DNA of 64,000 bases from Bacilli bacterium. GTDB taxonomy: Bacteria; Bacillota_I; Bacilli_A; RFN20; CAG-826. A program made the translations under genes and the position numbers. The stretch is taken from the NCBI GenBank assembly GCA_017626815.1, contig JAGAHY010000140.1, positions 404-64,403 of the forward strand, written 5' to 3'. Shown in pieces: positions 1 to 64,000 of this stretch. The number at the start of each line of letters is the position of its first letter. The first letter of the stretch is position 1. The notes under the pieces were generated by a model, which had not been told where the DNA came from, searched no databases, and saw only the letters and a program-made list of their open reading frames with translations.

Positions 1-93
1 TATGAAAACGAATACGAAAAAGCCATGATTGAACTCCGAAAAATCACAATTCCCGAACAATACGAACTGCTGAAACAATCATCCGAAGAATAA
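1..93 (+). CDS. C-terminal fragment of an unknown CDS truncated by the window start (…YENEYEKAMIELRKITIPEQYELLKQSSEE*)
   Basis: Open frame from nt 1 to TAA at 91-93. There is no similarity clue. Confidence 0.25.
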   Translation, partial: YENEYEKAMIELRKITIPEQYELLKQSSEE

Positions 94-358
94 GCAAAAT
101 TCCAGTTTCTCGACACGTTCCCCTTAACGGGCATGTTGTTGTCCGTCATAGATTTTTGTTGGCCAAACGTCAAATTAAATTGCGTTTCCGTCAAATTGTT
201 TTCAAAAAAATGGCCTCAAACTGATATGTTTTTTGCTATAGGTTTCCGAAAAAACGCCGCTGACATCTAGCAAGGGTATTATAATTGCGCATACGAGATA
301 ACGACTCTTTTCCCGCCAATAGCAGGGCCTTTGGCTATCGCTAAGCTTAGGCCAGCAC

Positions 359-919
359 CTATTCCAATGACGCCAAATAGCGGATGATCCTTGCGGGATT
401 GCCTGCCACGACGCAACTTTCGGGAACGTCTTTCGTGACGACCGACCCCGCGCCTATCACCACCTTATTGCCGATGGTGACCCCTGGCAAGATGATCGCT
501 CCGGCGCCGATCCAAACGTCATCGCCGATCGTGACGTCAACGGGGATGTTGATCCCATCTCTACGGGCGTCTGGTTCTATGGGGTGAGTGACGGAAAGGA
601 TCATGACTTTTGGGCCGAACTTGCAATTATCCCCGATCGTGATTTTGCCTGCGTCAAGGAAGACGCAGTCGAAATTGGCGAAGAAGTTCTTGCCGATATA
701 GATGCTGGTCCCGTAATCGCAATGGAAGGGTGGCTTGATGAAGACGCCTTCGCCAACCTCGCCAAAAAGAGTGGAAAGGAGTTCTGCTCGGCGGGCTTGG
801 TCCTCTTCGGAGGAGTTGTACAATTCGCAAAAGCGGCGGGTATCCGCCTTCATTTTCATGAGTTTTTCGTCGCTGCCGAAGTATTCCTCTCCTCTGAGCA
901 TCTTTTCTAATTCGTCCAT
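359..919 (-). CDS. Sugar O-acetyltransferase, hexapeptide-repeat family (maltose/galactoside O-acetyltransferase-like)
   Basis: 186 aa. Left-handed beta-helix hexapeptide repeats (IGDNCKFGPKVMI…IGDDVWIGAGAIILPGVTIGNKVVIGAGSVV). Overall Maa/LacA architecture. Confidence 0.85.
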   Translation of the reverse strand: MDELEKMLRGEEYFGSDEKLMKMKADTRRFCELYNSSEEDQARRAELLSTLFGEVGEGVFIKPPFHCDYGTSIYIGKNFFANFDCVFLDAGKITIGDNCKFGPKVMILSVTHPIEPDARRDGINIPVDVTIGDDVWIGAGAIILPGVTIGNKVVIGAGSVVTKDVPESCVVAGNPARIIRYLASLE

Positions 920-1477
920 TTAGCGGTCCTCCCATTAGACAACGTCTTCTCACATTATACCAATCGCGCCTTCATTTCGGTATAACGGCAGACCAGAAAA
1001 CGAGGCGACTCTTGCGCAGTTTTGGCCATTTTTGCGCGTGTATCTATATATACAATCGAGGGAAAAGATTTGCCTTAGTGAACGCAGAGGTCCTAAAGCG
1101 TATTTTCAGTGCGTTAATTGAGGGATAAAGAATGAATCACTCGGTTTTTGTTATTCGCCATATTCGAATCCTGGATAACGAATATATAAGGTACATAGAA
1201 ATATTGATATGAGGATTAAGGGGCCCCAGGTGGCTTTTCGTTGACAAAAGGGGGCGGAAAGGCCCGTGGAAGCATGCATATATGTGCCGATAATCCCCCG
1301 AAAGTTGAACTGGGCGGATATGTCAAAAAGCAGCACCAGGCTTCTAATCGTGCTTCTACAAGATTGCTTTATTGTGACATTATAGCGACATTTATTGTGG
1401 CAAGAAGCAGCCCACCTTGCGTTTTAAGACAAAAACAGGGCATAAACACTTTCCTATTTGCGTTTTTGTGGGTTTTC

Positions 1478-2677
1478 TCAATCGGGCAAAACAAAGTTCG
1501 CGTAATCCTCTAGGGCTTTGTTATCGGGGATTTCGGCTTGCGCGGCGAAGGTTGGCCAGTTCCGCACAGCGGATTTGACTTCCTTGATGATGACATCCAT
1601 CTTTCGTTTATTCAGCCCCGAGTCGATTCCAACTTTGAGGAGGTCATTGATCGTGATTCCCTCGAATTTGCCGTTGATCAGGCATTGGTGGTTATTGATG
1701 TAGTTGCTGTTGGGGTCGTTCGCGTACGATAAATCGTATGCAGGCGACAATCTCCATTTTCTCTCCCGGTCCATTAAGAAGGAGAAGTTCTTCGAATGGT
1801 CATCGAAGTTGTTAGAGATGACGTTATAGACCATGCGGCGGAAGAGTTCGTAGCGATCTTCGAAAGGGCAACGGAGACGTTCTAAGATGGAAAACAGGGC
1901 GCCATAGGAAAAGCTATGCTTGTCCGCGTAATCGATGTGGGTGAGGCTACAGGCGGTGGCCATGTGGCGTTTGCGAAGCGCCCCCTTTTCGTCGACGCAG
2001 CGGTCGAAGCGCTTGGCCATGAAGTGGTAATCGTCACCTTCTTTGAGCAAGCGGCAATCGGCCATGTTGATGCCGGCGCTTCGGGCCATGAGGTAGTAGG
2101 CGTATTCCTCCCTGGTTTGGAAGGAGTCGAAGAAAGAATCCTTTTCTTCCTTGGCGAGCCTATCGAATTTGATGATCCAATAGGTAAAGCCCTCCCCGGC
2201 ATCGATCTGTCCCGAGCGGTAGACGCCCGTAGTTTCATTATAGGCGATGATGGCTTTCGCTTTGGCCCCGCCGGCGGAGGAACCGATCTTGATGAGGTCG
2301 CGCAGCCTTCCAATTTCCGGCTTGATCTTGGATGTGCTTCGTCTTTTGAGCACGTCTTTTGCCGCATTCGCGATATCCTCGATGCGAATTTCGGTCGATT
2401 CGTCTAAAGACCCATCGAGATGGGGTTAGTATTCTAGGGCCCCCATGCCGCGCTTTCCGATATAAAGAAGTTCCTCAATCGGGGTGAGCGAGTTCTTGTC
2501 CCTGCCGATGGAAATGAGGTACTCGTTGATGACCTTCCTGCCGAACTTGTCGGGGAGCGAGTCCGCGAATAGGCCTGGCAGCGTGCGGAACGTCTCGCTT
2601 GTTAAACGCGGGAAGGAGTAGGGTTCTTTGCGCAAGGGCATCACGATGGGGGATATCTCGATGTCTCTAAAGGTCAA
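1478..2677 (-). pseudogene. hipA: hipA-like type II toxin kinase, 5'-truncated and interrupted by an in-frame TAA at 2426-2428 (ORFs 2426..2677 plus 1478..2353 are in the same frame)
   Basis: The N-terminal HipA region (…SFPRLTSETFRTLPGLFADSLPDKFGRKVINEYLISIGRD…GMGALEY*) is followed in frame by the HipA C-terminal kinase domain (…NNFDDHSKNFSFL…LSPAYDLSYAN). The paralog at 6001-6579 has TAT (Tyr) where this copy has TAA. Confidence 0.7.
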
Positions 2678-2929
2678 TAGTATGGCTTTTAAGTAGAAAT
2701 ATAAGTCATAAAGGACAAAGATATGAACTTTAAATGTATCGAAAAAGGTTTGCGCATCACGCTCCGTTAATTCAAGGAAATGGGGCTACTGGAAAACCTC
2801 ATGGTTTGATCAGAGACTCCTTTTAGGAGAAACGAGCTAGTGAGCAAAGGGACAAACTCAAATATACCCTTAATATCCATGAGAATCCGCGCAAAAACGG
2901 ACTATTTCCATGATGATCTCTTTTGGTCC

Positions 2930-3640
2930 TTATTTATCTTGAGCGTTGAAGCTAGCAAAGCGTGACCCCGCCTCAAACGTCATTTTGTGGGTGCCTTGCA
3001 TATAGTCGGTCTTGCCGGTGTAGGGGTCGGGCTCGACGTCGGCGCGGTTGGACAAATCCCAAGAAACGGCAGTAGCGCTGTTTGCGATGCTCTTGCTCAC
3101 GCCGAAATATAGCGTGAAGCCGTTGATGTCCTGCGTGGAGCCAAAACGAGCCGGATAAGATGCGCCATCGATGACGTAGGTGATGCCTAATGATATGGCG
3201 CCCTCTTTGAAGCTGAGGCTTTCGACCCGCGCGGCGTGGCAGTTTTCATCCAAGAACGAGCCAGAGCAAGGAATCGTGAAAACGGCGAGGTCGTAAGCGG
3301 CAAAGAAAGATTGGCCTAGTTCGGGCAAATAGGCTTTTTCCCTTTCACTTGTTTGGGTGGCAAAGCCCTCATAATCCCCCTTGCTGGAGATGAACCAGGT
3401 TCCGCAATAATCGTCGACCCACCAAAAGCTATCATAGTCGCCTTCGCTCACGAGATCATAGATGCCACTATAGAATGGCATGACGCCTGGCAGAAGCGAT
3501 AGGCCTTCGGCAACCGTGGGTTCAAAAGCGGAACTGCTTTCGACCGGATTAGAAGAAACGACTGATGAAGAGCCCCCGTTGCCGCTCCCGCAAGAGGTTA
3601 GAGCAAGCAGGGCTAGGGACATAATGGCGAACGTTTTCAT
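2930..3640 (-). CDS. Lipoprotein of unknown function (signal peptide with lipobox LALTSC)
   Basis: 236 aa. N-terminal MKTFAIMSLALLALTSCGSG lipoprotein signal. Sits 12 nt downstream of the S8 protease gene on the same strand. Confidence 0.6.
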   Translation of the reverse strand: MKTFAIMSLALLALTSCGSGNGGSSSVVSSNPVESSSAFEPTVAEGLSLLPGVMPFYSGIYDLVSEGDYDSFWWVDDYCGTWFISSKGDYEGFATQTSEREKAYLPELGQSFFAAYDLAVFTIPCSGSFLDENCHAARVESLSFKEGAISLGITYVIDGASYPARFGSTQDINGFTLYFGVSKSIANSATAVSWDLSNRADVEPDPYTGKTDYMQGTHKMTFEAGSRFASFNAQDK

Positions 3641-3651
3641 GTTTTTGCCTC

Positions 3652-5547
3652 CTATAAAGTCGGATCGATGGGGAAGAAGCCGCCAGCGGTGTCGATGTAA
3701 TGGCCGCAGTTTACGCAGCGTCTATAAGTATGTCCAAGGATAGTATAAATATCGGTTGCGGATAGTAAATGCATAACAAGTTCATAATCGCCACATGCGC
3801 AATACGCCTTGTCCCAAGACTGATCATGGTATTGGTAATAACTGGAGCAGACGTGGCGTTTACACCCATAGAACGTGACTGCCCCTTGGCTATTCTGCCC
3901 TCCGACGTTGTTGCCGACAATTCTGACGTTACCGGTTACGCGCACCACGTCCGATGTTTGGTTCTTGTAATGCGCGTGAACGATTTCCGGGCCCACCGAC
4001 GAACTGGCGAGAACGTTGTTGTTCGTGTCGAGGATGTTAATCTGATGCGTCGTGAACGTTATAGCAGACGGCGATCCCACATTATATGATGTGGAGCCAT
4101 TTCCAGAGACGAGGTGAGTGTCAACGACATCCAGCGTATCGCCAGGGTACACATCGAGAACAACCGATTTAATCGTATGCCCATTACCATAGTACGAACC
4201 ATAGGAATATGTTTCAAATAAGTTATCCGACAGTATTTCTCTGGCGCTTGGATAATAGGCGATACCCGCTCCCGAAACCGCGTCCCAGAAAGTCGTTTGA
4301 TTCGCTGTGTAATATGCACCATTAATAATTGACGACATAAAAAGGCTGGGTTTTGCAATCAAATCAGGATGTTCTTCCATGAGCAAGGCAATCATCCCCG
4401 CAACAGCTGGGGCGGACATGCTTGTCCCACCGAAACCACTATAGCCATTGATGTCTGTAACGACGAAATCAGAACCTGGAGCCATAATGGTGGGCTTGGA
4501 CAAAATGCCGCTATATGCACTGTCATAGACATAGCAGCTTGCCTCAGGTAATAAGGTTGTTGAACTAATGCGCCCGACTGTTAACGCGTTGGCCGCAAGC
4601 CCGGGGGAAGGAATCCAATAATTCCCTTCTGATTCGTTTCCGGCTGCAACGGTAAAAGATATGCCTGTTGCTCGTACCATATAGTCCAAATAGGCGCACT
4701 CTCCGTTATATAAATGGTTGCCTGTATACATTAGAGCATACGAAATCACATTGGCCCCTTGCTGCACCATCCAGTCAAATGCCTCAATAAACGTATGTGT
4801 GCCGCCGTAAGAATACGAAAGGAGGTCTGCCCCTGGAGCGGCGCCGTCATCGCCTGCAGCGATTACGGCCATCATGGTAGGATGGGCGCCACCGTTGGTT
4901 CCCCCTCCATAGGTTATCGAGTGACCACTGAGCAAAAAGGTAGACTGGATGAGGGAACCATCGATTATCCCGATTTTGATGCCGCTGCCATCGTAGAGGG
5001 GCGTATCCTCACCGAGCATGGGAGCAAGCTGCTCCCTGACATTAGAATAGTTTTCGCGTGTTGGGCCAGAGCCGCCCTCTTCGCTAAGTTGGCTTTCCAA
5101 ATTTGCTGCTATAATGGGCTCCACCCACACATTCGCCAAACTTTCCTTGCCCAGCTTTTGATCAAGAGTAAATGCAAAGCTCTCTGCTTCGTCAAACGAT
5201 TCAAACGTGGCACAAAGAAAGGGTGAATACGCCGAGACGCTGACGCACTGTGGCAAATCGAGCTTCGACAAAACGGCCTTATTGTTATCGGAATGGTAGG
5301 CGCGGACTCTTTCTCGCTGCGCTGCGAGTTCGCGTTGACTGGCCTCTAACGAATCGCCTAATTTAGAATCATCTATGGCTAATTCAGAGTAGTTGAGCTG
5401 AGCTGTAACTCTAAAAGTTTTTTGCTCCTCTAAATCGCCATTCATCTGATTTTTGTCGGCGCGCACAAAAGAGGGCTCCGAGGGTATTGCCGAGATACGG
5501 AAAAGGATAGCGAGTAGAGCAACGGATAGACATTTACCAATAATCAT
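3652..5547 (-). CDS. Secreted subtilisin-like serine protease (peptidase S8) with N-terminal propeptide and Cys-rich C-terminal tail
   Basis: 631 aa. Signal peptide. Catalytic triad motifs GIKIGIIDGS (Asp), HPTMMAVIAAG (His) and GGTSMSAPAVAG (Ser). Confidence 0.85.
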   Translation of the reverse strand: MIIGKCLSVALLAILFRISAIPSEPSFVRADKNQMNGDLEEQKTFRVTAQLNYSELAIDDSKLGDSLEASQRELAAQRERVRAYHSDNNKAVLSKLDLPQCVSVSAYSPFLCATFESFDEAESFAFTLDQKLGKESLANVWVEPIIAANLESQLSEEGGSGPTRENYSNVREQLAPMLGEDTPLYDGSGIKIGIIDGSLIQSTFLLSGHSITYGGGTNGGAHPTMMAVIAAGDDGAAPGADLLSYSYGGTHTFIEAFDWMVQQGANVISYALMYTGNHLYNGECAYLDYMVRATGISFTVAAGNESEGNYWIPSPGLAANALTVGRISSTTLLPEASCYVYDSAYSGILSKPTIMAPGSDFVVTDINGYSGFGGTSMSAPAVAGMIALLMEEHPDLIAKPSLFMSSIINGAYYTANQTTFWDAVSGAGIAYYPSAREILSDNLFETYSYGSYYGNGHTIKSVVLDVYPGDTLDVVDTHLVSGNGSTSYNVGSPSAITFTTHQINILDTNNNVLASSSVGPEIVHAHYKNQTSDVVRVTGNVRIVGNNVGGQNSQGAVTFYGCKRHVCSSYYQYHDQSWDKAYCACGDYELVMHLLSATDIYTILGHTYRRCVNCGHYIDTAGGFFPIDPTL

Positions 5548-6000
5548 ATAAACTCCTTTCGTTTATTCAGGTACATTTTCTGAGCGGGTTTTTGATAGTC
5601 GGTCAAGAATGAATGTTTGCGACAATTAATTTGTTGATTTGCCAAAGGGAAGAGGCCAAATTGTTCGCTTAATTTTCCCTTCATCAATAAAGAGCCGCTT
5701 TCACTAGTTAAGACAATCGAATTGTGGGAAATGTCTAAAAGAATTCTAGCAGCACACCAAACCGCGGTTTAATTCTCTCGGCAATTCCTGGTTAATTTGG
5801 CATCCGTGAGCAACAAATGCCTCGGCAGGCGCTCATTTTTCGGATATTTCTCGTCCTGCCTTTTTATGCGGAAGAGGTAAGCGAACCAGTTCAGATAGCC
5901 CTGGAGATACTCATCCGTCCTCGTGCCTGTGAATCTGGAGAGGAAGCGCTTGACCCATGAAGAGAACGAGCTTATCAGCTGCATAGCCCTAAGCGATTCC

Positions 6001-6579
6001 TCATCCTTCACCGTCGATCTGCCCGGAGCGGTAGACGCCCGTAGTTTCATTATAGGCGATGATGGCTTTCGCTTTGGCCCCGCCGGTGGAGGAGCCGATC
6101 TTGATGAGGTCGCGTAGCTTTCCGATTTCCGGCATGATTTCGGATTCGCTTCGCCTTTTGAGTACGTCTTTTGCCGCATTCGCGATATCCTCGATGCGAA
6201 TTTCGGTCGATTCGTCTAAAGACCCATCAAGATGGGGATAGTATTCTAGGGCGCCCATGCCGCGTTTGCCGATGCAAAGAAGTTTCTCAATCGGGGTGAG
6301 CGAGTTCTTGTCCCTGCCGATGGAAATGAGGTATTCGTTGATGGCCTTTCTGCCGAATTTGTCGGGGGACGAATCCGCGAATAGGCCTGGCAGTGTGCGG
6401 TAGGTTTCGCTGGTCAGACGTGGAAAGGAGTAGGACTCTCTACGCAGAGGCAACATAATGGGCGAAATCTCGATTCCGCGCGCGATGAAAGATGGGTCGT
6501 AGGTGAAATAGACGTTGTTCTCTTCGTCGTTGGCTAGATAACCAACGAGGGTGCCCCAAAGCTTGACCTCCGCGATCAT
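6001..6579 (-). pseudogene. hipA: hipA paralog retaining only the N-terminal ~190 aa; the kinase domain is replaced by unrelated sequence
   Basis: About 90% nt identity to 2209-2655. The frame continues through the position that is a stop in copy 1 (…GMGALEYYPHLDG…) but ends at …SGQIDGEG with no kinase domain. Confidence 0.65.
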
Positions 6580-7003
6580 TGTTCGTCACCCCAAGGCATG
6601 GTTGTCGCCTTCTTTTTCTTTTTATGGCGAAAATAAGTCCTATACCAGGGAGGAGTTCCTCCGCGGGAAGAGCAAACCCTTGAACGCGAAACTCATGAAG
6701 ATCGCCATCAACATCGAACTGACCGATCAGACTGGAAAGGGCAACAAGGACATCGTCAAGGCCTATGGCCCGGGGGCCTTTGAGCTCTGCGACAGCTTCC
6801 TCACCGTGAGGATTCCGTATAATCCGCTCGCTTTGGACTCGCCGCTTTCGAACGGGGGCGGTGTAAGTGGCGGAGAAGTCGAAAGCGATGACTTCGCGGC
6901 CATCCTCTCCCTCGTTTCCGAATCCGGCGGGGCAACAACGGCGGATATTGTGTCCGGGACGGGGATACCCAAAAGAACCGTTGAACGCCGTTTGGCACCT
7001 TAA
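6551..7003 (+). pseudogene. Remnant of an AAA-4/HATPase_c_4-type transcriptional regulator (C-terminal part with HTH …ADIVSGTGIPKRTVERRLA), truncated
   Basis: A 150-aa ORF. Only the C-terminal portion resembles the regulator family. The matching N-terminal AlbA_2 domain is absent here. Confidence 0.35.
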
Positions 7004-7169
7004 AGAAGGAGAAGAGAATCGTCCGTGTCGGCTCCGACAAAAACGGACATTGGGAACTTCCGGGAGGGAGCGGCTCCGTTTCGGTCCTAATCTCTTTGCC
7101 GGTAGATTCGTGCCTGAATGTGAGTTCTTTTTCGCTTTAGACTATCAATTATCGTGATTTCGAGCCAAC

Positions 7170-7189
7170 TTCTACCTCAGGTAGAGAAA
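7170..7189. promoter_or_regulatory. Palindromic candidate operator TTCTACC-TCA-GGTAGAGAAA, 68 bp upstream of the HTH-ABC fusion gene
   Basis: Perfect CTACC/GGTAG inverted repeat. The same motif (TTCTACC-GAAA-GTAGAGAAAAA) recurs at 31989-32010 upstream of the paralogous operon. Confidence 0.45.
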
Positions 7190-7256
7190 TAATCGCCCAA
7201 AAAATTTGTTTTTGGCCACCCGTTGCTCAATGATATGGAACGTTTGGAGGATGCTT

Positions 7257-9422
7257 ATGGAAAAACAATACGAAATCGGCAACCTTATCACGAAGCTACG
7301 GAAAGAGAAGAAACTGACGCAGTCTAAACTTGCCGAATCCCTCGGCGTGACAGACAAGTCGGTATCCAAATGGGAGAACGGGAAATGCCTCCCCGACGCT
7401 AGAATCATGCCTCGGCTGTGCGAGATACTTGGCATTACGGTAGAGGAGTTGCTGAATGGCGAATTGAACCCAATCACCGGTTCTACGGAACTAGACGACC
7501 TTCAGCGCCTTGAGCACGTATATAAATATTATTCCGATGATAGCCGCCTCAACGTCGGCGTTTATGACGTGAACCTTACCATGAACCTTGGGGAGGTGAT
7601 CGCTATAACGGGCCCATCGGGGTCAGGGAAATCCACGCTGCTCAAAACCATCGCCGGCATGGTACGGTTTGAGCATGGCGAAATCTATATAAGGAAAGAG
7701 GGCATTTCCCGCTTTGACGAGAGGGACTATGAGTCCTATCGGAAGGCGTTCGTTGGCTATATCTCGCAAAGCTATGGCGTCTTAGAACATTACAGCCTGC
7801 TGGACAACCTCATCATCGTTCGCCTACTGATGGGGGATGGATATGGCGAAGCCAAGAAAAAGGCCCGCGATATGCTGAGGAAATTGGGATTTTTCCGCTT
7901 CGCGAATAAAAAGGCTTCAAAACTATCCGGCGGCCAAAAGCAGAAGCTCGCGATCGCTCGGGCGCTACTGAAGGATACGCCGATGATTCTGGGAGATGAA
8001 ATCACGGCCTCTTTGGATAAGAAGAGCGCGAAAGAGGCGCTGTCCTTCCTTTTTAAGCACTGCGAAGGGAAGGTGGTGGTGCTAGTGACGCACCACTTCG
8101 AGGAGATGGAGGAGTGGTGCACGCGCAAGATCGTCATGGGCGAAGGGCGAATCGTTTCGGACGAGTCGCTTATGGTGAAGCCTAAGCTTAGCGCCAAAGG
8201 CGTCGAAGAACCCGCTCGAACAAAGAAGCGGTTCCTTTTCATCCCCTTGCTTAGAAATCGCTTTGGGCTATTTTGCGTTTTGTCCATGCTTGCCCTAATA
8301 CCCATAGGGACGATCATCGCCGGGAATTATGGCCTCGATATCGCTTATGAGCAGACTTCCCATCGATCCGCCGATCGACTGTTTTCGGAGAATGAGCTTC
8401 TGGTGCGCAAACAGGATGGCTTCTCCATGGAAGAGGTTGAGCGCATCGCTACCTCGACGGAAGGAACTGGCGTCATCGCGATAAAGCAAGGCGGGGAGTA
8501 TAGGCTTGTCGCTACGCCGAAAGTAGAGCAAGGCAAACTGATTTACCGCAGTCCCTATGGCTGGGGTGGCACATCCGTTTGGTTTGCGAAAACGGAGATT
8601 CGCCTTGAGGAAGGCTATTGCGAAATGAACCTCGGCGATTATCTAGAGATTCTGCCCACTCTATGCTTTTTTCAGAAGAAACAGTTCTCTTCCATCGGTT
8701 TGACCTATCTTGATGGCGATGGGGCAAGCCAAGAATGGCAGGCTTATTCCAATGTGCTGATCCTGGATGAATCGGTTACGGATTTCATTGTCCCTCAGGA
8801 ACTATTGCCTGAGGGTTCCCGCCCTGAATCGGTGATCCTTCCCGATGGGACGGCGATCACCGATGTCACAACCCAGTGGCCAGGCCTCGATCTTAGGGGC
8901 CGTGCCCTTGGCATTCCCAAGCGCTACTTCGAATGCTTTGCGGACAGGGTGACGGACTTGCGTTTGCTTTGCCCCAAAGGGGAAAAGGCCGAGATGAAGG
9001 CTTCCCTGGTTCGGGAGGGCTATGTCTGCGCGACGAGCGAAGATGAGCTGGGCAGCCTACAGGATAACAGCCAACTTTTCATAATGGAGACGGCTTTTGC
9101 AGGCATTTCGATCATTGTTGTCACGGTTGTGCTCCTGTTGGCCAGAAAGCTTTCCTCGTCTATTTTGAAATCTCAGAAGAACGAGTTGGAGACCCTTCAT
9201 CAAATCGGCTTTTCCTTTGAGATTATCGGTTTGTCCTATGCGGGCCTGGAGTTTTTGCCCGTATTCGTTGCTTGCTTGGGTTTTGCCATAGCAAGCGGGT
9301 TCATGGGCTTTGCGAGTCCGGTTTTGCTTTGGCTGTCTTTCATTGAGCTTGCTTGCTGCTGCGCGTTTTTGATGAAGGGCAGCGCGAAGACTATAAAGAA
9401 GTTATTGGAGTTGGAACGATGA
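7257..9422 (+). CDS. Fusion protein: N-terminal XRE-family HTH, ABC ATPase domain, C-terminal multi-TM FtsX-like permease region
   Basis: Start taken at MEKQYEIG with a GGAGG RBS; the ORF-track start at 7206 is upstream of it. HTH: LTQSKLAESLGVTDKSVSKWENGK. Walker A GPSGSGKST, signature LSGGQKQK, Walker B ILGDE, H-loop VTHH. Hydrophobic C-terminal third. Confidence 0.8.
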   Translation: MEKQYEIGNLITKLRKEKKLTQSKLAESLGVTDKSVSKWENGKCLPDARIMPRLCEILGITVEELLNGELNPITGSTELDDLQRLEHVYKYYSDDSRLNVGVYDVNLTMNLGEVIAITGPSGSGKSTLLKTIAGMVRFEHGEIYIRKEGISRFDERDYESYRKAFVGYISQSYGVLEHYSLLDNLIIVRLLMGDGYGEAKKKARDMLRKLGFFRFANKKASKLSGGQKQKLAIARALLKDTPMILGDEITASLDKKSAKEALSFLFKHCEGKVVVLVTHHFEEMEEWCTRKIVMGEGRIVSDESLMVKPKLSAKGVEEPARTKKRFLFIPLLRNRFGLFCVLSMLALIPIGTIIAGNYGLDIAYEQTSHRSADRLFSENELLVRKQDGFSMEEVERIATSTEGTGVIAIKQGGEYRLVATPKVEQGKLIYRSPYGWGGTSVWFAKTEIRLEEGYCEMNLGDYLEILPTLCFFQKKQFSSIGLTYLDGDGASQEWQAYSNVLILDESVTDFIVPQELLPEGSRPESVILPDGTAITDVTTQWPGLDLRGRALGIPKRYFECFADRVTDLRLLCPKGEKAEMKASLVREGYVCATSEDELGSLQDNSQLFIMETAFAGISIIVVTVVLLLARKLSSSILKSQKNELETLHQIGFSFEIIGLSYAGLEFLPVFVACLGFAIASGFMGFASPVLLWLSFIELACCCAFLMKGSAKTIKKLLELER

Positions 9423-11416
9423 TTGAACTTAAAGATGTCACGAAAATATACGAATCGCTTGGCGGGGAAAGGTCCGTCGGCGTCGAAGGGATAAGCCTAA
9501 GCATCGCCTCAAAGGGGTTAGTATCGATATTTGGTCCATCCGGTTGCGGAAAGACCACATTGCTGAACCTGATCGGGGGATTGGACTATCCGACTTCGGG
9601 CGCGGTGCTAGTCGACGGGGAAAAGGTGAATGATGCTTATCGCCTTAACCACATAGGCTGCATATTCCAGGATTTCGTGGTAGTGGATTCGCTTTCGGTC
9701 GCGGAGAACATCCGGTTGCTCGATAAATCGATGACGGATGCTAGGGTCAACGAATTGCTCGATAGTTTGGGGATCGGGAGTTTGCGTGACCGCAAGGCAG
9801 GAAGGCTTTCCGGAGGGGAAAAGCAGCGCGTTTGCATCGCTAGGGCTATCGCGAGGAAGCCCTCGTTCATCATCGCCGATGAACCGACGGGGAACCTGGA
9901 TGAGAAGAATAGGATCGCTATCATGGATATCCTGAAATCCCTGTCGAATCATTATTTGGTGATCTTGGTTTCCCATGAGAAGGAATTGGTGGAACGGTAT
10001 AGCGACCGCATCATCTTCATGAAAGATCATAAGGTCGTTTCCGATAGCGCGCCGGAAAAGTCGATGGGCAAATTCGAAGATGGGCGCGACGCCAAGATCT
10101 GCCTGCCTAAGAAGAGGGTAAGGAAAAAGCGAATGAACACCGTCGCCGGGATTCTGTCCGCGATTGTCGTGATGGCGACTTCCTTCGTCTCGTCATTCGT
10201 GGCGGGGGTGGCGGACGCAACGAACCATCAAAGCGATATCGTCTATGCAGTGGACAAGAATCTGGAAGACGAGAAGAGGGAGAAGCTTTCCGACGTCGCT
10301 TTCTTTGGCAATCAGGGGTTTGCCTTTGAACTTGAAGTGGGGGATGGACTGACTTTCCACGCTCTGCCTTTGCCTACAGTCGCCCCGCTCCTTGCTTACG
10401 ATTTCTATTCCTCCGATCCATTTCCTTATGGGGAAGACGAATGTATTATCACCTCTTCGCTTGCGAAATCGATAATCGATGGAGCTTACGTCAAAACCTA
10501 TATGGGCGGCATCGATTTGCCTGCGTCCTCGCTTGGCCTAACCCGCAGCGAAGACTTAATCGGAAATAGGCTGGACAAAGCCTACACCATAAAAGGCGTT
10601 GTTGATGGCGACGAGGATCGATGCTATATCAGCCCACGGCGCTTCTATGCTCGAAGCGGGACCGTGCAGGTGGGGGACGTTCTTTTTAACGGCGATTTCT
10701 ATGATAGCTTCACTTATAGGCGATTCGCCAAGCAGGAAATACGTGACGATGTGATTTACGTGCCTTCTGCAGACATTTTTGGTGAAAAAACGAAGGCTTC
10801 GATAAAGGGAAGAGAGTATTCCATTGAGGTTTTGCCATCTCTTGAAAGGATCGTTTTGCCCGGACCGATCGCAGAGTATTTCCTCGATTCGAATGGATAT
10901 GCCTGCGCTTACGACAATCAGGCGTTCCTTGCCGCGATAGAGGAAAATGGCGTCAAGGCGAAGTCCTTGAGACAAGGCAGGCAGGATTCCATTCAGGGGG
11001 CCAAGGTATTCTTCGGCTCGGTGATTGGCGGAGTCGGATTCGTCGCCTTTGCCTTAATGCAGTTCTTCTTCTTTGTCGACATATCCACGCATTTCGATGA
11101 AAGTCGGAACGAACTGGTCGTCTACCGCGCTTTGGGCGTCGGCAGAGCCAAACTCGTTAACGACAATGTCCTTGGCGTTTTCCTAGGATCCCTGCCCTCT
11201 CTTTGCGTTGGCTCTTTGGCAGGCGCGGTATTAACGCTGTTCATTTGCCGCAATGAACTGGCGGCCCTTTATTTCCTCCCAAATATCGGAGTCTTTTCCA
11301 TCGGCGCGATCTTATCCGCGGCCATTATCGTTGGCGTATCCTATCTATATTCGCTGAAGAGATTCATGGGCAACGCCGCTGAGTTCAAAAGGGCGAACCT
11401 GATAACGGAGTCTTGA
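9419..11416 (+). CDS. MacB-like ABC transporter, ATPase fused to FtsX-type permease
   Basis: Start MIELKDVTKIY overlaps the upstream stop (ATGA). Walker A GPSGCGKTT, LSGGEKQR, IIADEPTGNLD, VSHE. TM segment after residue 250 and C-terminal TM bundle. Confidence 0.85.
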   Translation: MIELKDVTKIYESLGGERSVGVEGISLSIASKGLVSIFGPSGCGKTTLLNLIGGLDYPTSGAVLVDGEKVNDAYRLNHIGCIFQDFVVVDSLSVAENIRLLDKSMTDARVNELLDSLGIGSLRDRKAGRLSGGEKQRVCIARAIARKPSFIIADEPTGNLDEKNRIAIMDILKSLSNHYLVILVSHEKELVERYSDRIIFMKDHKVVSDSAPEKSMGKFEDGRDAKICLPKKRVRKKRMNTVAGILSAIVVMATSFVSSFVAGVADATNHQSDIVYAVDKNLEDEKREKLSDVAFFGNQGFAFELEVGDGLTFHALPLPTVAPLLAYDFYSSDPFPYGEDECIITSSLAKSIIDGAYVKTYMGGIDLPASSLGLTRSEDLIGNRLDKAYTIKGVVDGDEDRCYISPRRFYARSGTVQVGDVLFNGDFYDSFTYRRFAKQEIRDDVIYVPSADIFGEKTKASIKGREYSIEVLPSLERIVLPGPIAEYFLDSNGYACAYDNQAFLAAIEENGVKAKSLRQGRQDSIQGAKVFFGSVIGGVGFVAFALMQFFFFVDISTHFDESRNELVVYRALGVGRAKLVNDNVLGVFLGSLPSLCVGSLAGAVLTLFICRNELAALYFLPNIGVFSIGAILSAAIIVGVSYLYSLKRFMGNAAEFKRANLITES

Positions 11417-11432
11417 TCGTTCCTTGCCTAAG

Positions 11433-11470
11433 CACCATTTGCTTAGCCGGTCTTTTCCTTCATGTCGAGC
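11433..11470 (+). terminator. Possible intrinsic terminator after the ABC operon (cctaagca…tgcttag hairpin plus T-rich tract)
   Basis: Imperfect 7-bp stem followed by ccggtcttttcctt. Confidence 0.3.
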
Positions 11471-11725
11471 CTCAATCCCATAGAGTTCAACTCCATCAAA
11501 TACTATTTGGTGAAGGCGAGCACTACTTAGAGGTTAGCGGCGCAAAAGGCACAAAGAATTTAGTGCCTGCCTTTAAAACAGCCTAGGCGCAAATTCAAAG
11601 AGAGTGAAAGTATATTTGAATCTGGCAAATCATTCTCATAAACGGTCCGGAAGATAAAAGTCGCTGGTTCAGCCAAGAATCATCATCTTTCTTAGACGTT
11701 TTGTCTTTCAAAACAGTCTAAACTA

Positions 11726-12253
11726 GTGAAAGCAGCTTTCAAACAACAGCAAATGAATGTATCGAAACGAACCGCGAAATTGTTTCTTCAAGGCGACGAA
11801 GACGCCACCTCCGAGGTTTACTATGCTTACCGGAAGCTTTTGTTTTTCATAATCTCCAACTATGTCGACGGGGAGCAGGATAGAGAGGATGTCTATCAGG
11901 AGGTATTCGCGAAGGTCTTCGAACATCGCTGCGACTGTGCCAAAGCGGAGGGGCTCCATTATTACCTTTGCCAGGTCGCCAAAACGACGGCGATAGACTT
12001 CGGGAGGAAAAAATCCAACAAAATCTATGAGCCCTTTGAGGAAGAAACCGTTCCTTCTAGCGGCGACTCGAACTTGGACTCCTATCTGGACCAGTTCTCC
12101 TTGGACCCTGATGAAAGGGCCATCGCGGGATACCGTTTTGGCTTTGGGCTCTCCTGGAAAGAGATAGTGGATCTCACTGGAATCCCCATGTCGACCGCGA
12201 AGCTTAGATGCAAACAGGCGCTGGGAAAAATTAAAAAGGAATTGGAAAAATGA
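11726..12253 (+). CDS. ECF-type RNA polymerase sigma-70 factor
   Basis: 175 aa. Sigma-70 region 2 and region 4 (…SWKEIVDLTGIPMSTAKLRCKQALGKIKKEL) patterns. Overlaps the next gene by 4 nt. Confidence 0.8.
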   Translation: MKAAFKQQQMNVSKRTAKLFLQGDEDATSEVYYAYRKLLFFIISNYVDGEQDREDVYQEVFAKVFEHRCDCAKAEGLHYYLCQVAKTTAIDFGRKKSNKIYEPFEEETVPSSGDSNLDSYLDQFSLDPDERAIAGYRFGFGLSWKEIVDLTGIPMSTAKLRCKQALGKIKKELEK

Positions 12254-13131
12254 CAAACCATAGCTGCAAAATCGCATTTAAAAACGGCCTGCTGCATAAT
12301 GTTGAGGCCTCATTGCCAAAGGGAGAGGCGTTCGTCGCCTTCAAGAAAAACGCCCTGTCTACCAAGAAGACTATGCTTGCCGCCTGTATGGCATCTGTCG
12401 CAATGTCTTGTCTTGCAGTGGCTGCAATCGTCACGTTTTTCTCCGTGACGAGAAATGAGTATCATGGATGGATAAGATCGCGACTGACTTTCGACGATTA
12501 CTCAGATTTCTCAACTTGCGTGGCTGACAATTCTGACTATACGACAAACGCCCTCCAGAATTATCAGAATAGGTCGTTTAGCCCGTTCTTGGTTAGGACT
12601 GAAAACGCGGAAACGTTAATTGGGTCGACGCCGTATTTCACCATTGAGGGAAGGCATATTCGCAACGGGGATGAGCAGCTTGCGATAACCAGGATGAGCG
12701 CAACTTACAATTCCAATCCCGACAAATCCGGTTCTGAATCCGCAAACGCCGGGCATAAGTCATGGAACTCAGTCAATCTTTATTTTCAGCATTTGTTGTT
12801 TGATCCGCCCTCTGCCCCGTCTCTATACTGGAGCAAAGAAATCCCGCCTGAATGGCTAGAAGAAGGTGGGCGATACTGGAATTACGCCGTGGATTTCTCC
12901 CTTCATTACGTGGCATACCACAACGTGTTAGGGGAAGATCAGAAATTGCGCGTTGACTACCTTATCGATGGCTCGGTTGGCCAGATCGTTTGCGGGATTG
13001 ATTATTACAATCTGGAGTTTGATTCCGCTGTTTCTAAATCGGAAAAAGAGTCCCACGCCACATTGGTTGCAGAATTTAAAAACGCTGTTCTTAGAGATGT
13101 TGTTGATAACTATAAAGGAGATTACATATGA
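12250..13131 (+). CDS. Putative membrane anti-sigma factor (single TM plus ~220-aa extracytoplasmic domain)
   Basis: Translationally coupled to the ECF sigma gene. TM helix MLAACMASVAMSCLAVAAIVTFF. Assignment by context only. Confidence 0.5.
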   Translation: MTNHSCKIAFKNGLLHNVEASLPKGEAFVAFKKNALSTKKTMLAACMASVAMSCLAVAAIVTFFSVTRNEYHGWIRSRLTFDDYSDFSTCVADNSDYTTNALQNYQNRSFSPFLVRTENAETLIGSTPYFTIEGRHIRNGDEQLAITRMSATYNSNPDKSGSESANAGHKSWNSVNLYFQHLLFDPPSAPSLYWSKEIPPEWLEEGGRYWNYAVDFSLHYVAYHNVLGEDQKLRVDYLIDGSVGQIVCGIDYYNLEFDSAVSKSEKESHATLVAEFKNAVLRDVVDNYKGDYI

Positions 13132-13422
13132 CAACTTTGATGCTTTCCTTGGCGTCGATAGCTACATCGATAGCCGCAGATCGCCCCTCGCTTCACCTTC
13201 GCCCAGGACGCCCCACGGAGTCCACACGCAAACCACGCCGCGTAGCCTAAGCAAACGCCAGCCCCGACGGCGAAGCGAAGCCCACGGCCATAATCGCCCG
13301 CGCACGCCTCGCAGGCGATTTTTCAACTATTTTGAAATTCGCATCAATTTCTTGAAAACGGGGCTGTAACAAAAACGCCGGGTTAACTTTCGGCGAAATG
13401 GTGACCATTCCGAATTAAGAAA

Positions 13423-13462
13423 AGCGCCGCTGGATCATTTCTCACGGCGGCGCTTTATCTTT
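13423..13462. terminator. Bidirectional intrinsic terminator between convergent genes
   Basis: aagcgccgc…cggcggcgctt stem (9 bp) with flanking A/T runs (…ttaagaaaagcgccgctggatcatttctcacggcggcgctttatctttttg). Confidence 0.5.
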
Positions 13463-13476
13463 TTGCTTTGACCGTT

Positions 13477-14655
13477 TTAAAGAAGGATTGACCTTACTTT
13501 CTCCAACGTGGATTCTTCGATTTCGCAAGAGAGAAGGCAATTCTTGGCTTTTTCGGATAAAGTAGTTCCTGAAAAGGAATTGACGACGCCGGAAGCGCCG
13601 CTTGCCTTGGTGAGGTCAGTGAGATCTTTGTAAGTCGGGTCGCTATCATAGGCGTTTGGGACGGCGATCAAACCGAAGTTAGAGAACATATAGTCATAAA
13701 AGAGGTCGATCTCATTCACGCCGAGGAATGCGTTGAGCAAATAAGCGATCATCCCCGTTCGGTCGGTTCCGATGTTGCAGTGGAAGTAGATGGGATAGTT
13801 CTCTTCGATGGCGAAGAGGTCGAACACCTGCTTTATTTGCTCTTTGCAGGCATTGATGTTGGCGGAGCCTCCGGTGGGGATGGGAATATAGTTCACCCCA
13901 TCGACCGCCGAGAAAAGTTCTTCTTCCGGAGGAAGGCCTGGATAGCCATTTCTTTGCGAGAGGCGCAGGTCGATCTCGGTTTTGATGCCAAGATCCTCCT
14001 GAAATGCCTTTTCACCTTCTTCGGTGATTTCCTTTTCAAAGGAATAGCCGAGATCTCCTCCATCTTTCGTCCAGCCTTCGGGATAGGAGTTGTTCAATCT
14101 GGCCCCCCGATAGAGCAAACCTTGGCGGATTCTTTTGCCTCCGCCGACTTCCCAGCCCCCGAGATCGCGGACGTTGGTCACGCCATCGACGTCGAGATTC
14201 CTTGGGCCTCCGCCGATCGTGGAGAAAGAAGAAACCGCGCTCTCCATTCCTCCTTGGCGCACTTTCCAATAATAAGTGGTCGCCAATTTAAGATTCGACA
14301 CTTCGACGTTTTCGCTTTCCGTTTGCAATCTTTTCGCCTTTTCAAAGGAGGGGTCTTCGCTTAAGAGGACTTCGAAGGAACCCTCCTCTTGCGTACTTTC
14401 CCAAGAAAGATTGAGGGGAACGGGCTTTGAGTTTTCGTGCTTCCCATCGGCGATCGAATGGTCGATTTCCTCGGGGATACCGCCATCAAGGTAATCTTTT
14501 TGGACCGGAGAATGGAAATCGACGATGCCGCTCACTTCATTCAAAACGATGGCATCATTGGCGGAAGGCTGGCTCTCCGATGAGGAAGAAGGGGCTTTCG
14601 CGCAACTAGCGAATAGAAACGGAATCAAAAAGATAAGACAGTGTTTCGTTTTCAT
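13477..14655 (-). CDS. Lipoprotein protein-tyrosine phosphatase (CX5R P-loop HCNIGTDRTG)
   Basis: 392 aa. Lipobox LFASC. C-terminal phosphatase domain with HCxxGxxR motif. Confidence 0.75.
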   Translation of the reverse strand: MKTKHCLIFLIPFLFASCAKAPSSSSESQPSANDAIVLNEVSGIVDFHSPVQKDYLDGGIPEEIDHSIADGKHENSKPVPLNLSWESTQEEGSFEVLLSEDPSFEKAKRLQTESENVEVSNLKLATTYYWKVRQGGMESAVSSFSTIGGGPRNLDVDGVTNVRDLGGWEVGGGKRIRQGLLYRGARLNNSYPEGWTKDGGDLGYSFEKEITEEGEKAFQEDLGIKTEIDLRLSQRNGYPGLPPEEELFSAVDGVNYIPIPTGGSANINACKEQIKQVFDLFAIEENYPIYFHCNIGTDRTGMIAYLLNAFLGVNEIDLFYDYMFSNFGLIAVPNAYDSDPTYKDLTDLTKASGASGVVNSFSGTTLSEKAKNCLLSCEIEESTLEKVRSILL

Positions 14656-14656
14656 A

Positions 14657-15661
14657 TCAAAAACTCCTTTCCTTCAAAAATGAGGTGGCTGTTTGCATCC
14701 ACGCTTTCGCTTCGGCAAGCCCTTCATTCACCCCAAAGCCATGCAGGGGCGCATCATCGCTTGCTTCGTCGGCGAAGCGGTCGTAACGGTGGCCGATGTC
14801 GAAAAAGGTAAGTTCCGCATCAAGCCTTTCGCTTCCTTGGATGGAAACGGTCGGGTCTTTCTCTTCATGGAAAAGGTAAGTCGAAGGAAAATCTTCGGTC
14901 ACGTGGAGTTCTGCCGAAAAGGTTTCATAAAGAGAAGGATCGTTTCCGGTGAACGTCTTTCTTGTCGAAGCATGGGTCAGTCCATCCAAGAAAGAAACGA
15001 CCGGATAGCCAAGGATCAAAGAATCGATTTCAATCGGCAATTGGTCAATGTCGTCTTTTTGATAAGAGGCATCATCGATGTCGAAGCTTTTTTGCTCATG
15101 CGCCATCAAAGCTAGATGCCCGCCCGCGGAAAAACCTTGGACCGCCAAATGGTCGAAGCGGTATTCCCCCGCCAAAGAAGAAACGACCCTCACCGCTCGG
15201 AGCACATCGGAAAGCAAGCCATGGTAATCGAGGTTTTGGTCGATGACGGTCGTCCGATAATTGAGGACAAATACCGAGATTCCAGCTTGATTGTAGTAAG
15301 GAGCGATCGCCGCGGCTTCTTTGGGGTCTCCATCGTTATTGCTGCCGCCGAAGCGACTTCCTTCTTCGGGGGTTGAATTGGATAAATGGGTATATCCGCC
15401 TCCGGGAAGGACGATCACTGCGCCTCCAGTAGAATTGCTGGCCAAATAAGGCGTCAAGAAAGCGTATTTCTCCCCATTTCCACCGTCATAAGGGACGTTC
15501 CCGGCTCGATAAAGGGGAATCCTTTCGTGGTCATCGCTTGGCAAAGGAGGCAAGGAGGACAATGTGGTGCTTCCGGCTTCTTCGTTTTCGCTTTGGGAGA
15601 TGTGCTCTGCCTTGCCGCAGGAAGCCAAAAGAAGCAGCGGCAGCAGCCAATATTTACGCAT
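14657..15661 (-). CDS. Lipoprotein alpha/beta-hydrolase (esterase/carbohydrate esterase; GFSAGG nucleophile elbow)
   Basis: 334 aa. Lipobox LLLASC. GxSxG motif, and HGGG-like VIVLPGGGY oxyanion region. Confidence 0.75.
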   Translation of the reverse strand: MRKYWLLPLLLLASCGKAEHISQSENEEAGSTTLSSLPPLPSDDHERIPLYRAGNVPYDGGNGEKYAFLTPYLASNSTGGAVIVLPGGGYTHLSNSTPEEGSRFGGSNNDGDPKEAAAIAPYYNQAGISVFVLNYRTTVIDQNLDYHGLLSDVLRAVRVVSSLAGEYRFDHLAVQGFSAGGHLALMAHEQKSFDIDDASYQKDDIDQLPIEIDSLILGYPVVSFLDGLTHASTRKTFTGNDPSLYETFSAELHVTEDFPSTYLFHEEKDPTVSIQGSERLDAELTFFDIGHRYDRFADEASDDAPLHGFGVNEGLAEAKAWMQTATSFLKERSF

Positions 15662-16580
15662 AAGGGGCCTCCTCCATCAAAATATCAGCGATGACGGGGC
15701 AGTGGTCTGAGGCTTTCAACGCCTTCGCGCCCCGCTCGATGTCGTGGGTTTTTAGCCAAAGGTTCCCATCGGCGAATATATGATCGATGGTTTTGCCCAC
15801 ATGAGGAGCCGCCGCCAGGGTATGGGAGCTCTTTAAGCCATCTTGGCAACGGGCATCGGTCGCGGTGGTTTCAGCATCGAAATAGCCGCCCTCCATCACC
15901 GCTTGGTATGCTTTGGAATCTTCGTCGAAGTTGCAGTCGCCGGAAAAGCAGACGCCGGCTTCCCCGAATTGGAGCTTCAGTTCCTCGGCTTTTGCCATCA
16001 GCTGCTTGGCGTTTCCTTCCCGCCATTTGGCGGCGATGGCTTGGCGCTCCTCGTCGGTATAATCTTCATACCCATCGTAGTTGGCGGTGCAGACCGCGCC
16101 ATGGAAGTTGAGGTCGATGAGGATCTTCTCACTTTCTTTTTCTTCGAAAACCGCCCAAGCAAGCGATTTCGTCGTGACACCTGGATAAGCATCAACCAGC
16201 ATCTCGGTCCCGCTTTCTAGAAGGTTGAAGCGCGAAGAATCGAAGATGATCGGAGTTGCGCAGAGGATGTTGTTCACCTGATCGTCGATCAAAACATAAT
16301 CGGGACTCTCATCGAGCAGCTGCTTCTTCATCGCATCGCAGGGGACGGTGCATTCTTGGAAGTGAATGATGTCGGGATTTTTCTCTGTAACGATCTCGAC
16401 GACATAGTCCATGTTGCCCCTGCCAAGATAAACATTCCAGCTTAGCAGGCGAAACGAAGGGGTTTCTTTTTCCGGAACGCTCATAGAAGCCGCCTCCTTA
16501 GAAGAGGAGCCCGGGGCAACGCTTTCTTTCGCGCAGGAAAGCAAGATAAGGGCAAAAGGAAGGAATATGATCTTTTTCAT
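15654..16580 (-). CDS. Lipoprotein endonuclease/exonuclease/phosphatase (EEP) family protein
   Basis: 308 aa. Lipobox ILLSC. EEP motifs LLSWNV…, …SDHCPV near the C-terminus. Confidence 0.75.
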   Translation of the reverse strand: MKKIIFLPFALILLSCAKESVAPGSSSKEAASMSVPEKETPSFRLLSWNVYLGRGNMDYVVEIVTEKNPDIIHFQECTVPCDAMKKQLLDESPDYVLIDDQVNNILCATPIIFDSSRFNLLESGTEMLVDAYPGVTTKSLAWAVFEEKESEKILIDLNFHGAVCTANYDGYEDYTDEERQAIAAKWREGNAKQLMAKAEELKLQFGEAGVCFSGDCNFDEDSKAYQAVMEGGYFDAETTATDARCQDGLKSSHTLAAAPHVGKTIDHIFADGNLWLKTHDIERGAKALKASDHCPVIADILMEEAPYA

Positions 16581-17515
16581 GAAGCATCACCTTCTTGAAA
16601 AGGGAGCAGCTCAGGCATTGCGCCTTCTTCAAGGTATTTGGCCACATTCGCCCCGGCATCGAGGCCAACGATGTTATAGGCTTCTTGGTAGAAGTGGTTT
16701 TTGTCGTGCATCATCGATTCGGGGACGCCGGAAAGCTTGATGGAGCATAAATCGACATCTTCCATCTCTTCCGCCATCTTGACTTGGTTTTGGTGGAAGA
16801 TCTTGTAAAGATCGTGCTTTTCCTGGGATTCGGAAGCCATATACGGCCCAATTTGGATCGTGAAGCAATGCTCCACGCCGGCATCCTTCATGACATCGAC
16901 GATGTTTTGAAGATTGTTTTTGTATGTTTCGTAGCTCACGGCGTTGCCGGCATCATTTTCTCCTTGGAGCCAAACCATCTCGATGTGGGCGATGGAAAGA
17001 TCGTCAAGCGAATAGAGGTAATCCAAGCAATCCGATAAGCGGGAAGCGGCCTCTTCGACCATTCCCCCGTCTGGCTGCCATTGGGTGGAGCTGGTCCCGC
17101 CTTGGGAAGCGGAGACCCCGATGATGGGGACGTTCCGGATCTGGTAATAAGCCTCGCAGAAACTAGAGACGAGCGACCCGGTCTTCTTCGTTCCGTCATT
17201 GATGTGGGAATTGTTCTCGTTGACCCCGAACGGCTCTTCTAGATCATAAAGCTTGCTGGGGTCGCTCACGGCTCGGAATTCATAGCCATGGCCTTCGGGG
17301 CAAGGCGTGGCTTTTTCTTTGTCTCCTCTGCCAGCCATATTCGACTGGCCCATGAAGACAAAGACGTCCACCTCTTTCTCCTTATCCTCGGCTTGGTTGG
17401 AAGAAGGGCTGATGCTTTCTTCCTGACTTGAGGTCTTCATGGAAGCCGAAGCGGGGCTTTCTTTGGCGCAGGAAGCGAGCAGGAGCAAGAAAAACAAAGG
17501 AAATACTTTCTTCAT
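16577..17515 (-). CDS. Lipoprotein SGNH-type hydrolase of the sialate O-acetylesterase (DUF303) family
   Basis: 312 aa. Lipobox LLLASC. Signature GQSNMAGRG. Confidence 0.75.
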   Translation of the reverse strand: MKKVFPLFFLLLLASCAKESPASASMKTSSQEESISPSSNQAEDKEKEVDVFVFMGQSNMAGRGDKEKATPCPEGHGYEFRAVSDPSKLYDLEEPFGVNENNSHINDGTKKTGSLVSSFCEAYYQIRNVPIIGVSASQGGTSSTQWQPDGGMVEEAASRLSDCLDYLYSLDDLSIAHIEMVWLQGENDAGNAVSYETYKNNLQNIVDVMKDAGVEHCFTIQIGPYMASESQEKHDLYKIFHQNQVKMAEEMEDVDLCSIKLSGVPESMMHDKNHFYQEAYNIVGLDAGANVAKYLEEGAMPELLPFQEGDAS

Positions 17516-17571
17516 AATCCATTCCTTTCTGGGAGGCCCCCGTTTTTTGGGGACCTCCCACTAGAAACGCC

Positions 17572-19608
17572 TTAGTCCAAGACGGAGGCGTAATAGATGT
17601 TGGCGGCGACTTTTTCGTTGGTTAGATCAAGCGCGCCTTTCTCCGCTGCATAGCCGATGGAGACGGCGTTTTCGTCATCAAGATAAACTTCGGCCAACGA
17701 AGCGGTGAAGTCCTTGGTGGCGGTATAGCCGAAGAAGCCGGTGGCGTTTGCATCGATTTTCGTGTTCATCTGACCGAAATTGAGGCCGACGAGGTTATCG
17801 CCATCTTTGACGATCGTCGCCGAGGTATTCCCGCTTCCGATCGCCCCGGCGTTGCCAAGCCCGCCAAAAGCGCTCAATTCGCCGGCGAAAGTCATAACGC
17901 CATCGGCAACGGCATAAGTACCGGTGGCGATTTTGCCTTTGGAGGCAGTCGCCAAAGCATAGTAGGAATAAGTCCCGGATTCTAAGTCGCCAGTGAGTTC
18001 GAGGGCGCCGTTGATCTTATTGCTGCCTTTGGTGTAGTAGGTGAAGAAAGAATAAGTGGCCGTCGAATTCTTGAAGACATCGATCGGGGCGTAGTAGGAA
18101 ATGGAAACGTCATTGATAGTGCAAGAGAAGTCTTCTTCGCTTTCGGTATAAGAGATCGTGTAGGATTTCCCGGTCTCCGTAAGCGAAGTCAGGCTGATGA
18201 GGGTATCGCCATCGACGACTTCAGCGCCGGTGATCGTCTTTTCGCTGCCATCGCTATAAACGCCTTTGACGGTCAAAGAAGAAAGATTGACCAAATCGGC
18301 GAGGGTCTTTTCTTCCCCGGCTTTGAAAGCCAATTTCTTCGGCGCGTCTTCCACTTTGATGGAAACCAAGGTCGCTTCCACCGGAGCCGTTTCGACTTCG
18401 ATGGCGATTTCGACGCTCTTGCCGCCATAGCTGACGGTGACTTTTTCATCTTCCAGGGTGAGGGCGCCTTCCTTATCGATGGTCCAGCCTTCGGTGATGG
18501 TTTCCTTGGTGGTATCTTCGTAGGTGACCGCCAGGGTCAAGCCATCCGCGGAGAAGGTGTCGCCTTCATAGTATTTTAGACGCGAGGGCTGGGTTTCGAC
18601 CGCGATCGAGGCGACCACTTTCTCGGAAGAACCATAATAGGTCTTCAGGTTGTCGGCGAAGACGTTGCTTTCGATCCGCTGCATATAGACGGTGGAAGCA
18701 GGGCGGTCATATTGGGTGGCCAAAGACTCGATGAAGGCGGATTCCTTGGTTTTGCCCCAACCGAAGAAGGTGTCGACCGAATTCAGCATTGAGCCGAAGT
18801 AAAGGCCGCTGATTTCATCGCCGGTTTTGATGATTTCCGCGCTTTCTTTGCCCGCCGAGCTTAATTTGGCGGTACCATCCATATGCTCGATGAGGGTGGT
18901 GTAGAAGGTCATCGTGCTTTCTTTGATGGACCAATTGCCGCTGACGGAGGCGATTTTGACGCCCACGGCGGGGTCGATGGCGTTGAATTCCGTGTACTTG
19001 AAGCTGCCTTTGTCTTGGCTTCCTTCTTCGTAATCAAGCTCCATCGCGCCGTCCATCCGCATGGTCGTGGAATCGTAATAGGTGTAGAAGAGAAGATCGG
19101 CATCGCTGGTCTTGACGATGTCATAAGGATAGGAGAAATGATCCCACGGGCTCTCGGTTTCGTGGTCGTAGGAGATTTCCTGGGCGACCGGGACTTCTTC
19201 TGCTTTGACGGTGATGGTGACCGCCACGGATTTGGTCTTTCCTTCGTAGACGTATTTGACGTAGAAATTTTTGTCGTTCGCCGTCAAGGCCACCCCGTCT
19301 TTGTTGGTCGTGCATTCGGAAGTGACGATTTTGGTGGATGAGTCGGAGAAAGTCGCGGTGACTTCCATGCCGGTCAGATCAAGGAATTCGCCTTCTTCGT
19401 ATTCCAGTTTGTTGGGGAACTTGGTCACTTCGATCTTGGAAAGGGTGACTTGGGCGAGGGAAGTGGTGGAATCATCCCCTCCTTTGTCGGTGGAGGTGGA
19501 AGCGGCGTCTTGGCTGGCCGAGGGCGAGGGCTTATTTCCGCAGCCTGAAATCAGCAAGGCGGCCGGAAGGGCGGAGAGACTTAGAACTTTCAACCATGTT
19601 TTTTTCAT
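17572..19608 (-). CDS. Large surface lipoprotein with repeated Ig-like (Big) beta-sandwich domains; putative glycan-binding or accessory protein
   Basis: 678 aa. Lipobox LLISGC. Repetitive beta-rich modules. Sits between the GH3 and esterase genes in one operon. Confidence 0.55.
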   Translation of the reverse strand: MKKTWLKVLSLSALPAALLISGCGNKPSPSASQDAASTSTDKGGDDSTTSLAQVTLSKIEVTKFPNKLEYEEGEFLDLTGMEVTATFSDSSTKIVTSECTTNKDGVALTANDKNFYVKYVYEGKTKSVAVTITVKAEEVPVAQEISYDHETESPWDHFSYPYDIVKTSDADLLFYTYYDSTTMRMDGAMELDYEEGSQDKGSFKYTEFNAIDPAVGVKIASVSGNWSIKESTMTFYTTLIEHMDGTAKLSSAGKESAEIIKTGDEISGLYFGSMLNSVDTFFGWGKTKESAFIESLATQYDRPASTVYMQRIESNVFADNLKTYYGSSEKVVASIAVETQPSRLKYYEGDTFSADGLTLAVTYEDTTKETITEGWTIDKEGALTLEDEKVTVSYGGKSVEIAIEVETAPVEATLVSIKVEDAPKKLAFKAGEEKTLADLVNLSSLTVKGVYSDGSEKTITGAEVVDGDTLISLTSLTETGKSYTISYTESEEDFSCTINDVSISYYAPIDVFKNSTATYSFFTYYTKGSNKINGALELTGDLESGTYSYYALATASKGKIATGTYAVADGVMTFAGELSAFGGLGNAGAIGSGNTSATIVKDGDNLVGLNFGQMNTKIDANATGFFGYTATKDFTASLAEVYLDDENAVSIGYAAEKGALDLTNEKVAANIYYASVLD

Positions 19609-22600
19609 TGGATACCTCCTTGGTTCATAGGTTCTTTATCTTTTTTCTTGACCGCGGCTAGGATCTCGATGGGCAAAGCCGCGCAAGAAATAAGAACGAA
19701 AGCGATGATGGAAGAAGTTTTGACGGTGGTGATGGCCTTCTTCCATTCGGGGGTGATGTAACGGAGAACGGTGCCGGAATTGAAGCCGTTCATCGCGTTG
19801 CTATGAAGCGTCGCATAGAGGATGTGCTTGGCGGATTCCCGCATTGCCTGGGCAAAGCCGCCATAGCCTTCTTTAAAGGGCTCGAGGATAGATGGATCCA
19901 AATCGGAATCCGTCAAGGACATGCCTGCTTTTATGCAGTGGGGGAGTTGAGAATTGAGGTAACGCCCCGTCCACATATCGGAGACGATGAGCCCCTTCAT
20001 GCCACATTCTTCGCGCAGGAAGCCTTGAAGCAGCGCTGCGCTGGCCGGGCATAACGTGGTGCCAATTCTGGTATAGGAAGTCATTGCGTTCATCGCCCCG
20101 CCTTCTACGCAGGCGATTTTGAATGGGCGGAGATAAATCTCGCGATAGGCTTGTTCATTGCACCAGACCGATAAACCGACGCGGTTGTTCTGCTGCTCAT
20201 ACCCGGCGATATGCTTCAGATAGGCGTTGCAGCCTTTGCTTTGCAAGCCGAGGGTGAGTTTGGCCGCTTGCTTTCCCGATAAAACGCCGTCTTCGGAATA
20301 ATATTCGAAGGCCCTGCCGTCATATGCGGAGCGATGGGTGTTGACGCCGACTCCATAGAAGCCAGAGAAGCCGGCCCACAAAGCGTCTTCACCCAGCATC
20401 TCGCCCATTTTCTCGGCAAGGGTTTTGCTGAAAGTGGAAGCAAGGATCCCCAAGCACGGGTAATAAGGCGGGGAATAATCGCCGTCAGGATCGCCTAAAC
20501 GGGCGGCTAAGCCATCGCTTTGGCCATAAGGAAGCACCAAACCAGTCGGGCCGTTATGGTCGACGGTGGCGGGCTTGGCGATCGATTCGACGCCGGTTGT
20601 CTTCCTAAGGCCGGTGACGAGGAGCTTGGCTGTCTCCTCAAAGGTCAATTCATCGAGCAAATCATCCCAAATCGGGTTATCCAAAGGGACGGCTTCCCCA
20701 TTTTCATCTACTCTGAGATCGATTAATTTCAGGCCATTGTCCAACCCATAGTTCGGATAGGCTTCATCGTCTTTTTCGATTTCCCCATTTTGCCGAAGGA
20801 GATCTTCCATCATGCCATCGGTCAGATTCAGTTTGACGTTGGTGTTTGGTAGGGTATCGATCCAGTCTTTCCGGGAAAGGTATTCGATGCGATTATCTTC
20901 CGCGTTTTCATAGCGGTTGATGTTCATTGAGGCGAAGAGGTTTTTGACGGAGGGGTCGGCTTTTTCCGTCATCGCCACCTTCTTCACCAAAGTGGAATCG
21001 CCTTCTTCGTCCATCCCATCGGCGGTCGAATAGCCTTTTTCAGCGAGAATGTTGTTGATGGCCTGATGGGCGTTTGCCCCGAAGGCGAAGCGATATTCGT
21101 CCGATTCCTCGATGAGGTAGCAGCCGTTTCCATAAGCGTCATAGGAGGCGAAGTCCTCGTCTTTGACTTCAAAAGAAAGGAGTTGGCTTTCTCCCGGTTG
21201 AAGCAAATCGGTCTTCGCGTAATCGACGAGCTCGATGGCAGGCTTTTCGATGCCCTTTTCCTCGTCGTAGGCCGTATAGGGCTTTTGCAGATAAAGCTGA
21301 ACGCTTTCTTTCCCAGGAACGCTTCCGACGTTCTTCACTTTTAAACTGAGAGCGTGAAGGCCGAGGGAAGAATCGTAGGAATGGGTTGCATCCGAATAGG
21401 AGAAGTCCGTGTAACTGAGCCCATAGCCAAAGGGGAAGGCGATGATGGACGAATAATCGAAGTCGCCGCATAAATCACGCTGCATCACGCAATCTTCATA
21501 ACGGGTCTCCGAGTAGCGGTAGCCGACATAAACCCCTTCTTGATAAGCGACGTAGCTCGCGTATTGCATCGAGGAATAGGATTTCCCGCCGAAAGAAGGG
21601 AGCTGGTCCAGATAATCCTCGTAATTCTGATAGGTGAAGGAGCCCCAATTCGCCATGACGGGGTTATCCCGATGATGGTAATAGAAGGTGTCGGAGAGTT
21701 TTCCCGAGGGATTGACCGACCCCGAAACGATCTTCGCGACCCCACGGAAGCCAGTCTGGCCGACCGAGCCGATCCATAAGCAGGCATCGATGCCATAATC
21801 TTCCAAGAAGGAGAGCTCTGGCTGATTGGGCGTATTGAGGAGGACGATCAATTTGGAGAAAGTGGTGCCTTTGGCGGAACTAAGAGCCGCAAGGACGCTT
21901 TTTTCGTTCTCATTGAGGCAAAGGTAGTTCCCGCCTTCCCCATCGCAGGAGGCTTCTTTGTAGGCGACGTCCGTATTCTCGCCGCGGATCCTCTTCAAGA
22001 CGAAGATGGCCGCATCGCCATATTCCGAGAAGGAAGAGACGATCGAGGAATCGCCGGAGAAAGCGCTCCAAGGGGCGTCTTTGATCTGATATCCGGTGGG
22101 GGTGTAGCTGCTTTTATGGGATTGATACCAGTCGGAAAGCAGCGGATTCGCCTCGATATCCTCTTCTTCAAGGGCTTCGATTAGGGTGGTGGGCGGCGCC
22201 GGCCTTGTCGCCGCGGAAGAGCCTTCTCCTCCATAGGCCGGATCGACAGAAGAAAGCGAGAACAAAGAAACCCTGCTTCCTTTTTCTAGCGGGAGGGCAT
22301 CGTTGCCATTCGTCAAAAGAACCGCTCCTTCGGCTTCGATGTCTTCCACGAGTTTTTCGCCGTCTTTCCTCAAAGAGGCGACGTTTTCATATTTGGTTTC
22401 GAAATAGTCGGTGTTGAGGGATCCTTCGCTTTTTTCCATCACATAAGGGTTGATGTGAAGCTCTGCGTTGATGAAGCCTTCGTTTTCAAAGCTGATTTTC
22501 TCGCCCGCATAGGCAAAGCTCACGGCAACGGCAGCCACGCCGAAGAGGATCTTAGAAGAAAGGCGAAGAGGGAGGGGGAGTTTGCTTTTTCCATACTCGA

Positions 22601-22982
22601 AAGGCACGAACAAAGCGGCGATCGCCCCAAACAAATCAAGCGAGAAGAGAATCGTCAAAGCGATGAATTCGGCGGAATAGCCATGAAGATCGATATCGGC
22701 GATGACGACGGAGACATAGTAATAAATCCCATAGATATAGCCGAAAAAGGCGACCGCATTCCCAATTAAAAGCAGGAAACGGGACACGCTTCCGATTTTT
22801 GGGATGAAGGCGAAGGCAAGGGAAATGACCCCGGTGATTAGCAGCGCAAAGCAAGCGAACGGATTGAGTTCATTGCTTCCGCGGTAGATAAGGAAATAAA
22901 CCAATGCGAGGGCAAGGTCAAATAGGGATATGCCCAGCGTGATATAAAAGCCGAGGCGCTTGGTTTGAAGGAATGGTTTCAT
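19605..22982 (-). CDS. Membrane-anchored glycoside hydrolase family 3 (beta-glucosidase / beta-N-acetylhexosaminidase-like) with permuted domain order
   Basis: GH3 C-terminal domain (…FPFGYGLSYT…), FN3-like (LSLKVKNVGSVPGKESVQLYLQ), then GH3 N-terminal catalytic domain (…GVGVNTHRSAYDGRAFEYYSEDGVLSG…GLIVSDMWTG). N-terminal polytopic TM region and a C-terminal TM. The ORF track extends to 23006 and overlaps the regulator gene, so the exact start is uncertain. Confidence 0.8.
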   Translation of the reverse strand: MKPFLQTKRLGFYITLGISLFDLALALVYFLIYRGSNELNPFACFALLITGVISLAFAFIPKIGSVSRFLLLIGNAVAFFGYIYGIYYYVSVVIADIDLHGYSAEFIALTILFSLDLFGAIAALFVPFEYGKSKLPLPLRLSSKILFGVAAVAVSFAYAGEKISFENEGFINAELHINPYVMEKSEGSLNTDYFETKYENVASLRKDGEKLVEDIEAEGAVLLTNGNDALPLEKGSRVSLFSLSSVDPAYGGEGSSAATRPAPPTTLIEALEEEDIEANPLLSDWYQSHKSSYTPTGYQIKDAPWSAFSGDSSIVSSFSEYGDAAIFVLKRIRGENTDVAYKEASCDGEGGNYLCLNENEKSVLAALSSAKGTTFSKLIVLLNTPNQPELSFLEDYGIDACLWIGSVGQTGFRGVAKIVSGSVNPSGKLSDTFYYHHRDNPVMANWGSFTYQNYEDYLDQLPSFGGKSYSSMQYASYVAYQEGVYVGYRYSETRYEDCVMQRDLCGDFDYSSIIAFPFGYGLSYTDFSYSDATHSYDSSLGLHALSLKVKNVGSVPGKESVQLYLQKPYTAYDEEKGIEKPAIELVDYAKTDLLQPGESQLLSFEVKDEDFASYDAYGNGCYLIEESDEYRFAFGANAHQAINNILAEKGYSTADGMDEEGDSTLVKKVAMTEKADPSVKNLFASMNINRYENAEDNRIEYLSRKDWIDTLPNTNVKLNLTDGMMEDLLRQNGEIEKDDEAYPNYGLDNGLKLIDLRVDENGEAVPLDNPIWDDLLDELTFEETAKLLVTGLRKTTGVESIAKPATVDHNGPTGLVLPYGQSDGLAARLGDPDGDYSPPYYPCLGILASTFSKTLAEKMGEMLGEDALWAGFSGFYGVGVNTHRSAYDGRAFEYYSEDGVLSGKQAAKLTLGLQSKGCNAYLKHIAGYEQQNNRVGLSVWCNEQAYREIYLRPFKIACVEGGAMNAMTSYTRIGTTLCPASAALLQGFLREECGMKGLIVSDMWTGRYLNSQLPHCIKAGMSLTDSDLDPSILEPFKEGYGGFAQAMRESAKHILYATLHSNAMNGFNSGTVLRYITPEWKKAITTVKTSSIIAFVLISCAALPIEILAAVKKKDKEPMNQGGIQ

Positions 22983-24591
22983 GATAGTTCTTTCCTTTCG
23001 GATCAACGATCATGGATCCATAAGCCGCGATGGCCTCCTTTGCCCGTTCCGATAAGCCGTTTGAGCCCACTTTCTCGAAGTAGACTTCGCCATTGAAGCG
23101 CGAGAAGGAAGTGGTTTCGACGCTATCGAAATTATCGGTGTTGGAGAAATAGCCGAAGAATGTGCGGGAAGAGGCCGATGTTTCAAAAGAAAGGAAGCCT
23201 TCTTCTCCTATCTGGCAGACATAGGGGATGCTATTGGCGGCGAATCGATCCGATTTCGCTTTGTTTGAGAACGCCCTTTCGACGGTGAAATAGAGGGAAG
23301 AACCATCTTGTCGATAGGCTCCTCTCAACACTGCGAAAGAGGCGAACGTTTGCTTCCCATAAGCCTCGGAATAGAGGAAGTCTCCTTCGTCTTGACTGCC
23401 ATATAATTCGATCATGCCGAAGGCTTTGATGCTTTCGGTCAGGTAATGGGTGAAATAAAGCGCAGATGCTTTGCTTTCTTCCACCAAATCCCAGGGGTAG
23501 GGGAAGAAAGGCTCCACCGGAACCTCCGCCTCCAAGGAGAATGCCCCATCGGAGAATTCGGCATGAAGGAAGGCGTCTTCCGGTGTCAGTATCTCCCCTT
23601 CCAAATCGAAGCTGGCGACGCCGCTGACGTCTTCTTCGTGGCCATCGCTATAAACGGCGCGGGCCAAGAAAGAAGAAGCGTCGACCTTCCGCCCAACCAA
23701 GAACGGATAGCCGCAGGTGTCGATGATAAGCTCCATCGGGATGATCTGCCCCATGGCAATCAATGCGAAGGAAGGCATTCTTTGGAATTGCTCTTCGGAG
23801 AAAGACCCATCGACGATCCTTTCGAAATCGATGCTGCCGGCTTCATTGGAGAAGTAGCGTTCGTATTTCGTCCACCTGCCAAAGGCCGAATCCATGGAGT
23901 TTTTTTCGGTTTGCAGGAAGCGGATCGAAGCGAAGCCGCCCTCATAGTTGGCCAAGAAATAGGGGATTCCCAGCTGGCTGCTGGTCCTCAGCTTCTCGGT
24001 TCCATTGGGGTCATCGACTTCCTCGGCGTAAAAGCAGATTTGGCCATCGGCTGCCTGATATCGGCCAAATACCAGGCAGTTCAGGAGATCGGCGTCATTG
24101 CTTTCAAGCCAGGATTCTTGGCAGACGAAGGTCCCGTTTTGGAGGTCTCCGTCTAGTTCCAAAGACATGACTTCTTCTGCTCCAAAAGCGGTGAATAAGG
24201 AATAGTCGGATTGGGAGGCCAAGGCCCTAGACCAGCAATTCTCCGCCAGCGCGGGCGCATCCTTTTTGCTTTTTCTTAAGGCAAGCGGGATGGCGATGGA
24301 AGAGGCAACGACGACCGCGAGAACGCATGATGAAATCACAATGGCTCGCTTTTTGGGGAAAGGCTTGACGGGTTTCGCGCTTTCCTCGCCGATCAATTCT
24401 TCGATCGAGATCCCGAAGATCTTGGCGATCTCCGGCAGAAGATTAACGTCTGGCAGGCCATAGCCGCATTCCCAGCGGGAGATGGTTTTGTCGATGACGT
24501 TAAGTTTCTCGGCGAGTTCTTTCTGCGAGAGCCCCTTTTCTTTCCGAAGGCGTTTGATGTTGGCTCCTACAATGCCAGACTCCATCTTCAA
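22918..24591 (-). CDS. Membrane-tethered XRE-family HTH regulator with a large extracytoplasmic sensor domain
   Basis: 557 aa. N-terminal Cro/C1 HTH (LSQKELAEKLNVIDKTISRWECG), one TM (IVISSCVLAVVVASSIAIPLAL), ~450-aa extracellular region. First gene of the glycan operon. Confidence 0.75.
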   Translation of the reverse strand: MKMESGIVGANIKRLRKEKGLSQKELAEKLNVIDKTISRWECGYGLPDVNLLPEIAKIFGISIEELIGEESAKPVKPFPKKRAIVISSCVLAVVVASSIAIPLALRKSKKDAPALAENCWSRALASQSDYSLFTAFGAEEVMSLELDGDLQNGTFVCQESWLESNDADLLNCLVFGRYQAADGQICFYAEEVDDPNGTEKLRTSSQLGIPYFLANYEGGFASIRFLQTEKNSMDSAFGRWTKYERYFSNEAGSIDFERIVDGSFSEEQFQRMPSFALIAMGQIIPMELIIDTCGYPFLVGRKVDASSFLARAVYSDGHEEDVSGVASFDLEGEILTPEDAFLHAEFSDGAFSLEAEVPVEPFFPYPWDLVEESKASALYFTHYLTESIKAFGMIELYGSQDEGDFLYSEAYGKQTFASFAVLRGAYRQDGSSLYFTVERAFSNKAKSDRFAANSIPYVCQIGEEGFLSFETSASSRTFFGYFSNTDNFDSVETTSFSRFNGEVYFEKVGSNGLSERAKEAIAAYGSMIVDPKGKNYHETIPSNQAPRLLYHAGHIPI

Positions 24592-24805
24592 CTCCTTTTT
24601 CAGCTAAGAAGCACCCTTAGGATATCCAAAAGGAAAAAAGGCCCGCAAGAAAGCGTTTCCTTTTTTGGGTATATGCTTGATAGAGTCAAGAATTCATCGA
24701 ATGTTTTCATCTTCTCCACGCGAAAGGTTTCTCTCGATTTATTTTAGCTTTTCTTTCATTCTTTTGAATGCCGAAAGCTCTTTTCCCCAATAAAACCGAC
24801 ACATT

Positions 24806-24922
24806 CACCGAACGCGACGACCCAGCCTTGGCTTGCCGGTCATGCTCCTGACATGTTCCTAATCACGTGGCACAGACGCGTTCTTATGTTCCTAATCCCA
24901 ATACGGGGCACGTCGAGACGGT
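24806..24922. repeat. Repeat family A, copy 1 (contains the CATGTTCCT / TTATGTTCC sub-motif twice)
   Basis: caccgaacgcgacgacccagccttggcttgccggtcatgctcctgacatgttcctaatc… is about 90% identical to 26456-26515. The tail (cggggcacgtcgagac) matches 26521-26540. Confidence 0.6.
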
Positions 24923-25105
24923 GGCCCCTTTGAAATTAAAGCAAAAAGCAAGATAACATCGATATAATTTCCCTTTGTCCCTTCCCACAGTGACACGTTT
25001 CAACGTACACCGTTTCTGCTTTCTGGGCCATTGTAATAGGCAATTTGACGGGTATAATTTTAGTAGATATCCGCAAAAAGATTAAAAAAGCGGAGGTTTA
25101 CTAAA

Positions 25106-25645
25106 ATGTTGATGGATTATGCGCGTGCAATTAAAGCTTACGGAAACGACTATGGGATTAAAAAGGCCATAGAAGAGAAGAAGCTTTTCCGCATCGATGT
25201 CGGCGTCTATTCTACGAAACTGATTGTTTCCGAGGAAGCCGCGCTGTGTTTCAGGTATCCAAAGGCGGTTTTGGCCCTTTCCTCGGCGTTCTATCTCCAT
25301 GGCCTCACGGATACGGCGCCGGACTATTACGAAATGGCAACTTCGCGTGATGCGGCCAAAATATACGACCCTAGGGTTCGGCAGGTCTTTTCGCCGAGGA
25401 AGATACTCAACGTTGGGAAGACGCGGCTCCAAAAGGACGGAACAATCTTTGTTTACGATTTGGAGAGATGCGCCATCGACTTGTTCCGTTATAAGTCCAA
25501 ACTCCCTTATGACTATTACAAAGAGGTTTTACGTAATCTTAGATCCCGCCTTGGCGAAATGGACGTTCGGAAACTTCAGGACTACATCTCCAAGATGCCG
25601 CGGCAGGAACGTTTGATGAGAATGATGATGGAGGAGCTTTTATGA
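25106..25645 (+). CDS. abiEi: AbiEi-type antitoxin/transcriptional regulator (type IV TA / abortive infection)
   Basis: 179 aa. Precedes and overlaps by 4 nt a DUF1814 nucleotidyltransferase gene. Size and position match AbiEi. Confidence 0.65.
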   Translation: MLMDYARAIKAYGNDYGIKKAIEEKKLFRIDVGVYSTKLIVSEEAALCFRYPKAVLALSSAFYLHGLTDTAPDYYEMATSRDAAKIYDPRVRQVFSPRKILNVGKTRLQKDGTIFVYDLERCAIDLFRYKSKLPYDYYKEVLRNLRSRLGEMDVRKLQDYISKMPRQERLMRMMMEELL

Positions 25646-26445
25646 TTGTGATTCGCGAATTGATGGCGGCGATTAGGGGCGAGGGTTATAGCGGTCCCGC
25701 AGTCGGCGCGCGCGTTTTCCAAGACTTGGTTCTCAAGGCCATTGCGAGCGGCCCGTATTCCGAAAATATCACCGTCAAAGGCGGTGTCCTGATGCGCGAG
25801 CTTAGTCATTCCGCCAGAAGGGCTACCATGGATATCGATATGGATTTCATGCACTTTCCGCTGACCAACGAAGGAATCTCGCGCTTTGTGGATTCTCTAA
25901 ATGTTTTGGAAGGCGTTTCGTTCAAGATCGTAGGGGAAATCGTAGAACTGAAACAGCAAGACTATAAAGGGAAGCGCGTTTTCGTTACGGTTACCGATGG
26001 GGAAGGGTCGTCGATATCAAGCAAAATCGATCTTGGCGTCCACAAAGACCTATCGATTAGTCAGATCCCCGTCTGCTTTGATGTATGCTGCAACGAGGAG
26101 GGCGCAACCCTTCTTGCGAATTCTCCGGAACAAGTCTTTACGGAGAAACTCAAATCTTTGTTGCGGTTCGGGCCGACCTCTACCAGGTATAAAGACGTAT
26201 TCGATTTGTATTACCTCTCGAAGCGCATCGATTCTAACTTGTTCGCCGTCTATCTCGATAAACTGATTTTCACTGATCGCAGCATGAAGGAAAGGAATTC
26301 GCACGACATTGTCCTTAGGGTCAGATCGACCTTTGAAAATCCGATGTATCAAAGGCTAATCGCGACCGCCGGCAAGGCAAAATGGATTGATGCATCGGTC
26401 GAAGAAGCTATGACGGGAATCTTGTCTTGCTTGGAAGGTCTTTAG
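25642..26445 (+). CDS. abiEii: AbiEii/AbiGii-family nucleotidyltransferase toxin (DUF1814)
   Basis: 267 aa. Family-typical N-terminal NTase region (…ITVKGGVLMRELSHSARRATMDIDMDF…) and C-terminal helical domain. Confidence 0.75.
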   Translation: MIVIRELMAAIRGEGYSGPAVGARVFQDLVLKAIASGPYSENITVKGGVLMRELSHSARRATMDIDMDFMHFPLTNEGISRFVDSLNVLEGVSFKIVGEIVELKQQDYKGKRVFVTVTDGEGSSISSKIDLGVHKDLSISQIPVCFDVCCNEEGATLLANSPEQVFTEKLKSLLRFGPTSTRYKDVFDLYYLSKRIDSNLFAVYLDKLIFTDRSMKERNSHDIVLRVRSTFENPMYQRLIATAGKAKWIDASVEEAMTGILSCLEGL

Positions 26446-26455
26446 GACACATATC

Positions 26456-26580
26456 CACCGAACGTGACGACCCGACCTTGGCTTGCCGGTCATGTTCCTG
26501 ACATGTTCTTAATCCCCGCACGGGGCACGTGAGACTGTTGCAATGTTGAGTCTGAAAGAGCCGAAAAAGTAGGCTTTACG
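26456..26580. repeat. Repeat family A, copy 2 (most complete copy)
   Basis: The 5' part matches 24806-24865. The 3' part (cacggggcacgtgagactgttgcaatgttgagtctgaaagagccgaaaaagtaggctttacg) matches 52770-52834. Confidence 0.6.
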
Positions 26581-26914
26581 TTGCTTTTCTCTGAAGTGGC
26601 GCTTTGGCGCTGCGTGCATTCTCTTGTGCTTCGGCTCGAAACATGGTGTGTCCCATCTCATGAAAGAAAACGATGTTGCGCAGAAATATGTCAAAGCAGT
26701 ACCGCCTCGAAGATATTCAGAAACTTATGGCGCGAAGGGGCTTCGGCTTTCTTTGAGTCTTAAATAGACAAAGGACATGCGTTGGCGTGACGGAAGTCGC
26801 TGAACGCTTCCGGAAAAACAATCCTAATCTCGATTATCCAAAGCCGAAGATGAACCAGGGCGGCGATAAATGTGCAAGAGATTTGTGGTTTCGGTTGGTC
26901 AAGAGGGAATGAGT

Positions 26915-26962
26915 GGTGAACAAGCTGGTGAACAAGTTAGTGAACAAGTTGGTGAACAAGTT
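26915..26962. repeat. Four tandem copies of a 12-bp unit (GGTGAACAAGYT)
   Basis: ggtgaacaagct ggtgaacaagtt agtgaacaagtt ggtgaacaagtt, at the GC-to-AT-rich transition before the Fic gene. Confidence 0.7.
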
Positions 26963-27240
26963 AAAATACGAGGATAATACATAAACATAAGGTGGATAAG
27001 CCTATGCTTTTAAAAGAATTGATTCCGGAACATCTTTTCGAAATACTCCCTAGACGATCATATGCTTAATAAAATTGATCGTTATGTTTCTTAAAAACCA
27101 GTTACCCCTTGTCGCCGGTAACATGTCTTTCTATTTAATCTTGGTGAGATATGAATAATAGAGTCAATTCAATATTTTTTGCCTAATTGTATTGATTTAT
27201 TGCCTAATTTAATATATGTTTTAGTTAGTAAAAAGCGTTT

Positions 27241-28284
27241 ATGGTTAGAAAATTTGATTATTCGTTTCTTAAAGATAAAATTCCGGGAAAAATCGTCTCC
27301 CTCCTTTCTATTGTTTATGACATCAAAGGAAAAGAAAATGCAAGGCTAATATCAACACCTGCTTTATTCAATAAACTCAAGAAAAAAGCAATTAGAGACT
27401 CCATTAAAGCGAGTAACGCTATTGAGAATATTCATACAACAGAAAAAAGAATTGATGACATCGCTAGTGGCGATAATTTTGCTTATACCCATCCTGAAAA
27501 AGAAATCATTGGCTATAGAAACGCACTTAATAACATCCATACCTATAACGAGACAATCATATTTGACGAGACATCCATTTTAGCGTTACACAAACAATTA
27601 CTTGATATTGCTGAAGTTGGTGGCCGTGGCAATTATAAAAAAGAGCCGAATGTCATAAGCGAAAAAATAAATGGCAGGAGCCATGTTATCTTTATTCCCA
27701 CTTCTCCAAAGGATGTCAAAGAATCAATGGAACAGGCCTTACTTGCGTATAATGAAGCTATTCATGATCCTGAAATAAGCCCATTACTACTTATCCCTTG
27801 TTTCATTCTGGATTTTTTATGTATCCACCCTTTTGATGATGGTAATGGCAGGATGTCTAGATTATTAACCCTGTTACTTCTTTACAAATCAGGTTTTGAT
27901 GTTGGAAGATTTATATCTATTGAAAAGGTCATTAACGACACTAAAGGCGATTATTATGAAGCTTTATATAAATCATCTATTGGTTGGCATGAAAATCAGA
28001 ATGATTATGTTCCATTTATGCTTTATATGATACAAGTTCTATATCGCTGCTATAAGTTATTAGATGAGAATGTTTTCAACCAAATTGATAAAAAACTTAA
28101 CAAGAGTCAAAGAATCGAGCAAGTCTTGCTGAATACCTTTGTACCTTTAAATAAACAGCAAATATTAGAACAACTACCAGATGTCAGCGAGAACCTTGTC
28201 GAAACCATTTTGTCTAAACTTATAAAAGAAGAAAAAATTATTAAAATAGGTTCCTATAAGGATGCGAGGTATTATCGTAAATAG
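27241..28284 (+). CDS. Fic-family protein (AMPylation/Fido domain), AT-rich and likely horizontally acquired
   Basis: 347 aa. Canonical Fic motif HPFDDGNGRMSR. Local GC is far below the window average. Confidence 0.85.
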   Translation: MVRKFDYSFLKDKIPGKIVSLLSIVYDIKGKENARLISTPALFNKLKKKAIRDSIKASNAIENIHTTEKRIDDIASGDNFAYTHPEKEIIGYRNALNNIHTYNETIIFDETSILALHKQLLDIAEVGGRGNYKKEPNVISEKINGRSHVIFIPTSPKDVKESMEQALLAYNEAIHDPEISPLLLIPCFILDFLCIHPFDDGNGRMSRLLTLLLLYKSGFDVGRFISIEKVINDTKGDYYEALYKSSIGWHENQNDYVPFMLYMIQVLYRCYKLLDENVFNQIDKKLNKSQRIEQVLLNTFVPLNKQQILEQLPDVSENLVETILSKLIKEEKIIKIGSYKDARYYRK

Positions 28285-28402
28285 AATACTAAAGTTATAT
28301 CGTTTTTATGCCTCTACCTTTACGGGCATTGGTCCATAAAAACTTGGTGACACGTTGAGACCATTGTGGGATTATCCTTAAGGAATATCAAGTGATAAAA
28401 AA

Positions 28403-28702
28403 TTGTCGCCGCACAAGCTCGATCGTCCTGCCGCCGCAGCAACAAAACAAGCAGAAGACCGACCTGACCAACCATCAGGTCTTTTCTTTTCCTCCCCGCC
28501 CCGCCCTATAAAAAAGATCAGTCATATTGTCTAGCTTCATCTATATATACGACAGTTTCTTACTCTCTAATACGACGCCATCGTCTACGTCCTAATCTAG
28601 CCTTCGTCCCACGCCGACCCCTTCGCCCCAAACCCTCGCCTGCGCAGCCACTTTCAGACCATGTAGCCACACGTCCATAAGCAAGTCATACAAGCTCCAC
28701 GT
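28403..28702. repeat. Repeat family B, copy 1
   Basis: Segments (ttgtcgccgc…gcagcaacaaaaca…ccaggtctttt…gccgaccccttcgccccaa…ctttcagaccatgtagccacacgtccataagcaagtcatacaagctccacgt) align at about 80% with 36594-36836. Confidence 0.55.
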
Positions 28703-29018
28703 CGCACCGAATCGACCAGCCTAAGTAAACGTCTACCGGCCGTCCGAAAAAAGTTCGAAAAGCCCGCTCGCGATATGATCATTTATGGACGAACCCGTGC
28801 AAAACAAGCCGGCCGAAAGCGAGCAAAGTTATTTGCCATCGAAACTTTTAAAAATTGCTCTTTCTGCAGGAGATTATAAATTGATGCATAACGAAGTCGG
28901 CGAGAGAGTCACAACCGACCCAAAAGACGCTGAAAAAGAAATGAGAAAGTTTGCTGGTGAATATAACAAGAAAACCAGTCATTCGTTTTAAAAATAGTGG
29001 AGTTCTACGCTAATTTTG

Positions 29019-29140
29019 CACGCATCCGTCCATTCCCAAGATGGTAATGGTAGGGTGGGTAGATTAATTGCGTTTAAAGAATGTTTGAAGAACAACATCG
29101 TCCCATTCATCATTCTTGATATAAAAAATTAATTATCGAG
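29019..29140 (+). pseudogene. Remnant of a second Fic gene (degenerate motif …VHSQDGNGRVGRLIAFKECLKNNIVPFIILD)
   Basis: A DGNGR core with downstream Fic-like helix. The upstream histidine motif is broken and there is no intact ORF. Confidence 0.45.
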
Positions 29141-29484
29141 GTCTAAAGAACTGGAATCAGGAACCCAGTTGCCTAATTGACACATGTCTAGATGACCAAG
29201 ATACAGTTAAAGAATATTTAGATTATTTTTCTTATCCAGCATTAGACAAGTGGGGTATCGACGAAGAAACAAAAACATATCCTTGCCGTTTTCGGCGTAA
29301 ATTTAATATTGAGATTGCGGTAACGGCGATGTCATATGCTTCTTGTTCTTTTTTGCTATGGCGAGGATCGCCAAATATACCAAATGCTTATGGGCAAAGA
29401 AAAAAGCGAAGGAAAAGGGACTATTTTTGCCCGCAACTGAGCCAGTTGCTTGTTTGACAATGCGGACCGCCTTAGAATGGGGGC

Positions 29485-30156
29485 ATGGAACTGAGCGAAA
29501 AAATCAAAAACATCCGGATGGCAAACGGGCTTTCCCAAACCGAATTCGCCGCCCGCGTTTTTGTCACTCGTCAAGCGGTTAGCAAATGGGAAAAAGGCAG
29601 AAGCCTCCCTTCAACGGAATCCTTAGAGTGTATCGCCAAAGAGTTTTCTGTGCCCCTAGAAGAACTGTTGACGCCTAAAGGAAGGCCCTTTTCTGAAGAA
29701 CTGCTTGTTTTGGCTAGGCATACCCTAAAGCCTTTATTGATCCTTGGTTTGTCTACTGGCTCGGCGTTCATCCTGGCTGCGATATTTATTCTTGTCCCGT
29801 CCCTTGCCTTTCCAAATATGAGCCAAATGCTTTGGATAAGGGCCGGCATCGGGTTTGCTGTTGCGATGGGTGTGGTGGCTTTGATTTTTGGGCCGCTTTT
29901 CCTATATGCTTACTACCCATATAAAAGGTCTGCCATCTTTTATAACCATGACGGAATTTCGCTTTCGCGCAAGAAGGACGTCTTTATTAGGTACGAGAAT
30001 ATAAGGTCTGTTTCGGTGATTCCCTTCGTCCGTTTTGTAAATTCCCTTAAAATCGAGACGACAGGCGGGAAGATCTATAAGATCTATAGCCTAGAAGACG
30101 CTAATCAAGCTAAAACCATTTTAGAATCGGCTATCCTTGATCGCGGTCTTCACTAA
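29485..30156 (+). CDS. Membrane-bound XRE-family HTH regulator (HTH, two TM helices, C-terminal PH-like domain)
   Basis: 223 aa. HTH LSQTEFAARVFVTRQAVSKWEKGRS. TM segments LILGLSTGSAFILAAIFILV and GIGFAVAMGVVALIFGPLFLY. Confidence 0.7.
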   Translation: MELSEKIKNIRMANGLSQTEFAARVFVTRQAVSKWEKGRSLPSTESLECIAKEFSVPLEELLTPKGRPFSEELLVLARHTLKPLLILGLSTGSAFILAAIFILVPSLAFPNMSQMLWIRAGIGFAVAMGVVALIFGPLFLYAYYPYKRSAIFYNHDGISLSRKKDVFIRYENIRSVSVIPFVRFVNSLKIETTGGKIYKIYSLEDANQAKTILESAILDRGLH

Positions 30157-30547
30157 AAAATAAACCTATCTGGTATTTAAGTAAGCCTGATTGAAATAAC
30201 GTATACGCGTATATATTTAGGTATCGCAGGTTTTTCAATACCCGGTTCAGCCAATGTAAAAAGAAACCAAAAACGATGTCCTATCATTGCCTGCCTTTCT
30301 TTATATATAAAACGCGCGCACTAGGGGCGTGGGCGTTGATGCGATTATGCCTTTTAGAATGGAAAAAGATAGGTGTTTCTTTTTCTTTTCTCGCGCTGAA
30401 CAACGGAAATATAAAACGGCAAGTCAAGGGAACCCATCCACCTTGCTGGTGATAGCAGGAAAGAGAAGAAGAGGGAAAAGGAAGAATCGATTATGGGGCA
30501 GGGAACGTCAGATTAAAAGGCAAAACGCCGTCAGATCATTTTCAAAA

Positions 30548-30624
30548 AGCATCTCAATTTGCAGGCGTTTTTTGAAAATAATCTGACTTTTCGCGCGTAA
30601 AAATCTTTGACGTTTAACACCCGA
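30548..30624. repeat. Left arm of a ~75-bp inverted repeat pair (partner at 47649-47724)
   Basis: The reverse complement of 30560-30600 (acgtcaaagatttttacgcgcgaaaagtcagattattttca) is identical to 47660-47700. Flanks are about 85-90% identical. Confidence 0.6.
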
Positions 30625-30712
30625 CGCCGAAACGAGGCCCATGACGCCCCGCGGACGACCAAGCTTTCCGGGCGCTCGCGGAAACTTCTTGACGCGATTT
30701 AGTCGCGCCAAA

Positions 30713-31654
30713 CTAATTCCCTTTGCGCTTCTTTTTTCTATGCCGCTTTACAAGGATGACGATTACGATTGGGGTTCCGATTAGGATTAACAAAGAGGCA
30801 ATGCCGATTACTAGAAGCATGGGAAGTGGGTCGCGCTGCTTGTAGGAAGGAGCTTCGCTAGGGAGGGGGAATCGCTCTTTGTCCTCTTTCAGGCAATACT
30901 GGTTTTCCCCGATGATACATAGTTCCTCGCTGGGGATTTTGCGTAGATTTAAGGCAGGACGCATATAGATTGGAGACACCCCAAACACATTGTCATTATG
31001 CTGAATGAAGTCCATGAGCCAGCCGTTATAGAAAACGATTCCTACGTCGTTAGGAAAGTTGCTTCGGTCATGTGGTGAGCGGAGCCAATAGGAAGCGGTG
31101 ACACCTTCATAGGACGCAAGACGGCTTTGGGAGTCGATTAGCCCATAGCGTTCGCTCGAGGCCTCTTTTGCAGAAAGAAGAAACACGTGGTCGCCATCAA
31201 GGATGTTTTCCTCCGCGGCGAAGTCGACGCTTGGTGTTTTGCCTCCAAACCCGAAGGCGGCAGGGACGGAATAAGGCTCATCAGAGCAGAACGTCGGAAG
31301 GATATATTCTTTTTCTAATGCGCTGAAATGGTCTTCGAAGAAACGGGCGCACCACGCCTTCGCGTCGCTCCCCGTATACGAATTGTGCTCTTCGTCTTTC
31401 TCTTTTCGAAACGCTACGGCCTTTCCATCGTCCGAAACGAGGCTCTCAAGAAGCAAAAATAGTCCCTCTTCTCCGGTACTTGTATTCTCTCCGTCTAGGA
31501 CTTTGAAGCGGGCATCAAAACGGCATTTCTCGTCGACGATTCCAAAATGAAAGACGTCTCCCTGTCTCAATCGAAGCGCTTGCTCATTACTCTGAGCGAG
31601 GAAGGCGGGGAAGGAGGAGACAAGGAATAACAAGCCGAGGCATATAATTTTCAC
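30713..31654 (-). CDS. Secreted protein anchored by a C-terminal TM helix and basic tail, unknown function
   Basis: 313 aa. N-terminal signal peptide. C-terminal LLVIGIASLLILIGTPIVIVILV followed by KRHRKKKRKGN. Confidence 0.5.
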   Translation of the reverse strand: MKIICLGLLFLVSSFPAFLAQSNEQALRLRQGDVFHFGIVDEKCRFDARFKVLDGENTSTGEEGLFLLLESLVSDDGKAVAFRKEKDEEHNSYTGSDAKAWCARFFEDHFSALEKEYILPTFCSDEPYSVPAAFGFGGKTPSVDFAAEENILDGDHVFLLSAKEASSERYGLIDSQSRLASYEGVTASYWLRSPHDRSNFPNDVGIVFYNGWLMDFIQHNDNVFGVSPIYMRPALNLRKIPSEELCIIGENQYCLKEDKERFPLPSEAPSYKQRDPLPMLLVIGIASLLILIGTPIVIVILVKRHRKKKRKGN

Positions 31655-31759
31655 GTATATAAAAATAGATACAGCCAGGCCGCAAGGGTTGGCCGATGCG
31701 TGTTTTGATTGAATTGGAACAAAAACTGCGTTTAAGGCAGCGCCAACTTCCGACCTTTA

Positions 31760-31984
31760 TTAGTCGCTCTTTCCTAGTCGTGTCTTCTTGTTTTCCCTTA
31801 CTCTGTTCAAAGTTTGTCGTGCAAAGGAAAGGACGTATGGGCCCCTGAAGGCGACGTCGACGGATATCTCGCCTTTCTCTCGGACCGACCATCCCTCGTT
31901 CACGCAGAGCGTTGCGTAGAATTCGCGTTCGAGCGGATCTTTGATAGACAAAAGAACCAAACGCAGAAAAGCGGCATCCGACAA
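31760..31984 (-). pseudogene. Fragment resembling the DUF1016 N-terminal domain of YhcG-like PDDEXK nucleases (…LLSIKDPLEREFYATLCVNEGWSVRE…), truncated at both ends
   Basis: A short ORF in the promoter region of ABC operon 2. The motif resemblance is from memory of the family. Similarity is lost after WSVRE. Confidence 0.3.
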
Positions 31985-31988
31985 TAAG

Positions 31989-32010
31989 TTCTACCGAAAG
32001 TAGAGAAAAA
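31989..32010. promoter_or_regulatory. Palindromic candidate operator TTCTACC-GAAA-GTAGAGAAAAA, 63 bp upstream of HTH-ABC fusion gene copy 2
   Basis: Same half-sites as 7170-7189. Inverted repeat CTAC/GTAG. Confidence 0.45.
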
Positions 32011-32072
32011 ATGACGCGGATAATTTGCGAATAGACGCCTTCGCACGGATGATTAAGGCGAAAGGAACGACA

Positions 32073-34265
32073 ATGGAAAAACAATACGAAATCGGCAATC
32101 TGATCACCGAGCTCCGAAAAGAGAAGAAACTGACCCAATCCAAACTCGCCGAAGCCCTGGGCGTCACGGACAAATCGGTCTCCAAATGGGAGAACGGGAA
32201 AAGCCTGCCTGACACGAAAATCATGCCGCGGCTTTGCGAAATCTTGGGAATCTCGCTCGAAGAGCTATTGGATGGGAAGCGGAAAGCTCTATCTGACTCC
32301 CCGATGCTTGATGACCTTCAACGGCTCGAACACGTCTATAAATATTATTCGGAAGGAAACCGAGTCAACGTCGGCGTCTCCGACATCAACCTTACGCTGA
32401 ATCTTGGCGAGCGCGTCGCCATAACCGGGCCGTCTGGCTCAGGCAAGACGACTCTATTGAAGATGATTGGGGGCATCGATCATTTCGAGCGCGGCGAGAT
32501 TTTCATCCGCAAAGAAGGGATTTCTCGTTTTGATGAGGAGGATTATGAGCTCTACCGAAGGGATTTCATCGCCTATATCTTCCAAGAATATGGCGTTTTG
32601 GAAGACTATTCGTTGCTGGATAACCTCGTCCTTATCCGCCTGCTTATGGGGGACACGCACAAAGAGGCCAAAGCCAAGGCGTTAGCCATGCTCGAAAAGG
32701 TTGGATTTGCGAAATTCGCCGGCAAAAAGGCCTCCAAATTGTCCGGTGGGCAAAAGCAAAAGCTTGCCGTTGCCCGCGCCCTGCTCAAGGATTCGCCAAT
32801 CATCCTCGGGGATGAGATTACTTCGTCGCTCGACAAGAAAAGCGCGAAGGAGGTGCTGCGTCTGCTCTTCGCTAACGCTAACGGGAAACTCGTCGTCTTG
32901 GTCACGCACCACTATGAAGAGGTCGAAGAGTTCTGCACGCGCAAGATCACCATGGCCGATGGTGCGGTAGTGGGGGATGAGATTATTGAGATTACCCCTA
33001 GGACATCGGTTACGCCTCCCCGAATTCACCGAAGCGCGAACCGCCCGAATCCTTTCCGTGCTTTTGGGACACTTTGGCGAAATAGGGCCGGTCTGGTCTT
33101 CGGCCTTTCCTTGCTTTGCCTCATTCCCGCATCCGCCATCATCGCGGCTAACGTCGGCTTGGATTACGCTTATCGCGAAACCTCTCGCCAAACCACGGAG
33201 CACCTATTTGCCGAAAACGAGCTTTATGTTCGGAAGAAGGAAGGCTTCTCCGATGAGGAAATGCGCCAAATCGCCTCCATGGTGGAGGGGACCTTCATCG
33301 CTTCGCCCCACGCCACCCCCGGATTTTCCTATGTTGCCGATCCAAGCGTCTCTCCCGGGGTGCGCTATTGTACAAACAAGGACTCCGTTTTTGGACAAAG
33401 TTATCCAGTGACTTTTGCGGTGACTTTCACCGAGACCCGTCTTAGCGAGAAAGAGGAAACGTATCGGGAGAGGATTTCCATCGAAGACTATATTGCTTTG
33501 GCGCCGGTGTTTTCCTATTTCGGCAAACGGACGGAACAGACGACGGTGCTTAAGTATGTCATCGGCGAAAATGAAGTCACGTCCAACGTCTTCTGCTTCA
33601 ATTTCCGGATCGATGATGAATCGGACGCGGTTTATGTGAACCACGATTTCGCATCTATGGCTTCGAGTTTCCTTTCTTTGACTTTCCCAGATGGGTCGGT
33701 GACGGGAAACGTTATCGTCTCCGAAGGCGAAGGCGCTGGATTGCCCGCTAGCTATGTTGGTTTTACGAAAGCGCACCTTTCGCATTTTCGTTCTAGCGTG
33801 ACGGAGATGAATCTGCTTTGTCCCGCGGGGAAGAAAGAAACGATGAAGTCCGCGTTAAGGGACGCGGGTTATGTCGTCTTAGCGTCCGAAGACGAACTTG
33901 GCGGCATCAAAGGCAACGACGTCCTCTTCTCAAACGAAGCGTTGTTCTCCCTCTTTTCCGTAATCTTAACCGTGATATTGATCCCTCTTACGCGCCGCTT
34001 CTCCTCCCTGGTTTATAAAGGACAGAGACCTGAGATGGTTTTGTGGCGCAGGATCGGCTTTTCGGGAAGGGACGTGTCTGCGTCTTTCGTAGCGCTGCAA
34101 ACGGTGCCAATGCTTGCTATATGCTGCGTTTATCTTACGACATTCTGGATCGTCGGATTCGTTAGCCCCGCTTTGCTTACCCTTTCCTTTATCGAGATCG
34201 GTCTAATGGCTTATTTCCTTTGCAACGGGGACATCAAAGCCATAAGGAAGGCCATGGAGGAATAA
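32073..34265 (+). CDS. Paralog of 7257-9422: XRE HTH, ABC ATPase and permease fusion
   Basis: Start at MEKQYEIGNLITELRKEKKLTQSKLAEALGVTDKSVSKWENGK. GPSGSGKTT, LSGGQKQK, ILGDE, VTHH. Hydrophobic C-terminal region. About 75% aa identity to copy 1 over the HTH/ATPase part. Confidence 0.8.
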   Translation: MEKQYEIGNLITELRKEKKLTQSKLAEALGVTDKSVSKWENGKSLPDTKIMPRLCEILGISLEELLDGKRKALSDSPMLDDLQRLEHVYKYYSEGNRVNVGVSDINLTLNLGERVAITGPSGSGKTTLLKMIGGIDHFERGEIFIRKEGISRFDEEDYELYRRDFIAYIFQEYGVLEDYSLLDNLVLIRLLMGDTHKEAKAKALAMLEKVGFAKFAGKKASKLSGGQKQKLAVARALLKDSPIILGDEITSSLDKKSAKEVLRLLFANANGKLVVLVTHHYEEVEEFCTRKITMADGAVVGDEIIEITPRTSVTPPRIHRSANRPNPFRAFGTLWRNRAGLVFGLSLLCLIPASAIIAANVGLDYAYRETSRQTTEHLFAENELYVRKKEGFSDEEMRQIASMVEGTFIASPHATPGFSYVADPSVSPGVRYCTNKDSVFGQSYPVTFAVTFTETRLSEKEETYRERISIEDYIALAPVFSYFGKRTEQTTVLKYVIGENEVTSNVFCFNFRIDDESDAVYVNHDFASMASSFLSLTFPDGSVTGNVIVSEGEGAGLPASYVGFTKAHLSHFRSSVTEMNLLCPAGKKETMKSALRDAGYVVLASEDELGGIKGNDVLFSNEALFSLFSVILTVILIPLTRRFSSLVYKGQRPEMVLWRRIGFSGRDVSASFVALQTVPMLAICCVYLTTFWIVGFVSPALLTLSFIEIGLMAYFLCNGDIKAIRKAMEE

Positions 34266-34268
34266 GCG

Positions 34269-36296
34269 ATGATTGAATTACTAAACGTAACGAAGACCTA
34301 TGATGCGGGCGAAATTAGTGAAGTGACGGCCGTCAATGACGTGAACTTAAAGATCGGCAACGCCGGATTGGTCTGCCTCTTTGGCCCTTCAGGGTGTGGC
34401 AAAACGACGTTATTGAACCTCATCGGCGGATTGGACGCCCCAACAAAAGGCAAGGTCCTCGTCGATGGGAAAAGCGTGGATGATGCGTTCCGGTTAAACC
34501 ATGTGGGATGCGTGTTCCAGGATTTCGTGTTGATGGACTCGCTTACGGTAGCGGAAAACGTCCGTCTCCTCGACCCCTCCATCACCGATGCCCGCATCAA
34601 CGAAACGCTCTCTAGTTTGGGAATCCTTGGCTTGCGTGAAAGAAAGGCGTCCAAACTTTCGGGCGGCGAGAAGCAACGCGTTTGCATCGCTAGGGCGATC
34701 ATTGGGAACCCTTCATTCATCATCGCGGATGAACCAACGGGGAACCTCGATGGGGAAAACCGCGTCGCCATCATGCGCATATTGAAGTCGATTTCGAAGC
34801 GCACCCTCGTCCTTTTGGTCTCCCACGAAAAGGATCTTGTCGAAGAATACGCCGATCGGATCATCCGCATCGAGGACGGTTCCATCGTTAGCGATTCAAA
34901 TTCCGATTTCGCTGCAAATACGGCATTTTCGATTGGAAAATGCGTTGATACGAAGGTTCCTTTGCGCAGGACAAAGCGCAAAAAATCCAATATCGTGGCG
35001 GGAATTTTATCCTGCATCGCCATCATTGCCTCTTGCTTTATCGCTGGCTTTGTTTCCGGCAAGGCCGAGGCGACAAACCGTTATCCGGAAACCGTTTATC
35101 GGATGACCAAACCCATGGACGCCGAAGACCGCGCCGTCCTCTCCCCCTATGCTTTTTTCCGTAGCTGCCCAACCGTGGGCGGGCTTTCTCTTGGCGATAG
35201 CGAAACGACGGAGCATGGCTTCGTCGGCGGCCCCGTCGTTCTCCCGTTTGATTTCTATGGTTCGGGCACCTCTTGGGAATATGACGAGGACTCCATCGTC
35301 CTCACCAGCGGCGCCGCGAAAACGTTGATAGAAAAGTCGTATTCAAGTTTGCGCAATTCCTATCGAAACCTCATGCTTTCCCAATATGGGATCAACAAAG
35401 CGGATGATCTCATTGGATTACGTTTCAAAACCGGGCACACGATCCGCGCGATTTTGCCCGGGGAGGAAAACGTGGGCTATATCAGCCCGCGAAGTTTTTA
35501 TCGCTTAGGCGCCACGATATTCGCTGGCGATGGCGAAACAAAAGAATATTATGCTTTCAATTATTTCTCCTCTCGCGCGTTCGTTCATCTCGCCGGCATC
35601 GACCTTGGCGAAGACAAAATCTATGCTCCTAAGGACCATCCCGTCGCCAAAAGGGAATTCATGGAGATTGGAGGAAGAAGCTACAAGGTCGAGGTTTCCC
35701 CTTCGCTGCAAGGGTTTGAGGAACTTGTTCTGCCCTCTTATGCGGCTTCTGCGATCGCGGGCGATTCCATCACTTGGGCCTATGCTTGGGACAATGACAC
35801 TTTTAGCAAACTCATCCGATCTTACGAAAATGTTGACTCTGAGAATCTACATGAAGCCGAGGCGCGGCGTATCAACCAAACAAAAGCCATATTCGGTTCT
35901 ATCGTCGGCGGCGTCGGATTAGCGGCTTTTGCCCTTATGTCCTATTTCTATGCGGTCGATTTGCAGGCCTACTTCAAAGACAACAAAAACGAATACGTCG
36001 TTTACCGTAGCTTAGGAGTGAATAGATCCCGCTTATTCAAGAGAGCGTTGCTGGGCGTATTCTCTGGCGCGCTTCCTTTGATGGCCGTCGGCTCACTCTC
36101 TGGGGTATTGATCGTCGCTTTCTTGGGGCGAAGCGATGTGGCAAGCCTCTATTTGACACTGCACATCGGCACCTTCTTCATTGGAGTTTCCTTGGCCGTC
36201 CTACTCGTGCTGTCTCTTTGTGCCGTGCTGCTTTGGAAAAGGTTCTTGCCAAGCGCCGCGGAATTCAAAAGGTTAAACCAGCAGATAGAGCCGTAG
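34269..36296 (+). CDS. Paralog of 9419-11416: MacB-like ABC ATPase::FtsX permease
   Basis: GPSGCGKTT, LSGGEKQR, IIADEPTGNLD, VSHE. Same TM organisation as copy 1. Confidence 0.85.
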   Translation: MIELLNVTKTYDAGEISEVTAVNDVNLKIGNAGLVCLFGPSGCGKTTLLNLIGGLDAPTKGKVLVDGKSVDDAFRLNHVGCVFQDFVLMDSLTVAENVRLLDPSITDARINETLSSLGILGLRERKASKLSGGEKQRVCIARAIIGNPSFIIADEPTGNLDGENRVAIMRILKSISKRTLVLLVSHEKDLVEEYADRIIRIEDGSIVSDSNSDFAANTAFSIGKCVDTKVPLRRTKRKKSNIVAGILSCIAIIASCFIAGFVSGKAEATNRYPETVYRMTKPMDAEDRAVLSPYAFFRSCPTVGGLSLGDSETTEHGFVGGPVVLPFDFYGSGTSWEYDEDSIVLTSGAAKTLIEKSYSSLRNSYRNLMLSQYGINKADDLIGLRFKTGHTIRAILPGEENVGYISPRSFYRLGATIFAGDGETKEYYAFNYFSSRAFVHLAGIDLGEDKIYAPKDHPVAKREFMEIGGRSYKVEVSPSLQGFEELVLPSYAASAIAGDSITWAYAWDNDTFSKLIRSYENVDSENLHEAEARRINQTKAIFGSIVGGVGLAAFALMSYFYAVDLQAYFKDNKNEYVVYRSLGVNRSRLFKRALLGVFSGALPLMAVGSLSGVLIVAFLGRSDVASLYLTLHIGTFFIGVSLAVLLVLSLCAVLLWKRFLPSAAEFKRLNQQIEP

Positions 36297-36317
36297 CGTA
36301 GTTTTGAAACCGCGGTA

Positions 36318-36520
36318 TCATGAAGCAGACGCCTTGATGACCCTTGCTTGCCGATGGCGGGGGAAAGGAGGCCAACCATGGAATACCGTAACTACAATGA
36401 CGTTCTCTATCTTCACTTGGACGAAGGGGATGAAGTGCTTCTGCCTGGCGAGAAAGACGAAGTCGCTCCCCATCTTTAGAATGAATTTCTGCAGCTCGGC
36501 GAGGATCGCGTTCTCCAAAT
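36318..36520 (-). pseudogene. Fragment resembling the start of the PDDEXK domain of YhcG/DUF1016 nucleases (…YSEKDLENAILAELQKFILKMGSDFVFLARQKHF…)
   Basis: Only the C-terminal ~65 aa of the 169-aa ORF are family-like. The rest overlaps repeat B2 and reads as gibberish. Confidence 0.3.
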
Positions 36521-36593
36521 CCTTTTCACTGTAGGTGTCCTCGAGCCCCAAAAAGGAAAGGGAGTATGGGTGGGGCTGGGCAACGACAGGAGT

Positions 36594-36836
36594 TGTCGCC
36601 GCCCAAGCCCAACCATCTAGCTTTGCACAAAACCATCCATCCTGACGACGCAGCAACAAAACACATAGAAACTCAACCAAGCACCAGGTCTTTTTCTTTA
36701 CGCCGACGCCCATCCATACGCCAGACGCCCACGCCGCCGACCCCTTCGCCCCAAGCATGAGCCCAGCCTTCGCCCGCGCTGATACTTTCAGACCATGTGG
36801 CCACATGCCCATAAACAAGCCATACAAGCTCCACGT
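36594..36836. repeat. Repeat family B, copy 2
   Basis: See copy 1 at 28403-28702. Confidence 0.55.
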
Positions 36837-36844
36837 TCAATTTC

Positions 36845-36906
36845 CACAAACTTCCGATTAATATTATCACAAACTTCCGATTAACCTTTCGCTTTTCTTC
36901 CGATTT
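36845..36906. promoter_or_regulatory. Direct repeats CACAAACTTCCGATTAA ×2 (plus a partial third CTTCCGATTTA) upstream of the AAA ATPase gene
   Basis: Two perfect 17-mers 6 bp apart and a third partial copy, within 100 bp of the start at 36951. Candidate iterons or regulator binding sites. Confidence 0.4.
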
Positions 36907-36950
36907 ACGATGTTTTATGCTATGATACCGTTGAAAAAAAGAAAGGGTTT

Positions 36951-38249
36951 TTGCCGATGGAAAACGATTATATGCCAAGACTGTTTGATGGTATTTTGGA
37001 TTTTTCCTTGAAGACCAAAGGCGCGGTTGTAGTAACGGGGCCAAAATGGTGTGGTAAGTCCAGAACGACGAAAAGAGTAGCTAAAACAATCATTGACTTG
37101 ATGCCTAGGCAAACGAGGAAAAACATTGTTGAGTATGCCGAAGCGGCTCCCCACGAATTCCTAAACGACGGAGAGAAACCGATGCTCATTGACGAATGGC
37201 AGCACATTTCTTTTATTTGGGATGACATCAAGGCCGAGGTGGATAACGCGGGTGAATTCGGCCTGTATATTTTGACGGGAAGCGTTACCGACAGGGAATC
37301 CTATGCGGATTTTTCCCTTGGCGATAGGCATACCGGGAACGGGCGTATTGTTAGAAAGATGATGCGCCCGATGACCCTTTATGAAAGCGGAGAGAGCAAC
37401 GGGAAGGTTTCTATTAGCGACTTACTAAAGGGGAGCTTTACGCCATGCTTTTCCAGGGCGACAATCAAAGACTATGCTTTTTATATCTGCAGAGGTGGTT
37501 GGCCGCTTGCCATCCACAAAGACAGGGAGGTCGCGCTTCAGCAGGCTATTGATTATTATAGCGTTGTTGTCACCGACGATATTTTTTCCATCAAATCGAT
37601 ACCGTTGAGGCATGACGAATTTAAGGCGAGGCAAGTTATGAGGTCATATGCTAGGAATGTCTCCATTGCTGCAAGCGATCAGACTCTTTTGTCCGATTGC
37701 GTAAGCGACGAGTCAACGTTCGACGAGGAAACGTTTTCTAAATACTTGGAGGCATTGCGATACCTGTTCGTCATCGAAGAATTACCGGCCTGGAATCCAA
37801 ACCTGAGAAGCAAAACCGCAATTAGAACGAAACCAACAAGGCACTTCGTGGATCCTTCAATTGCTGCTGCCGCGCTTGGCGTATCTCCCGAAGGGCTCTT
37901 CAAAGATATGACAACATTCGGCTTTTTGTTTGAATCGCTGGCTGTTAGGGACTTAAGGGTGTATGCGGATGTCCTGGGGGCTAAGCTTTATAAGTACAGG
38001 GATTCGAGTAAGCGGGAGGCCGATATCGTGATGCAATTCAGGGATGGAAGCTATGCCTTGATGGAGGTCAAACTTGGCGGGGACAGGGATGTCGAAGACG
38101 CGGCAGCGAAGTTAATTGCAATCAGAGATGATATCGATCCCGAAAAAACAGGTAGACCCGCTTTCTTGATGGTCATCACAAAAGGCAATGTCGCTTTACG
38201 CAGAAAGGACGGGGTATATGTCGTGCCCTTGGGATGCCTAATGCCTTAA
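36951..38249 (+). CDS. AAA-family ATPase with C-terminal DUF4143 domain
   Basis: 432 aa. Walker A GPKWCGKS. The family-typical N-terminal MPRLFDG…ILDF… region. Confidence 0.8.
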   Translation: MPMENDYMPRLFDGILDFSLKTKGAVVVTGPKWCGKSRTTKRVAKTIIDLMPRQTRKNIVEYAEAAPHEFLNDGEKPMLIDEWQHISFIWDDIKAEVDNAGEFGLYILTGSVTDRESYADFSLGDRHTGNGRIVRKMMRPMTLYESGESNGKVSISDLLKGSFTPCFSRATIKDYAFYICRGGWPLAIHKDREVALQQAIDYYSVVVTDDIFSIKSIPLRHDEFKARQVMRSYARNVSIAASDQTLLSDCVSDESTFDEETFSKYLEALRYLFVIEELPAWNPNLRSKTAIRTKPTRHFVDPSIAAAALGVSPEGLFKDMTTFGFLFESLAVRDLRVYADVLGAKLYKYRDSSKREADIVMQFRDGSYALMEVKLGGDRDVEDAAAKLIAIRDDIDPEKTGRPAFLMVITKGNVALRRKDGVYVVPLGCLMP

Positions 38250-38370
38250 GTGATGGATCTTTGTGGAAAAGGCCGTCGTTTAAAAATGTTCCCCAACAAG
38301 CAGCAAAACCCCGCTTTCCCGATTGGGCAAATCTGATAAATAGAATTGTAGAGAACTCGCAACACGATAT

Positions 38371-38379
38371 TGATATAAT
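38371..38379 (+). promoter_or_regulatory. Extended -10 element TGaTATAAT upstream of precursor gene P1
   Basis: Perfect TATAAT with upstream TG, 27 nt before the GTG start, followed by an AAGGAG RBS. Confidence 0.4.
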
Positions 38380-38405
38380 GAAACCAAGCAAGGAGATTGT
38401 TTTCT

Positions 38406-38675
38406 GTGAAAGAAGAATTATTACAAGGCTTAACCGAAGAGCAAATCGCTAAGGTTAAGGCATGCAAGAACCAAGAAGAAATTTTGGCGGTGGCTAAAAA
38501 GGAAGGCATAGAGCTCACTGAAGAGCAACTCGAAGCCGTTAATGGAGGCTGTGGAACGCCGACCGTCGTCCCTTGTCCTAGGTGCAAATCGACGAATGTC
38601 TATTATTGCGGACAGAATCTATGCTCCGAAAAAGAGTATAAATGTAACGAGTGCGATTATCGGTTTTGGCGGTAA
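38406..38675 (+). CDS. RiPP-type precursor peptide P1: Nif11-like leader ending in GG, plus a Cys-rich zinc-ribbon-like core
   Basis: GTG start after an AAGGAG RBS; the ORF-track TTG start at 38397 is upstream of it. Leader MKEELLQGLTEEQIAKVKACKNQEEILAVAKKEGIELTEEQLEAVNGG. Core CGTPTVVPCPRCKSTNVYYCGQNLCSEKEYKCNECDYRFWR. Confidence 0.7.
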   Translation: MKEELLQGLTEEQIAKVKACKNQEEILAVAKKEGIELTEEQLEAVNGGCGTPTVVPCPRCKSTNVYYCGQNLCSEKEYKCNECDYRFWR

Positions 38676-38680
38676 TAACG

Positions 38681-38743
38681 ATAAAAGAAGAATTGTTACA
38701 AGGCTTAACCGAAGAACAACTAGAAGCTGCTTCGGGCGGATAG
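38681..38743 (+). pseudogene. Leader-only stub (I)KEELLQGLTEEQLEAASGG*, an internally deleted duplicate of the P1 leader with no core
   Basis: Starts 6 nt after the P1 stop. Looks like a deletion between the two TEEQ-encoding repeats of a leader. Confidence 0.45.
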
Positions 38744-38860
38744 TTACATTCCCTGAAGCATTTTGCAAAGAATGCGGCCCCCGTTGAAAAGAAAAAGGGC
38801 TTTGAAAGGTTTTCTGAAAAAATAGTCCTGATTTTCTGTTGAATATACAGAGGAATAATA

Positions 38861-38915
38861 AAGCCCGGTGCTGACACCATTGACTTGGATGTTAAACCGG
38901 GCTTTTCCTTCGTTT
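38861..38915 (+). terminator. Possible terminator after P1 (aagcccggt…accgggctt stem, large loop, T-rich tail)
   Basis: 9-bp stem with a 26-nt loop followed by ttccttcgtttta. The loop is atypically large. Confidence 0.3.
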
Positions 38916-39593
38916 TATTGCGTGAAGGTTAACGCCATTTGTGTAGGAATATCTATGTGCCTAGGGATGGGTAGTAACTGAAGATTAGCAGCGCCCTCTT
39001 CCGGAACCTCCCGAAGTTCGTGAGGCCGTTGGACAGCTTCTTGAGCATGGCTCGAATTGGCCCGGGCCCAGGCCAAAGGCGACTACAAAGGAATTCGGAT
39101 TTGGTTTATTATTCATATACCTCCTAATATTGGTGTCAGCAAACTCAGTTTAGGAGGTTTTTGAATTAATGGAATGGGCATAAGCCGCGGCTGCCGCGCC
39201 CCGCCGCCCCGCTGGCGCCCAGACGAGGGCTCCGGATTCGGCATTTGTGGCTCTTTCCTCTTCGAAAGACCCGCGTCAGAAAGGGGCTGCCCAACGTGGT
39301 CGCGCCATGGAACGTGGCCGCATTGGCTGATTTCAAGCAGCAGGTAGTCGAAATCGGTAGGTAAAGCTGTTGAAAAAAATGGGGAGCACTAAAAATTTGC
39401 GCCCCACTTTATTCAACAGGGCCTTTTTCTTATGTTTCAGGCCGAAAACGGGGTCTCCCCAGAAGGACGAAAAACAAACGTCGTACGTTGGGACGTGTGA
39501 AAAAGTTCAGTATTCATCGGCATTTTACCCTGTACGTCCTAGGAACATGTTCCTATGCGAGACGACCCCCAGTAATAAAAAGGAGACGATCGT

Positions 39594-39860
39594 ATGCCGC
39601 TTAACGAAAACGAGAAATCTGAGTTCAAGGAATTCTTCGACCATGAGGACTTCGAGGCCGAAGTCGTCTCCTTCCTCAACGAAGAAGGCGGGACCATCTA
39701 TATCGGCGCCACTAACAATGGCGCTGGGAAAGGCGTCGCGGACATTGGCAAGACGATGTTATTGATTTCTGATTCCCCTGCTAGATCGCATCGCGCCCGA
39801 TTGCTCCGAGTTTACTTCGATCCATGAGGATGAAGTCGATGGGACGAAGGTCGTCCCCTT
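39594..39860 (+). pseudogene. Frameshifted N-terminal fragment of an AlbA_2 (Schlafen-like divergent AAA) DNA-binding regulator
   Basis: MPLNENEKSEFKEFFDHEDFEAEVVSFLNEEGGTIYIGATNNGAGKGVADIGK… continues in another frame (…IAPDCSEFTSIHEDEVDGTKVVPFEAS) and then stops. Confidence 0.45.
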
Positions 39861-40035
39861 TGAAGCCTCGTAAGGCAATGATGCCCAAAAGGATCTTATT
39901 TCCTTTCGGAACGCCAAGATTGTATTCCGTTGACGGTTTCAATCCACTATTCGTTTGCAAATCGCGATTTTTAGAAAACGGGATTCCGCCAAAAACCTTA
40001 AAGTTTGCATTCGGAAAGCGAGCAGCAAAACACGC

Positions 40036-40986
40036 TTAGCATCCAAATAGCACAAAAGTGGCCTGGCGACGATTTGCCTCAATCCCGAAAAAACAGGCCT
40101 CATTAGTGTTGTCAATCATGACCGGCTCTGTCCCAATATAGTTTTTGTTTGAGGAAACGACGACGTCCCATTTGGTCTTGATGAACCAAAAGGCAGTGGT
40201 TTCTGCTTCCCCGATTTTCATTGCGAAATGGCCGACGTTCCCGGAAGCGGGGGAGTAGGCGCAAACCACGGGTTTCGTTGCGTTGAAGGATCCGCTTGAC
40301 GCTTGGAAAGAGGACGTTAATGTTGCGCTGAGACCTGGGAGGTAATCCGAAAGCACAATGCCTAGCCCGGGTTGGTAGTTTTGGGAGGACTGCAGTGCGG
40401 AATACAAAGCGGACGCGGACGAATAGATGGAAGGATTCGTCGCGTTCGTAAGCCGATAGGTGTATATGAGGTCGAGCGAGGCGATTTGGGCGCAATCGTC
40501 GATGTCGCAGTTGAAAGAGACGGGAGTCCAATTCCCGAAGGGAGATGAGCCATAAATCGAAACGAGAGAGGGGATCCGACAAATGCAGGAATTAACGGAG
40601 AAGCCGTTTGAGGATATAAGATCCGAAAGCGGGGTCATTCCCGCCAGCGTGGACGCATAATAGTCGGGGTCCTCAGAGCTCGGCGACGCGTCCATGGAAT
40701 AGCCGTCAAGGTCGAAAGTCAATTCCTCGCCGTTGATTTCAGTCCGGAATCCGGTTACCTCGCCTGATGGGCTGAGAATGGGGGCGACGTCGGAATCATA
40801 CGAAAACCCCCTTTCCGCGCAATAAGCCGATAGTTGGGCGTCGATTCTTTCCATCGCGGTGCCTAGGGGCAGCTCTGTAGTACCTTCCCCGCATCCGACC
40901 AAGGCGGACGAAATCAGTATTAGTTGTTCGAGCATAGAGTTAACCTCCGAACAACAAAGTGGGGCAAAGCCTGGAAAAACCGCCAA
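40036..40986 (-). CDS. Putative lipoprotein of unknown function downstream of the ECF sigma/anti-sigma pair
   Basis: 316 aa. Signal peptide with LVGC lipobox after an N-terminal extension. Confidence 0.45.
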   Translation of the reverse strand: MAVFPGFAPLCCSEVNSMLEQLILISSALVGCGEGTTELPLGTAMERIDAQLSAYCAERGFSYDSDVAPILSPSGEVTGFRTEINGEELTFDLDGYSMDASPSSEDPDYYASTLAGMTPLSDLISSNGFSVNSCICRIPSLVSIYGSSPFGNWTPVSFNCDIDDCAQIASLDLIYTYRLTNATNPSIYSSASALYSALQSSQNYQPGLGIVLSDYLPGLSATLTSSFQASSGSFNATKPVVCAYSPASGNVGHFAMKIGEAETTAFWFIKTKWDVVVSSNKNYIGTEPVMIDNTNEACFFGIEANRRQATFVLFGC

Positions 40987-40991
40987 GCGAA

Positions 40992-41621
40992 TTAACCGAT
41001 TGGGGTGTAATAGACGGTTCCGAGCGCGAAAGATGAGGAATCACCAAAGCTGATGGTTATCGTTTTTTCGCTCGATTCCTCAAGAGGAAAGGAAATCGAG
41101 AACGGAGTTTTTTGGCTCAAGTATGAAGCTTCGCCTCGATATTCGCCCAGCTCGAAAGAGAGAACCCCGAATTCGAATGAGCCAAATGGGTTTTCAGTGA
41201 AGCGGACGCAGCAGACATAGTTGCCCTCCTTCCCAAAAAGCAAGGCAGTAGACGGGGCGTCGTTTCTTTTCTCCGTCACTTCGAGAGTGGAAAGGGAAAA
41301 GTCAATGCTTGGATCCGAACAGACCCATCGGCTGGCGGCAAATGTGCCATATAGAACGGGCCTTTGGCCGCCCTCCCCATAGTAACTTGGCTCATTCGAA
41401 AAATTGATCGCTAAAGGTATGACGATGGCCGCTGTGACGCAAACCGCCAAACCGGCGATGGCCATTGGGACCAGGATGCGACGTCTCCGTGGTGAGGGGC
41501 GGCCGTTTTGCGCGACGGTATCCCAATCGACGCCTTTGGTGACGCTTTCAAAGGAAGGCGGCTCTGGCGTCAGGGCGTCCGCGGCCTCGAAAACGCGCCT
41601 CTCGGTTCTATTCCTTTTCAT
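40992..41621 (-). CDS. Putative membrane anti-sigma factor (single TM)
   Basis: 209 aa. Overlaps the upstream ECF sigma gene. TM ILVPMAIAGLAVCVTAAIVIPLAI. Assignment by context. Confidence 0.5.
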   Translation of the reverse strand: MKRNRTERRVFEAADALTPEPPSFESVTKGVDWDTVAQNGRPSPRRRRILVPMAIAGLAVCVTAAIVIPLAINFSNEPSYYGEGGQRPVLYGTFAASRWVCSDPSIDFSLSTLEVTEKRNDAPSTALLFGKEGNYVCCVRFTENPFGSFEFGVLSFELGEYRGEASYLSQKTPFSISFPLEESSEKTITISFGDSSSFALGTVYYTPIG

Positions 41622-42174
41622 CCCTGAGCCTCCTCCTTAGTTCCTTAATGGCCTTTCTGTAGCGGTAGCACACTGCGTCCTCCCCCATTCCCAGCCTTTC
41701 GGCGATTTCCTTTTGGGTATAGTCATAGGCTGCCTTTAAGATCACGATGTCCGAGTCGGGGTGCCCGAGCCAGGCCTCGATTTTAGCGAACAATTCCCTG
41801 CCTTGGAGCAAATCCGGAATGCTTTGCCCCTGGTCCGCGGTCTCGCTCTCGTCGTCCATTTGGTCCAAACGCCGCTGTTTTTCCTTCCTGTGTCCGCAAA
41901 TGTACTTGGCGCTTTGGACCCAATAGTCCGCGACGCGGTCCACGGTCAGGAGCCTTTGCGGGTCTTTGAGCAGCCCGAGGAAGGATTCCTGGATGTCGTC
42001 GTCGGTTTCGCCATCCTTCCCAAACGAATCGATGAGGACGCGGTACACGAGGCGGACGTTGTCCTCGTATAGGCGCTCGAACGCCTTGGCAATCCTCGCG
42101 CCGTTTCCGCTTTTTATGGCCCTTTTCAGTTCTCTTTCCGCGTCCATTTCGGGGAAATTTTGGGCCTTCGTCAA
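41608..42174 (-). CDS. ECF-type RNA polymerase sigma factor, divergent from the radical-SAM maturase gene
   Basis: 188 aa. Region 2 and region 4 HTH (YTQKEIAERLGMGEDAVCYRYRKAIKELRRRL). Confidence 0.8.
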   Translation of the reverse strand: MTKAQNFPEMDAERELKRAIKSGNGARIAKAFERLYEDNVRLVYRVLIDSFGKDGETDDDIQESFLGLLKDPQRLLTVDRVADYWVQSAKYICGHRKEKQRRLDQMDDESETADQGQSIPDLLQGRELFAKIEAWLGHPDSDIVILKAAYDYTQKEIAERLGMGEDAVCYRYRKAIKELRRRLRDEKE

Positions 42175-42284
42175 TTGTATGTCTATATCTTTCTGATTAC
42201 CGCTCGTTTTTTGCCATTTTGCTCAGCAAAAAAATTTTTCTCTTTTCTTTGACGGAACAACCAGGGCTCCAGACACCTAATTAA

Positions 42285-43628
42285 ATGAACATGCTGAAAT
42301 TTCGGGCGTTAGGCAAAACGGTATACTACGACGAAAGATCCACTTTCTTTTCTTTGGATGAGCCTAGGCAAGAAGAGGTCCAATCCTTCCCGCCTATCCC
42401 ACCAATCGAAGAGCTGATTGCCGCGTCGAAGCCGACCGCCTACACGTTCTGCGTCGACGTGTCCGATTCCTGTAACCTACGCTGCGATTACTGCTTCAAC
42501 GAAACGAAAACGGGCAAAACGATCGATGCTGCAACAGCGATTTCCTATTTGGAGGCGATGTTTCATAAATACGACTCCGGCGAAAAGTACTTCGTCGACA
42601 TGTCCGGCAAGGGCGAGCCGTTGCTCGCGTTGAAAACAGTTTTGGAGATAGCGAGGTGGTGCAGGAGAAAACAGGACGAAATCCGGAAAGAGGTTCTGCC
42701 GCAGTTCGTCTGCAACGGGACGATGCTGTCCCCTTTGGTGGCGGAGGTTCTCCAAAACGAAGGGATTCTATTTGGGGTCAGCCTGGATGGAAACAAGCAA
42801 GTTCACGATTCGCATAGGAGGGACGCGAACGGAAATCCCACATTCGACGCGATTATCGACAACGTCAAATCGATACGCTTTCGGAACTACGTCGGTTGCG
42901 CAGCCACCCTTACCAAGGACGTGTTTCCGCTCGTCGAAGCGATAGATTCGCTGCTGCCGATATTCAAGACGATCAGCTTTCGGCCGGCTCGCGGCGCGTA
43001 TGCCTTCGACGATTCTTCCGGAAAACTTTGGGAAGACCAATACGAGCGATTGGGGTTTCGGCTGTTGAAAGACATCGAACGGGGAGACGCGTCTATTTTC
43101 CTCGCCCTAATGAACGGCGAAGACTATTTTGGGAGATACCTGGTTCGGGCAATAGGCTTCAAACGAACAATCGCCCGTTGCGACGCTTCGATATCCCGCT
43201 TCGCTTTGGATATCGACGGCAAGATATATCCATGCCCGGCTTGTTGCGAAGCAGGATTGGACGTCCGTTCCTTTGTCGACGGAGGATTATCCGCTGAGTT
43301 TTCAATCGAGGCCCAAGCCAAAAGCTGCCTGGGATGCAACATAAAGTACTTCTGCGGAGGCGAATGTCCCATTAATGCAACGCACGCTCTTGGGAACGAA
43401 GACGCCCTTTGCCGTTTCCGGAGAAAACTGATAACGATTGCCATGGTTTTGAGCGAAACATTGCGAACAACAAATACAAAACTCTACGATTCATTGACGG
43501 TGTTTTGCGATGAAAAAATCCTCAGGCAAAAAGCCAATCCAAAGTTGGCCGTCTTTTTGAATGCGCATCGCAACATGTCTTTTACGAAAGCAAAAGCAGC
43601 ATTCGATAAAGAATACCCAAGCTATTAA
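42285..43628 (+). CDS. Radical SAM/SPASM-domain peptide-modifying enzyme (maturase 1)
   Basis: 447 aa. CNLRCDYC (CxxxCxxC). C-terminal SPASM cysteine cluster CPACCEAG…CLGCNIKYFCGGECP…C. Confidence 0.85.
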   Translation: MNMLKFRALGKTVYYDERSTFFSLDEPRQEEVQSFPPIPPIEELIAASKPTAYTFCVDVSDSCNLRCDYCFNETKTGKTIDAATAISYLEAMFHKYDSGEKYFVDMSGKGEPLLALKTVLEIARWCRRKQDEIRKEVLPQFVCNGTMLSPLVAEVLQNEGILFGVSLDGNKQVHDSHRRDANGNPTFDAIIDNVKSIRFRNYVGCAATLTKDVFPLVEAIDSLLPIFKTISFRPARGAYAFDDSSGKLWEDQYERLGFRLLKDIERGDASIFLALMNGEDYFGRYLVRAIGFKRTIARCDASISRFALDIDGKIYPCPACCEAGLDVRSFVDGGLSAEFSIEAQAKSCLGCNIKYFCGGECPINATHALGNEDALCRFRRKLITIAMVLSETLRTTNTKLYDSLTVFCDEKILRQKANPKLAVFLNAHRNMSFTKAKAAFDKEYPSY

Positions 43629-43792
43629 CAATCGAACCGATTCTTCTAAATATCGTTTGGGAGCTTTGCTTTTTGATTACCCATATCTATTTATTTTTGG
43701 CGGAGGGTTTTGAAAATGCGACATTTAGTTAGCGAAGGCATTCCGGATCAATTCTCGGCCTTCATCGATGACAAGACATCAAGGGAGAAAAA

Positions 43793-44668
43793 ATGAATAT
43801 CACTACCTTACTTACTACAGGCGCGCTGATCATGTCAGTCGCCACAACTTATCATAATCCAATTCGAATCAATACGAACTTCAGTCACTACGCTACTTCT
43901 AACGGTGATCAACTCGTGATTGACAACGCCGACGGAAGGCTGACTTATTATACGAACATTTACAAAATCGGCTTCACTTCCGTCAGCAATATTTATGTGT
44001 TGGATACTTGGTTCAAATGGGAACCTGGAAAGGCTTTAGGATCCCCTTATTACACCGATTCTCAGCTTGGAAAATGCACCATTCACGTTGAGCCCTATCG
44101 GTATGTTGACAACGAAAACAACAAAACCGGTGGATCCATGCGCCAAATCGCCGCTTGGCCAACTGCTGATACAGGAACAGCTTTCTCCTTTTCAGCCGTT
44201 TTTGGCGACTCTTATTCTGGCATATTTGTCAATGAATCGACCGAAGATAAATCTTATGTCTTAGGATATGGGTCGAATCTAATTGTCCCCCAAAACGGAG
44301 GAACCCCCTTCGAGGTACAGTACTTGAGATCAAACGCCGTCAGCCATTATTACAACCACTATGAATTGACTAACACGATTAACGACGTGCCTTTGTCTTA
44401 TTCTTCCTCGAACACGAATTACGACCATTATGTCAACGAATGGGTTTTTGAACCGGTTTACGGTGGATCCGGAATTACCACGTTTGACTTCCATACCATC
44501 GTTATGTTTGAGATGTCGAAAGCGACAATCAACGTTGGGGAAAATGCGATGTGCTACCTATACTCTTTCAAGACACAAAACAGATATCCCGAACCAGTCC
44601 TGTGGTGGACCGTTCCGTCTTTGGGGACAGAGTATACCTACTCAGTGGTTGGCGTCGCTGGCGTATGA
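43793..44668 (+). CDS. Secreted protein of unknown function, translationally coupled to the downstream ABC transporter
   Basis: 291 aa. Signal peptide. 4-nt overlap with the next start. Confidence 0.5.
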   Translation: MNITTLLTTGALIMSVATTYHNPIRINTNFSHYATSNGDQLVIDNADGRLTYYTNIYKIGFTSVSNIYVLDTWFKWEPGKALGSPYYTDSQLGKCTIHVEPYRYVDNENNKTGGSMRQIAAWPTADTGTAFSFSAVFGDSYSGIFVNESTEDKSYVLGYGSNLIVPQNGGTPFEVQYLRSNAVSHYYNHYELTNTINDVPLSYSSSNTNYDHYVNEWVFEPVYGGSGITTFDFHTIVMFEMSKATINVGENAMCYLYSFKTQNRYPEPVLWWTVPSLGTEYTYSVVGVAGV

Positions 44669-47484
44669 TTCGGCTGAACAATGTCAGGAAATCCTTTTAT
44701 CTACCCGGCAGGAACAGGATTGACGTAATTAAACATGCCTCCTTGGAACTTCCAGAGGCTGGAATGGTTTTCGTTTTAGGGAAATCCGGCTCCGGCAAAT
44801 CCACCCTCCTCAATTTAATCGGGGGTCTTATTTCCCCGAGCGCAGGCTCTATTGTCTTTTCCGGATTCAAAGGCGAAAAACCGAAGATCTCGTTCTGCTT
44901 CCAAGGCGGGAACGTCTTTGGCGAACTCACGGTGCTAGAAAATGTTCTGATTGCAAAAGCTAAGAAAGAAAAAGAAAGCGTAGGCAAGGCAAAGGACATT
45001 CTTGCTCAGATTGGGCTATCCGAATTGTCTGACCGTAAGGCATATATGCTTTCAGGCGGCGAGCAGCAGCGTTTAGCTTTGGCCAGAGCACTATATCAAG
45101 ACTCTGATGTGGTTTTGGCAGACGAACCAACCGGATCGCTCGACCGTGCCTCCTCGCTTGGAGTTTTTAATCTTCTCAAAGAGATTTCGGATTCTAGATT
45201 GGTACTTGTCGTATCCCACGATCAAGAGGCGGCGGAAAAATACGGCGATCGCATCATCCGAATCGAAGATGGAATTATTACTGATGTCTTTCGTCAAGAC
45301 CAAATAGTTGTTTCCGACGGATTAACCAGGCTCAAAGACAAATTGGCGCCGAACCCTGGCCTTGTTGCAAAGATTGCATGGCGCCAAGCTTTTCGTCGAC
45401 CTCTTGCCCTTTTGCTGACCATATTGCTGACCGGGCTTTCCCTTGGTGCGGCAATGTTTGGATTCGGGCTTGGGATGGGGGCTTCAGACACGAATGTGGC
45501 ATCGTCTGTGATCGCCTCTGGCATTGACAGCATCGTAGCGCTAAACACGATAAAGGGGGTCGACGTTGGATTTGGGCCCCTTGATCTTGCAGAGGCTGGG
45601 GAATTGTGCAAAGCCCCCTGCGTACCTCTATATAACATTCCTCATTCATATTCCTACGATAGTTACAGTTACCGCTTGGAGGTTTCTAAGCCGTGCGTTC
45701 ATAATCCGTTATTTCAATCGTCCCGTATCCGTTACTGCTTCCCGACAAATTTAGAGAACTTAAAAAACGTAGGCCTAGATTTGATAGCCGGCGCCCTTCC
45801 GACTGGATTAAGCGAGATCGTGGTCCCGTATTGCCAATATGAGGAATATGCAAACGCGGGTTTCCTCGGAACATCGGGCGGTATCCCTGCCACAGCCATC
45901 GCTGACCCGGCCAGCTTTTTATCTTATCGCCCCGCCATTTCTGTTTTCGGCCGTCAGATGGAAATCGTTGGGATTGTCGACACGCATCTTCCGGAAAAAC
46001 TATTTTCTTATGTTTCGGCGGACGAGCGAGACTTTTTTGGCAATATTTGCCAATCCGCCTATAAAACAGGTATCGAGAATTCTCTCCACGTCTGCGCGTT
46101 TGGAAGCCAGGACTTTTGCGACAATTTTGCCAAATCCGTGAGATTTATAGAAATTCCTGAGGGAGCCGTCGCTATCGCTTCGTGGACGGATGGCCAATCA
46201 TCTGTTTCCTCTTTTTCGAGAGCGTGTTCGGCTGGCGTTCAAACCGAAGAAAAAGAAGGCATTTTCGCCTCGGCGGAAATGCTACGCGCCAGCGCAGGTT
46301 TTGAAGTAAAAGCACCTTTTTACGATTTCGAAAATGCGAGCCTTTTTCGTATTCCGCGCTTTTCTTCCATCACTTCGAGTGAAACTTCGGTCGCGGGAAA
46401 AGCCTTCGCGCCATTGCCTGACTTAGGGATTAATAACGCTTTTGTGCTGTCGGCATGTTGCGATTATGTAAATCAGCAAGGCCTGCCATCCAATCGATAC
46501 CTTTTGGAGGTGAAGGCCAATGAGGATTTCTTAAAACTTAAGGCATTTGACAGTAGTGTCCAAATCCCGGATTTTGGAACTCCAGAAGGCGAGGACGTTC
46601 TGAAAACCTATTTCGCGTGGAGTTTATCTATGGGGGACTTCGGAATAGAGCAATACCCTCTATCCTCTTCCTTTTACAATGACGTTTTCGATATTGGCAT
46701 CACCGGAGAAACGATCGTTAGGGCGGCGACGATAGATCTACTTCGGAAAAACGATCTCCTCCCAAAGGGTAATGTTTCTTTGCGTATAGAAGGCGATTTT
46801 AGCTTTGATCAAGAATTCCCTTGCGCAGGCATCGCGGTTCTGCCCGGAGACGGAGACGGGAAACGTTGTTATTTAACAGATGGAATATTTGAAACGGTTG
46901 CCCAGGCTCTCCCAGACGGAAGAACGATGACCGCTTGCTGCTTTAAAACACCTTCTTTAGATGCCGTTACTTCTCTGTTTTCGCAATATAAGGCATCGTT
47001 TGGCTCTTCAAAGAGGGCCTATCGATCCGAAATTGCCCAATTCTCATTTGCCCAAGATTTCAAACAGCGCTTTGAGAATCTCCAAGATGTCATGATTTGG
47101 CTTTCCGTTGGGCTCTTCTCATTCAACATCCTGTTACAAGTCGTCTTTGCTCTTATCCGACTAGACGCCCAGGGGAAGACAGCAGGGCTTTTGCTGGGAA
47201 TCGGCGGGAGGTTGGCACATTTGTACCTCTTTTCCTCATTTTCTCAATTCATATCATCCGTGATAGGTTGCTTGGTTGGCGCTACAATCGCTGTGCTTGT
47301 TTCGGCCTCAATAAATGCAAACTTTATGGTGGAGACAGGATTAATGCTCCCTGTTTTCACTTTCCCTGTCGCCTTGGTTGTGACAATGGGGCTTGGGTCG
47401 ATTGCTCTGGTGCTATTGATGTGTTTTGCCAATTCTGTTGGTCTCAAGAAAAAAGGGGCAGCCACATTACTAAAAAGGGAATAG
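44665..47484 (+). CDS. Large MacB-like ABC transporter (ATPase plus extended extracytoplasmic domain plus FtsX-type permease)
   Basis: Start MIRLNNVRKSF. GKSGSGKST, LSGGEQQR, VLADEPTGSLD, VSHD. TM helix after the ATPase and a C-terminal 3-TM bundle. Confidence 0.8.
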   Translation: MIRLNNVRKSFYLPGRNRIDVIKHASLELPEAGMVFVLGKSGSGKSTLLNLIGGLISPSAGSIVFSGFKGEKPKISFCFQGGNVFGELTVLENVLIAKAKKEKESVGKAKDILAQIGLSELSDRKAYMLSGGEQQRLALARALYQDSDVVLADEPTGSLDRASSLGVFNLLKEISDSRLVLVVSHDQEAAEKYGDRIIRIEDGIITDVFRQDQIVVSDGLTRLKDKLAPNPGLVAKIAWRQAFRRPLALLLTILLTGLSLGAAMFGFGLGMGASDTNVASSVIASGIDSIVALNTIKGVDVGFGPLDLAEAGELCKAPCVPLYNIPHSYSYDSYSYRLEVSKPCVHNPLFQSSRIRYCFPTNLENLKNVGLDLIAGALPTGLSEIVVPYCQYEEYANAGFLGTSGGIPATAIADPASFLSYRPAISVFGRQMEIVGIVDTHLPEKLFSYVSADERDFFGNICQSAYKTGIENSLHVCAFGSQDFCDNFAKSVRFIEIPEGAVAIASWTDGQSSVSSFSRACSAGVQTEEKEGIFASAEMLRASAGFEVKAPFYDFENASLFRIPRFSSITSSETSVAGKAFAPLPDLGINNAFVLSACCDYVNQQGLPSNRYLLEVKANEDFLKLKAFDSSVQIPDFGTPEGEDVLKTYFAWSLSMGDFGIEQYPLSSSFYNDVFDIGITGETIVRAATIDLLRKNDLLPKGNVSLRIEGDFSFDQEFPCAGIAVLPGDGDGKRCYLTDGIFETVAQALPDGRTMTACCFKTPSLDAVTSLFSQYKASFGSSKRAYRSEIAQFSFAQDFKQRFENLQDVMIWLSVGLFSFNILLQVVFALIRLDAQGKTAGLLLGIGGRLAHLYLFSSFSQFISSVIGCLVGATIAVLVSASINANFMVETGLMLPVFTFPVALVVTMGLGSIALVLLMCFANSVGLKKKGAATLLKRE

Positions 47485-47648
47485 AGATTTATGGGCTGAA
47501 AAAGGCGTTAGGTTAGGCGCGAGCTATCGATTCAAAAAATAGGCGATATGTATTTATCGTGAAGATGGGCTAATTCAGGCTTTCAAAAGATATCTCTGGC
47601 ACGCGTTGGGCGGAACGCCAGGCCAACGGAGTTCGCGCATATCGCAGC

Positions 47649-47724
47649 GGTGGTGTTATACGTCAAAGATTTTTACGCGCGAAAAGTCAGATTATTTTCA
47701 AAGAACGCCTGGAAAATTGTGAGG
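47649..47724. repeat. Right arm of the inverted repeat pair (partner 30548-30624)
   Basis: See the left arm. Confidence 0.6.
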
Positions 47725-47772
47725 TCGCGGTTTTTCCTACTCAAGAGCCATTAGATTAAAGGAGGATACAAA

Positions 47773-49281
47773 ATGCAACTCTTAACGTTATTGCTTGCGG
47801 TGTCGACAACGACATCAACAGTCCCGGCGGATAGCGCCACCGCGGGAAACGCATCTTATAGACGCGATGATCTTTCCTTTGTCGATGATTTAGAGACCGG
47901 TGATCTTTGTGATTCGGCGCACGGAGGATTCGCTTATTTCGATGAGACAGGAACCGAACTTCCTTGGCAATCGCAAATTGATTTTGCGAATCGAGAAGGT
48001 GGAACAAGGACGTTCAACGATAATCGAGAAGACAACGACTCATTTCAAGAAGCATCATGCATGAGCCCGGTTGGTTTATGGGAAGGTGGAGTATATCAAC
48101 ATAGCGCATGGCTTGATGCCACAATCTCTCTAAAACGGAGCGGATTCTGGTGGTGGGAAACAACTTGGTTAGATGTAGATTACTATATTTTTGACGCGTG
48201 TTGTACGGGAACGATGTCTGCCCAATTGACCAATATCCCATCGGGCAAAGATTACGACCTAAAAGTTTGGAAGATGTGGGATGGTCCTAACGTATCGACT
48301 TCGGACCTGAATTTTAATCAGCCCTTTAATCAAAGTATAAATTCCGGAAACGCGAACGAGACACTTACGCTTGCTGTTACTCCTGGTACATATTTTTTCT
48401 GCGTATATCCAAAAAACAAAGACACCAATCTATCAAATTATGACGAAGACAACCCTTATCATCTTTATATAGAAGAAACCGTGGATGTTACTCGCCCCTA
48501 TAGTTCATATTCTATTTCTCAAGGTAAACTCAACGGCGACAGAGGGGCGTTGTGGATATCGGATTATGCACCACTCGGGCACACGCCTGTAACCTTGTCG
48601 AACGATCAAGCGAGGGTACAAATTATCAACTACGACACCTATCCTTTTATTCGCCATCTTGCGGATAAATACAATGGTACTACGGCAATTAACTACGCAG
48701 TCTTATATGTTTGGGACGTTCCGTTGCGGGCTTCCATCAGCCAATTAGCGGGCGAATTATATGATTTGGTGAATGATTGTGCTTCTTGGGAAGCAAACCA
48801 AGCCAAACAAGCCAGTATAGATTTTAACCGCGATAATTTAGTTGTGGCTTTGAGCGGATACGCTGTTTCTTATATATCTTTGGCAGTCACTGGCCCAGCC
48901 GGGCTTGCCCTAGCGGCCTTAGGGTTTGCTGTTTCGACGATAGGACTAGTTCTGGCGGAAGCCGGTTATCTTCTTGCCTATCAATCGCAGCCGACTTTTA
49001 CTACGACGAAAACAGACCTTCTAAACTATTTAGTAAGTGTTCAGCAAACCTTCGCAGTTGGACAAGGGAGCAACAATAACGAGGTGAAAATCCTTAGATT
49101 TCGCTATCGTTTCGATAACTCATCTGGACACTATCTCGACTGGTCCCCGTTTTACAAAAGCACCGATTATAATTTCTATAACGACAACATTATTACATGG
49201 CAAATCGAGGATTCCGGAATAGACGGAACCGTGCGAGGCATACAATCACTTAATGATGTCAAGAGTCTTTTGGGGGATTAG
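47773..49281 (+). CDS. Secreted protein with PPC-like beta-sandwich region and a C-terminal hydrophobic/amphipathic segment, unknown function
   Basis: 502 aa. Signal peptide. DVDYYIFD…GTYFFCVYP pattern. Long hydrophobic stretch ALSGYAVSYISLAVTGPAGLALAALGFAVSTIGLVLAEAGYLLAY. Confidence 0.45.
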   Translation: MQLLTLLLAVSTTTSTVPADSATAGNASYRRDDLSFVDDLETGDLCDSAHGGFAYFDETGTELPWQSQIDFANREGGTRTFNDNREDNDSFQEASCMSPVGLWEGGVYQHSAWLDATISLKRSGFWWWETTWLDVDYYIFDACCTGTMSAQLTNIPSGKDYDLKVWKMWDGPNVSTSDLNFNQPFNQSINSGNANETLTLAVTPGTYFFCVYPKNKDTNLSNYDEDNPYHLYIEETVDVTRPYSSYSISQGKLNGDRGALWISDYAPLGHTPVTLSNDQARVQIINYDTYPFIRHLADKYNGTTAINYAVLYVWDVPLRASISQLAGELYDLVNDCASWEANQAKQASIDFNRDNLVVALSGYAVSYISLAVTGPAGLALAALGFAVSTIGLVLAEAGYLLAYQSQPTFTTTKTDLLNYLVSVQQTFAVGQGSNNNEVKILRFRYRFDNSSGHYLDWSPFYKSTDYNFYNDNIITWQIEDSGIDGTVRGIQSLNDVKSLLGD

Positions 49282-49285
49282 ATAA

Positions 49286-49732
49286 ATGGTTGACTCTTTT
49301 TATGTGAAGGTTCCGCGGAAAAAATACATCACGATAGATTGGCCTTTTTATATTTGCTATGTTGTTTTCGCCATGTTAGGTTTGTTCCTTTTAGTTCGTG
49401 GCATTACAACATCCAACGAATATAACCGTTTCAATTATGTTGGTATTATTGGAGGAATTGCGTTTATCGTTGTTGGCATTGGTATAATTGTTGCCCATTT
49501 TTATCTTCGGCCTGCCGGTTCGCTTCTAGTTGAGATCACGACAAATGGAACTCTTGTTTTGACATCGAAAAATTTACCGCCGCAATCAATCAAACCGATT
49601 AAAACGGAAACGCGCAAAGACGGATGGATTATAATATTCGGATCATGGCGAAATAAAGTGCTGCTACCTCCTTTAGACGAAGATGGGAAGGAAACGGCAA
49701 AACGTCTAGAAAAGGTTTTTTGGTTCGATTAA
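49286..49732 (+). CDS. Small membrane protein (2 TM plus PH-like C-terminal domain)
   Basis: 148 aa, 5 nt after the upstream stop. Overlaps the 3' end of the opposite-strand zinc-ribbon ORF. Confidence 0.4.
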   Translation: MVDSFYVKVPRKKYITIDWPFYICYVVFAMLGLFLLVRGITTSNEYNRFNYVGIIGGIAFIVVGIGIIVAHFYLRPAGSLLVEITTNGTLVLTSKNLPPQSIKPIKTETRKDGWIIIFGSWRNKVLLPPLDEDGKETAKRLEKVFWFD

Positions 49733-49973
49733 ACCCGGCTTGCAAGAAGCGGATTAATTCACTGGTCCAAAACGCTCTCGGGTTTATTGAGACTTTATCG
49801 CTGGCTGAGATAAAAAACACCCTCCTTGTTTTGAGGTTATATTTTATTAATACACCATCAACAATCTCAAAAACTTGGTTACCTTTTTCTTGTAGATTAG
49901 CGCCACAATTAGAACAAAAGTTCGAACCGAGTGTATTCTGCTTACCGCAGTTTGGACAAAACTTTAAAGCCAT
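49629..49973 (-). CDS. Zinc-ribbon domain protein
   Basis: MALKFCPNCGKQNTLGSNFCSNCGANL is a canonical zinc ribbon. The C-terminal part overlaps 49286-49732, so one of the two calls may be wrong there. Confidence 0.4.
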   Translation of the reverse strand: MALKFCPNCGKQNTLGSNFCSNCGANLQEKGNQVFEIVDGVLIKYNLKTRRVFFISASDKVSINPRAFWTSELIRFLQAGFNRTKKPFLDVLPFPSHLRLKEVAALYFAMIRIL

Positions 49974-50084
49974 ACAATAACCCCCTTAAAATTTATATCA
50001 CTCAACAAATAAACCGGAAGGTCACCGACCAACAGATAACGTTTCTCGACTATCTAGATTAATAATTATTTTCCTGAACTTATT

Positions 50085-50093
50085 TGATACAAT
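50085..50093 (+). promoter_or_regulatory. Extended -10 element TGaTACAAT upstream of P2
   Basis: 23 nt before the ATG at 50117, with an AGGAG RBS in between. Confidence 0.35.
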
Positions 50094-50116
50094 GAAAAAA
50101 ACAGGAGTTCACTAAA

Positions 50117-50413
50117 ATGAAAGAAGAGTTATTTAAAGCCCTAAGCGAAGAGCAAATGGCTAAATTAAAAGATTGTAATAATGTTGAAGAATTACTCGCT
50201 CTTGCTAAACAAGAAGGCATTGAACTTACTGATGATCAACTCGAAGCTGTCAATGGCGGTTGTGGTACTACTACAGGGTATTGGGGATGCCCTTACTGTG
50301 GTTATCGTTGGGGCGCCGAGAGTATAGGGTACCCCCGCCTTAGATGCTTTGGCTGTGGCCGTGAATATAACGCCAATGATAGAAAATATTTTCAAATCAA
50401 TAAGAATAAATAA
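50117..50413 (+). CDS. RiPP-type precursor peptide P2 (Nif11-like leader, GG, zinc-ribbon-like core)
   Basis: Leader MKEELFKALSEEQMAKLKDCNNVEELLALAKQEGIELTDDQLEAVNGG. Core CGTTTGYWGCPYCGYRWGAESIGYPRLRCFGCGREYNANDRKYFQINKNK. Confidence 0.7.
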   Translation: MKEELFKALSEEQMAKLKDCNNVEELLALAKQEGIELTDDQLEAVNGGCGTTTGYWGCPYCGYRWGAESIGYPRLRCFGCGREYNANDRKYFQINKNK

Positions 50414-50484
50414 TTCGTCAAAAAGATACCTATATAAGCAATAGATATGCTTGCTAAATGATAATGATCGGAGTGAACAACTAT

Positions 50485-50751
50485 ATGAGAGATGAATTAT
50501 TAAAAGGCTTAACCGAAGAGCAAATAAAGAAATTAAAAGAATGCAAAACACAAGAAGAAATCATAAGTCTCGCGAAAGAGGAAGGCGTTGAATTAACTGA
50601 TGAACAATTAGCGTCCATCTCTGGCGGAGGATGCAGAGGTGGCAGATGTCCTAAATGCGGTAGCGATTATACTTGCTGCTACGGTATTGGCAAATATGAA
50701 TGTAGTAAATGCCAATATCACTGGGGAGAGGATGAATACATCCCAAATTAA
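50485..50751 (+). CDS. RiPP-type precursor peptide P3
   Basis: Start at MRDELLKGL; the ORF-track start at 50458 is upstream of it. Leader …LTEEQIKKLKECKTQEEIISLAKEEGVELTDEQLASISGGG. Core CRGGRCPKCGSDYTCCYGIGKYECSKCQYHWGEDEYIPN. Confidence 0.7.
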   Translation: MRDELLKGLTEEQIKKLKECKTQEEIISLAKEEGVELTDEQLASISGGGCRGGRCPKCGSDYTCCYGIGKYECSKCQYHWGEDEYIPN

Positions 50752-51018
50752 TTTCTATTAGGTATTGTTTTATCATGATGAATTCTATGTCTATGATTTA
50801 GGATTTCAGCAAAAACAAAAAAACTCTTAACAGATTTAGCTGATAAACAATTTAAACAAGCAAGGCTTTGAAAAAAGACCGGAACTGAAAAAACAGCGAA
50901 TTGTCTATCAATAAATTAAAAAGATAATAAAAACCACCGTTTAAAGAGGAAAAACCGAAAAACCTCACAAATACCGAGTATTTATCGATAACTATGAATC
51001 GAATATTATAATGATTTC

Positions 51019-51336
51019 ATGGATGACAAAATAGAGTATCAAATTTTTATCGGATGCCATGACCAATATTTTAATAATGAATATGTGACGAGCAAAGAAC
51101 TCAAAGAATTGATTGTTGAGTTTTTTGCTAGGCGAGAAGTTGATTTTTCATTGTTTTATGCGCAAGGTGGCTATTTATATGAGGATGGAAATTTTCAAAT
51201 TGAGAATTCTGTTTGTGTCAACATTATCGGCGCGGATGAAGGGGAGATTTTCCAATTAGCGAAAAACCTCTCAATGTATATGAGCCAAGAAAGCTCATTG
51301 ATCATTAAAAACCCTATTAAAATAGAACTTTTGTAA
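51019..51336 (+). CDS. Small AT-rich protein, tandem paralog 1 (unknown; candidate immunity or accessory protein)
   Basis: 105 aa. Shares a Y.IFIG…FSL….GGY…E.S…II..DE.EI pattern with the next ORF. Confidence 0.45.
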   Translation: MDDKIEYQIFIGCHDQYFNNEYVTSKELKELIVEFFARREVDFSLFYAQGGYLYEDGNFQIENSVCVNIIGADEGEIFQLAKNLSMYMSQESSLIIKNPIKIELL

Positions 51337-51346
51337 GGATTTTGTT

Positions 51347-51670
51347 ATGCTCAAAAAAGGTTTTAAATACGAAATATTTATTGGTGTTAAAGATAAGGAT
51401 ACTTATTTAGAAACTTTAAGCATTGATGAAGTTAAAGATATCCTTAAAGAAGTGTGCAAAGATAAAGAAATCAACTTTTCCCTGTTAACACAAGACGGGG
51501 GTTATAAACATCATAAAGGCTATACAACCGAGACCAGTTTAAGAGTCATTATCATCGATATTGATGAAAAAGAAATTATCTCCTTGGTGGATATCTTAAA
51601 AAGAAGAATTAACACCGACACTATCATGGTCACAAAGACTGAAATTGAGTATTGTTTTTCGTTTTGGTGA
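51347..51670 (+). CDS. Small AT-rich protein, tandem paralog 2
   Basis: 107 aa. Paralogous to 51019-51336. Confidence 0.45.
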   Translation: MLKKGFKYEIFIGVKDKDTYLETLSIDEVKDILKEVCKDKEINFSLLTQDGGYKHHKGYTTETSLRVIIIDIDEKEIISLVDILKRRINTDTIMVTKTEIEYCFSFW

Positions 51671-51896
51671 TAATTTTATAAATCATGCCAACTGACAAAC
51701 TAAATGCAAGTTTTTAGGCGCGACCCGCGTTCAGTCCGACAAACGGCCCCCTTCTAATGCCGTTGACATGTGAACACCCTCGACGCCATTGAAAGAAGAT
51801 TTCCGAACGCATTCATCTTTATGCCGACTTAACACTTTTTACAAGGTTGACTAGCGCAAAAAGCCAATGTAAGACTTTCTTACCAAGGAGTATTTT

Positions 51897-52154
51897 ATGC
51901 CAGTCCAAGTAATCACGATGTCTACTAAAGGCCAAATAGTCTTGCCAAGAGAGATGAGGGAAGCGCTCTCTCTCGAAGCGGGTTCGAAGCTTGCTGTTTT
52001 CTGCGAGGACGGCGCAATTGTGCTCAAACCGCTTTCCGTCCCTTCTGCCGACGATTTCCGCGAATCCTTAAAAAAAGCGCAGGCATGGGCCATCGATAAC
52101 GGTTATTCGGAAAGTGATGTAAAGGACATCATCAAAGAGGCCCGGAAGAAATAA
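51897..52154 (+). CDS. AbrB/MazE/SpoVT-family antitoxin
   Basis: 85 aa. Swapped-hairpin motif MSTKGQIVLPREMREALSLEAGSKL. Confidence 0.7.
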   Translation: MPVQVITMSTKGQIVLPREMREALSLEAGSKLAVFCEDGAIVLKPLSVPSADDFRESLKKAQAWAIDNGYSESDVKDIIKEARKK

Positions 52155-52548
52155 AGGTTGTCGTTGACACGAACGTTTTTATTTCCGGCGTGTTTTTCGG
52201 AGGGAAGCCGCAAAGGGTTTTGGAGAAAACCGTCGACGGCGAGGTATGCGGGCTGTGCAGCGTCGAGATCCTGAACGAATACCGAGGAATCGTTAAACGA
52301 ATGGTTGAGAAGAAGGGCGGCACCCTTGACTCCGTTTTCTAAACCCCTTCTATTTGAAGCTGCAATTTGTTGCAGTCTCCACCGTTGTCAAAGAATGTAG
52401 AGACCCAGGCGACGACAAATTCCTTGCCTGTGCGCTGGACGGGGCAGCCTATTATGTAGTTAGCGGCGATTCAGATCTTCTGAGCATGCGCGAATACAAA
52501 GGAATCAAGATAGTTACAGCCAACGAGTTTTTGGAGTTGCTTAAATAA
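52151..52548 (+). pseudogene. PIN-family toxin split by a frameshift near 52330-52350 (N-terminal part …VVVDTNVFISGVFFGGKPQRVLE…; C-terminal part = ORF 52354-52548 …CRDPGDDKFLACALDGAAYYVVSGDSDLL…KGIKIVTANEFLELLK)
   Basis: The two halves are in different frames. The N-terminal part has no ATG and overlaps the antitoxin stop. Confidence 0.5.
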
Positions 52549-52727
52549 CACAAAGGCGGGGCTTTGAACCGCTGAAGAAGATATCCGCCCGCCTCTTTTG
52601 AGAGGTTGCCGATCAAATCAAAGGGCTCGATTACTCGCAATCCAACAATGATTTAAGGTGGTCTAACACCCCAACCAAGAAGTTTCGCCGCCATTGTGAG
52701 GAGGCCTTATTGTGCTTCCCTTATGTT

Positions 52728-52834
52728 CCGGTTCCGGTTTCAACTTCTTGGCTTTATGTTCCAACTGCCTACACAGGGCAGATCGAGACTGCTGCAATGT
52801 TAAGTTTGAGAGAGCCGCAAAAGTAGGCTTGCCG
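52728..52834. repeat. Repeat family A, copy 3 (diverged; contains CTTATGTTCC twice)
   Basis: ctacacagggcagatcgagactgctgcaatgttaagtttgagagagccgcaaaagtaggcttgccg versus 26521-26580. Confidence 0.5.
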
Positions 52835-53292
52835 TCAAAACTTTTTGGAAATGTCGCTTTTTGGAACGAAGGCAAGTTTTATTGATTTGATTCGCGAATG
52901 GAATTTGGGCATAGGTAAGTAAGAGCCGTTTCCCCGCTTTCGTCGCCCGATTACGCACACAAAAGCAGTAGGGGGCGTAAAACGCGGGTTTTGCAAGTAT
53001 GTACGAGCAAAACATATTCACACCAATGAATCTGTGGCCCAGGATTGACTTGGCAAACAATCCGACTAAAACCTAATTGAATTCGAAAAAAGTCAGAAAG
53101 GAGCGTTTTGACGATGTATATTACACGCGCATAAAACCACATTTTTTGATAGGCGACGAGAAATCTATCATATGAAGGTATGCTTCATTAGGAAATTGAA
53201 AAATACGGTTTCCGCTTGTGACCAAAAAGGAAACAAGAAAATAAGAGGGGATTATGGTGAGAGGGTCCTTAATGCGACTTCGCGTTAGTCTT

Positions 53293-53508
53293 CTACAACC
53301 CATTGTGCCCGTAACTCAGGCATTCGTATTCCTTCACCCAATCGGCTCTTGGGATGCGACACGTATTGGCGCTTTGACAATGGGGGCATGGAGGGAGTTA
53401 GGCCTGGCAATTGCCACCAGAGACGGCCTCCAGTTGATCGTCGTTAAGCTCGACACCTTCTTCTTTGGCGACCATCAAGATTTCTTCCTGGCTTTTGTTT
53501 GGTTTGCT
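53293..53508 (-). pseudogene. Decayed precursor-peptide paralog P5 (…SKPNKSQEEILMVAKEEGVELNDDQLEAVSGGNCQA*LPPCPHCQSANTCRIP…)
   Basis: Leader second half plus GG plus a CPxC core, with an in-frame TAA after the first core residues. The first half of the leader is missing. Confidence 0.5.
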
Positions 53509-53661
53509 TTATCCTGCCTCAGGAATGTAGGGATAAGGCTTGCGTCACCTTATTGTCCTGTCGAAGATTGGCAAAAAGCGCCGCTAAAGATTTCTTCGCC
53601 CCTTATTCGTATCATTGGGCGATTTAACCATAATCGGCATGGGATTTGCCGCTGAAATTCG

Positions 53662-53687
53662 AAAAAAGCCATCCGATAAAGGATGGC
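53662..53687 (-). terminator. Intrinsic terminator downstream of P4 (gccatcc…ggatggc stem plus U-run on the minus strand)
   Basis: 7-bp stem, 6-nt loop, 6 T on the coding strand. Confidence 0.5.
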
Positions 53688-53737
53688 AAAATTGTTGGAT
53701 TTTAGAAATTTTAATGGGCTTTTGCGGGTTGAAGCGA

Positions 53738-54013
53738 TCAGGATATGACGCCTTTGGCCCTTCTGAATTTATGGCCGCAGTGGGGGCAGGTGTAGTTGTA
53801 ATAATCGTCGCAGCTGCTGCCGTCGATTTTTTGCCCGCAGTTGGGGCAATCGATGTCGTTGAGGCAGTTGCCGCCGGAGACGGCTTCTAATTGCTCGCTA
53901 GTAAGCTCGACGCCTTCTTCCTTTGCAATTCTGAGGAGTTCATCCTGATTATTGCAGGCTTTGACTTTCGCGATTTGTTCTTGGGTCAGCCCATGTAGTA
54001 ATTCTTCTTTCAT
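53738..54013 (-). CDS. RiPP-type precursor peptide P4
   Basis: Leader MKEELLHGLTQEQIAKVKACNNQDELLRIAKEEGVELTSEQLEAVSGG. Core NCLNDIDCPNCGQKIDGSSCDDYYNYTCPHCGHKFRRAKGVIS. AAGGAG RBS 8 nt upstream. Confidence 0.7.
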   Translation of the reverse strand: MKEELLHGLTQEQIAKVKACNNQDELLRIAKEEGVELTSEQLEAVSGGNCLNDIDCPNCGQKIDGSSCDDYYNYTCPHCGHKFRRAKGVIS

Positions 54014-54064
54014 GGTGGTTCTCCTTTTCAGTTTCAGTATATCAAGAGAACATTGGGCGCAAAA

Positions 54065-54472
54065 TCAAATTTTCTTCTTCAGCGTCAGGATGTTTTTATT
54101 GTCTACGCGGCAATAAGTGGTCTCGTCCATGACGTTTTTGACGATGAAGATACCAAGCCCGCCGATTTGGCGGCTTTCTGCGGGAAGAGCAATATTGGGG
54201 TCTTCTTTCGCTAAGGGATCAAACGCTTTGCCGCTATCGGCGATGATGATCGTCAAAAGACGGGTTTCCTCATCGAAGTCATAATCGATTTCGATGTCAC
54301 CCGTGCCCGGTTCATAGGCATAGGAAGCGATGTTGGTATAGAGCTCGTCTAGGGCCAACTCGATCTTGTTGAGCAACTTAAAGTCGGCGTCGTGGTCTTC
54401 CAGCAGGGCAATGATGGGCTCGATGCCTTTGGCGATGACTTTTTTATCCGCGGGAATGACGATATGTTTCAT
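54065..54472 (-). CDS. RsbW/SpoIIAB-like anti-sigma factor / serine kinase (HATPase_c)
   Basis: 135 aa. G-box GGLGIFIVKNVMDE. 4-nt overlap with the upstream phosphatase gene. Confidence 0.7.
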   Translation of the reverse strand: MKHIVIPADKKVIAKGIEPIIALLEDHDADFKLLNKIELALDELYTNIASYAYEPGTGDIEIDYDFDEETRLLTIIIADSGKAFDPLAKEDPNIALPAESRQIGGLGIFIVKNVMDETTYCRVDNKNILTLKKKI

Positions 54473-56016
54473 TGTTCTTCACACCCCCTGTATTCCAAGC
54501 ACAGCATCGTGATGTCGTCGAATTGGTCGTTGGTTCCCATAAAGACCTTTAATTCGTCCAACATGCTTTTGCAAATGACTTCCGGAGTTTCATATTCGTA
54601 TCTTTGCAAGGCTTTTAAGGCGCGTTCTAGCTGATATTGGCCGTCGTTACCGACGCATTCTGGGACACCGTCGGTATATACAAAGACCTTGGAGCCCTTT
54701 TCTAATTGGATTTGGTATTCGCGGTAAGGGACCCCATCCATAAAGCCGACGACCAAGTCGTGTTTATCTTTATAGATCTCGAAATTGGCGCCCGCCCCTT
54801 TGATGATCGGATATTCGTGGCCGCCATTCGCGGCGGTTAATAGGCCGGTTTTTAAGTCTAACGTGGCAAACCACACCGTGACGAAGAGACGGTGCTGATG
54901 GTTGGCGCATAGCTGTTTGTTTGCTTTATAGAGGACTTCTTTCGGCGAAAGCCCCATCATGGCGTAGTTTTGCAGGATGATTTTGCTTTGCATCATGAAC
55001 AAAGCGGAAGGGACGCCCTTATCGGAGACGTCGGCGATGACGATGCCGAGGTGGTCTTTGTCGATGAGAAAGAAGTCGTAGAAGTCACCGCCGACTTCTT
55101 TGGCGGGGTGCGTCAGCGCATAGATATCGAATTCTTTATGGTCGGGGAAGGCCGGGAATTTGTTGGGCAAGGCGTCCATTTGGATGCTGGTGGCGAGATT
55201 TAGTTCTTTGCTTTTGGAATAGAGGAGTTTTTCGTTGTCGTAGGACAGCAAAGAATAAACCAGCACCAAGGCGATCATCATGCCAGGATAGGAGACGGAG
55301 AGGCCTTCTTCTCCCCAAGCGGCGAGAAGGCCAAACACGGGGATGCCAAGGAAGACGACGACGACGATCTTGTTGCGCAACTTCTGCTTGGAGATGAATA
55401 ACGAGACAATCGCAACGATGAAAATCAGCGTCATATAGATGTCGCCGATCCAATAGGTCTCGGAAGCGACGGGGAATCCGGTTTCGAGATCGATGGTGAA
55501 ATAGAGGGGGTAGAAGAAATTGACGAACGACAGAAGGGCGAAAATCACGCCCAAGGCAAACAGGATGATATCTAAGACGGCAGCGACTTTCCTTTTGGTG
55601 CTTAGCGTGTGGGAGATGTAGAGCCAATAGCCGAAGCCGAACACTATTTCCGCGAGGTACACCAAGATGACCATGATGCGGCTTAGGGTGGCCAGGCCGT
55701 TTCCGGCAATGCACATCTTTGAGATGTCCACAAAGCACAAGAAGCAACCTATGGTCAGCAAGATGACGAACATTTCGACGCGAACGCCTTGCCTTTTATA
55801 AGCGGGAAGGAGGGTGGCGACGATGACGATCGCGATCATGATAGTGACGATCTCCGCGCCGATGGAAAAACCGAAGTTCGCTTCGGTGTAGTCAAAGATT
55901 TCAATGATGGCGACGGCCCCGACCAAGAACGCGCACATTAAGCCGAACATGACGGGAATCAGCCATGGTCTTTTGCTGATTGCTTCAACAGTATTATTTT
56001 GTTTTTCCATAACCAA
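54469..56016 (-). CDS. Membrane-bound PP2C-type serine phosphatase (RsbU/SpoIIE family) with an N-terminal ~8-TM sensor region
   Basis: 515 aa. PPM motifs GGDFYDF, IADVSDKGVPSALFM, YTDGVPE, DDITML. Confidence 0.8.
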   Translation of the reverse strand: MVMEKQNNTVEAISKRPWLIPVMFGLMCAFLVGAVAIIEIFDYTEANFGFSIGAEIVTIMIAIVIVATLLPAYKRQGVRVEMFVILLTIGCFLCFVDISKMCIAGNGLATLSRIMVILVYLAEIVFGFGYWLYISHTLSTKRKVAAVLDIILFALGVIFALLSFVNFFYPLYFTIDLETGFPVASETYWIGDIYMTLIFIVAIVSLFISKQKLRNKIVVVVFLGIPVFGLLAAWGEEGLSVSYPGMMIALVLVYSLLSYDNEKLLYSKSKELNLATSIQMDALPNKFPAFPDHKEFDIYALTHPAKEVGGDFYDFFLIDKDHLGIVIADVSDKGVPSALFMMQSKIILQNYAMMGLSPKEVLYKANKQLCANHQHRLFVTVWFATLDLKTGLLTAANGGHEYPIIKGAGANFEIYKDKHDLVVGFMDGVPYREYQIQLEKGSKVFVYTDGVPECVGNDGQYQLERALKALQRYEYETPEVICKSMLDELKVFMGTNDQFDDITMLCLEYRGCEEQ

Positions 56017-56165
56017 ACGCCTCTATTTTTGAAAATATCGTGGCAGGCCAATCCCCTTTTAGGCCGCGAATAGATCCGTGTTGGCCCTTATTTTAACAAA
56101 GCCGCCCTGCGAAAAACCATATCTTCTTATGTATTCGCGCGGGCGTTTATGTTACCTTATGTTCC

Positions 56166-57341
56166 ATGACGGACAAAGAGACCCTCACCTTGATGTGGAA
56201 GGACTACGAAGTGCTTTCCTTCGAGGTGAATTACGAAAAATATGGCCTTCAGTTCTTGGAAGAGAAAGAGCATTTTGATAAAGCCCCCTATGACTTGGCA
56301 AAGGCAAAAGACAAACGCCTTGGCCTACTTCGCTTTTTCGGCAGTAGGGCGATTCCCTCCATGCGCAGCGGTTTCCAAGCCATCATGGATGCGACGCATT
56401 GCCGCAATGAATTGGAACTATCGTTTAAAGGGCATGGGCTCTCCCTCTCCAGTCATTATTGGATCAAACGGGAAGGGGAGAATCTCCGCTATGAGGACAT
56501 CAATTTTTTTACCCACCAATGGGATGATTCTTTCGGCAGGGCTCTCCTGCGCGGTGACTATGAGGCGCTAGGGGGATGCGATTTCAATGTCCCTGACATC
56601 ACCACCCCGGGATGGGGAAACAAAGGCTGGCTCTATGAAGACGGGCCTAAGCTTTATAAGCGCGGCTTAGATCCCGAGCATTCCGAAGAGGCGATATGTG
56701 AAGTCTTAGCGTCAAGCATCGCGAGCAGGATCATCCCTGGCGGCGAAGTCCTTCCCTACGAACTAAGGAAATTCGACGGGAAGTATGTTTCGGTTTCTTC
56801 CTGTTTCCTCGGAATGGACGAGGAATTGGTCCCCTTATCTTCTATTTTGTCCGCGGAGTTATCGGAGCTTTATCGGGAAAAGGCCAGGAACAAAGACCTG
56901 AATAAAGAATTTTTCGATAAGCTCGCCCAAACTGGCTACGCCGAGTGGTCGACGTTCTTCGTCAAGGTGGCGTGCTTACGTTCCCTGTGCTTTGTTTCCG
57001 ATTTGCATTTTGGCAACCTCTCCGCGATCCAAAACATGGAGACCGGAGCATTAAGGCTCGCCCCGATTTACGATTTCGGCGGCGCCTTTGGCTCTTCGGC
57101 GAAAGGGAGGCAATTCCTTGCTAACGCGAATAAAGCGGCCTTCTTGCTCATCTATTTCGTGTATGGGGACCTCAATCCCGATTGGGATTATTCGTGGTAT
57201 GATCCCAATCGGCTCATCGGCGCGGAAGAGGAGATCCGGGACTATTTATCCAAAACAGGTTTTTATACGCCAGAGTACATCGACTGTGCTCTTGACATCT
57301 TCAGGCGGCAGAAGAAAATGTTGGATGAAATGAAAAAATAA
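56166..57341 (+). CDS. Protein with a HipA_C-like kinase-fold signature (…SDLHFGNLSAI…LAPIYDFG…), function unknown
   Basis: 391 aa. The D-x-H-x-x-N-L-S and LAPxYD motifs resemble the HipA catalytic and Mg-binding loops. Ends 13 nt before radical-SAM maturase 2. Confidence 0.4.
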   Translation: MTDKETLTLMWKDYEVLSFEVNYEKYGLQFLEEKEHFDKAPYDLAKAKDKRLGLLRFFGSRAIPSMRSGFQAIMDATHCRNELELSFKGHGLSLSSHYWIKREGENLRYEDINFFTHQWDDSFGRALLRGDYEALGGCDFNVPDITTPGWGNKGWLYEDGPKLYKRGLDPEHSEEAICEVLASSIASRIIPGGEVLPYELRKFDGKYVSVSSCFLGMDEELVPLSSILSAELSELYREKARNKDLNKEFFDKLAQTGYAEWSTFFVKVACLRSLCFVSDLHFGNLSAIQNMETGALRLAPIYDFGGAFGSSAKGRQFLANANKAAFLLIYFVYGDLNPDWDYSWYDPNRLIGAEEEIRDYLSKTGFYTPEYIDCALDIFRRQKKMLDEMKK

Positions 57342-57353
57342 TGGAGTTTTGCT

Positions 57354-58748
57354 ATGTATTATCGATTAAAAGACACTATTGCATTACGAAAATGGAGATA
57401 CGTTGAACGCGCCGTATACCGCAAGGGCGTGGAGAACGCCTTCGGTGTGACCGAAGCGGAATTCGAGCTTTTGCAGCAGTGCGATGGGGAAACGGACATC
57501 GAGCCCAATCCTTACTTGGCTGGCTTGCTCGACCGCCAGCTCATCGAGCCTTGCGAAAAGGGCCAGAAGGCGAATCCGTGGTCCTTGCTCCATACCTATG
57601 ATAATTATTACTTCCCGAAGATGAACCTTATGATCACCGGGAAATGCAACTTGAATTGCCTCCATTGTTTTAACGCGAAAGACAACGCCCCCTTAAATAC
57701 GGAACTTTCCTATGAGCAGGTGCTGAATATCCTCGATCAGGCCCGCGATATCGGCGTGCACGCGTTCACGATCACCGGTGGCGAGCCGCTGGTGCACAAA
57801 CGCTTCCTCGATATCGTCCGCGCCATCTATGAAAGAGATATGTTCATCTTCGAATTGAACACAAATGGCTTGCTCATCACCCAGGAGATGCTGGATGTCT
57901 TTAAGGAACTAGGGTGCTACCCGCTAATCAAGATTTCTTTCGATGGCGTCGGCTACCATAACTGGATCCGCCAGCATCCTAAGGCGGAAGAGCTTACCCT
58001 TAAAGCCATCGAACTTTGCATCAAAAACGGCTTTGCGGTGAAGGCGCAAGTCCAAGTGAACCGTAAAAACGTCGATTCCATGGAAAAGACCGCGAGGCTT
58101 TTAAACGACATGGGCGTCACGGAGATGCGCATCATCCGCACCACGGAAGCGCCCCGCTGGGAAAAGAATTCGCCCAATTCTTCGTTGACGATCGAGGAAT
58201 ATTTCGAGCAAATGACGGCTTTTGCCAAGAATTATATGCAAAGTGATATGACCATGACTATCGACATTTGGCAGTTGATGAGACTTTATCCATCCGCGAA
58301 AACGTATGATCTCGTCCCCATCGCCTGCGACAAGGACGAATTTAATATCCGCATCCCCATGTGCAAAGGAAACCGTGGCATGATCGCGATTTCTTCGAGT
58401 GGAGAAGCGGTGCCCTGCTTGCAAATGTCAGGCTGGTTCCTCGAACGGGGAATCAGTCTTGGAAACGTCTTGAAAACCCCGTTAAAAGAGCTGGTCACCA
58501 AAAGCGATTACCTCAACCTCGCGATGGCGACGTTGCTGAAGCAAATCCTCGAAAACGATAAGTGTGGCAACTGCAAATACTATAAGGCCTGCACGGGTGG
58601 TTGCCCCGCCTTAGGATTGCTCTATTCCAAAAACGGTGATTATTATCATGAAGATGTGACAAAATGTGCTTTCTTTGAAAATGGCTGGTATGATTTAATA
58701 GTAAAAGAATTGGCGTCTTGGCGCCTATTGAAACCCCTCAACATCTGA
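57354..58748 (+). CDS. Radical SAM/SPASM-domain peptide-modifying enzyme (maturase 2)
   Basis: 464 aa. CNLNCLHC. SPASM cluster CGNCKYYKACTGGCP…C. Confidence 0.85.
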   Translation: MYYRLKDTIALRKWRYVERAVYRKGVENAFGVTEAEFELLQQCDGETDIEPNPYLAGLLDRQLIEPCEKGQKANPWSLLHTYDNYYFPKMNLMITGKCNLNCLHCFNAKDNAPLNTELSYEQVLNILDQARDIGVHAFTITGGEPLVHKRFLDIVRAIYERDMFIFELNTNGLLITQEMLDVFKELGCYPLIKISFDGVGYHNWIRQHPKAEELTLKAIELCIKNGFAVKAQVQVNRKNVDSMEKTARLLNDMGVTEMRIIRTTEAPRWEKNSPNSSLTIEEYFEQMTAFAKNYMQSDMTMTIDIWQLMRLYPSAKTYDLVPIACDKDEFNIRIPMCKGNRGMIAISSSGEAVPCLQMSGWFLERGISLGNVLKTPLKELVTKSDYLNLAMATLLKQILENDKCGNCKYYKACTGGCPALGLLYSKNGDYYHEDVTKCAFFENGWYDLIVKELASWRLLKPLNI

Positions 58749-58800
58749 TGGCTGACTTATTGGCATAAAACGCCGAAAACGCCATCAACCCCATTGCCCG

Positions 58801-59190
58801 ATGAAAAAAGAAAACGTCACTATCTCTAGCCCTGATGAGCTAAACGCGCATCTGCAGTCTTCCTCTCCTATTACCTGGATTGCTTTAGGCACGGTTATCG
58901 CCCTCATCCTTGGACTGTTTGTTTGGTCCGGTGTTTACGAACTCCCGATTATGATTTCAGGCGCCGCCTCCGTCACCAACGGCATCGCCAGTTTGACCGT
59001 GGAAGAACGGGCGAAGGATAAACTCGAGGCGGGTCAAAAAATCTACATTTTGGACAAGGACGGGTATCTCTCTTTTGACGAAGAAAACAACCCCGTTGTC
59101 TTAAACATAGATCTCAGCGACGGGCAATACACCTATCGCACGGATACCGAGCTTGAAAAGATTCGACCCATCCAATATTTATTCAGGTAA
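58801..59190 (+). CDS. Small single-TM protein (possible short membrane-fusion/accessory component of the exporter)
   Basis: 129 aa. TM ITWIALGTVIALILGLFVW. Immediately precedes the C39-ABC gene. Confidence 0.4.
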   Translation: MKKENVTISSPDELNAHLQSSSPITWIALGTVIALILGLFVWSGVYELPIMISGAASVTNGIASLTVEERAKDKLEAGQKIYILDKDGYLSFDEENNPVVLNIDLSDGQYTYRTDTELEKIRPIQYLFR

Positions 59191-59194
59191 CACC

Positions 59195-61372
59195 ATGAAA
59201 AAGAAGGAAATCAAGAAACCGACAAGCGGCAGGAAGGTCGCGGATGTCCCGATCATCATGCAGTTGGAGGCCCTCGAATGCGGGGCCGCCTCTTTAAGCA
59301 TGGTCATGGCCTATTACGAAAAATGGGTCGCTTTGGAGCAGGTTCGCGTCGATTGCGGCGTCTCCCGTAATGGTTCTAACGCGAAAAATATCTGCCGCGC
59401 CGCCGAGAAATACGGCTTTAAGGCCAAAGGCTATGCCTATAACATTCAGAAATTGAAGGAAAGGGGCAAATTCCCCGCGATTATCCACTGGGGCGGCGGT
59501 CACTTCGTCGTCTTGGATGGCATTCGTGGCAACAAAGCCATCATCAACGACCCCGCGAAAGGGTTGGTCAAAGTCGATTTGAAGACTTTTGACAAGATTT
59601 TCACCGGCATCTACATCGAAATCGTTCCCGGCGAGAATTTCGAACCCGGCGGCAAGAAAAAATCCATCTTCGCCTTCGCTAAAAAGAGGCTTAAAGGCGC
59701 GGTTGCCTTGATTACTTTCTTCGCGATCACCACGATCGTGTTCTATCTGTTCACGATTATCAATCCGGCGTTAAACCAAGTATTCGTCGACCGACTGTTG
59801 GGCGGCAATAATCCGAATTGGCTGATTCCATTCATCGGCATTTTCGGTGGCCTTGGCTTGCTTCAGGTCATCGTCACGGCCGTCCAAACCCTCTATGAAT
59901 ATAAGATTAGGGGCAAATTGGACCTTATTGGTTCGACCACCTACATGTGGAAGATTTTAAGGCTCCCCATCGACTTCTTCTCCCAGCGCATGGTCGGCGA
60001 CTTACAATCGCGCCAGAGCGAAAACGCCTCCATCGCCGAAACGTTGGTCAACGTCTTCGCGCCGCTGCTTTTCAATTCCATCATGCTCATCGTCTATTTG
60101 GCGGTCATGATCAGCAAGAGCGCGTGGCTGGCCTTAGTCGGCGTCATCACCGTTCTCATCAACATCTTCGTCTCCCAATACATTTCCAAGGTCCGCGTCA
60201 ATATCTCCAGGGTCCAGGCCCGCGATAATTCGCGTCTTGGCGCGATGACTTCCAAGGGCATCGAGATGATCGAAACCATCAAGTCTAACGGTGCGGAAAC
60301 CTCCTATTTCTCGTCCTGGCAAGAAGCCGCCGACAGCGTCTACGCCCAAAACGTGAAGATGGCCAAAACCAATCAGTTTATCGGCCTCGTTCCGGCGCTT
60401 GTGTCGATGATTGCCAACTATTCCGTCTTGATTCTCGGCGTTTATTTCACGATTAACGGCAGTTTCACCGTCGGTTCTATTTTGGCTTTCCAGGGTCTAT
60501 TAAGCGCCTTTATGTCGCCGGCGATGACCATTATCTCCAGCGGACAGACGTTGCAGGAGATGCGCACCCAGATGGAACGTGTCGACGACGTTTTGGAATA
60601 CCCTCTTGATTCTAACGTCACCCGCGAAATCGAGATGGAGCACGTCTCCAAAATCAAAGGCAACCTGATCCTTAGAGATCTCACCTTTGGTTATTCTCGA
60701 TTGGGCCGCCCGGTCTTATCGAATTTCAATCTCGAGATCAAACAGGGCCAGAAGGTCGCCATCGTCGGTTCCACCGGCAGCGGCAAATCCACGATTTCCA
60801 AATTGATCTCCGGGCTTTACGCGCCATGGTCTGGCGAGATTATCTTCGATGGAAAGCGGATTGAAGAAATCGACCATGAAATCTTCACTTCCTCGATCGC
60901 CGTCGTCGATCAGGACATCACCCTCTACGAAGACACGATCATGAACAACTTGAAGATGTGGGACCAGTCCATCACCGACATGGAAGTCAAAATGGCCTGT
61001 ATTGATGCCCAAATCCACAAGACCATCGCCGCGAGGGAAGGCGGTTATAATGCCCCCGTCCTCGAGAACGGCAAAAACTTCTCCGGTGGCGAGAAGCAAC
61101 GTTTAGAAATCGCGCGTTCCTTGGCGATGGACCCGAGCATCATCATCCTCGATGAAGCCACCAGCGCCCTCGATGCCAAAACGGAATTTGACGTCGTTAA
61201 TGCCATCAAAGAACGCGGTATTACCACGATTGTCATCGCGCATAGACTTTCCACGATCCGCGACGCCGATTTGATCGTCGTCCTCGATCATGGCCATATT
61301 GTCGAGCAGGGCAACCATGACACCTTAATGGCCCTGAAAGGCGCTTATTACGATTTGGTGACGAACGAATAG
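59195..61372 (+). CDS. Bacteriocin-type ABC exporter with an N-terminal C39 double-glycine peptidase domain
   Basis: Start MKKKEIKK; the ORF-track start at 59153 is upstream of it. C39 Cys in QLEALECGAASLSMV and His in HFVVL. 6-TM domain. GSTGSGKST, FSGGEKQR, IIILDEATSALD. Confidence 0.85.
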   Translation: MKKKEIKKPTSGRKVADVPIIMQLEALECGAASLSMVMAYYEKWVALEQVRVDCGVSRNGSNAKNICRAAEKYGFKAKGYAYNIQKLKERGKFPAIIHWGGGHFVVLDGIRGNKAIINDPAKGLVKVDLKTFDKIFTGIYIEIVPGENFEPGGKKKSIFAFAKKRLKGAVALITFFAITTIVFYLFTIINPALNQVFVDRLLGGNNPNWLIPFIGIFGGLGLLQVIVTAVQTLYEYKIRGKLDLIGSTTYMWKILRLPIDFFSQRMVGDLQSRQSENASIAETLVNVFAPLLFNSIMLIVYLAVMISKSAWLALVGVITVLINIFVSQYISKVRVNISRVQARDNSRLGAMTSKGIEMIETIKSNGAETSYFSSWQEAADSVYAQNVKMAKTNQFIGLVPALVSMIANYSVLILGVYFTINGSFTVGSILAFQGLLSAFMSPAMTIISSGQTLQEMRTQMERVDDVLEYPLDSNVTREIEMEHVSKIKGNLILRDLTFGYSRLGRPVLSNFNLEIKQGQKVAIVGSTGSGKSTISKLISGLYAPWSGEIIFDGKRIEEIDHEIFTSSIAVVDQDITLYEDTIMNNLKMWDQSITDMEVKMACIDAQIHKTIAAREGGYNAPVLENGKNFSGGEKQRLEIARSLAMDPSIIILDEATSALDAKTEFDVVNAIKERGITTIVIAHRLSTIRDADLIVVLDHGHIVEQGNHDTLMALKGAYYDLVTNE

Positions 61373-61387
61373 AAAGAGAAACGGCAT

Positions 61388-63571
61388 ATGGGTTGGTTCG
61401 AAGAGCAAGTAAAGCAAAGAAAGAAACTCGATGCGAAGACGTTCGAGGATTCTTTTAAGTCGCTCGCCGGTATTCACGTCAAAAACCAGAAGAATCTTTC
61501 TGACGAAGAAATCCGAGAGAATTTCGCCATCTCGCAGATTCTTTCCTATTTTCATCATCAGATGGTGGATATCCCCGCCGGCGTCACGAAATTCAAAGAT
61601 AAACTTAACTACATCCTGGGCCATTTCGGCATCGAATATCATAACGTCCAACTTACCGACGCTTATGTGAATGAAAATGGCTCCCCGTTATTGATTTATA
61701 CCCTCATCGGGGAAATCCCCATCATTTTGTTCCCTGCCAAGGGCAATCAGTATTACTACATCCATTACGGAACCGGCAAGAAAACCTATATCGACGCGGC
61801 CATGATCCATGGTCTTGAAATTGATGCGATTAGTTTCTATCGCCCCCTTCCGAGCAAAGGCGTTTCTATTAAGGAATACGTGAAATATATCGGGAAGTCG
61901 ATAAGGCCCTTGGATATCGTTCTCCTCATCGTCTTTGCCGCGCTTTCCTCTGGCGTTGGCCTTTTGGTGCCTTACCTCACCCAAAGATTAACGGGTGAAG
62001 TGGTGCTCAATAAAGACATTAGCCTATTCATCGCGGTCTCGCTTTATGTCGTCGCGGCCGCGACTGGCGTATTGCTGGTTAAGGCGGTTCAGGCTTTCGT
62101 CAACACGCGGATTATGTTGAAAATTCAAAAATCCGTGCAGGAAGCGACGATGATGAGGGTTTTGAACCTTCCGGCTGCCTTCTTTAAGAAATACAATACC
62201 GGTGAATTGACCGCTCGTTTCTCCAGCGTCAATAGCTTGGCGAGCATGATTGTCAACGGCATCTTCACGACCCTCGTTTCGGTGGTCATGTCCCTCGCTT
62301 ATTTATTCCAACTCGCCGGCTTTGCGTCTACGCTAGTCCCCATTGTTGTGGCGATCTTGTTTGCGACCACGGCCTTCAGCGTTGCCATCGCCTTGATTCA
62401 GAAGAAATATACCCGACAGACCCTTGAGCTATCTTCCAAGGAGTCCGGCGTCACCTATGAAATGATCAACGGCATCCAAAAGATTAGGCTATCCGGCTCG
62501 GAAAAGCGCGTCTTCGCCAAGTGGGCGAGCGCCTATGCCCGTTCCGCGGAGGTGAGATACCATCCTCCTCTGATTTTGCGTTTATCCCCTGCAATTTCCC
62601 TATTAATTACATTACTTGGTAACGTCGCTATCTACTATGTGGCCGCTAGAAGTGGTCTCTCGGCTGGTAGCTACATGGCTTTCGTCACCGGCTATGGCGT
62701 CCTTTCCGGCGCCTTCGCCTCCGTGACTTCCATGGTCGGCGTCATCACCTCGATTAAGCCGACTTACGACATGGCTAAGCCCATCTTAGAGGCCGAGCCG
62801 GAGACCGCTCAGAACAAACTCGTCTTGGAAAAGGTCAAAGGTAACATCCGCTTCGAAAACGTCTCCTTCAAATACATCGAAAATGGACCGCTTATCCTAA
62901 ACGACCTCTCCCTCGATATCAAAGAAGGCGAATATGTCGCGATTGTCGGCCAAACTGGATGCGGCAAATCCACCCTAATCCGCGTGCTTCTCGGGTTCGA
63001 AGAGCCCTTAAGCGGGCGCGTGACGGTGGATGGCCATGACGTCAAAGACCTTGACCCCTCGTCGCTTCGTAGGCGCATCGGCACGGTCCTTCAAAACGGT
63101 ACGCTTTTCCACGCGGATATCTTCTCCAACATCATCATTTCTTGCCCCAACGCAAGCGAAGAAGATGCCTGGGCCGCGGCGGAAATCGCCGATATCGCCG
63201 ACGACATCAGAGAGATGCCGATGGGCATGAAGACGGTCATCTCGGAAGGCCAAGGCGGCATTTCCGGCGGCCAGAAGCAGCGCATCATGATCGCCCGCGC
63301 CATTGTCCATCACCCCAAGATCTTGATCTTCGATGAGGCCACCAGTGCCCTCGACAATAAGACGCAAAAGAGCATCACCGAATCCATCAACAAGCTCAAT
63401 TGCACCCGACTTGTCATCGCGCACAGGCTTTCCACGATTAAAAACGCGGATAGAATTATCATGCTCGAAGGCGGTAAGATTATCGAAGAAGGCAGCTACG
63501 ATTCCTTGATTGCCCAAAAAGGCAAATTCGCGGAACTGGTCGAGAGACAGCGCCTGGATAACAACGAATAA
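61388..63571 (+). CDS. Second ABC exporter subunit with an N-terminal peptidase-like domain lacking the catalytic Cys
   Basis: 727 aa. GQTGCGKST, ISGGQKQR, ILIFDEATSALD. The N-terminal ~150 aa are C39-like in size but carry no Cys/His pair. Confidence 0.8.
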   Translation: MGWFEEQVKQRKKLDAKTFEDSFKSLAGIHVKNQKNLSDEEIRENFAISQILSYFHHQMVDIPAGVTKFKDKLNYILGHFGIEYHNVQLTDAYVNENGSPLLIYTLIGEIPIILFPAKGNQYYYIHYGTGKKTYIDAAMIHGLEIDAISFYRPLPSKGVSIKEYVKYIGKSIRPLDIVLLIVFAALSSGVGLLVPYLTQRLTGEVVLNKDISLFIAVSLYVVAAATGVLLVKAVQAFVNTRIMLKIQKSVQEATMMRVLNLPAAFFKKYNTGELTARFSSVNSLASMIVNGIFTTLVSVVMSLAYLFQLAGFASTLVPIVVAILFATTAFSVAIALIQKKYTRQTLELSSKESGVTYEMINGIQKIRLSGSEKRVFAKWASAYARSAEVRYHPPLILRLSPAISLLITLLGNVAIYYVAARSGLSAGSYMAFVTGYGVLSGAFASVTSMVGVITSIKPTYDMAKPILEAEPETAQNKLVLEKVKGNIRFENVSFKYIENGPLILNDLSLDIKEGEYVAIVGQTGCGKSTLIRVLLGFEEPLSGRVTVDGHDVKDLDPSSLRRRIGTVLQNGTLFHADIFSNIIISCPNASEEDAWAAAEIADIADDIREMPMGMKTVISEGQGGISGGQKQRIMIARAIVHHPKILIFDEATSALDNKTQKSITESINKLNCTRLVIAHRLSTIKNADRIIMLEGGKIIEEGSYDSLIAQKGKFAELVERQRLDNNE

Positions 63572-63586
63572 AAAGGAGGATTACTC

Positions 63587-63880
63587 ATGGAACACAAACT
63601 TAATAATGGAACGCTGACCATTTTCCTGAAAGGGAAGATCAATTCCAGCAACTCAGAAGAAGCCGAACAGGAAATCAACCGCATCATTGCGGATAATTCC
63701 TTCACCAGTCTCGTCTTCGACCTTGGCGAGCTCGTTTATATCTCCTCTGCGGGATTAAGGATCCTCCTCGGGGTCAAACAAGAACACGATGACACCAAGC
63801 TGGTCAATGTCTCCGACGCCATCTACGAAATCCTCGTTATGGTCGGCTTTGATAGCGTCCTTACCATTGAAAGACAATAG
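63587..63880 (+). CDS. STAS-domain anti-sigma-factor antagonist (SpoIIAA/RsbV-like)
   Basis: 97 aa. Conserved phosphorylatable region …LVYISSAGLRILL. Confidence 0.75.
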   Translation: MEHKLNNGTLTIFLKGKINSSNSEEAEQEINRIIADNSFTSLVFDLGELVYISSAGLRILLGVKQEHDDTKLVNVSDAIYEILVMVGFDSVLTIERQ

Positions 63881-63899
63881 GGGAGCGGTAACTTATTAT

Positions 63900-63924
63900 G
63901 CGCGGTTATTTGGCCGCGCTTTTT
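63900..63924 (+). terminator. Intrinsic terminator (gcgcgg-ttatttgg-ccgcgc plus TTTTT)
   Basis: Perfect 6-bp GC stem, 8-nt loop, 5-T run. Confidence 0.6.
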
Positions 63925-64000
63925 ACATGTACGACGGGCATGCCGTCGGTCTGTGGTGAAAGTCCACAAGGGGCGTAGTTGCCGACGAACCCCAAAGCGA

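Follow-up and report, generated by a model that had tools for sequence, protein, structure and literature searches.

BceAB-type ABC transporters are known to act as sensors (PMC9169098, PMC5985334). BcrR of Enterococcus faecalis, a membrane-bound, one-component regulator of XRE type, activates the operon of an ABC transporter (PMC3968067). A survey of 50,302 transmembrane transcription regulators counted one co-occurrence with ABC_tran, 72 with FtsX and 76 with MacB_PCD (PMC10269533 supplement). The DNA analysed here, a stretch of 64,000 nucleotides from an uncultured gut Bacillota genome (the window), contains two paralogous two-gene operons, A (7257–11416) and B (32073–36296), in which an XRE-type DNA-binding domain is part of the transporter polypeptide.

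Gene and domain organization

The following features were assigned to the operons, in which all four open reading frames read through without interruption.

7257–9422, + strand: gene 1A, 721 aa, protein identical to NCBI MBO5529006.1
7257–7460 (residues 1–68), + strand: XRE HTH of gene 1A (Pfam)
Residues 69–83, + strand: short linker of gene 1A between HTH and ABC ATPase
7506–8171 (residues 84–305), + strand: ABC ATPase of gene 1A (Pfam, family alignment)
Residues ~335–357, + strand: TM1 of gene 1A (hydropathy)
8337–9065 (residues ~361–603), + strand: outside domain of gene 1A, between TM1 and TM2
9066–9413 (residues ~604–719), + strand: TM2–4 of gene 1A (hydropathy)
9419–11416, + strand: gene 2A, 665 aa, with ABC ATPase (residues 1–210), TM1 (~239–262), outside domain (~268–527) and FtsX-type TM2–4 (528–650)
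11428–11446, + strand: terminator-like hairpin just 3' of gene 2A
32073–34265, + strand: gene 1B, 730 aa, layout as in gene 1A, protein identical to NCBI MBO5529023.1
34269–36296, + strand: gene 2B, 675 aa, ABC ATPase and FtsX-type permease, paralog of gene 2A

The hairpin at 11428–11446 likely marks the end of the two-gene operon A. Overlap of stop and start codons (ATGA), attributed to both operons in a preliminary description of this DNA, was found between genes 1A and 2A (9419–9422) and not in operon B, where the TAA stop of gene 1B is followed by GCG and then by the ATG of gene 2B, leaving a gap of 3 nt.

Both gene 1 products consist, in order, of an XRE HTH, a complete ABC ATPase, one TM helix, an outside domain of ~245 aa and three TM helices; the HTH–ATPase–multi-TM fusion noted in the preliminary description was thus confirmed by Pfam and hydropathy in both copies. 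Pfam placed HTH_3/HTH_19 at residues 8–69 and ABC_tran at residues 104–251 of both proteins, with scores of 55.5 bits for HTH_19 (cut-off 30.2) and 47.3 bits for HTH_3 (cut-off 23) in gene 1A and 57.8 bits for HTH_3 in gene 1B, and all 33 family members gave an HTH_3-clan match. With HTH_3 and four predicted TM helices, the gene 1 product formally fits the definition of a transmembrane transcription regulator (PMC10269533). The second genes, earlier read as fusions of an ATPase to an FtsX permease, both matched ABC_tran and FtsX, as expected from that reading (gene 2A: ABC_tran 2.8e-33; FtsX 1.5e-6, above gathering); FtsX scores were 28.7 and 26.0 bits for the window copies against a cut-off of 25.5, and ABC_tran E-values for the ATPases of both subunits ranged from 1e-28 to 1e-34. 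Canonical ABC motifs are complete in both subunits of both paralogs and invariant in the family alignments; those listed previously for gene 1, namely Walker A (GPSGSGKS), Q-loop, LSGGQKQK, Walker B (ILGDE) and H-loop, are all present and invariant across the 33 family members. Hydropathy indicated 1+3 TM helices with an intervening loop of 245–270 aa in each of the four proteins.

Structural comparison extended the likeness to MacB to the first subunit. An AlphaFold2 model of gene 1A (pLDDT 80.5) has helices at 336–367, 604–638, 654–683 and 688–719, with pLDDT below 50 for residues 74–102 and no confident HTH–ATPase interface. The seven best full-length Foldseek matches of this predicted model were MacB chains (including 5lil, 5lj7, 5gko and 5nik; E about 1e-16 to 1e-20, 664–705 aligned columns, TM-score 0.38–0.50), and by sequence the ATPase is nearest to Spr0694 (5xu1), MJ0796, MacB, BceA, YtrE and LolD. 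Pfam FtsX gave no match to subunit 1 in the window copies, but 13 of the 33 family members had sub-threshold matches at E<=1, the best being 1.4e-4; PF02687 (FtsX) is present in some close relatives that lack the HTH, and hhalign alignment of the subunit 1 and subunit 2 profiles spans only the ATPase through TM1. Both genes encode MacB/FtsX-type half transporters with 1+3 TM helices and a large outside domain, which revises the earlier picture of an unusual ATPase–permease followed by a MacB-like half transporter. Because the gene 1 product is itself MacB-like, the two products most likely form one heterodimeric type VII ABC transporter.

Identity between the operons, previously put at about 75%, is 51% for gene 1 and 46% for gene 2 over full length; the HTH, at 88%, and the ATPase domains, at 71% and 68%, alone come near the earlier figure, and the outside domains are 32–35% identical. 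The recognition-helix segment, VTDKSVSKWENGK, is identical in 1A and 1B. A database search for the same fusion, as the preliminary description had proposed, returned about 36 protein clusters (90% identity) from independent assemblies in NCBI, ENA, JGI and Logan ("Bacilli" and "Anaeroplasmataceae" MAGs). The partner gene lies directly 3' of gene 1 in all 11 related loci, with stop and start codons overlapping or nearly abutting. In the family alignment, HTH residues T21, Q22, S37, K38, W39, E40, N41 and G42 are invariant while whole proteins fall to 32–35% identity, the DNA-contacting positions being the most conserved part of the protein, and the junction region LDDLxRLEHVYKYY is highly conserved. 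No supporting point was found for reading the fusion as a misassembly, a frameshift artefact or a pseudogene in decay; this reading has next to no probability and is ruled out by continuous frames in the two window paralogs and in the roughly 36 clusters and by the conserved junction. As the preliminary description held, the HTH-ABC fusion is a real, selected architecture.

Genes around the pair are unrelated among loci and differ in all 11 related loci, which points to an autonomous, self-contained module. No histidine kinase or response regulator gene adjoins the operons in any family locus, neither the window nor any of the 11 related loci has an adaptor gene of the MacA/YknX type beside the pair, and nothing in the neighbourhood hints at a substrate. 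These surroundings bear on the suggestion that the module serves to export a peptide or other product of the cell itself, or to confer immunity to it, the HTH tying export capacity to production. Although the ATPases score 144–168 bits against TIGR03608 ("putative bacteriocin export ABC transporter") and endogenous peptides are handled by the MacB-family systems AS-48EFGH and YknXYZ (PMC5985334), these scores are far under the curated cut-off of 254.85 and are about equalled by generic ATPase models, and no biosynthetic, precursor or modification genes are conserved beside the module across the 11 loci, so that this suggestion appears improbable.

Fusion of an HTH to an ABC ATPase is not confined to this family. 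A second, uncharacterised type consists of soluble XRE-HTH::ABC-ATPase proteins of ~300–360 aa (e.g., Robinsoniella peoriensis WP_459447032.1 and the proteins of loci L002 and L005, in which a BcrR-type HTH is fused to a BcrA-like ATPase and accompanied by separate ABC-2-type permeases), and a separate Clostridia-type HTH-ABC-FtsX family also exists. HTH-ABC fusions arose at least three times; a literature search found no paper describing them.

The upstream palindrome and predicted promoters

The region 5' of each operon contains a candidate operator and a predicted promoter.

7170–7185, + strand: candidate operator A, TTCTACCTCAGGTAGA (TTCTAC-N5-GTAGA), 87 nt before the start of gene 1A
7206–7234, + strand: predicted weak promoter A, -35 TTGTTT (7206–7211), 17-nt spacer, -10 AATGAT (7229–7234), by hexamer scoring
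31989–32004, + strand: candidate operator B, TTCTACCGAAAGTAGA, 84 nt before the start of gene 1B
32025–32053, + strand: predicted weak promoter B, -35 TTGCGA (32025–32030), 17-nt spacer, -10 GATGAT (32048–32053), by hexamer scoring

Upstream palindromes had been anticipated in the preliminary description, and one was indeed evident: TTCTAC-N5-GTAGA occurs at all 13 loci examined, 84–93 nt 5' of the start codon and once with GTGGA, although these loci span GC contents of 22–57% and the flanks are unconserved. Within the 64-kb window the pattern is present at the two listed sites only (chance expectation 0.55), and it is single-copy in 10 of 11 related loci, the remaining one (L087) having only the GTGGA variant. 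In the one HTH-less relative that was examined (L094), the upstream region lacks the palindrome. Self-regulation of the operons is strongly suggested because the palindrome is conserved in position upstream of 13 operons and, in the window, is found only there; from these sequence patterns we infer that the fused HTH binds TTCTAC-N5-GTAGA.

Binding of the palindrome by another factor, or its action as an RNA element, with the HTH serving for protein–protein contact or non-specific nucleoid tethering, was also considered. A heterodimer would bring one HTH to a two-armed site, and in the low-GC loci L085, L090 and L092 a T-run follows the palindrome, which could there be a weak terminator of the upstream gene. 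However, the palindrome accompanies the fused HTH in all 13 loci and is missing upstream in L094, its arms are kept as sequence and not merely as pairing, with no RNA-type covariation, the predicted RNA hairpin is weak (-4.2 kcal/mol in operon B) and the region has no Rfam match. The concentration of conservation at the DNA-contacting HTH positions also argues against such a role, as does the occurrence of a slightly different palindrome, CTATAC-N5-GTATAG, with the other HTH-ATPase family; in L002 and L005 this palindrome adjoins the promoter, its centre (about -43) being nearer the -35 than that of the TTCTAC site. We consider binding by another factor or an RNA function very improbable.

The promoters were predicted by our own hexamer scoring, and both fall below the standard scan threshold. 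By this scoring, the distance from the first base of the palindrome to that of a -35-like hexamer is exactly 36 nt at 12 of the 13 loci, with the promoter of operon B at the same offset as that of operon A, so that the gap from palindrome to -35 is 20 nt and the palindrome centre lies near -63.5 of the predicted promoter. Since the -35 and -10 hexamers are below the standard threshold, this placement, and with it the assignment of an activator, depends on the hexamer scoring used.

The sign of regulation is probably activation, judging from this geometry. The chief alternative is plain negative autoregulation, in which the fused HTH acts as repressor or dosage gauge and switches the operon off once transporter is sufficient, transporter activity is not fed into transcription, and the fusion merely secures stoichiometry and membrane sequestration. 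XRE/Cro-C1 proteins are mostly repressors, a conserved palindrome suits a repressor equally as well as an activator, and some loci allow a promoter that overlaps the palindrome; in L083, for example, a -10-like TAAAAT directly follows it, giving an alternative, second-ranked promoter with the site overlying the core promoter. On the other hand, the best and most consistent promoter candidate lies 3' of the site, separated from it by a constant 20 nt at 12 of the 13 loci, and activator sites typically keep such a set distance from the -35. The weakness of the promoters is also as expected of activator-dependent ones, and at least three origins of an HTH-ATPase fusion are hard to explain if the ATPase is idle in regulation. 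Negative autoregulation is on these grounds unlikely, although it deserves more weight than the other alternatives.

Proposed self-regulation of the transporter

We judge it somewhat probable that the module is an HTH-fused, heterodimeric type VII transporter that binds the palindrome and regulates itself, by activation in preference to repression and in step with its ATP cycle, for sensing and removal of a substrate. Each operon would constitute a two-gene unit for a heterodimeric MacB/FtsX-type transporter with large, fast-evolving outside domains. The N-terminal XRE HTH of subunit 1, tied by a linker of ~13–15 residues to the first strand of the ATPase, would bind TTCTAC-N5-GTAGA 20 bp 5' of the operon's own -35, so that a membrane-embedded transporter would control its own synthesis. 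Activation, as with membrane regulators of the BcrR or ToxR type, is favoured in view of the site's constant distance 5' of the core promoter and of the poor -35 and -10.

With one HTH per heterodimer and two arms in the palindrome, two complexes or a homodimer of subunit 1 would be needed. The HTH is attached to the part of the ATPase that bears the adenine-stacking tyrosine (KYY), so that the ATP cycle could alter how two neighbouring complexes present their HTHs to the half-sites; regulation may possibly be coupled in this way to transport or ATP turnover and report transporter activity. Expression would then track that activity, one polypeptide doing the job of the three or four of BceAB plus BceS-BceR. 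The substrate is likely a compound outside the cell or at the membrane surface, an antimicrobial peptide for example, and the two paralogs would have different specificities and one common operator.

Comparison with known systems

MacB, Spr0694-0695 and YknYZ combine an ATPase, in the same chain or as a separate partner, with a 4-TM permease of FtsX type that has an outside domain between TM1 and TM2, a layout that the present proteins share. Unlike MacB, a homodimer that works with a MacA/YknX adaptor, the pair consists of two different subunits without an adaptor gene, and MacB_PCD was not detected by Pfam in the outside domains of either subunit, so that the module is not a MacAB-type pump (MacB proper). 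An N-terminal HTH is not known from the MacB family and is nowhere mentioned in the review of that family.

The soluble XRE-HTH::ABC-ATPase fusions carry the same kind of HTH (…VSKWENG…LP…) at the N-terminus of an ABC ATPase; those of L002 and L005 differ in half-site (CTATAC as opposed to TTCTAC) and in having separate ABC-2-type permeases. With BcrR, the gene 1 product shares an N-terminal XRE-type HTH and a membrane location and no further feature: BcrR is small and separate, with four TM helices, its own transcript and neither ATPase nor outside domain, whereas here a single 721-aa chain continues from the HTH into a full ATPase and a MacB-type permease, which places the protein outside the BcrR-type one-component regulators. 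Nor does the preliminary idea of a BcrR-like sensor merged with a BcrAB-like pump hold, BcrAB being an ABC-2-type pump and the present one MacB-type; L002 and L005, and not the window, come closer to a merged BcrR-BcrA layout.

Like ToxR, CadC and TcpP, the gene 1 product unites TM helices with a DNA-binding domain in a single chain and, as proposed here, would regulate from the membrane (PMC10269533). A complete ATP-driven transporter as the sensor module of a membrane regulator is essentially undescribed, and a pump directly controlling its own gene would be a design undescribed for ABC transporters. PutA, a "trigger" protein, is a flavoenzyme with an N-terminal DNA-binding domain and adjusts expression of its own operon to the state in which it is working; it is peripheral, has a ribbon-helix-helix domain and shuttles between DNA and membrane. 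Unlike the gene 1 product, PutA is not integral to the membrane and does not belong to the ABC proteins.

BceAB-BceRS of Bacillota likewise has a transporter of the FtsX/MacB superfamily with a large, variable outside domain, and in Bce modules, which are stand-alone units of resistance and sensing, the transporter is the sensor for its own induction and expression tracks its activity (PMC9169098, PMC5985334, PMC7038271); for the present pair such coupling is proposed only. BceB is, however, one permease of 10 TM helices whose ATPase, BceA, is a protein of its own, and the signal runs via a histidine kinase and response regulator, whereas the present pair comprises two fused ATPase-4TM half transporters with the DNA-binding domain on the transporter and no two-component genes nearby. 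The lack of an adjacent BceS/BceR and the fused 4-TM half transporters set the pair apart from BceAB-type modules, and the likeness is functional only; as such, a BceAB-type sensing transporter would be the nearest functional analogy.

Paired fusion proteins of operons A and B

Uninterrupted reading frames were present for all four genes of the two operons, and the domains assigned to them in the preliminary description, HTH and ATPase in gene 1 and ATPase and FtsX in gene 2, were identified by Pfam.

Genes of operons A and B, with Pfam domains
7257-9422, + strand: gene 1A, 721 aa; HTH_19/HTH_3 at residues 8-69, ABC_tran at approximately 104-251
9419-11416, + strand: gene 2A, 665 aa; ABC_tran and FtsX
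32073-34265, + strand: gene 1B, 730 aa; HTH_19/HTH_3 at residues 8-69, ABC_tran at approximately 104-251
34269-36296, + strand: gene 2B, 675 aa; ABC_tran and FtsX

All of the ATPase motifs originally listed were found and were invariant across a 33-member family alignment. The ATGA overlap of stop and start codons reported for both operons was seen in operon A but not in operon B, where the sequence is TAA-GCG-ATG. A terminator-like hairpin lies directly 3' of gene 2A. Identity between paralogs, initially put at about 75%, was 51% for gene 1 and 46% for gene 2; the corresponding values were 71% and 68% for the ATPase, 35% and 32% for the outside domain and 34% and 45% for the C-terminal TM bundle, with 88% identity in the HTH. 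Proteins identical to 1A and 1B are held at NCBI (MBO5529006.1 and MBO5529023.1, from a 64,469-bp MAG contig) under the annotation 'ATP-binding cassette domain-containing protein' and nothing more.

The earlier view of the fusion as a selected architecture rather than an artefact was borne out when 5.8 billion clustered proteins were searched: the same fusion, with a conserved HTH/ATPase junction (…LDDLxRLEHVYKYY…), recurred in protein clusters P0001-P0036. These all contained HTH and ABC_tran, complete members were 707-768 aa in length, and named sources were MAGs of 'Bacilli bacterium' and 'Anaeroplasmataceae bacterium'. Scores fell sharply, from 415 to 209 bits, between the fused family and its HTH-less relatives, and the best-conserved part of the gene 1 protein in the 33-member alignment was the HTH. 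That the architecture of the fused proteins is real is virtually certain.

Prediction of TM topology, a check proposed at the outset, gave 1+3 TM helices in all four proteins, in the common order of ATPase, one TM helix, a loop of 245-270 residues and three TM helices, which is the layout of MacB/FtsX (type VII ABC) transporters (PMC5985334). The AlphaFold2 model of gene 1A (mean pLDDT 80.5) was confident for the permease and outside domain, and the seven top-ranking PDB entries matched by Foldseek over its full length were MacB chains (5lil, 5lj7, 5gko, 5lj6, 5nik; E approximately 1e-16 to 1e-20, 664-705 columns aligned). By sequence, the nearest relatives of the ATPase were Spr0694 (5xu1), MJ0796, MacB, BceA, YtrE and LolD. 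Pfam FtsX was below threshold on gene 1, with sub-threshold matches in 13 of 33 family members, and was detected in several HTH-less relatives. An hhalign comparison of subunit 1 and subunit 2 profiles spanned the ATPase to TM1 only, so that homology of the C-terminal parts rests on topology and predicted fold. Thus, the initial picture of a regulator-ATPase-TM protein followed by a MacB-like half transporter holds for gene 2 but needs amendment for gene 1, which by topology and fold is a MacB-like half transporter too.

A gene 2 homolog directly followed gene 1 in all eleven related loci, with stop and start codons overlapping or almost abutting, and the ATPases of both subunits are canonical. 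The two proteins probably form a MacB-type heterodimer, for which we infer two active ATP sites as the most economical reading, and a MacB/BceAB-type heterodimer replaces the BcrAB-like pump first suggested. The closest HTH-less relatives are paired likewise (L094:5001-9762, a 744-aa ABC-permease and an 841-aa ABC-FtsX protein) and are embedded in a nusG / ribosomal protein L11-L1-L10-L12 region.

Occurrence of HTH-ATPase fusions

The window fusion is a putative transmembrane one-component regulator with a complete type VII ABC transporter as its sensor module, and it is rare. Among 50,302 surveyed regulators of the transmembrane type, ABC_tran appeared as a partner domain a single time, compared with 72 for FtsX and 76 for MacB_PCD (PMC10269533 supplement), no DNA-binding domain is mentioned among the architecture permutations in a review of the MacB family, and the literature searched contained no account of an ABC transporter fused to an HTH.

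The database search for the same fusion suggested in the preliminary description yielded separate HTH-ABC fusions in addition to P0001-P0036. A profile of HTH, linker and Walker A run against 1.84 billion representatives recovered seven representatives of the window family (among them P0217, a 363-aa fragment), a distinct HTH-ABC-FtsX protein (P0348, 918 aa) and several HTH-ATPase fusions that are soluble and 280-360 aa long, one of them from cultured Robinsoniella peoriensis. P0348 had only two HTH-bearing relatives (P0397 and P0398; all three approximately 915 aa), and the nesting of these three clusters among hundreds of HTH-less ATPase-FtsX fusions, the named ones from Clostridia, suggests an independent acquisition of the HTH. 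This family looks unrelated to that of the window. The profile search was topped by giant proteins made up of many tandem XRE-type HTHs (P0212, 2332 aa; P0216, 4162 aa; P0213 and P0214), which had 10-24 matched stretches, an odd architecture unrelated to the window fusion.

When contigs were scanned with the family alignment, the patterns SKWEN and LSGGQKQK proved too generic and the related locus L001 was the only true member. The scan also brought up, in two other assemblies (L002:1420-3907 and L005:1512-4070), a soluble 326-aa XRE-HTH::ABC-ATPase fusion with an ABC-2-type permease encoded after it; there, the palindrome CTATAC-N5-GTATAG occurs approximately 55-63 nt before the start codon and is adjoined by a strong TATAAT -10 and a poor -35. 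The fused gene of L005 is seemingly interrupted (250-aa ORF). A homolog search with the HTH alone returned short XRE proteins only (65-160 aa) and was uninformative on fusions, and L029, a candidate fusion, was rejected because tblastn had run together an FtsEX operon and a small HTH-TM protein that are in fact separate.

As judged from these comparisons, ABC ATPases have acquired an N-terminal XRE HTH at least three times independently: in the window family, in the Clostridia-type family of P0348 and in the soluble ATPase subunits of ABC-2 pumps. At least three origins, each with its own operator-like palindrome where examined, argue that the ATPase contributes to regulation.

Candidate operator and promoter geometry

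When the sequences upstream of operons A and B were aligned, a single conserved block emerged, which contains the palindrome TTCTAC-N5-GTAGA.

Candidate operators from the upstream alignment
7170-7185: candidate operator A, upstream of gene 1A, TTCTACCTCAGGTAGA
31989-32004: candidate operator B, upstream of gene 1B, TTCTACCGAAAGTAGA

The palindrome occurs at these two sites only in the 64-kb window (0.55 expected at one mismatch or fewer). It was found 84-93 nt before the gene 1 start codon in 13 of 13 loci, i.e., the two window operons and the eleven related loci, once with GTGGA, in host genomes that span 22%-57% GC and without conservation of its flanks. Exactly one copy was present in nine of the eleven related loci; of the other two, L087 had the GTGGA variant only and L086 had a second copy (L086:1481-1496, TTCTACTCATAGTAGA) besides the one before gene 1. 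For the HTH-less L094 pair, TTCTAC-N5-GTAGA was absent from the 250 nt that precede the first gene.

The second copy in L086 precedes, by approximately 138 nt, an operon that encodes an acyltransferase, two GT8 glycosyltransferases, a further acyltransferase and a DAG kinase. This operon is itself directly upstream of the HTH-ABC pair, and the position of the second copy is a hint that genes for envelope lipids or glycolipids can belong to the regulon. A looser TTCTAC-N14-GTAGA occurs at approximately 1546-1570 of the same locus.

Read as an RNA element, the leader gave a weak hairpin and no stable structure on folding, Rfam returned no match and no riboswitch for the operon leaders, and the palindrome arms were kept in sequence, without covariation, among the 13 loci. 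These observations favor a protein-bound DNA site as the better reading. The half-sites of this putative DNA site are spaced by one helical turn, which would suit a pair of XRE-type HTHs bound to the same face of the DNA, and residues T21, Q22, S37, K38, W39, E40 and N41 of the HTH, at positions that usually contact DNA, were invariant in the 33-member alignment. The recognition-helix segment is the same in 1A and 1B, and operons A and B probably share regulation. Self-regulation by the fused HTH, as first proposed, thus gained comparative support from the palindrome upstream of gene 1 in all 13 loci, and the HTH is likely to bind this site and autoregulate its operon, an idea that the conserved candidate operator makes directly testable.

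A standard promoter scan between palindrome and ATG detected no strong promoter in either operon; promoter pairs were consequently taken from our own weighted hexamer scoring and are suggestive only. In 12 of 13 loci, this scoring put the start of a -35-like hexamer (TTGnnn in 9 of 13 loci) exactly 36 nt past that of the palindrome, with a -10-like hexamer after a spacer of 17-18 nt; the predicted pair was the top candidate in eight loci. The palindrome would be centered near -63.5, at a fixed distance upstream of a predicted weak core promoter, which is typical of activator sites. Activation is thus slightly favored over repression, this being the least secure step of the promoter reading.

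Genomic setting and proposed mechanism

Neighbors of the gene pair varied from locus to locus and included genes for tRNA synthetase, HipBA, MMPL/TetR, glycosyltransferases, GerA and peptidases, among others. Those in the window (S8 peptidase, HipA fragment, sigma factor, Fic, DUF6273 and AAA_14/DUF4143 ATPase) were rejected as clues to function, none being conserved in the related loci. No conserved MacA-like adaptor gene, two-component system or biosynthetic genes were found near the pair in the window or related loci, and the two-gene module is autonomous. A known defence system was rejected after PADLOC gave generic HTH and ABC-ATPase domain matches only. Genes for SpoIVA, GerA, SASP and Mur ligase in related loci indicate that the hosts, despite the 'Anaeroplasmataceae' label, are probably walled spore-formers.

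Several other window genes were noted. Encoded 2 kb upstream of operon B is a 223-aa protein (29485-30156, + strand) that has hydrophobic segments and an XRE HTH at its N-terminus. It was read as a small BcrR/TTR-like regulator anchored in the membrane; its recognition helix (TRQAVSKWEKG) is unlike that of the fused HTH. Beside operon A, a 192-aa HipA N-terminal (Couple_hipA) ORF (5769-6579, - strand) that overlaps another frame resembles a hipA gene damaged by truncation or a frameshift; in L083 and L084, intact hipB-hipA pairs precede the homologous operon by a few kb. Right after operon A (11726-13131, + strand) is a small sigma-70 family protein (Sigma70_r2/r4), overlapped downstream by a 293-aa protein of no known family, a possible anti-sigma; a Sigma70_r4 protein downstream of the operon in another locus (L081:10500-11021) may be coincidence.

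Only about 13-15 linker residues separate the HTH from the first strand of the ATPase. This strand ends in a KYY motif, 27 residues before Walker A, which by position we take to be the adenine-stacking A-loop. With this arrangement, nucleotide binding and closure of the ATPase dimer could alter presentation of the HTH. As each heterodimer has one HTH, it would take a pair of complexes, or a homodimer of subunit 1, to fill both half-sites. The transporter would then sit on its own promoter, a ligand engaging the variable outside domains would drive ATP turnover, and promoter activation would change with this turnover. Such coupling to the ATP cycle is conceivable but somewhat doubtful. The full model, in which the transporter itself is the transcription factor, its ATP cycle moving the attached HTH so that the promoter reports workload from the membrane, i.e., a kinase-free 'flux sensing' with at least three independent origins, is more tentative still. 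The outside domains diverge fast while HTH and ATPase are conserved, which fits a ligand specificity that may change between paralogs. An antimicrobial-type substrate is a speculative assignment by analogy, and to name an antimicrobial peptide or other envelope-active compound is a guess.

If the model is true, the module would be the most compact known link of transport activity to gene expression, a single protein that binds a stimulus, burns ATP and occupies a promoter. Work on ABC proteins would gain a naturally occurring readout of the ATPase cycle. Work on membrane-bound transcription factors, where access to promoters and their activation are a standing question (PMC3968067, PMC10269533), would gain an example in which the conformational change is defined and driven by energy. 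With only two genes and a 16-bp site, it might serve as a portable biosensor once ligands are known. Lineages could, on the same model, swap the Bce-type relay of transporter, kinase and regulator for a domain fusion. The proposed logic is like that of flux sensing by BceAB-BceS-BceR (PMC9169098, PMC7038271) and of the membrane regulator BcrR (PMC3968067), but would here be collapsed into one chain.

Follow-up and report, generated by a model that had tools for sequence, protein, structure and literature searches.

In a 64,000-nucleotide stretch of DNA from an uncultured rumen Bacilli bacterium (the whole of which is called the window here), an abiEi-abiEii gene pair is bracketed by direct repeats that are probably attL/attR-type junction scars of integrative elements whose large serine recombinase (LSR) targets the end of rlmD (rumA), a ribosomal-RNA methyltransferase gene. 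The abiE pair would then be a small recombinase-less mobile cassette within a decayed tandem (accretion) array. It resembles a cis-mobilizable element (CIME), a decayed element with att sites but no integrase, and is a structure of a familiar type found in a host lineage new for it. The evidence comes from the anatomy of the repeat, from rlmD-tail fusions and cassette arrays in relatives, from cassette-level homology between loci, from an LSR at one end of a related island, and from rumA junctions in LSR genes of the same family. Mobilization of the abiE cassette in trans may be proposed.

The abiE Pair and Its Flanking Repeats

The pair and the two repeat copies beside it comprise the following features:

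24799-24908, + strand: arm of copy 1, long class, family D11; recognized in alignments and by nhmmer over 24799-24944 (E 2.5e-44, copy 1 being among the profile inputs)
24909-24956, + strand: core CACGTCGAGAC with tail 1 (HVETVAPLKLKQKAR and a stop codon in the RlmD frame); left end of the abiE cassette
25106-25645, + strand: abiEi (179 aa), antitoxin and putative autoregulator; Pfam AbiEi_1 E 4.7e-5, PADLOC AbiEi E 1.4e-62 over its full length
25642-26445, + strand: abiEii (267 aa), DUF1814 nucleotidyltransferase toxin; Pfam AbiEii E 9.5e-18, PADLOC AbiEii E 1.7e-102
26449-26525, + strand: arm of copy 2, right end of the abiE cassette, with one 33-nt ATGTTCC unit missing; nhmmer E 4.6e-31 (this copy being among the profile inputs)
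26526-26607, + strand: core with a 1-nt deletion (CACGT-GAGAC), tail 2 (xAMLSLKEPKK, stop codon 26570-26572) and linker, family D14; left end of the next, decayed unit

That direct copies of one sequence bracket abiEi and abiEii, as a preliminary description had claimed, was borne out; both copies are real, but their limits moved from 24806-24922 to 24799-24956 and from 26456-26580 to 26449-26572. A repeat search within the window paired 24799-24864 with 26449-26514 in direct orientation at 89% identity over 66 nt (D11), and blastn within the window matched the two copies with E 1e-19. Gapped alignment of 24799-24919 with 26449-26535 gave 79 identical positions of 87 (90.8%) and continued through the core, with copy 2 lacking an internal 33-nt unit and one core base relative to copy 1. 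Copy 2 starts 3 nt past the abiEii stop codon, and its conserved extension reaches about 26607.

The two abi genes overlap by 4 nt and form a bicistronic operon with abiEi upstream. AbiEii scored 65 bits against Pfam PF08843 (cut-off 22.5), its PADLOC model covers residues 4-265, and its homologues are 77-99% identical; AbiEi scored 24.1 bits against AbiEi_1 (cut-off 22.2). Judged by both aspects of gene content, an AbiEii toxin domain and an AbiEi encoded upstream, the pair is of the AbiE type. AbiE has been described as both an abortive-infection system and a type IV toxin-antitoxin (Dy et al., 2014; PMC3985639). The window pair resembles that system (PMC3985639) in its bicistronic order with overlapping genes and in the full-length PADLOC AbiE matches of both proteins, whereas it differs in its short AbiEi of 179 aa. 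Its role may be no more than that of an abortive-infection and type IV toxin-antitoxin module, with stabilization of the island as a further effect. Between the cores at 24909 and 26526, abiEi and abiEii are the sole genes, giving an abiE unit of about 1.6 kb (24909-26525).

Downstream, the window contains further parts of the same repeat and sequences associated with it:

28351-28395, + strand: bare core with a native-type rlmD tail (HVETIVGLSLRNIK and a stop codon), found by motif scan; no arm on its left side
39404-39574, + strand: element B, conserved and non-coding, about 170 nt; nhmmer E 3e-58 (the sequence being among the profile inputs), 83-85% identity to positions 7155-7303 and 8446-8595 of related locus L037
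51897-52548, + strand: MazE/AbrB-type antitoxin gene and split PIN_3 toxin gene, the cargo ahead of copy 3
52713-52864, + strand: repeat copy 3, with a short-class degenerate arm (52713-52778), a mutated core CAGATCGAGAC with tail 2 (52779-52826) and linker; nhmmer E 2.7e-22 over profile positions 46-155 (copy 3 being among the input sequences of the profile)

A third, diverged copy had been noted earlier behind an AbrB antitoxin and a frameshifted PIN toxin. The copy and its context are real: the antitoxin gene (51897-52154) matched MazE_antitoxin with E 4.8e-9, and the two parts of the frameshifted toxin gene (52145-52342 and 52354-52548) matched PIN_3 with E 1.1e-7 and 1.5e-6. It is a partial copy, with a degenerate arm only. 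The 3′ module that it has in common with copy 2 is 86% identical over 51 nt (D14) and 83.5% over 79 aligned nt (blastn E 2e-12). The tail at 28351-28395 resembles the native RlmD tails of homologues P0255 and P0265, HVETIVGLSLKQ, and is followed by repeat C, which likewise follows the rlmD stop codon in loci L054 and L056; by its sequence, this core and tail are probably the displaced original 3′ end of rlmD. Element B ends in GTACGTCCTAGGAACATGTTCCTATGCGAGACGACCCCC and includes a 16-bp palindrome, TAGGAACATGTTCCTA; in L037 it comes after tail 2 and linker at the left ends of cassettes.

Composite Anatomy of the Repeat

The repeat is a composite junction and not a simple duplicated target. It consists of an arm of about 110 nt, read here as a recombinase-gene remnant, the crossover core CACGTCGAGAC, and one of two short rlmD tails. 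The core encodes the HVET (His-Val-Glu-Thr) motif of RlmD (RumA), about 12-15 codons ahead of the rlmD stop codon, and the tails encode alternative RlmD C-termini, VASLELKQKAR for tail 1 and xAMLSLRExKK for tail 2. Every arm has three to five direct TATGTTCC motifs. The arm sequence has the pattern CATATCCACC...TTATGTTCCC...ACGGGG; the arm of copy 1 begins (A)CACATTCACCGAACGCGACGACCC and bears direct ATGTTCC motifs. In alignments, the 5′ boundary of the arm is constant beside at least six unrelated cargos, a second class of arm likewise has a fixed start, and one cargo was found joined to arms of differing classes. Units open with the core and close with the arm. In the left copy, the arm is part of the preceding unit, upstream of abiE, and not of the abiE unit.

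Past the core, a peptide in a second frame (RRDCCNVALKRFEKV...) is conserved across L044, L048, L037 and copy 3 of the window, a pattern that fits dual coding of the tail region. A reading of the whole arm as the decayed last 50 codons of rlmD was rejected, since a profile of real rlmD 3′ regions showed no similarity to the arm; in this comparison 700 shuffled sequences behaved in the same way as the arms. The rlmD-like part of the repeat is the core and tail only.

rlmD Fusions and Cassette Arrays in Related Genomes

In another organism, and at an unrelated locus (L037/L038), the arrangement repeat-abiEi-abiEii-repeat recurs with 86% DNA identity over 1717 nt, and its homology to the window is bounded exactly by 24800 and 26514. 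L037 has four copies of the repeat, which set apart four different small cassettes, carrying abiE, DUF4160/DUF2442-HTH, a DUF234 ATPase and AAA_14/DUF4143. In the window, a profile search gave no further full copies. A different arrangement occurs in L042, where the 3′ end of rlmD precedes the abiE pair and a single copy of the repeat follows it. A more distant abiE homologue (L043, 70% DNA identity) is without the repeat, which indicates that the abiE operon as such does not include it. In a strain whose neighbouring genes are 97% identical to those of the window (L032), homology ends at 24795, exactly at the outer edge of copy 1.

The proposal that the cassette was acquired or mobilized by recombination at the repeat gains support from these loci: from the cassette-level homology of L037/L038, the join to rlmD in L042, the four-cassette array of L037, the repeat-less homologue of L043 and the breakpoint of L032. 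Two observations do not sit easily with the details. The L032 break falls at the 5′ edge of the arm rather than at the core, and a 5′ boundary shared by at least six unrelated cargos is not predicted by independent decay of LSR genes; both count against the junctions being integration scars of LSR elements.

In five loci (L042, L054, L044, L048 and L056), rlmD is joined in frame to a core and tail of the element type, with tail 1 as the in-frame end of rlmD in L042 and L054. In these relatives the junction lies inside the 3′ part of rlmD and the RlmD C-terminus is replaced; the window holds displaced cores and tails only, with no rlmD. Related rumen Bacilli MAGs show the rlmD-tail fusion followed by abiE or other cassettes of 1-2 kb, each closing with an arm; the small cassettes measure 1.2-1.9 kb, are co-oriented, and are rich in toxin-antitoxin and defence genes. 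Copies further downstream carry native-type cores and tails with wobble differences. The tail types of RlmD proteins mirror this replacement of the C-terminus: among 120 homologues of 57-92% identity, tail 2 ends 19 and tail 1 ends nine, irrespective of the divergence of the proteins themselves. An empty site with a single repeat copy, which the earlier description had suggested looking for in relatives, did not turn up at this locus. An empty site was seen in another MAG (L053), whose rlmD is uninterrupted, has a native tail and is followed by lrgAB, with no repeat.

No circular abiE cassettes were seen, the short contigs L039-L041 being collinear with L037 and breaking at repeats, and the available contigs gave neither presence/absence polymorphism nor an excised circle of the abiE unit. 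The context of abiE was identical in 13 of 13 contigs encoding an identical AbiEii protein. In an exact scan of 185,579 species genomes, the 19-mer CCTTGGCTTGCCGGTCATG gave one real extra copy (L017), the other matches being due to chance; the same 19-mer had no real copy in JGI metagenomes or IMG/VR, and the more conserved 22-mer ATATCCACCGAACGTGACGACC had no match in viral contigs. A TnsB-like pseudogene beside a truncated arm in L017 raised the question of a Tn7/Mu-like transposon end, which was rejected because the ends are not TG...CA and no transposase accompanies the other copies.

Probable Link to Large Serine Recombinases

The preliminary description suggested looking for a nearby recombinase. 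None turned up, nor did rlmD, in the window (Pfam scans; tblastn with an LSR) or in the 4.9 kb to its left. An LSR gene is present in a related island instead (L044-L046), where a gene with Resolvase, Recombinase and Zn_ribbon_recom domains follows rlmD at a distance of 9.3 kb, in the same orientation and after Rep_trans. An adjacent 83-aa ORF is a candidate directionality factor. The N-terminus of the L044 LSR is 55% identical to the LSR of pAPRE01 from Anaerococcus (E 3e-78) and 47% identical to that of Erysipelothrix SER90K (E 6e-72).

The LSR genes of these two relatives carry rumA junctions. At its 3′ end, the pAPRE01 gene has the sequence TTGTGTTCC...(33 nt)...TTATGTTCCCAATC... and then, past the junction, CATGTGGAGACGG, an RlmD-type tail in another frame. 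The repeat profile matched it with nhmmer E 6.7e-7 in the 6-kb locus, over about 50 nt made up of the core-proximal part of the arm, the core and the tail, and the 33-nt spacing of motifs is common to the arm and the pAPRE01 gene; a tblastn match between the arm and this gene was weak (E 0.06 against 7.3 Gb). In Erysipelothrix, rumA and an LSR gene form the borders of the element; the 3′ end of this LSR gene encodes HVEAIVLLIK and a stop codon, and is without the ATGTTCC motif. Searches by tblastn with the second-frame (LSR-frame) peptide gave only noise against plasmids and, against phages, a weak match under a rumA annotation that led to the Erysipelothrix example. The arm may thus be what remains of the 3′ end of a rumen-lineage LSR gene.

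Proposed Mechanism

An element of the rumA/rlmD-targeting LSR family would insert at the 3′ end of rlmD. The arm would represent the last ~36 codons of the element's recombinase gene, with attP inside that gene, and would thus be the left arm of attP and attR. The exchange presumably takes place at the CA of the His codon in the core: the wobble differences of the downstream native-type cores and tails place it at or just before CA(C/T)GT. Insertion would supply rlmD with the tail of the element and shift the earlier tail downstream, behind the arm of the element. Successive insertions beside rlmD would then build a tandem array in which each unit consists of tail, cargo and arm. The abiE unit appears to be flanked by direct attL- and attR-type sites with neither integrase nor transfer genes inside, as in CIMEs and pseudo-SCC. 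Because the window has no LSR, the unit would be at most a non-autonomous derivative of a rumA/rlmD-targeting LSR element, and not itself a member of that family. Its excision or movement would occur only through the LSR and recombination directionality factor of a co-resident element, or within a larger composite.

The window shows the array in a decayed and displaced state, as judged by the lack of rlmD and LSR in the window and the 4.9 kb to its left, by the 33-nt arm and 1-nt core deletions of copy 2, and by the invariant context. Since this context is shared by all 13 contigs with the identical AbiEii, and since the window has neither rlmD nor recombinase, the abiE cassette is probably a fossil here.

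Alternative Explanations

The uniformity of the units could also mean that tail-cargo-arm units are dedicated recombinase-less cassettes and not decayed elements, gathered by serial, integron-like capture at rlmD with the stacked ATGTTCC arm as a functional recombination site. We consider this rather unlikely. It would account for the identical 5′ boundary of the arm at six or more unrelated cargos and the fixed start of the second arm class, for the small size (1.2-1.9 kb), common orientation and toxin-antitoxin and defence content of the units, for the same cargo being joined to different arm classes, and for the 33-nt motif spacing kept between the arm and the pAPRE01 LSR gene. However, excision or insertion of a single cassette was not seen in the available contigs, the arms contain stop codons and deletions as decaying sequence does, sites of about 40-50 bp are reported to suffice for LSRs (PMC12286644), and one ancestral deletion derivative followed by homologous exchange could equally yield a common boundary. 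The corollary, in which the ~110-nt arm, with ATGTTCC motifs stacked every 33 nt, works in capture as attC does, and the rlmD HVET site is a platform gathering AbiE, DUF4160/DUF2442, nucleotidyltransferase pairs and MazE/PIN, seems to us similarly doubtful. A more passive history, with the repeats as relics and an abiE unit that was never mobile alone but spread by homologous recombination at the 150-nt repeats or by whole-island transfer, we regard as unlikely. Identity of 85-90% over 120-150 nt is an adequate substrate for homologous recombination, the 33-nt deletion of copy 2 resembles unequal exchange between ATGTTCC units, and the context is invariant in the source population; yet in L042 the abiE unit and rlmD meet exactly at the core, and a native-type tail has been shifted to behind the arm, which is a site-specific signature.

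Other recombination systems and other classes of repeat fare less well. The three to five direct TATGTTCC motifs of each arm and the palindrome TAGGAACATGTTCCTA of element B on the other side of the junction would suit the arm-type binding sites of a tyrosine integrase, in which the direct ATGTTCC motifs and the inverted pair in element B would form a lambda-like attP. This is improbable, given that no tyrosine recombinase was present in any rlmD-linked locus examined, whereas an LSR is present in L044-L046 and the same junction occurs in same-family LSR genes of Anaerococcus and Erysipelothrix. The adjacency of an intergenic repeat to the abiE operon might instead suggest a dispersed MITE/REP-like element, a structured RNA, or a regulatory or terminator element of abiE, a group of readings that we hold to be very improbable: there were no Rfam or tRNA (ARAGORN) matches, no significant fold and no terminal inverted repeats, the 64 kb contain only three copies, each in + orientation, nearly all matches of the exact-word scans were due to chance, and the L043 abiE homologue is without the repeat. 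Integron attC sites, or an attC cluster without integrase, have next to no probability. Co-oriented cassettes between ~120-nt repeats, toxin-antitoxin cargo of the kind typical of chromosomal integrons, and GTTRRRY-like heptamers (GTTGAGT, GTTAAGT) in the 3′ module are reminiscent of them, but on both strands, as ssDNA or RNA, the three copies fold no better than shuffled sequences (z -0.8 to +2.2), no imperfect palindrome is present, and an IntI-type integrase gene is absent from the window and the related arrays. The fold tests, together with the fusion of the repeat to rlmD coding sequence in relatives, refute this reading.

Relation to Known Elements

Junction scars of rumA/rlmD-targeting LSR elements, the reading preferred here, have close parallels. 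Elements with a single LSR that target rumA include streptococcal ICE_..._rumA elements, IME_SpnAP200_rumA and C. difficile CTn5 (PMC4701971; PMC5704250). In the streptococcal ICEs, which have a single serine integrase, the integrase gene contains attR, and it and rumA swap their 3′ parts, which are read in differing frames (PMC4701971). The loci described here have in common with these elements the target gene, a junction near its 3′ end, the reciprocal swap of C-terminal coding parts in different frames and, closing the L044 island distally, a same-family LSR with 47-55% identity to the LSRs that carry rumA junctions; a position of attR in the 3′ end of the integrase gene would also be shared, if the arm derives from an LSR gene. 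They differ in that the window holds only scars and a recombinase-less unit, in an uncultured rumen Bacilli lineage; in that the RlmD frame is apparently preserved through the HVET tail, whereas streptococcal insertions are described as disrupting or modifying rumA; and in the stacked ATGTTCC motifs of the arm, which are not described for known elements.

CIMEs and their tandem accretion have been modelled (PMC5704250), with examples in the ICESt1/ICESt3 family (Pavlovic, 2004; Bellanger, 2011; as cited in PMC5704250). As in CIMEs, the units here lie between attL and attR, have lost integration and transfer genes, stand in tandem at one att site, and would be expected to move only through the recombinase of a resident element, in cis or in trans. 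Classical CIMEs use tyrosine integrases and consist of several kb of decayed ICE, whereas these units span 1.2-1.9 kb with one to three genes and an identical arm boundary. The SCC, pseudo-SCC and composite islands of staphylococci, which occupy the 3′ end of orfX (rlmH; PMC6243372), are similar in using LSRs (Ccr), in targeting the 3′ end of an rRNA methyltransferase gene that is left intact, and in forming arrays bounded by direct repeats, with pseudo-SCC lacking recombinase genes and with defence and restriction cargo. SCC differs in target gene, recombinase clade and att sequence, attP lying apparently within the recombinase gene in the present case. The ssrA islands of Dehalococcoides stand in tandem as well, each repeating the 3′ end of the gene. 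Many ssrA-specific islands share this one conserved gene, and 16 of 31 are described as having an integration module (PMC3146451); the target is a tmRNA gene, and the islands are larger than the present units. Like integron cassettes, the units here are small, co-oriented, often toxin-antitoxin pairs, and each close with a conserved recombination-associated repeat, but there is no attC hairpin and no IntI, the site is inside a protein-coding gene, and the recombinase is likely of the serine and not the tyrosine type.

The odd repeat of the window may be explained as the footprint of site-specific integration, and the conserved HVET codons of rlmD as a hotspot at which defence and toxin-antitoxin genes (AbiE, SoFic, PIN, HipA and ABC-type modules) gather in an uncultured lineage of rumen Bacilli. 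For annotation, the arm-core-tail signature would mark island boundaries, and the tail type of RlmD would predict insertion of an element. The rumA-targeting family of serine integrases would extend beyond streptococci and clostridia, and the loci would provide natural attB, attP, attL and attR sequences for a family of LSRs, a class of enzymes used in genome engineering. If the small cassettes move in trans, they would represent a serine-recombinase counterpart of integron cassette arrays in uncultured rumen Bacilli.

Other Genes in the Window

One defence-type gene lies downstream of copy 2:

27241-28284, + strand: Fic-domain gene of the SoFic defence type; Pfam Fic E 2.7e-16, PADLOC SoFic E 1.4e-35

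The GC content around it is 31-36%, in a patch that has the tail-2 junction on one side and the bare rlmD tail on the other.

The abiE Unit and Its Repeats

The abiE pair, predicted to form an abortive-infection module of the type IV toxin-antitoxin class (as described for AbiE, PMC3985639), has overlapping reading frames (25642-25645) and is bracketed in the window by direct repeats, as the preliminary description had claimed, within slightly wider limits than it gave:

24799-24956, repeat copy 1
25106-25645, abiEi (Pfam AbiEi_1, E 4.7e-5; PADLOC AbiEi, E 1.4e-62, full length)
25642-26445, abiEii (Pfam AbiEii, E 9.5e-18; PADLOC AbiEii, E 1.7e-102)
26449-26572, repeat copy 2
52713-52864, repeat copy 3, partial

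Copies 1 and 2 match directly (24799-24864 and 26449-26514, 89% over 66 nt, repeat family D11; blastn E 1e-19 in a within-window search), and a gapped alignment through the shared core gives 90.8% over 87 aligned positions, with copy 2 lacking one internal 33-nt unit and one core base relative to copy 1. A match to the separate 3′ module of copy 2 (26531-26581) lies at 52785-52835 (86%, repeat family D14) and confirms the third copy described earlier behind an AbrB antitoxin and broken PIN toxin; the cargo in front of this copy comprises an antitoxin gene of MazE/AbrB type and a PIN_3 gene broken in two. Searching the window with a profile of all copies returned exactly three matches (24799-24944, 26449-26567, and 52713-52822). 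In the gene-less stretch 3′ of copy 2, four tandem 12-nt units (GGTGAACAAGTT, 26900-26960) look like the remnant of a repeat-containing coding sequence.

Alignment of all copies with rlmD 3′ ends divides the repeat into an arm, a core, and a tail. The arm (~110 nt, consensus CATATCCACCGAACGTGACGACCC...GACATGTTCCTAATCACGTGACACAGACG.GTTCTTATGTTCCCAATCCC...ACGGGG) precedes the core CACGTCGAGAC, which forms the HVET codons of RlmD, and two alternative tails complete the RlmD C-terminus: tail 1 as VA(P/S)L(K/E)LKQKAR and stop, followed by the abiE upstream region, and tail 2 as (V/I)AML(S/R)L(R/K)(D/E)xKK and stop, followed by a conserved linker. In a second frame, the region past the core through tail 2 and linker encodes a conserved peptide (RRDCCNVALKRFEKV...F..G.F) in L044, L048, L037, and window copy 3, which fits a putative dual coding for the RlmD tail and the C-terminus of an excised-form recombinase. 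At L037, a related locus, tail 2 and linker are followed by a conserved non-coding block of about 150-170 nt, element B, at the left end of two cassettes:

39404-39574 in the window, 7136-7306 and 8427-8599 in L037, element B

Element B ends with a 16-bp perfect palindrome (TAGGAACATGTTCCTA, then ...ACGACCCCC) whose half-site is the ATGTTCC motif of the arms.

Other identities for the repeat were considered. Folds of the three copies, on both strands and as DNA and RNA, were no better than those of shuffled sequences (z -0.8 to +2.2), which excludes attC-like hairpins and structured RNA, and no Rfam families, tRNA, or tmRNA were found in the window. The repeat is not part of the abiE operon as such, because the abiE homologue in L043 (70% DNA identity) has no repeat. 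An early idea that the arm is a decayed rlmD end was dropped, as a profile of genuine rlmD 3′ regions misses the arms. The repeat is not abundant. A scan of 185,579 species genomes with a 19-nt core word gave one real extra copy, in a goat-rumen ‘Bacilli bacterium’ MAG (RGIG3500, locus L017), with no real match in JGI metagenomes or IMG/VR, and two more conserved words had zero matches in IMG/VR. In L017 (400-930), the arm breaks off at 50 nt; next come a degenerate pseudogene for a DDE transposase of TnsB/Mu type and then an acetyltransferase gene corresponding to window 349-761 (96.6% identity).

Integration at rlmD in Related Genomes

Thirteen ruminant-gut contigs, metagenomic or from MAGs, encode the identical AbiEii protein; each keeps the context of the window at ≥99.6% identity, and this population therefore has no presence/absence polymorphism of the unit. 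Elsewhere, homologues with 83-88% identity lie just 3′ of rlmD (also rumA), the 23S rRNA (uracil-5) methyltransferase gene. In L042, abiE sits directly between the rlmD end and one repeat copy. DNA homology between L037 and the window spans exactly 24800-26514, repeat to repeat (86% over 1717 nt), and L037 carries four repeat copies between small cassettes, comprising a nucleotidyltransferase-type trio, abiE, a DUF4160/DUF2442-HTH pair, a DUF234 ATPase, and an AAA_14/DUF4143 gene.

The rlmD genes of L042, L054, L044, L048, and L056 are native through the codon before His; from His onward they match the element in core and tail, down to the wobble positions. In the repeat copy downstream, the arm leads into a core and tail of native type that differ at wobble positions (CACGTGGAAAC...HVETVCALSLKR and stop in L042; CATGTGGAGAC...HVETVVSMTRTERK and stop in L054). 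This arrangement is a reciprocal attL/attR pattern. Around the exchange point, the two L054 junctions have only G-CA in common, and from this we infer a crossover within the His codon, at its CA. In a set of 120 RlmD homologues that share 57-92% identity with the L042 protein, tail 2 occurs in 19 and tail 1 in nine, independently of the homologue's own divergence, the others having diverse ‘native’ tails. L053, where rlmD has a native tail with lrgAB directly 3′ and no repeat, is an empty site. The attL/attR pattern and the repeat-to-repeat homology with L037 support the earlier suggestion of acquisition or mobilisation by recombination at the repeat.

The most likely mechanism is one in which a circular element carries an attP made of arm, core, and tail, and a large serine recombinase (LSR) joins it to the HVET site of rlmD. 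After exchange, rlmD would gain the tail of the element and its former tail would be placed behind the arm; the hybrid rlmD would still resemble attB, so that more elements could enter next to it. The resulting order would be rlmD with the new tail, cargo, arm with the old tail, cargo, arm, and so on to the native tail. Units without an LSR, of which the abiE unit (24909-26525) would be one, would retain both junctions and be movable only by the LSR of a neighbour together with a directionality factor, following the same logic as cis-mobilizable elements (CIMEs; PMC5704250) and the pseudo-SCC units of composite islands at orfX/rlmH (PMC6243372). The abiE pair may also stabilise the array, by likeness to toxin-antitoxin pairs on islands.

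Recombinase and Origin of the Arm

The preliminary description had suggested looking for a nearby recombinase; neither an LSR nor rlmD was found in the 64-kb window or the 4.9 kb to its left. An LSR is present at related loci. In L044-L046, the far end of the island 3′ of rlmD lies at a distance of 9.3 kb and is formed, on the strand of rlmD, by a Rep_trans gene, an 83-aa ORF, and an LSR of 604 aa, of which the first 231 codons were compared. This island fits the published description of streptococcal rumA-targeting elements, which have one serine integrase; its gene contains attR and trades 3′ parts reciprocally with rumA, in different frames (PMC4701971). IMEs in rumA and the CIME/accretion model have also been described (PMC5704250). 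The structure is of this known kind, in which non-autonomous units accrete alongside serine-recombinase elements that target rumA; what is new is the host lineage, and the anatomy resembles cassettes to an unusual degree.

A translated search of 7.3 Gb of plasmids with the arm peptide gave a single match (E 0.06), at the 3′-terminal 50 codons of a gene for a 606-aa recombinase on Anaerococcus prevotii pAPRE01. This LSR shares 55% identity with the N-terminus of the L044 LSR (E 3e-78). The 3′ end of the pAPRE01 gene (AAATTGTGTTCCTAC...(33 nt)...TTATGTTCCCAATCAAAAGACAACG, junction, CATGTGGAGACGGTAGCTCTGTTG) has two ATGTTCC-type motifs with the same 33-nt spacing as the arm, matches the repeat profile (E 6.7e-7), and is followed by HVETVALLSKL... 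in a frame differing from that of the recombinase. A second, shorter arm-core scar (L067 5633-5702; NC_013164.1 ~47895-47964) lies 2.5 kb 3′ of this junction, after a 2Fe-2S (seleno)protein gene, so small units bounded by scars also exist beside an LSR on this plasmid. The 90-kb ‘Erysipelothrix phage phi1605’ (MF172979.1; L069/L070) is built like a rumA-integrated element. It starts with rumA (...DMFPQTT, junction, HVETVVRLTRKK, stop). At its other end stands an LSR gene whose product shares 47% identity with the L044 LSR and 56% with that of pAPRE01; the 3′ end of this gene (...CCCCA, junction, CATGTGGAGGCT...) reads HVEAIVLLIK and stop, the displaced rumA tail. We infer that the arm most probably derives from the 3′ end of an LSR gene.

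That the units are instead purpose-built cassettes with a functional arm seems unlikely to us, though two observations leave room for it. The arm 5′ start (CATATCCACC) is constant within 1-4 nt beside at least six unrelated cargos, which would not be expected if LSR genes had decayed independently, and in L032, a strain variant, homology is lost at the 5′ edge of the arm, not at the core. L032 shares HTH and GH3 genes with the window (97.3% identity) until the break at 24795-24799, beyond which lies an ABC-2 transporter absent from the window (L032 2100-2700 against window 24592-24799); L032 may be a chimeric contig. The junction 8-mer in L032, TCGGTGAA, is the reverse complement of TTCACCGA at the arm start, which may be chance. 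A second arm class starts GCCTTATGTTCC, and one cargo, DUF4160/DUF2442, is joined to both classes.

State of the Island in This Genome

By sequence comparison, the window is a mosaic of rlmD-linked island pieces. Two paralogous pairs of HTH-ABC ATPase and ABC-FtsX permease genes (7206-11416 and 32025-36296; 70-81% DNA identity to each other) coincide with segments identical at 97.2% (6737-11429) and 94% (31959-36271) to island cargo of L044 and L056, respectively. The rlmD-linked island L054 shares segments at 24.9, 36.6-37.2, 38.2-38.6, and 50.1-51.7 kb (73-97% identity) in a different order, and L059, from the source strain, has one more junction of arm and tail 2 ~3.6 kb left of the window. 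The array is decayed, and probably immobile here, because rlmD and LSR are missing nearby and two deletions, of 33 nt and 1 nt, have damaged copy 2. Further features lie beyond copy 2:

27241-28284, SoFic-type Fic-domain gene (PADLOC SoFic, E 1.4e-35)
28351-28395, bare core and native-type tail (HVETIVGLSLRNIK, stop), no arm
28405-28502, 28628-28702, and 36594-36836, repeat C (repeat families D10 and D15)

The Fic gene stops 66 nt short of the bare rlmD-tail scar (28351). It lies in a patch (26.9-28.35 kb) of 31-36% GC within a region of ~48-50% GC, and is probably a separate foreign insertion. Repeat C and the 5′ part of a YhcG/DUF1016 nuclease gene, truncated and on the minus strand, overlap; in relatives, repeat C lies 3′ of the rlmD stop codon in L054, in two copies in L056, and 3′ of the arm and tail 2 junction in L059.

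An inverted repeat (30558-30621 and 47652-47715; 64 nt, arms 95% complementary, 17 kb apart, both intergenic) could mark an invertible or composite segment. The hipA gene is fragmented and duplicated (1478-2353, 2202-2501, and 6001-6579), with a HipA_C gene, a separate Couple_hipA (N-terminal) gene, and a 300-nt direct repeat (93%, 2202-2501 and 6014-6313). Several Nif11-like small precursor genes also occur with two radical SAM/SPASM enzymes and ABC transporters:

38397-38675, 50117-50751, 53738-54013, 42285-43628, and 57354-58748, Nif11-like, radical SAM/SPASM, and ABC transporter set

This set looks like a RiPP-type cluster interleaved with island scars, and L054 has similar Nif11-like precursor genes past the end of its island.

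What the first reader, a model, noticed from the sequence alone, without database searches (positions are those of the whole stretch)
38371..63924. Dispersed RiPP-like locus: Nif11-type leader peptides carrying zinc-ribbon-like cores, with two rSAM/SPASM enzymes and GG-peptidase ABC export
**Precursor family.** Four intact small ORFs and two decayed copies share a conserved leader of about 48 aa that ends in GG. The four are P1 38406-38675, P2 50117-50413, P3 50485-50751 and P4 53738-54013. The leader consensus is MKEELLxGLTEEQIAKVKACxNQEEILxLAKEEGIELTxEQLEAVxGG. It has the pattern of Nif11-like / NHLP double-glycine leaders: an acidic helix, the AKEaGfELT motif, and ELExVxGG.

**Cores.** The 40-50-aa cores are hypervariable, yet each keeps two CPxC(G)-type knuckles spaced 14-19 residues apart. 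The four cores read CPRC…CNEC, CPYCG…CFGCG, CPKCG…CSKCQ and CPNCG…CPHCG. That is a zinc-ribbon-like four-Cys scaffold with 1-4 extra Cys.

**Co-localised genes.** Two radical SAM/SPASM enzymes (42285-43628 and 57354-58748), a C39-peptidase ABC exporter with a partner ABC (59195-63571), and a MacB-like ABC transporter (44665-47484).

**Assessment.** I do not recognise the combination of a Nif11-type GG leader, a zinc-ribbon-like core and dual rSAM-SPASM enzymes as a described RiPP class. The products could be thioether-crosslinked peptides of the sacti- or ranthipeptide type. Alternatively they could be secreted metal-binding miniproteins.
Basis: partly seen in the sequence, partly recalled or inferred. 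Interest (0 to 1): 0.88.

Follow-up and report, generated by a model that had tools for sequence, protein, structure and literature searches.

The report
Leader-tagged zinc-ribbon peptide export system
A rumen bacterium carries several small genes in which one conserved export tag is joined to different zinc-finger-like mini-domains, next to a cutting and exporting pump and one radical SAM enzyme; this peptide family is large, appears unnamed, and looks like a new twist on bacteriocin or RiPP systems.

Summary
There are four intact peptide genes (P4 is on the minus strand) and two decayed copies. All share a 48-aa leader that ends in GG, followed by a core with two CxxC knuckles.

The family is large and unnamed: 2,745 clusters at 90% identity, all located examples from ruminant-gut Firmicutes MAGs. 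It forms tandem arrays of up to 11 genes and at least 15 copies per MAG. Leader and cores are both under purifying selection (dN/dS about 0.15).

- The first radical SAM (rSAM) enzyme (42285-43628) and the MacB-like ABC (44665-47484) are chance neighbours. They are absent from all 80 related loci and from the P1-orthologue contexts.
- The conserved module is a HipA-like kinase (56166), an rSAM/SPASM enzyme (57354), a short HlyD-like protein, a C39 ABC, a second ABC and a STAS protein, plus SpoIIE/RsbW-like partner-switching genes.
- In relatives, a short-core peptide with the same leader sits next to that rSAM gene. The window lacks it.
- In low-GC relatives one promoter motif links peptides and module into a regulon.
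- Every zinc-ribbon core also has an unnoticed extra Cys just after GG, usually followed by Ser/Thr. This is the likeliest modification site.

The chemistry, zinc binding and biological role are all inferred. I rate it a new variant of a known kind.

The parts
38406..38675 (+). P1: precursor with a 48-aa Nif11-like GG leader and the core CGTPTVVPCPRC...CNEC
   Evidence: Translation. tblastn E 1e-22 to the other copies. Orthologues at 75-90% identity (P0052, P0068, P0092, P0100). Zn_ribbon_InsA 24.5 bits against a gathering threshold (GA) of 26.1.
38681..38743 (+). Decayed leader remnant (KEELLQGLTEEQLEAASGG*), with no core
   Evidence: It looks like a deletion between the two LTEEQ repeats inside the leader.
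50117..50413 (+). P2: precursor with the core CGTTTGYWGCPYCG...CFGCG
   Evidence: Many 98-aa orthologues (P0016, P0022 and others). Lies in a low-GC patch.
50485..50751 (+). P3: precursor with the core GCRGGRCPKCG...CSKCQ
   Evidence: A near-identical orthologue sits beside a P2 orthologue at L015 3670. Pfam Nif11 23.7 bits against a gathering threshold (GA) of 23.8.
53305..53505 (-). Decayed precursor copy: N-terminus lost and an in-frame stop after GGNCQA
   Evidence: The 133-aa ORF 53254-53655 (+) lies antisense to it and is probably spurious.
53738..54013 (-). P4: precursor with the core NCLNDIDCPNCG...CPHCG. It lies 52 nt downstream of the RsbW-like gene on the same strand.
   Evidence: Identical to P0001. 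About 50 orthologous clusters. In L033 a P4-type gene follows ABC2-STAS.
54065..54472 (-). RsbW-like anti-sigma serine kinase (HATPase_c_2)
   Evidence: Pfam E 3e-22. NCBIfam RsbW E 1.5e-10. Recurs next to the module in 7 related loci.
54469..56016 (-). SpoIIE/PP2C phosphatase with a long N-terminal region (partner-switching input)
   Evidence: Pfam SpoIIE E 1e-45. Recurs in relatives, sometimes fused to HATPase_c_2.
56166..57341 (+). HipA-like protein kinase, 12 nt upstream of rSAM2
   Evidence: AlphaFold2 model with pLDDT 93.5. Foldseek hits to HipA (4pu5, 3tpt) at E 1e-7, probability 1.0. Invariant D279-x-H281-x-x-N284 and D303. Homologues at 49-60% identity in 8 related loci. The promoter motif precedes its homologues in three loci.
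57354..58748 (+). rSAM2: radical SAM/SPASM enzyme with a roughly 88-aa N-terminal extension. It is the only maturase candidate that is conserved with the exporter.
   Evidence: Pfam Radical_SAM and SPASM. CNLNCLHC and CGNCKYYKACTGGC motifs. No NCBIfam family cut-off is met; the best hit is 115 bits against 500. 72-78% identity in 7 loci. More than 100 clusters at 75-87% identity, all 463-467 aa.
58801..59190 (+). Short HlyD-like membrane protein (129 aa)
   Evidence: Weak TIGR03794 hit over its first 60 residues. Conserved at 128-130 aa in relatives, so it is not a truncation.
59195..61372 (+). C39-peptidase ABC exporter (a peptidase-containing ABC transporter, PCAT)
   Evidence: TIGR03796 820 bits against a cut-off of 853. 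Peptidase_C39 E 3e-32. Gln/Cys/His/Asp catalytic residues present. 78-81% identity in 7 loci.
61388..63571 (+). Partner ABC permease/ATPase without a peptidase domain
   Evidence: TIGR03797 660 bits against a cut-off of 709. 66-69% identity in 5 loci.
63587..63880 (+). STAS anti-sigma-factor antagonist
   Evidence: Pfam STAS E 8e-13. TIGR00377 E 1e-13. Follows ABC2 in L012, L075, L076, L077 and L033.

Best explanation
**What it is.** The window holds one copy of a widespread, undescribed leader-guided peptide secretion and maturation system of ruminant-gut Firmicutes.

**Components shown by the sequence**
- A conserved 48-aa Nif11-like double-glycine leader is fused to many different 40-55-aa cores. 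Most cores are Cys4 zinc-ribbon-like mini-domains.
- The genes lie dispersed or in tandem arrays.
- One conserved locus encodes a C39-peptidase ABC exporter, a second ABC protein, a short HlyD-like protein, one rSAM/SPASM enzyme (rSAM2), a HipA-like kinase and a partner-switching set (SpoIIE phosphatase, RsbW-like kinase, STAS).

**Mechanism, inferred**
1. The leader brings each precursor to rSAM2, and perhaps to the kinase.
2. These enzymes modify the segment just after the cleavage site: the invariant extra Cys and the Ser/Thr that follow it. An rSAM-made thioether is the likeliest chemistry.
3. The C39 domain cuts after GG and the ABC pair exports the product.
4. Outside the cell, in the anoxic rumen, the two CxxC knuckles hold zinc and fold the core into a small stable domain.

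**Short-core peptide.** In relatives a short-core peptide with the same leader is encoded beside rSAM2. It is probably that enzyme's primary substrate and may act as a signal sensed through the partner-switching module. The window lacks it; P4 occupies the equivalent position.

**Role.** The exported products most likely act in competition or signalling between bacteria. This is not known.

**Not part of the system.** rSAM1 (42285-43628) and the MacB-like ABC (44665-47484).
For: **Real genes, large family**
- 2,745 clusters at 90% identity with E<=1e-3.
- 2,240 clusters at 50% identity for the leader alone.
- 187 leader-bearing ORFs in 80 genome loci from at least 33 MAGs, in arrays of up to 11 genes.
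- Leader identity averages 71% against 29% for cores.
- dN/dS is 0.14 for the leader and 0.17 for the core in 103 orthologous pairs.

**Leader**
- 106 of 120 members hit Pfam Nif11.
- GG with V/L/L at -4/-7/-12, read directly from the sequence.
- The whole 48 aa is conserved. That is more than a C39 domain needs, which argues for a second leader-binding partner.

**Conserved module**
- Kinase, rSAM2, short HlyD-like protein, ABC1, ABC2 and STAS recur in related loci. rSAM2 is 72-78% identical and ABC1 78-81%.
- rSAM2 is 75-87% identical in more than 100 clusters.
- The C39 catalytic residues are intact.

**Link between the peptides and the module**
- All 7 of the 80 GTDB-derived genome loci that contain rSAM2 also have a same-leader short-core peptide adjacent to it.
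- The direct-repeat promoter motif GTGGCAC-N4-TGTGACA lies at -59 +/- 1 nt in 75 of 168 peptide upstream regions. It has only 110 hits in 2.2 Mb.
- The other hits precede kinase homologues, STAS, the HlyD-ABC operon and short peptides.

**Candidate modification site**
- All 263 distinct zinc-ribbon cores carry an extra Cys 0-4 residues after GG and 4-16 residues before the first knuckle.
- Ser or Thr follows at +2 in 54% and at +3 in 43% of cores.
- The short cores start the same way.

**Zinc-ribbon character**
- The CPxCG...CxxCG pattern.
- Sub-threshold hits to many Zn-ribbon Pfam families.
- The non-significant Foldseek list for the P4 model is dominated by zinc ribbons.
Against: - There is no biochemical or expression evidence of any kind.
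- The AlphaFold2 model of P4 is weak (pLDDT 61) and no fold match is significant.
- In the window no precursor abuts rSAM2. The short-core peptide is absent and the promoter motif and response regulator are not found. The regulon evidence therefore comes from low-GC relatives only.
- Lachnospiraceae loci carry zinc-ribbon peptides and the kinase but no rSAM within 10 kb. There the special peptide sits beside S41 peptidases instead. So rSAM2 may not be needed for the zinc-ribbon peptides.
- In three loci the kinase is followed by a Phd-type antitoxin. It could simply be a toxin-antitoxin element.
- No RRE (RiPP recognition element) could be shown by sequence in the N-terminus of rSAM2.
- No immunity gene was seen.
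Confidence: 0.55

Rival explanations
1. **Unmodified secreted miniproteins.** The zinc-ribbon peptides resemble class II bacteriocins or effectors. They borrow only the leader and the C39 exporter. rSAM2 and the kinase act solely on the short-core peptide, a modified pheromone. This genome has lost that peptide or keeps it elsewhere.
For: - In all 7 of the 80 genome loci with rSAM2, the adjacent peptide is the short-core type, never a zinc-ribbon peptide.
- L087 has two short-core peptides in the locus.
- Lachnospiraceae loci have zinc-ribbon peptides with no rSAM nearby.
- The layout parallels the blp/com systems, in which a pheromone and bacteriocins share a GG leader and one exporter (established knowledge).
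Against: - The extra N-proximal Cys followed by Ser/Thr is present in 263 of 263 zinc-ribbon cores and matches the start of the short cores. That is hard to explain if only the short peptides are modified.
- The full 48-aa leader is conserved.
- rSAM2 is intact in this species although no short peptide lies in the locus.
Confidence: 0.28
2. **The first reader's model.** The cores are heavily cross-linked sactipeptides or ranthipeptides. The knuckle cysteines donate thioethers, two rSAM/SPASM enzymes install them, and the C39 ABC and MacB-like transporters export the product.
For: - Both enzymes are rSAM/SPASM proteins.
- rSAM1's best hit is the PapB ranthipeptide maturase, at 143 bits.
- rSAM2's closest solved relative is SkfB, at E 7e-11.
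- The cores are rich in Cys.
Against: - rSAM1, its sigma factor and its other neighbours are absent from all 80 related loci, and MacB gives only partial matches covering under half its length. No rSAM gene lies near the P1 orthologues.
- No maturase family cut-off is met.
- The CPxCG...CxxCG pattern with 14-28-residue spacing and aromatic residues after the second knuckle is the zinc-ribbon signature, not the pattern of known sacti- or ranthipeptide cores.
Confidence: 0.1
3. **Not secreted.** The ORFs encode small cytoplasmic proteins combining a Nif11 domain and a zinc ribbon. They would be regulators or nucleic-acid binders, for example inputs to the partner-switching module. Their proximity to the exporter would be incidental.
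For: - Zinc ribbons are typically intracellular.
- P4 lies directly downstream of the SpoIIE and RsbW-like genes.
- Most arrays are far from any exporter.
Against: - GG is invariant and the canonical double-glycine leader pattern is present.
- The peptides share a promoter motif with the exporter operon.
- A dedicated NHLP/Nif11-type C39 exporter is conserved with the family.
- The same leader also carries short cores that are not domains.
Confidence: 0.07

Closest known systems
Prochlorosins and other Nif11-leader precursors (ProcA/ProcM; Haft's Nif11/NHLP systems with the TIGR03796/03797/03794 exporters)
   Same: - Many precursor genes per genome, dispersed or in arrays.
- One conserved Nif11-type GG leader joined to very different cores.
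- A single shared processing and export locus with a C39 ABC, a partner ABC and a HlyD-type protein.
   Different: - The candidate maturase is an rSAM/SPASM enzyme, and possibly a HipA-like kinase, rather than LanM.
- The cores are 40-55-aa zinc-ribbon-like domains, not short Cys/Ser/Thr peptides.
- The HlyD-type protein is only about 129 aa.
- The hosts are rumen Firmicutes.
- The HMM cut-offs for the leader and both ABC proteins are narrowly missed.
rSAM/SPASM thioether RiPPs (sactipeptides such as SkfA/SkfB; ranthipeptides and SCIFF with PapB and CteB; the Nif11-class rSAM maturases TIGR04064 and TIGR04103)
   Same: - An rSAM/SPASM enzyme with an N-terminal extension.
- Cys-containing cores behind a leader.
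- In relatives, a precursor adjacent to the maturase.
   Different: - rSAM2 scores 68-115 bits against cut-offs of 340-725 for every such family.
- The Cys pattern of the large cores is that of a zinc ribbon.
- The likely target is a single N-proximal Cys.
Class II bacteriocin and pheromone loci (blp, com, pln): GG-leader peptides exported by a C39 ABC transporter
   Same: - A double-glycine leader with cleavage and export by one peptidase-ABC.
- Several effector peptides plus one small peptide of a different type sharing the same leader.
- Co-regulation from a direct-repeat promoter element.
   Different: - The leader is 48 aa and Nif11-like rather than about 20 aa.
- An rSAM enzyme and a kinase are present.
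- Regulation appears to run through partner switching and a REC-domain (response-regulator receiver) regulator, not a HK/LytTR (histidine kinase/LytTR-type regulator) pair.
- No immunity genes were seen.
Small zinc-ribbon proteins (Zn_ribbon_InsA, TFIIB/RpoP-type, LysW, HVO_2753-like)
   Same: - Two CxxC knuckles, the first usually CPxCG.
- Spacing of 14-28 residues.
- Predicted beta-hairpins.
- Sources have mis-annotated family members as RpoP or as transposase-like proteins.
   Different: - Here the ribbon sits behind a cleavable export leader.
- It has a fifth conserved Cys.
- It has diversified into dozens of types per community.
- Known zinc ribbons are intracellular.

Membership tests
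Nif11-like leader RiPP precursors (TIGR03798 / Pfam PF07862) | The profile HMM score reaches the curated cut-off | tested here: not met
   TIGR03798 scores 16.1-23.5 bits against a cut-off of 32.3. PF07862 scores 18.1-23.7 against 23.8 for P1-P4. However, 106 of 120 family members hit PF07862 at E<=0.01, and a few relatives have precomputed PF07862 hits. The peptides are related but divergent.
Nif11-like leader RiPP precursors (TIGR03798 / Pfam PF07862) | Double-glycine cleavage motif with hydrophobic residues at -4, -7 and -12 | tested here: met
   ...ELT-EQLEAVxGG in all four peptides. G47 and G48 are invariant in 120 sequences.
Nif11-like leader RiPP precursors (TIGR03798 / Pfam PF07862) | A dedicated NHLP/Nif11-type exporter (TIGR03796 and TIGR03797, plus the TIGR03794 HlyD) | tested here: inconclusive
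   These are the best hits, but both fall just under the equivalog cut-offs (820 against 853; 660 against 709). The HlyD-type protein matches only the first 60 residues of the 421-position model.
NHLP leader family (TIGR03793) | Profile HMM match | tested here: not met
   13-14 bits against a cut-off of 50.9, E 0.04-0.07.
Sactipeptide / ranthipeptide (rSAM thioether RiPPs) | An rSAM/SPASM maturase with CxxxCxxC and auxiliary-cluster cysteines | tested here: met
   rSAM2 has Radical_SAM and SPASM Pfam hits, plus the CNLNCLHC and CGNCKYYKACTGGC motifs.
Sactipeptide / ranthipeptide (rSAM thioether RiPPs) | The maturase belongs to a characterised maturase family (PapB, ScfB/CteB, SkfB, RumMC and others) | tested here: not met
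   Every NCBIfam maturase model scores far below its cut-off, for both rSAM1 and rSAM2. The closest solved structure is SkfB, at E 7e-11 over the rSAM core only.
Sactipeptide / ranthipeptide (rSAM thioether RiPPs) | A precursor gene encoded next to the maturase | tested here: not met
   In the window the nearest precursor (P4) lies 3.3 kb away on the other strand, and no short-core peptide is present. In relatives a same-leader short-core peptide abuts rSAM2 in 7 of 7 loci.
Sactipeptide / ranthipeptide (rSAM thioether RiPPs) | Cys-to-carbon thioether cross-links in the product | not testable with these tools
   This needs mass spectrometry or NMR on a co-expressed product.
Zinc-ribbon domain | Two CxxC knuckles at zinc-ribbon spacing | tested here: met
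   P1-P4. 263 of 278 distinct cores have at least two CxxC. Spacing is 14-28 residues.
Zinc-ribbon domain | A match to a curated zinc-ribbon profile, or a confident zinc-ribbon fold | tested here: inconclusive
   P1 scores 24.5 bits on Zn_ribbon_InsA against a gathering threshold (GA) of 26.1. There are many sub-threshold hits. The AlphaFold2 pLDDT is 61 overall and 64-76 in the core. The best Foldseek E-value is 0.5.
Zinc-ribbon domain | Binds one Zn(II) through four Cys | not testable with these tools
   This needs metal analysis of the purified core.
C39 peptidase-containing ABC transporter (PCAT) | An N-terminal C39 domain with catalytic Gln/Cys/His/Asp, fused to ABC transmembrane and ATPase domains | tested here: met
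   Peptidase_C39 E 3e-32, with ABC_membrane and ABC_tran hits. The sequence shows QLEALECG, GHFVVL and NDP.
HipA-family kinase | HipA fold and a catalytic DxHxxN...D motif | tested here: met
   AlphaFold2 pLDDT 93.5. Foldseek to HipA at E 1e-7, TM about 0.55. Invariant D279, H281, N284 and D303. The Pfam HipA_C hit is only weak, at E 0.02.
Partner-switching module (RsbU/RsbV/RsbW type) | A PP2C phosphatase, a STAS antagonist and a HATPase_c_2 kinase encoded together | tested here: met
   The three recur with the module in relatives. The target sigma factor or output was not identified.

The most novel reading that the evidence does not exclude
**The most novel reading not excluded.** Anaerobic gut Firmicutes secrete a combinatorial library of folded, zinc-stabilised mini-domains ('secreted zinc fingers') by way of a RiPP-type leader.
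- Each core carries an rSAM-installed, and perhaps kinase-assisted, modification at an invariant Cys-x-Ser/Thr tag next to the cleavage site.
- The whole regulon is switched on by a modified short-core peptide from the same pathway.
- That peptide is sensed through a membrane PP2C partner-switching circuit.

This would amount to a new RiPP/bacteriocin class in which the leader and the tag are constant and a protein-like domain is the variable payload.
Probability: 0.3. Interest if true: 0.85.

Novelty: new variant of a known kind. Interest (0 to 1): 0.68.

Why it matters
If it holds up, this is a large, unnamed family of leader-tagged peptides: thousands of clusters and dozens of core types, with up to 15 or more copies per genome. 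It comes from the rumen microbiome.

- **Wider cargo range.** It would show that Nif11-type leaders and C39 exporters can carry small metal-binding domains as well as short peptides.
- **An idea to test.** Zinc sites may replace disulfides to stabilise secreted miniproteins in anoxic habitats.
- **New enzymes to characterise.** The conserved rSAM/SPASM enzyme and the HipA-like kinase belong to no characterised maturase family. They point to a simple shared modification tag.
- **Practical use.** The constant leader and exporter with a swappable folded core would make an attractive scaffold for peptide-library engineering. The natural products are candidates for rumen bacteriocins or signals.

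Tried and rejected
- **rSAM1 and the MacB-like ABC as parts of the system: rejected.** tblastn of all window proteins against 80 related loci found no rSAM1, sigma factor, 43793, 47773 or 49286 homologues. MacB gave only partial ABC-domain matches. P1 orthologues elsewhere lie beside DUF4143 ATPases and toxin-antitoxin genes, with no rSAM gene nearby.
- **Short-core peptide in the window: not found,** even at E<=50.
- **Promoter motif and REC regulator in the window: not found**. No shared 8-mer occurs upstream of the window's peptide and module genes.
- **AlphaFold2 on P4 with 120 homologues:** low confidence. Foldseek against the PDB gave nothing significant.
- **RRE (RiPP recognition element) in the N-terminus of rSAM2:** no PqqD Pfam hit and no PDB sequence hit for residues 1-90.
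- **Rfam:** nothing over the whole window, and nothing for the structured-looking last 500 nt.
- **Literature:** six full-text searches combined Nif11, zinc ribbon, radical SAM, rumen, double-glycine, Lachnospiraceae, Erysipelotrichaceae and peptidase-containing ABC transporter. None returned a relevant paper.
- **Diversifying selection on the cores: not supported.** Within orthologue groups dN/dS is about 0.17. The pairs were chosen for at least 60% core identity, which biases that value downwards.

Full report
**1. Observation**

One correction is needed: P4 (53738-54013) is on the minus strand.

A tblastn search of the four peptides against the whole window finds only six related places. 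These are the four intact genes and two decayed copies.
- The remnant at 38681-38743 (+) reads KEELLQGLTEEQLEAASGG*. It looks like a deletion between the two LTEEQ repeats inside the leader.
- The copy at 53305-53505 (-) has lost its N-terminus and has an in-frame stop.

Copies match one another at E 1e-19 to 1e-24, far beyond chance. The four-sequence alignment has an invariant G47-G48 and an invariant CP.C...C..C pattern.

**2. The leader**

None of the four peptides reaches a curated cut-off.
- Pfam Nif11 scores 18.1-23.7 bits against 23.8.
- TIGR03798 scores 16-23.5 against 32.3.
- The NHLP model scores about 13 against 50.9.

The similarity is nevertheless systematic: 106 of 120 family members hit Nif11 at E<=0.01. 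The C-terminal part (ELTxEQLEAVxGG) has the hydrophobic residues at -4, -7 and -12 that are typical of double-glycine leaders (established knowledge).

**3. Size and distribution of the family**

- A profile of the four peptides finds 2,745 protein clusters at 90% identity. All are about 86-104 aa. None has a meaningful name, only mis-annotations such as RpoP or 'transposase-like'.
- A leader-only profile finds 2,240 clusters at 50% identity among 1.84 billion representatives.
- In GTDB species genomes I fetched 80 loci. All come from ruminant-gut MAGs: Erysipelotrichaceae, 'Bacilli'/Bacillales, Lachnospiraceae, Pseudobutyrivibrio and one Coriobacteriaceae.
- These loci hold 187 leader-bearing ORFs, in tandem arrays of up to 11 genes (L001). 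Individual MAGs carry at least 15 copies, which is a lower bound.
- P4 is identical to a protein of a 'Bacilli bacterium' MAG.

**4. Leader against core**

- Across 170 genes the leaders average 71% identity and the cores 29%.
- Cores are not random. They fall into conserved types, 62 clusters among 263 cores.
- In 103 orthologous pairs dN/dS is 0.14 for the leader and 0.17 for the core. The core value is biased low because pairs were chosen for at least 60% core identity.
- These are therefore real genes under selection, and each core type has its own conserved sequence.

**5. Anatomy of the cores**

- Of 278 distinct cores, 263 have at least two CxxC knuckles. The first is usually CPxCG, and the spacing is 14-28 residues.
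- Individual members give sub-threshold hits to many zinc-ribbon Pfam families. P1 scores 24.5 bits on Zn_ribbon_InsA against 26.1.
- The AlphaFold2 model of P4 shows three leader helices and beta-hairpins in the core, but its confidence is low (pLDDT 61).
- Foldseek gives no significant match, although zinc ribbons dominate the list.

Every one of the 263 cores has an extra Cys 0-4 residues after GG and 4-16 residues (mode 6) before the first knuckle. Ser or Thr follows it at +2 in 54% of cores and at +3 in 43%.

**6. Which neighbours belong to the system**

I searched all window proteins against the 80 loci.
- rSAM1 (42285-43628), the adjacent sigma factor, and ORFs 43793, 47773 and 49286 have no homologue there. 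The MacB-like ABC gives only partial matches.
- Orthologues of P1 in other contigs lie beside DUF4143 ATPases and toxin-antitoxin genes, as P1 does in the window, and no rSAM gene lies nearby.
- In contrast, the block 56166 / rSAM2 / short HlyD-like / ABC1 / ABC2 / STAS recurs. rSAM2 is 72-78% identical and ABC1 78-81% in L002, L012, L071 and L075-L078. SpoIIE and RsbW-like genes are usually nearby.
- rSAM2 is strikingly conserved: more than 100 clusters at 75-87% identity, all 463-467 aa and none named beyond a generic 'radical SAM protein with SPASM domain' label.

**7. The module proteins**

- **rSAM2.** It has the CxxxCxxC motif and a full SPASM motif. It meets no NCBIfam maturase cut-off; the best hit is AhbD at 115 bits against 500. 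The closest solved structure is SkfB, at E 7e-11 over the rSAM core. Its 88-aa N-terminal extension may be a leader-binding domain, but I could not show this.
- **ORF 56166-57341.** It folds confidently (pLDDT 93.5) as a HipA-like kinase (Foldseek E 1e-7). The catalytic D-x-H-x-x-N and D residues are invariant.
- **ABC1.** It has an intact C39 catalytic set. It scores 820 against 853 on the NHLP/Nif11 exporter model. ABC2 scores 660 against 709.
- **The 129-aa HlyD-like protein.** It is conserved at that length in relatives, so it is not a truncated gene.
- **The partner-switching set.** It consists of a SpoIIE phosphatase, an RsbW-like kinase and a STAS protein.

**8. A second peptide class**

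In all 7 of the 80 genome loci that contain rSAM2, a peptide with the same leader but a short core lies directly next to it. Examples are GG|ACTTEDEDHKKRKIDS and GG|CDSSNKDNKKRKIES.

In L087 two such genes flank a SpoIIE-HATPase fusion gene.

The leader-only search shows two recurring short classes:
- a basic class, C...[HK]RKI[DE]S;
- an acidic class ending in P[IV]xNPF.

Both start with Cys. The window lacks any such peptide. Only 12 nt separate the kinase gene from rSAM2, and P4 occupies the position downstream of the RsbW-like gene.

**9. A regulon in relatives**

- In low-GC relatives a direct repeat, GTGGCAC-N4-TGTGACA, has an 11-bp period and sits just upstream of a -10 box.
- It lies at -59 +/- 1 nt from the start codon in 75 of 168 peptide upstream regions. 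It has only 110 hits in 2.2 Mb of locus sequence.
- The remaining hits precede kinase homologues, STAS, the HlyD-ABC operon, short peptides and several secreted proteins.
- A response regulator with a REC domain and an apparently OmpR/PhoB-like C-terminal region lies beside the short peptide in five loci. It is the obvious candidate activator, but this is inference.
- This is the strongest evidence linking the dispersed zinc-ribbon genes to the rSAM2-exporter locus. The window itself, at about 50% GC, shows neither the motif nor the regulator.

**10. Mechanism**

*Shown:* the gene content, its conservation, the shared leader, the shared promoter in relatives, intact catalytic motifs, and the invariant Cys tag.

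*Inferred:*
- The leader recruits precursors to rSAM2 and possibly to the kinase.
- These enzymes modify the Cys-x-Ser/Thr segment. A thioether is the likeliest chemistry, by analogy with SPASM maturases.
- The C39 domain cleaves after GG and the ABC pair exports the product.
- The knuckles bind zinc outside the cell.
- The short peptide may be a signal read by the partner-switching module.

*The main rival:* rSAM2 acts only on the short peptide, and the zinc-ribbon peptides are exported unmodified. Lachnospiraceae loci have zinc-ribbon peptides and the kinase but no rSAM within 10 kb. There a long acidic 'special' peptide lies beside two S41 peptidases and the partner-switching genes. This weakens any universal role for rSAM2.

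**11. Comparison with known systems and verdict**

The logic is that of the prochlorosin/Nif11 systems and of the blp/com-type bacteriocin loci. Many cargos share one leader, one exporter and one small special peptide.

It differs in several respects:
- the cargo is a zinc-ribbon-like domain;
- the enzymes are an unclassified rSAM/SPASM protein and a HipA-like kinase;
- the regulators are a partner-switching set.

No curated family model and none of six literature searches covers the combination.

I rate it a new variant of a known kind. All of the chemistry and biology remains to be tested.

Noticed in passing
window 49000-52000: This patch has 35-39% GC in a window that is otherwise about 50% GC. 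It holds P2, P3 and two unknown ORFs (51019-51336 and 51347-51670). Near-identical P2 and P3 orthologues sit together in L015, a bin labelled Saccharibacteria. That suggests recent horizontal transfer or mis-binning.
   Followed up: partly
window 25106-38249: The region upstream of P1 looks like an accessory or defence island. It holds AbiEi/AbiEii (25106-26445), a Fic protein (27241-28284) in a 33% GC patch, an HTH-ABC plus ABC-FtsX pair (32025-36296; a second such pair lies upstream at 7206-11416, outside this stretch), and a DUF4143 ATPase (36951-38249). DUF4143 ATPases and toxin-antitoxin genes also flank peptide genes in other genomes (L027, L090, L093).
   Followed up: partly
window 40036-49732: The rSAM1 neighbourhood looks like a separate unit of unknown function. 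It includes an ECF-type sigma factor (41608-42174, minus strand) with a possible membrane anti-sigma protein (40992-41621) and a lipoprotein-like ORF (40036-40986). On the plus strand lie the PapB-like rSAM/SPASM gene (42285-43628), a secreted 291-aa protein, the ABC-permease fusion and two unknown ORFs. No leader-type precursor was found for it.
   Followed up: partly
window 53254-53655 (+): This 133-aa ORF, called as a gene in public assemblies, lies antisense to the decayed peptide copy. It has no family hit and is probably not a real gene.
   Followed up: partly
window 63880-64000: A GC-rich stretch with hairpins follows the STAS gene. In the five independent assemblies of this species that include the STAS gene, the contig ends about 75-135 nt past it, which suggests a repeat beyond that point. 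There was no Rfam match, even at E<=1.
   Followed up: partly
window 51897-52154 and L082 11466-11824: A MazE-type antitoxin gene lies between P3 and P4. In a sister assembly a PIN-domain fragment lies next to it, so this may be a decaying toxin-antitoxin pair.
   Followed up: no
L002 3890, L009 4990, L047 7504, L048 3930, L050 3229 and 4683, L003 13231, L046 6406, L076 11656: The same direct-repeat promoter motif also precedes genes for secreted or lipoprotein-like proteins of about 300 aa or more. Several of them share the sequence TLTID.SN.SNF...G..YRGTFKT.LGND. They may be further members of the regulon.
   Followed up: no
L065 10001-16454 and L063 (Lachnospiraceae/Pseudobutyrivibrio): A leader-bearing peptide with a long acidic, Pro-rich, single-Cys core (ACQEPNDNPFDK...) is followed by a 283-aa unknown protein, two S41-peptidase proteins and the STAS, SpoIIE and RsbW-like genes. 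This is a variant of the locus with no rSAM gene.
   Followed up: partly
L002 6209-6445, L019 10685-10915, L027 16723-16959: In three of the loci examined, a 76-78-aa ORF directly follows the HipA-like kinase gene. The L002 ORF scores as a Phd/YefM-type antitoxin; the other two were not scanned. This raises the possibility that the kinase is, or derives from, a toxin-antitoxin toxin. The window lacks this small gene.
   Followed up: partly
window 49629-49973 (-): A 114-aa protein has an N-terminal zinc-ribbon domain (Zn_Ribbon_1, E 4e-9) but no leader. It lies just upstream of P2 on the opposite strand and is unrelated to the leader family.
   Followed up: no
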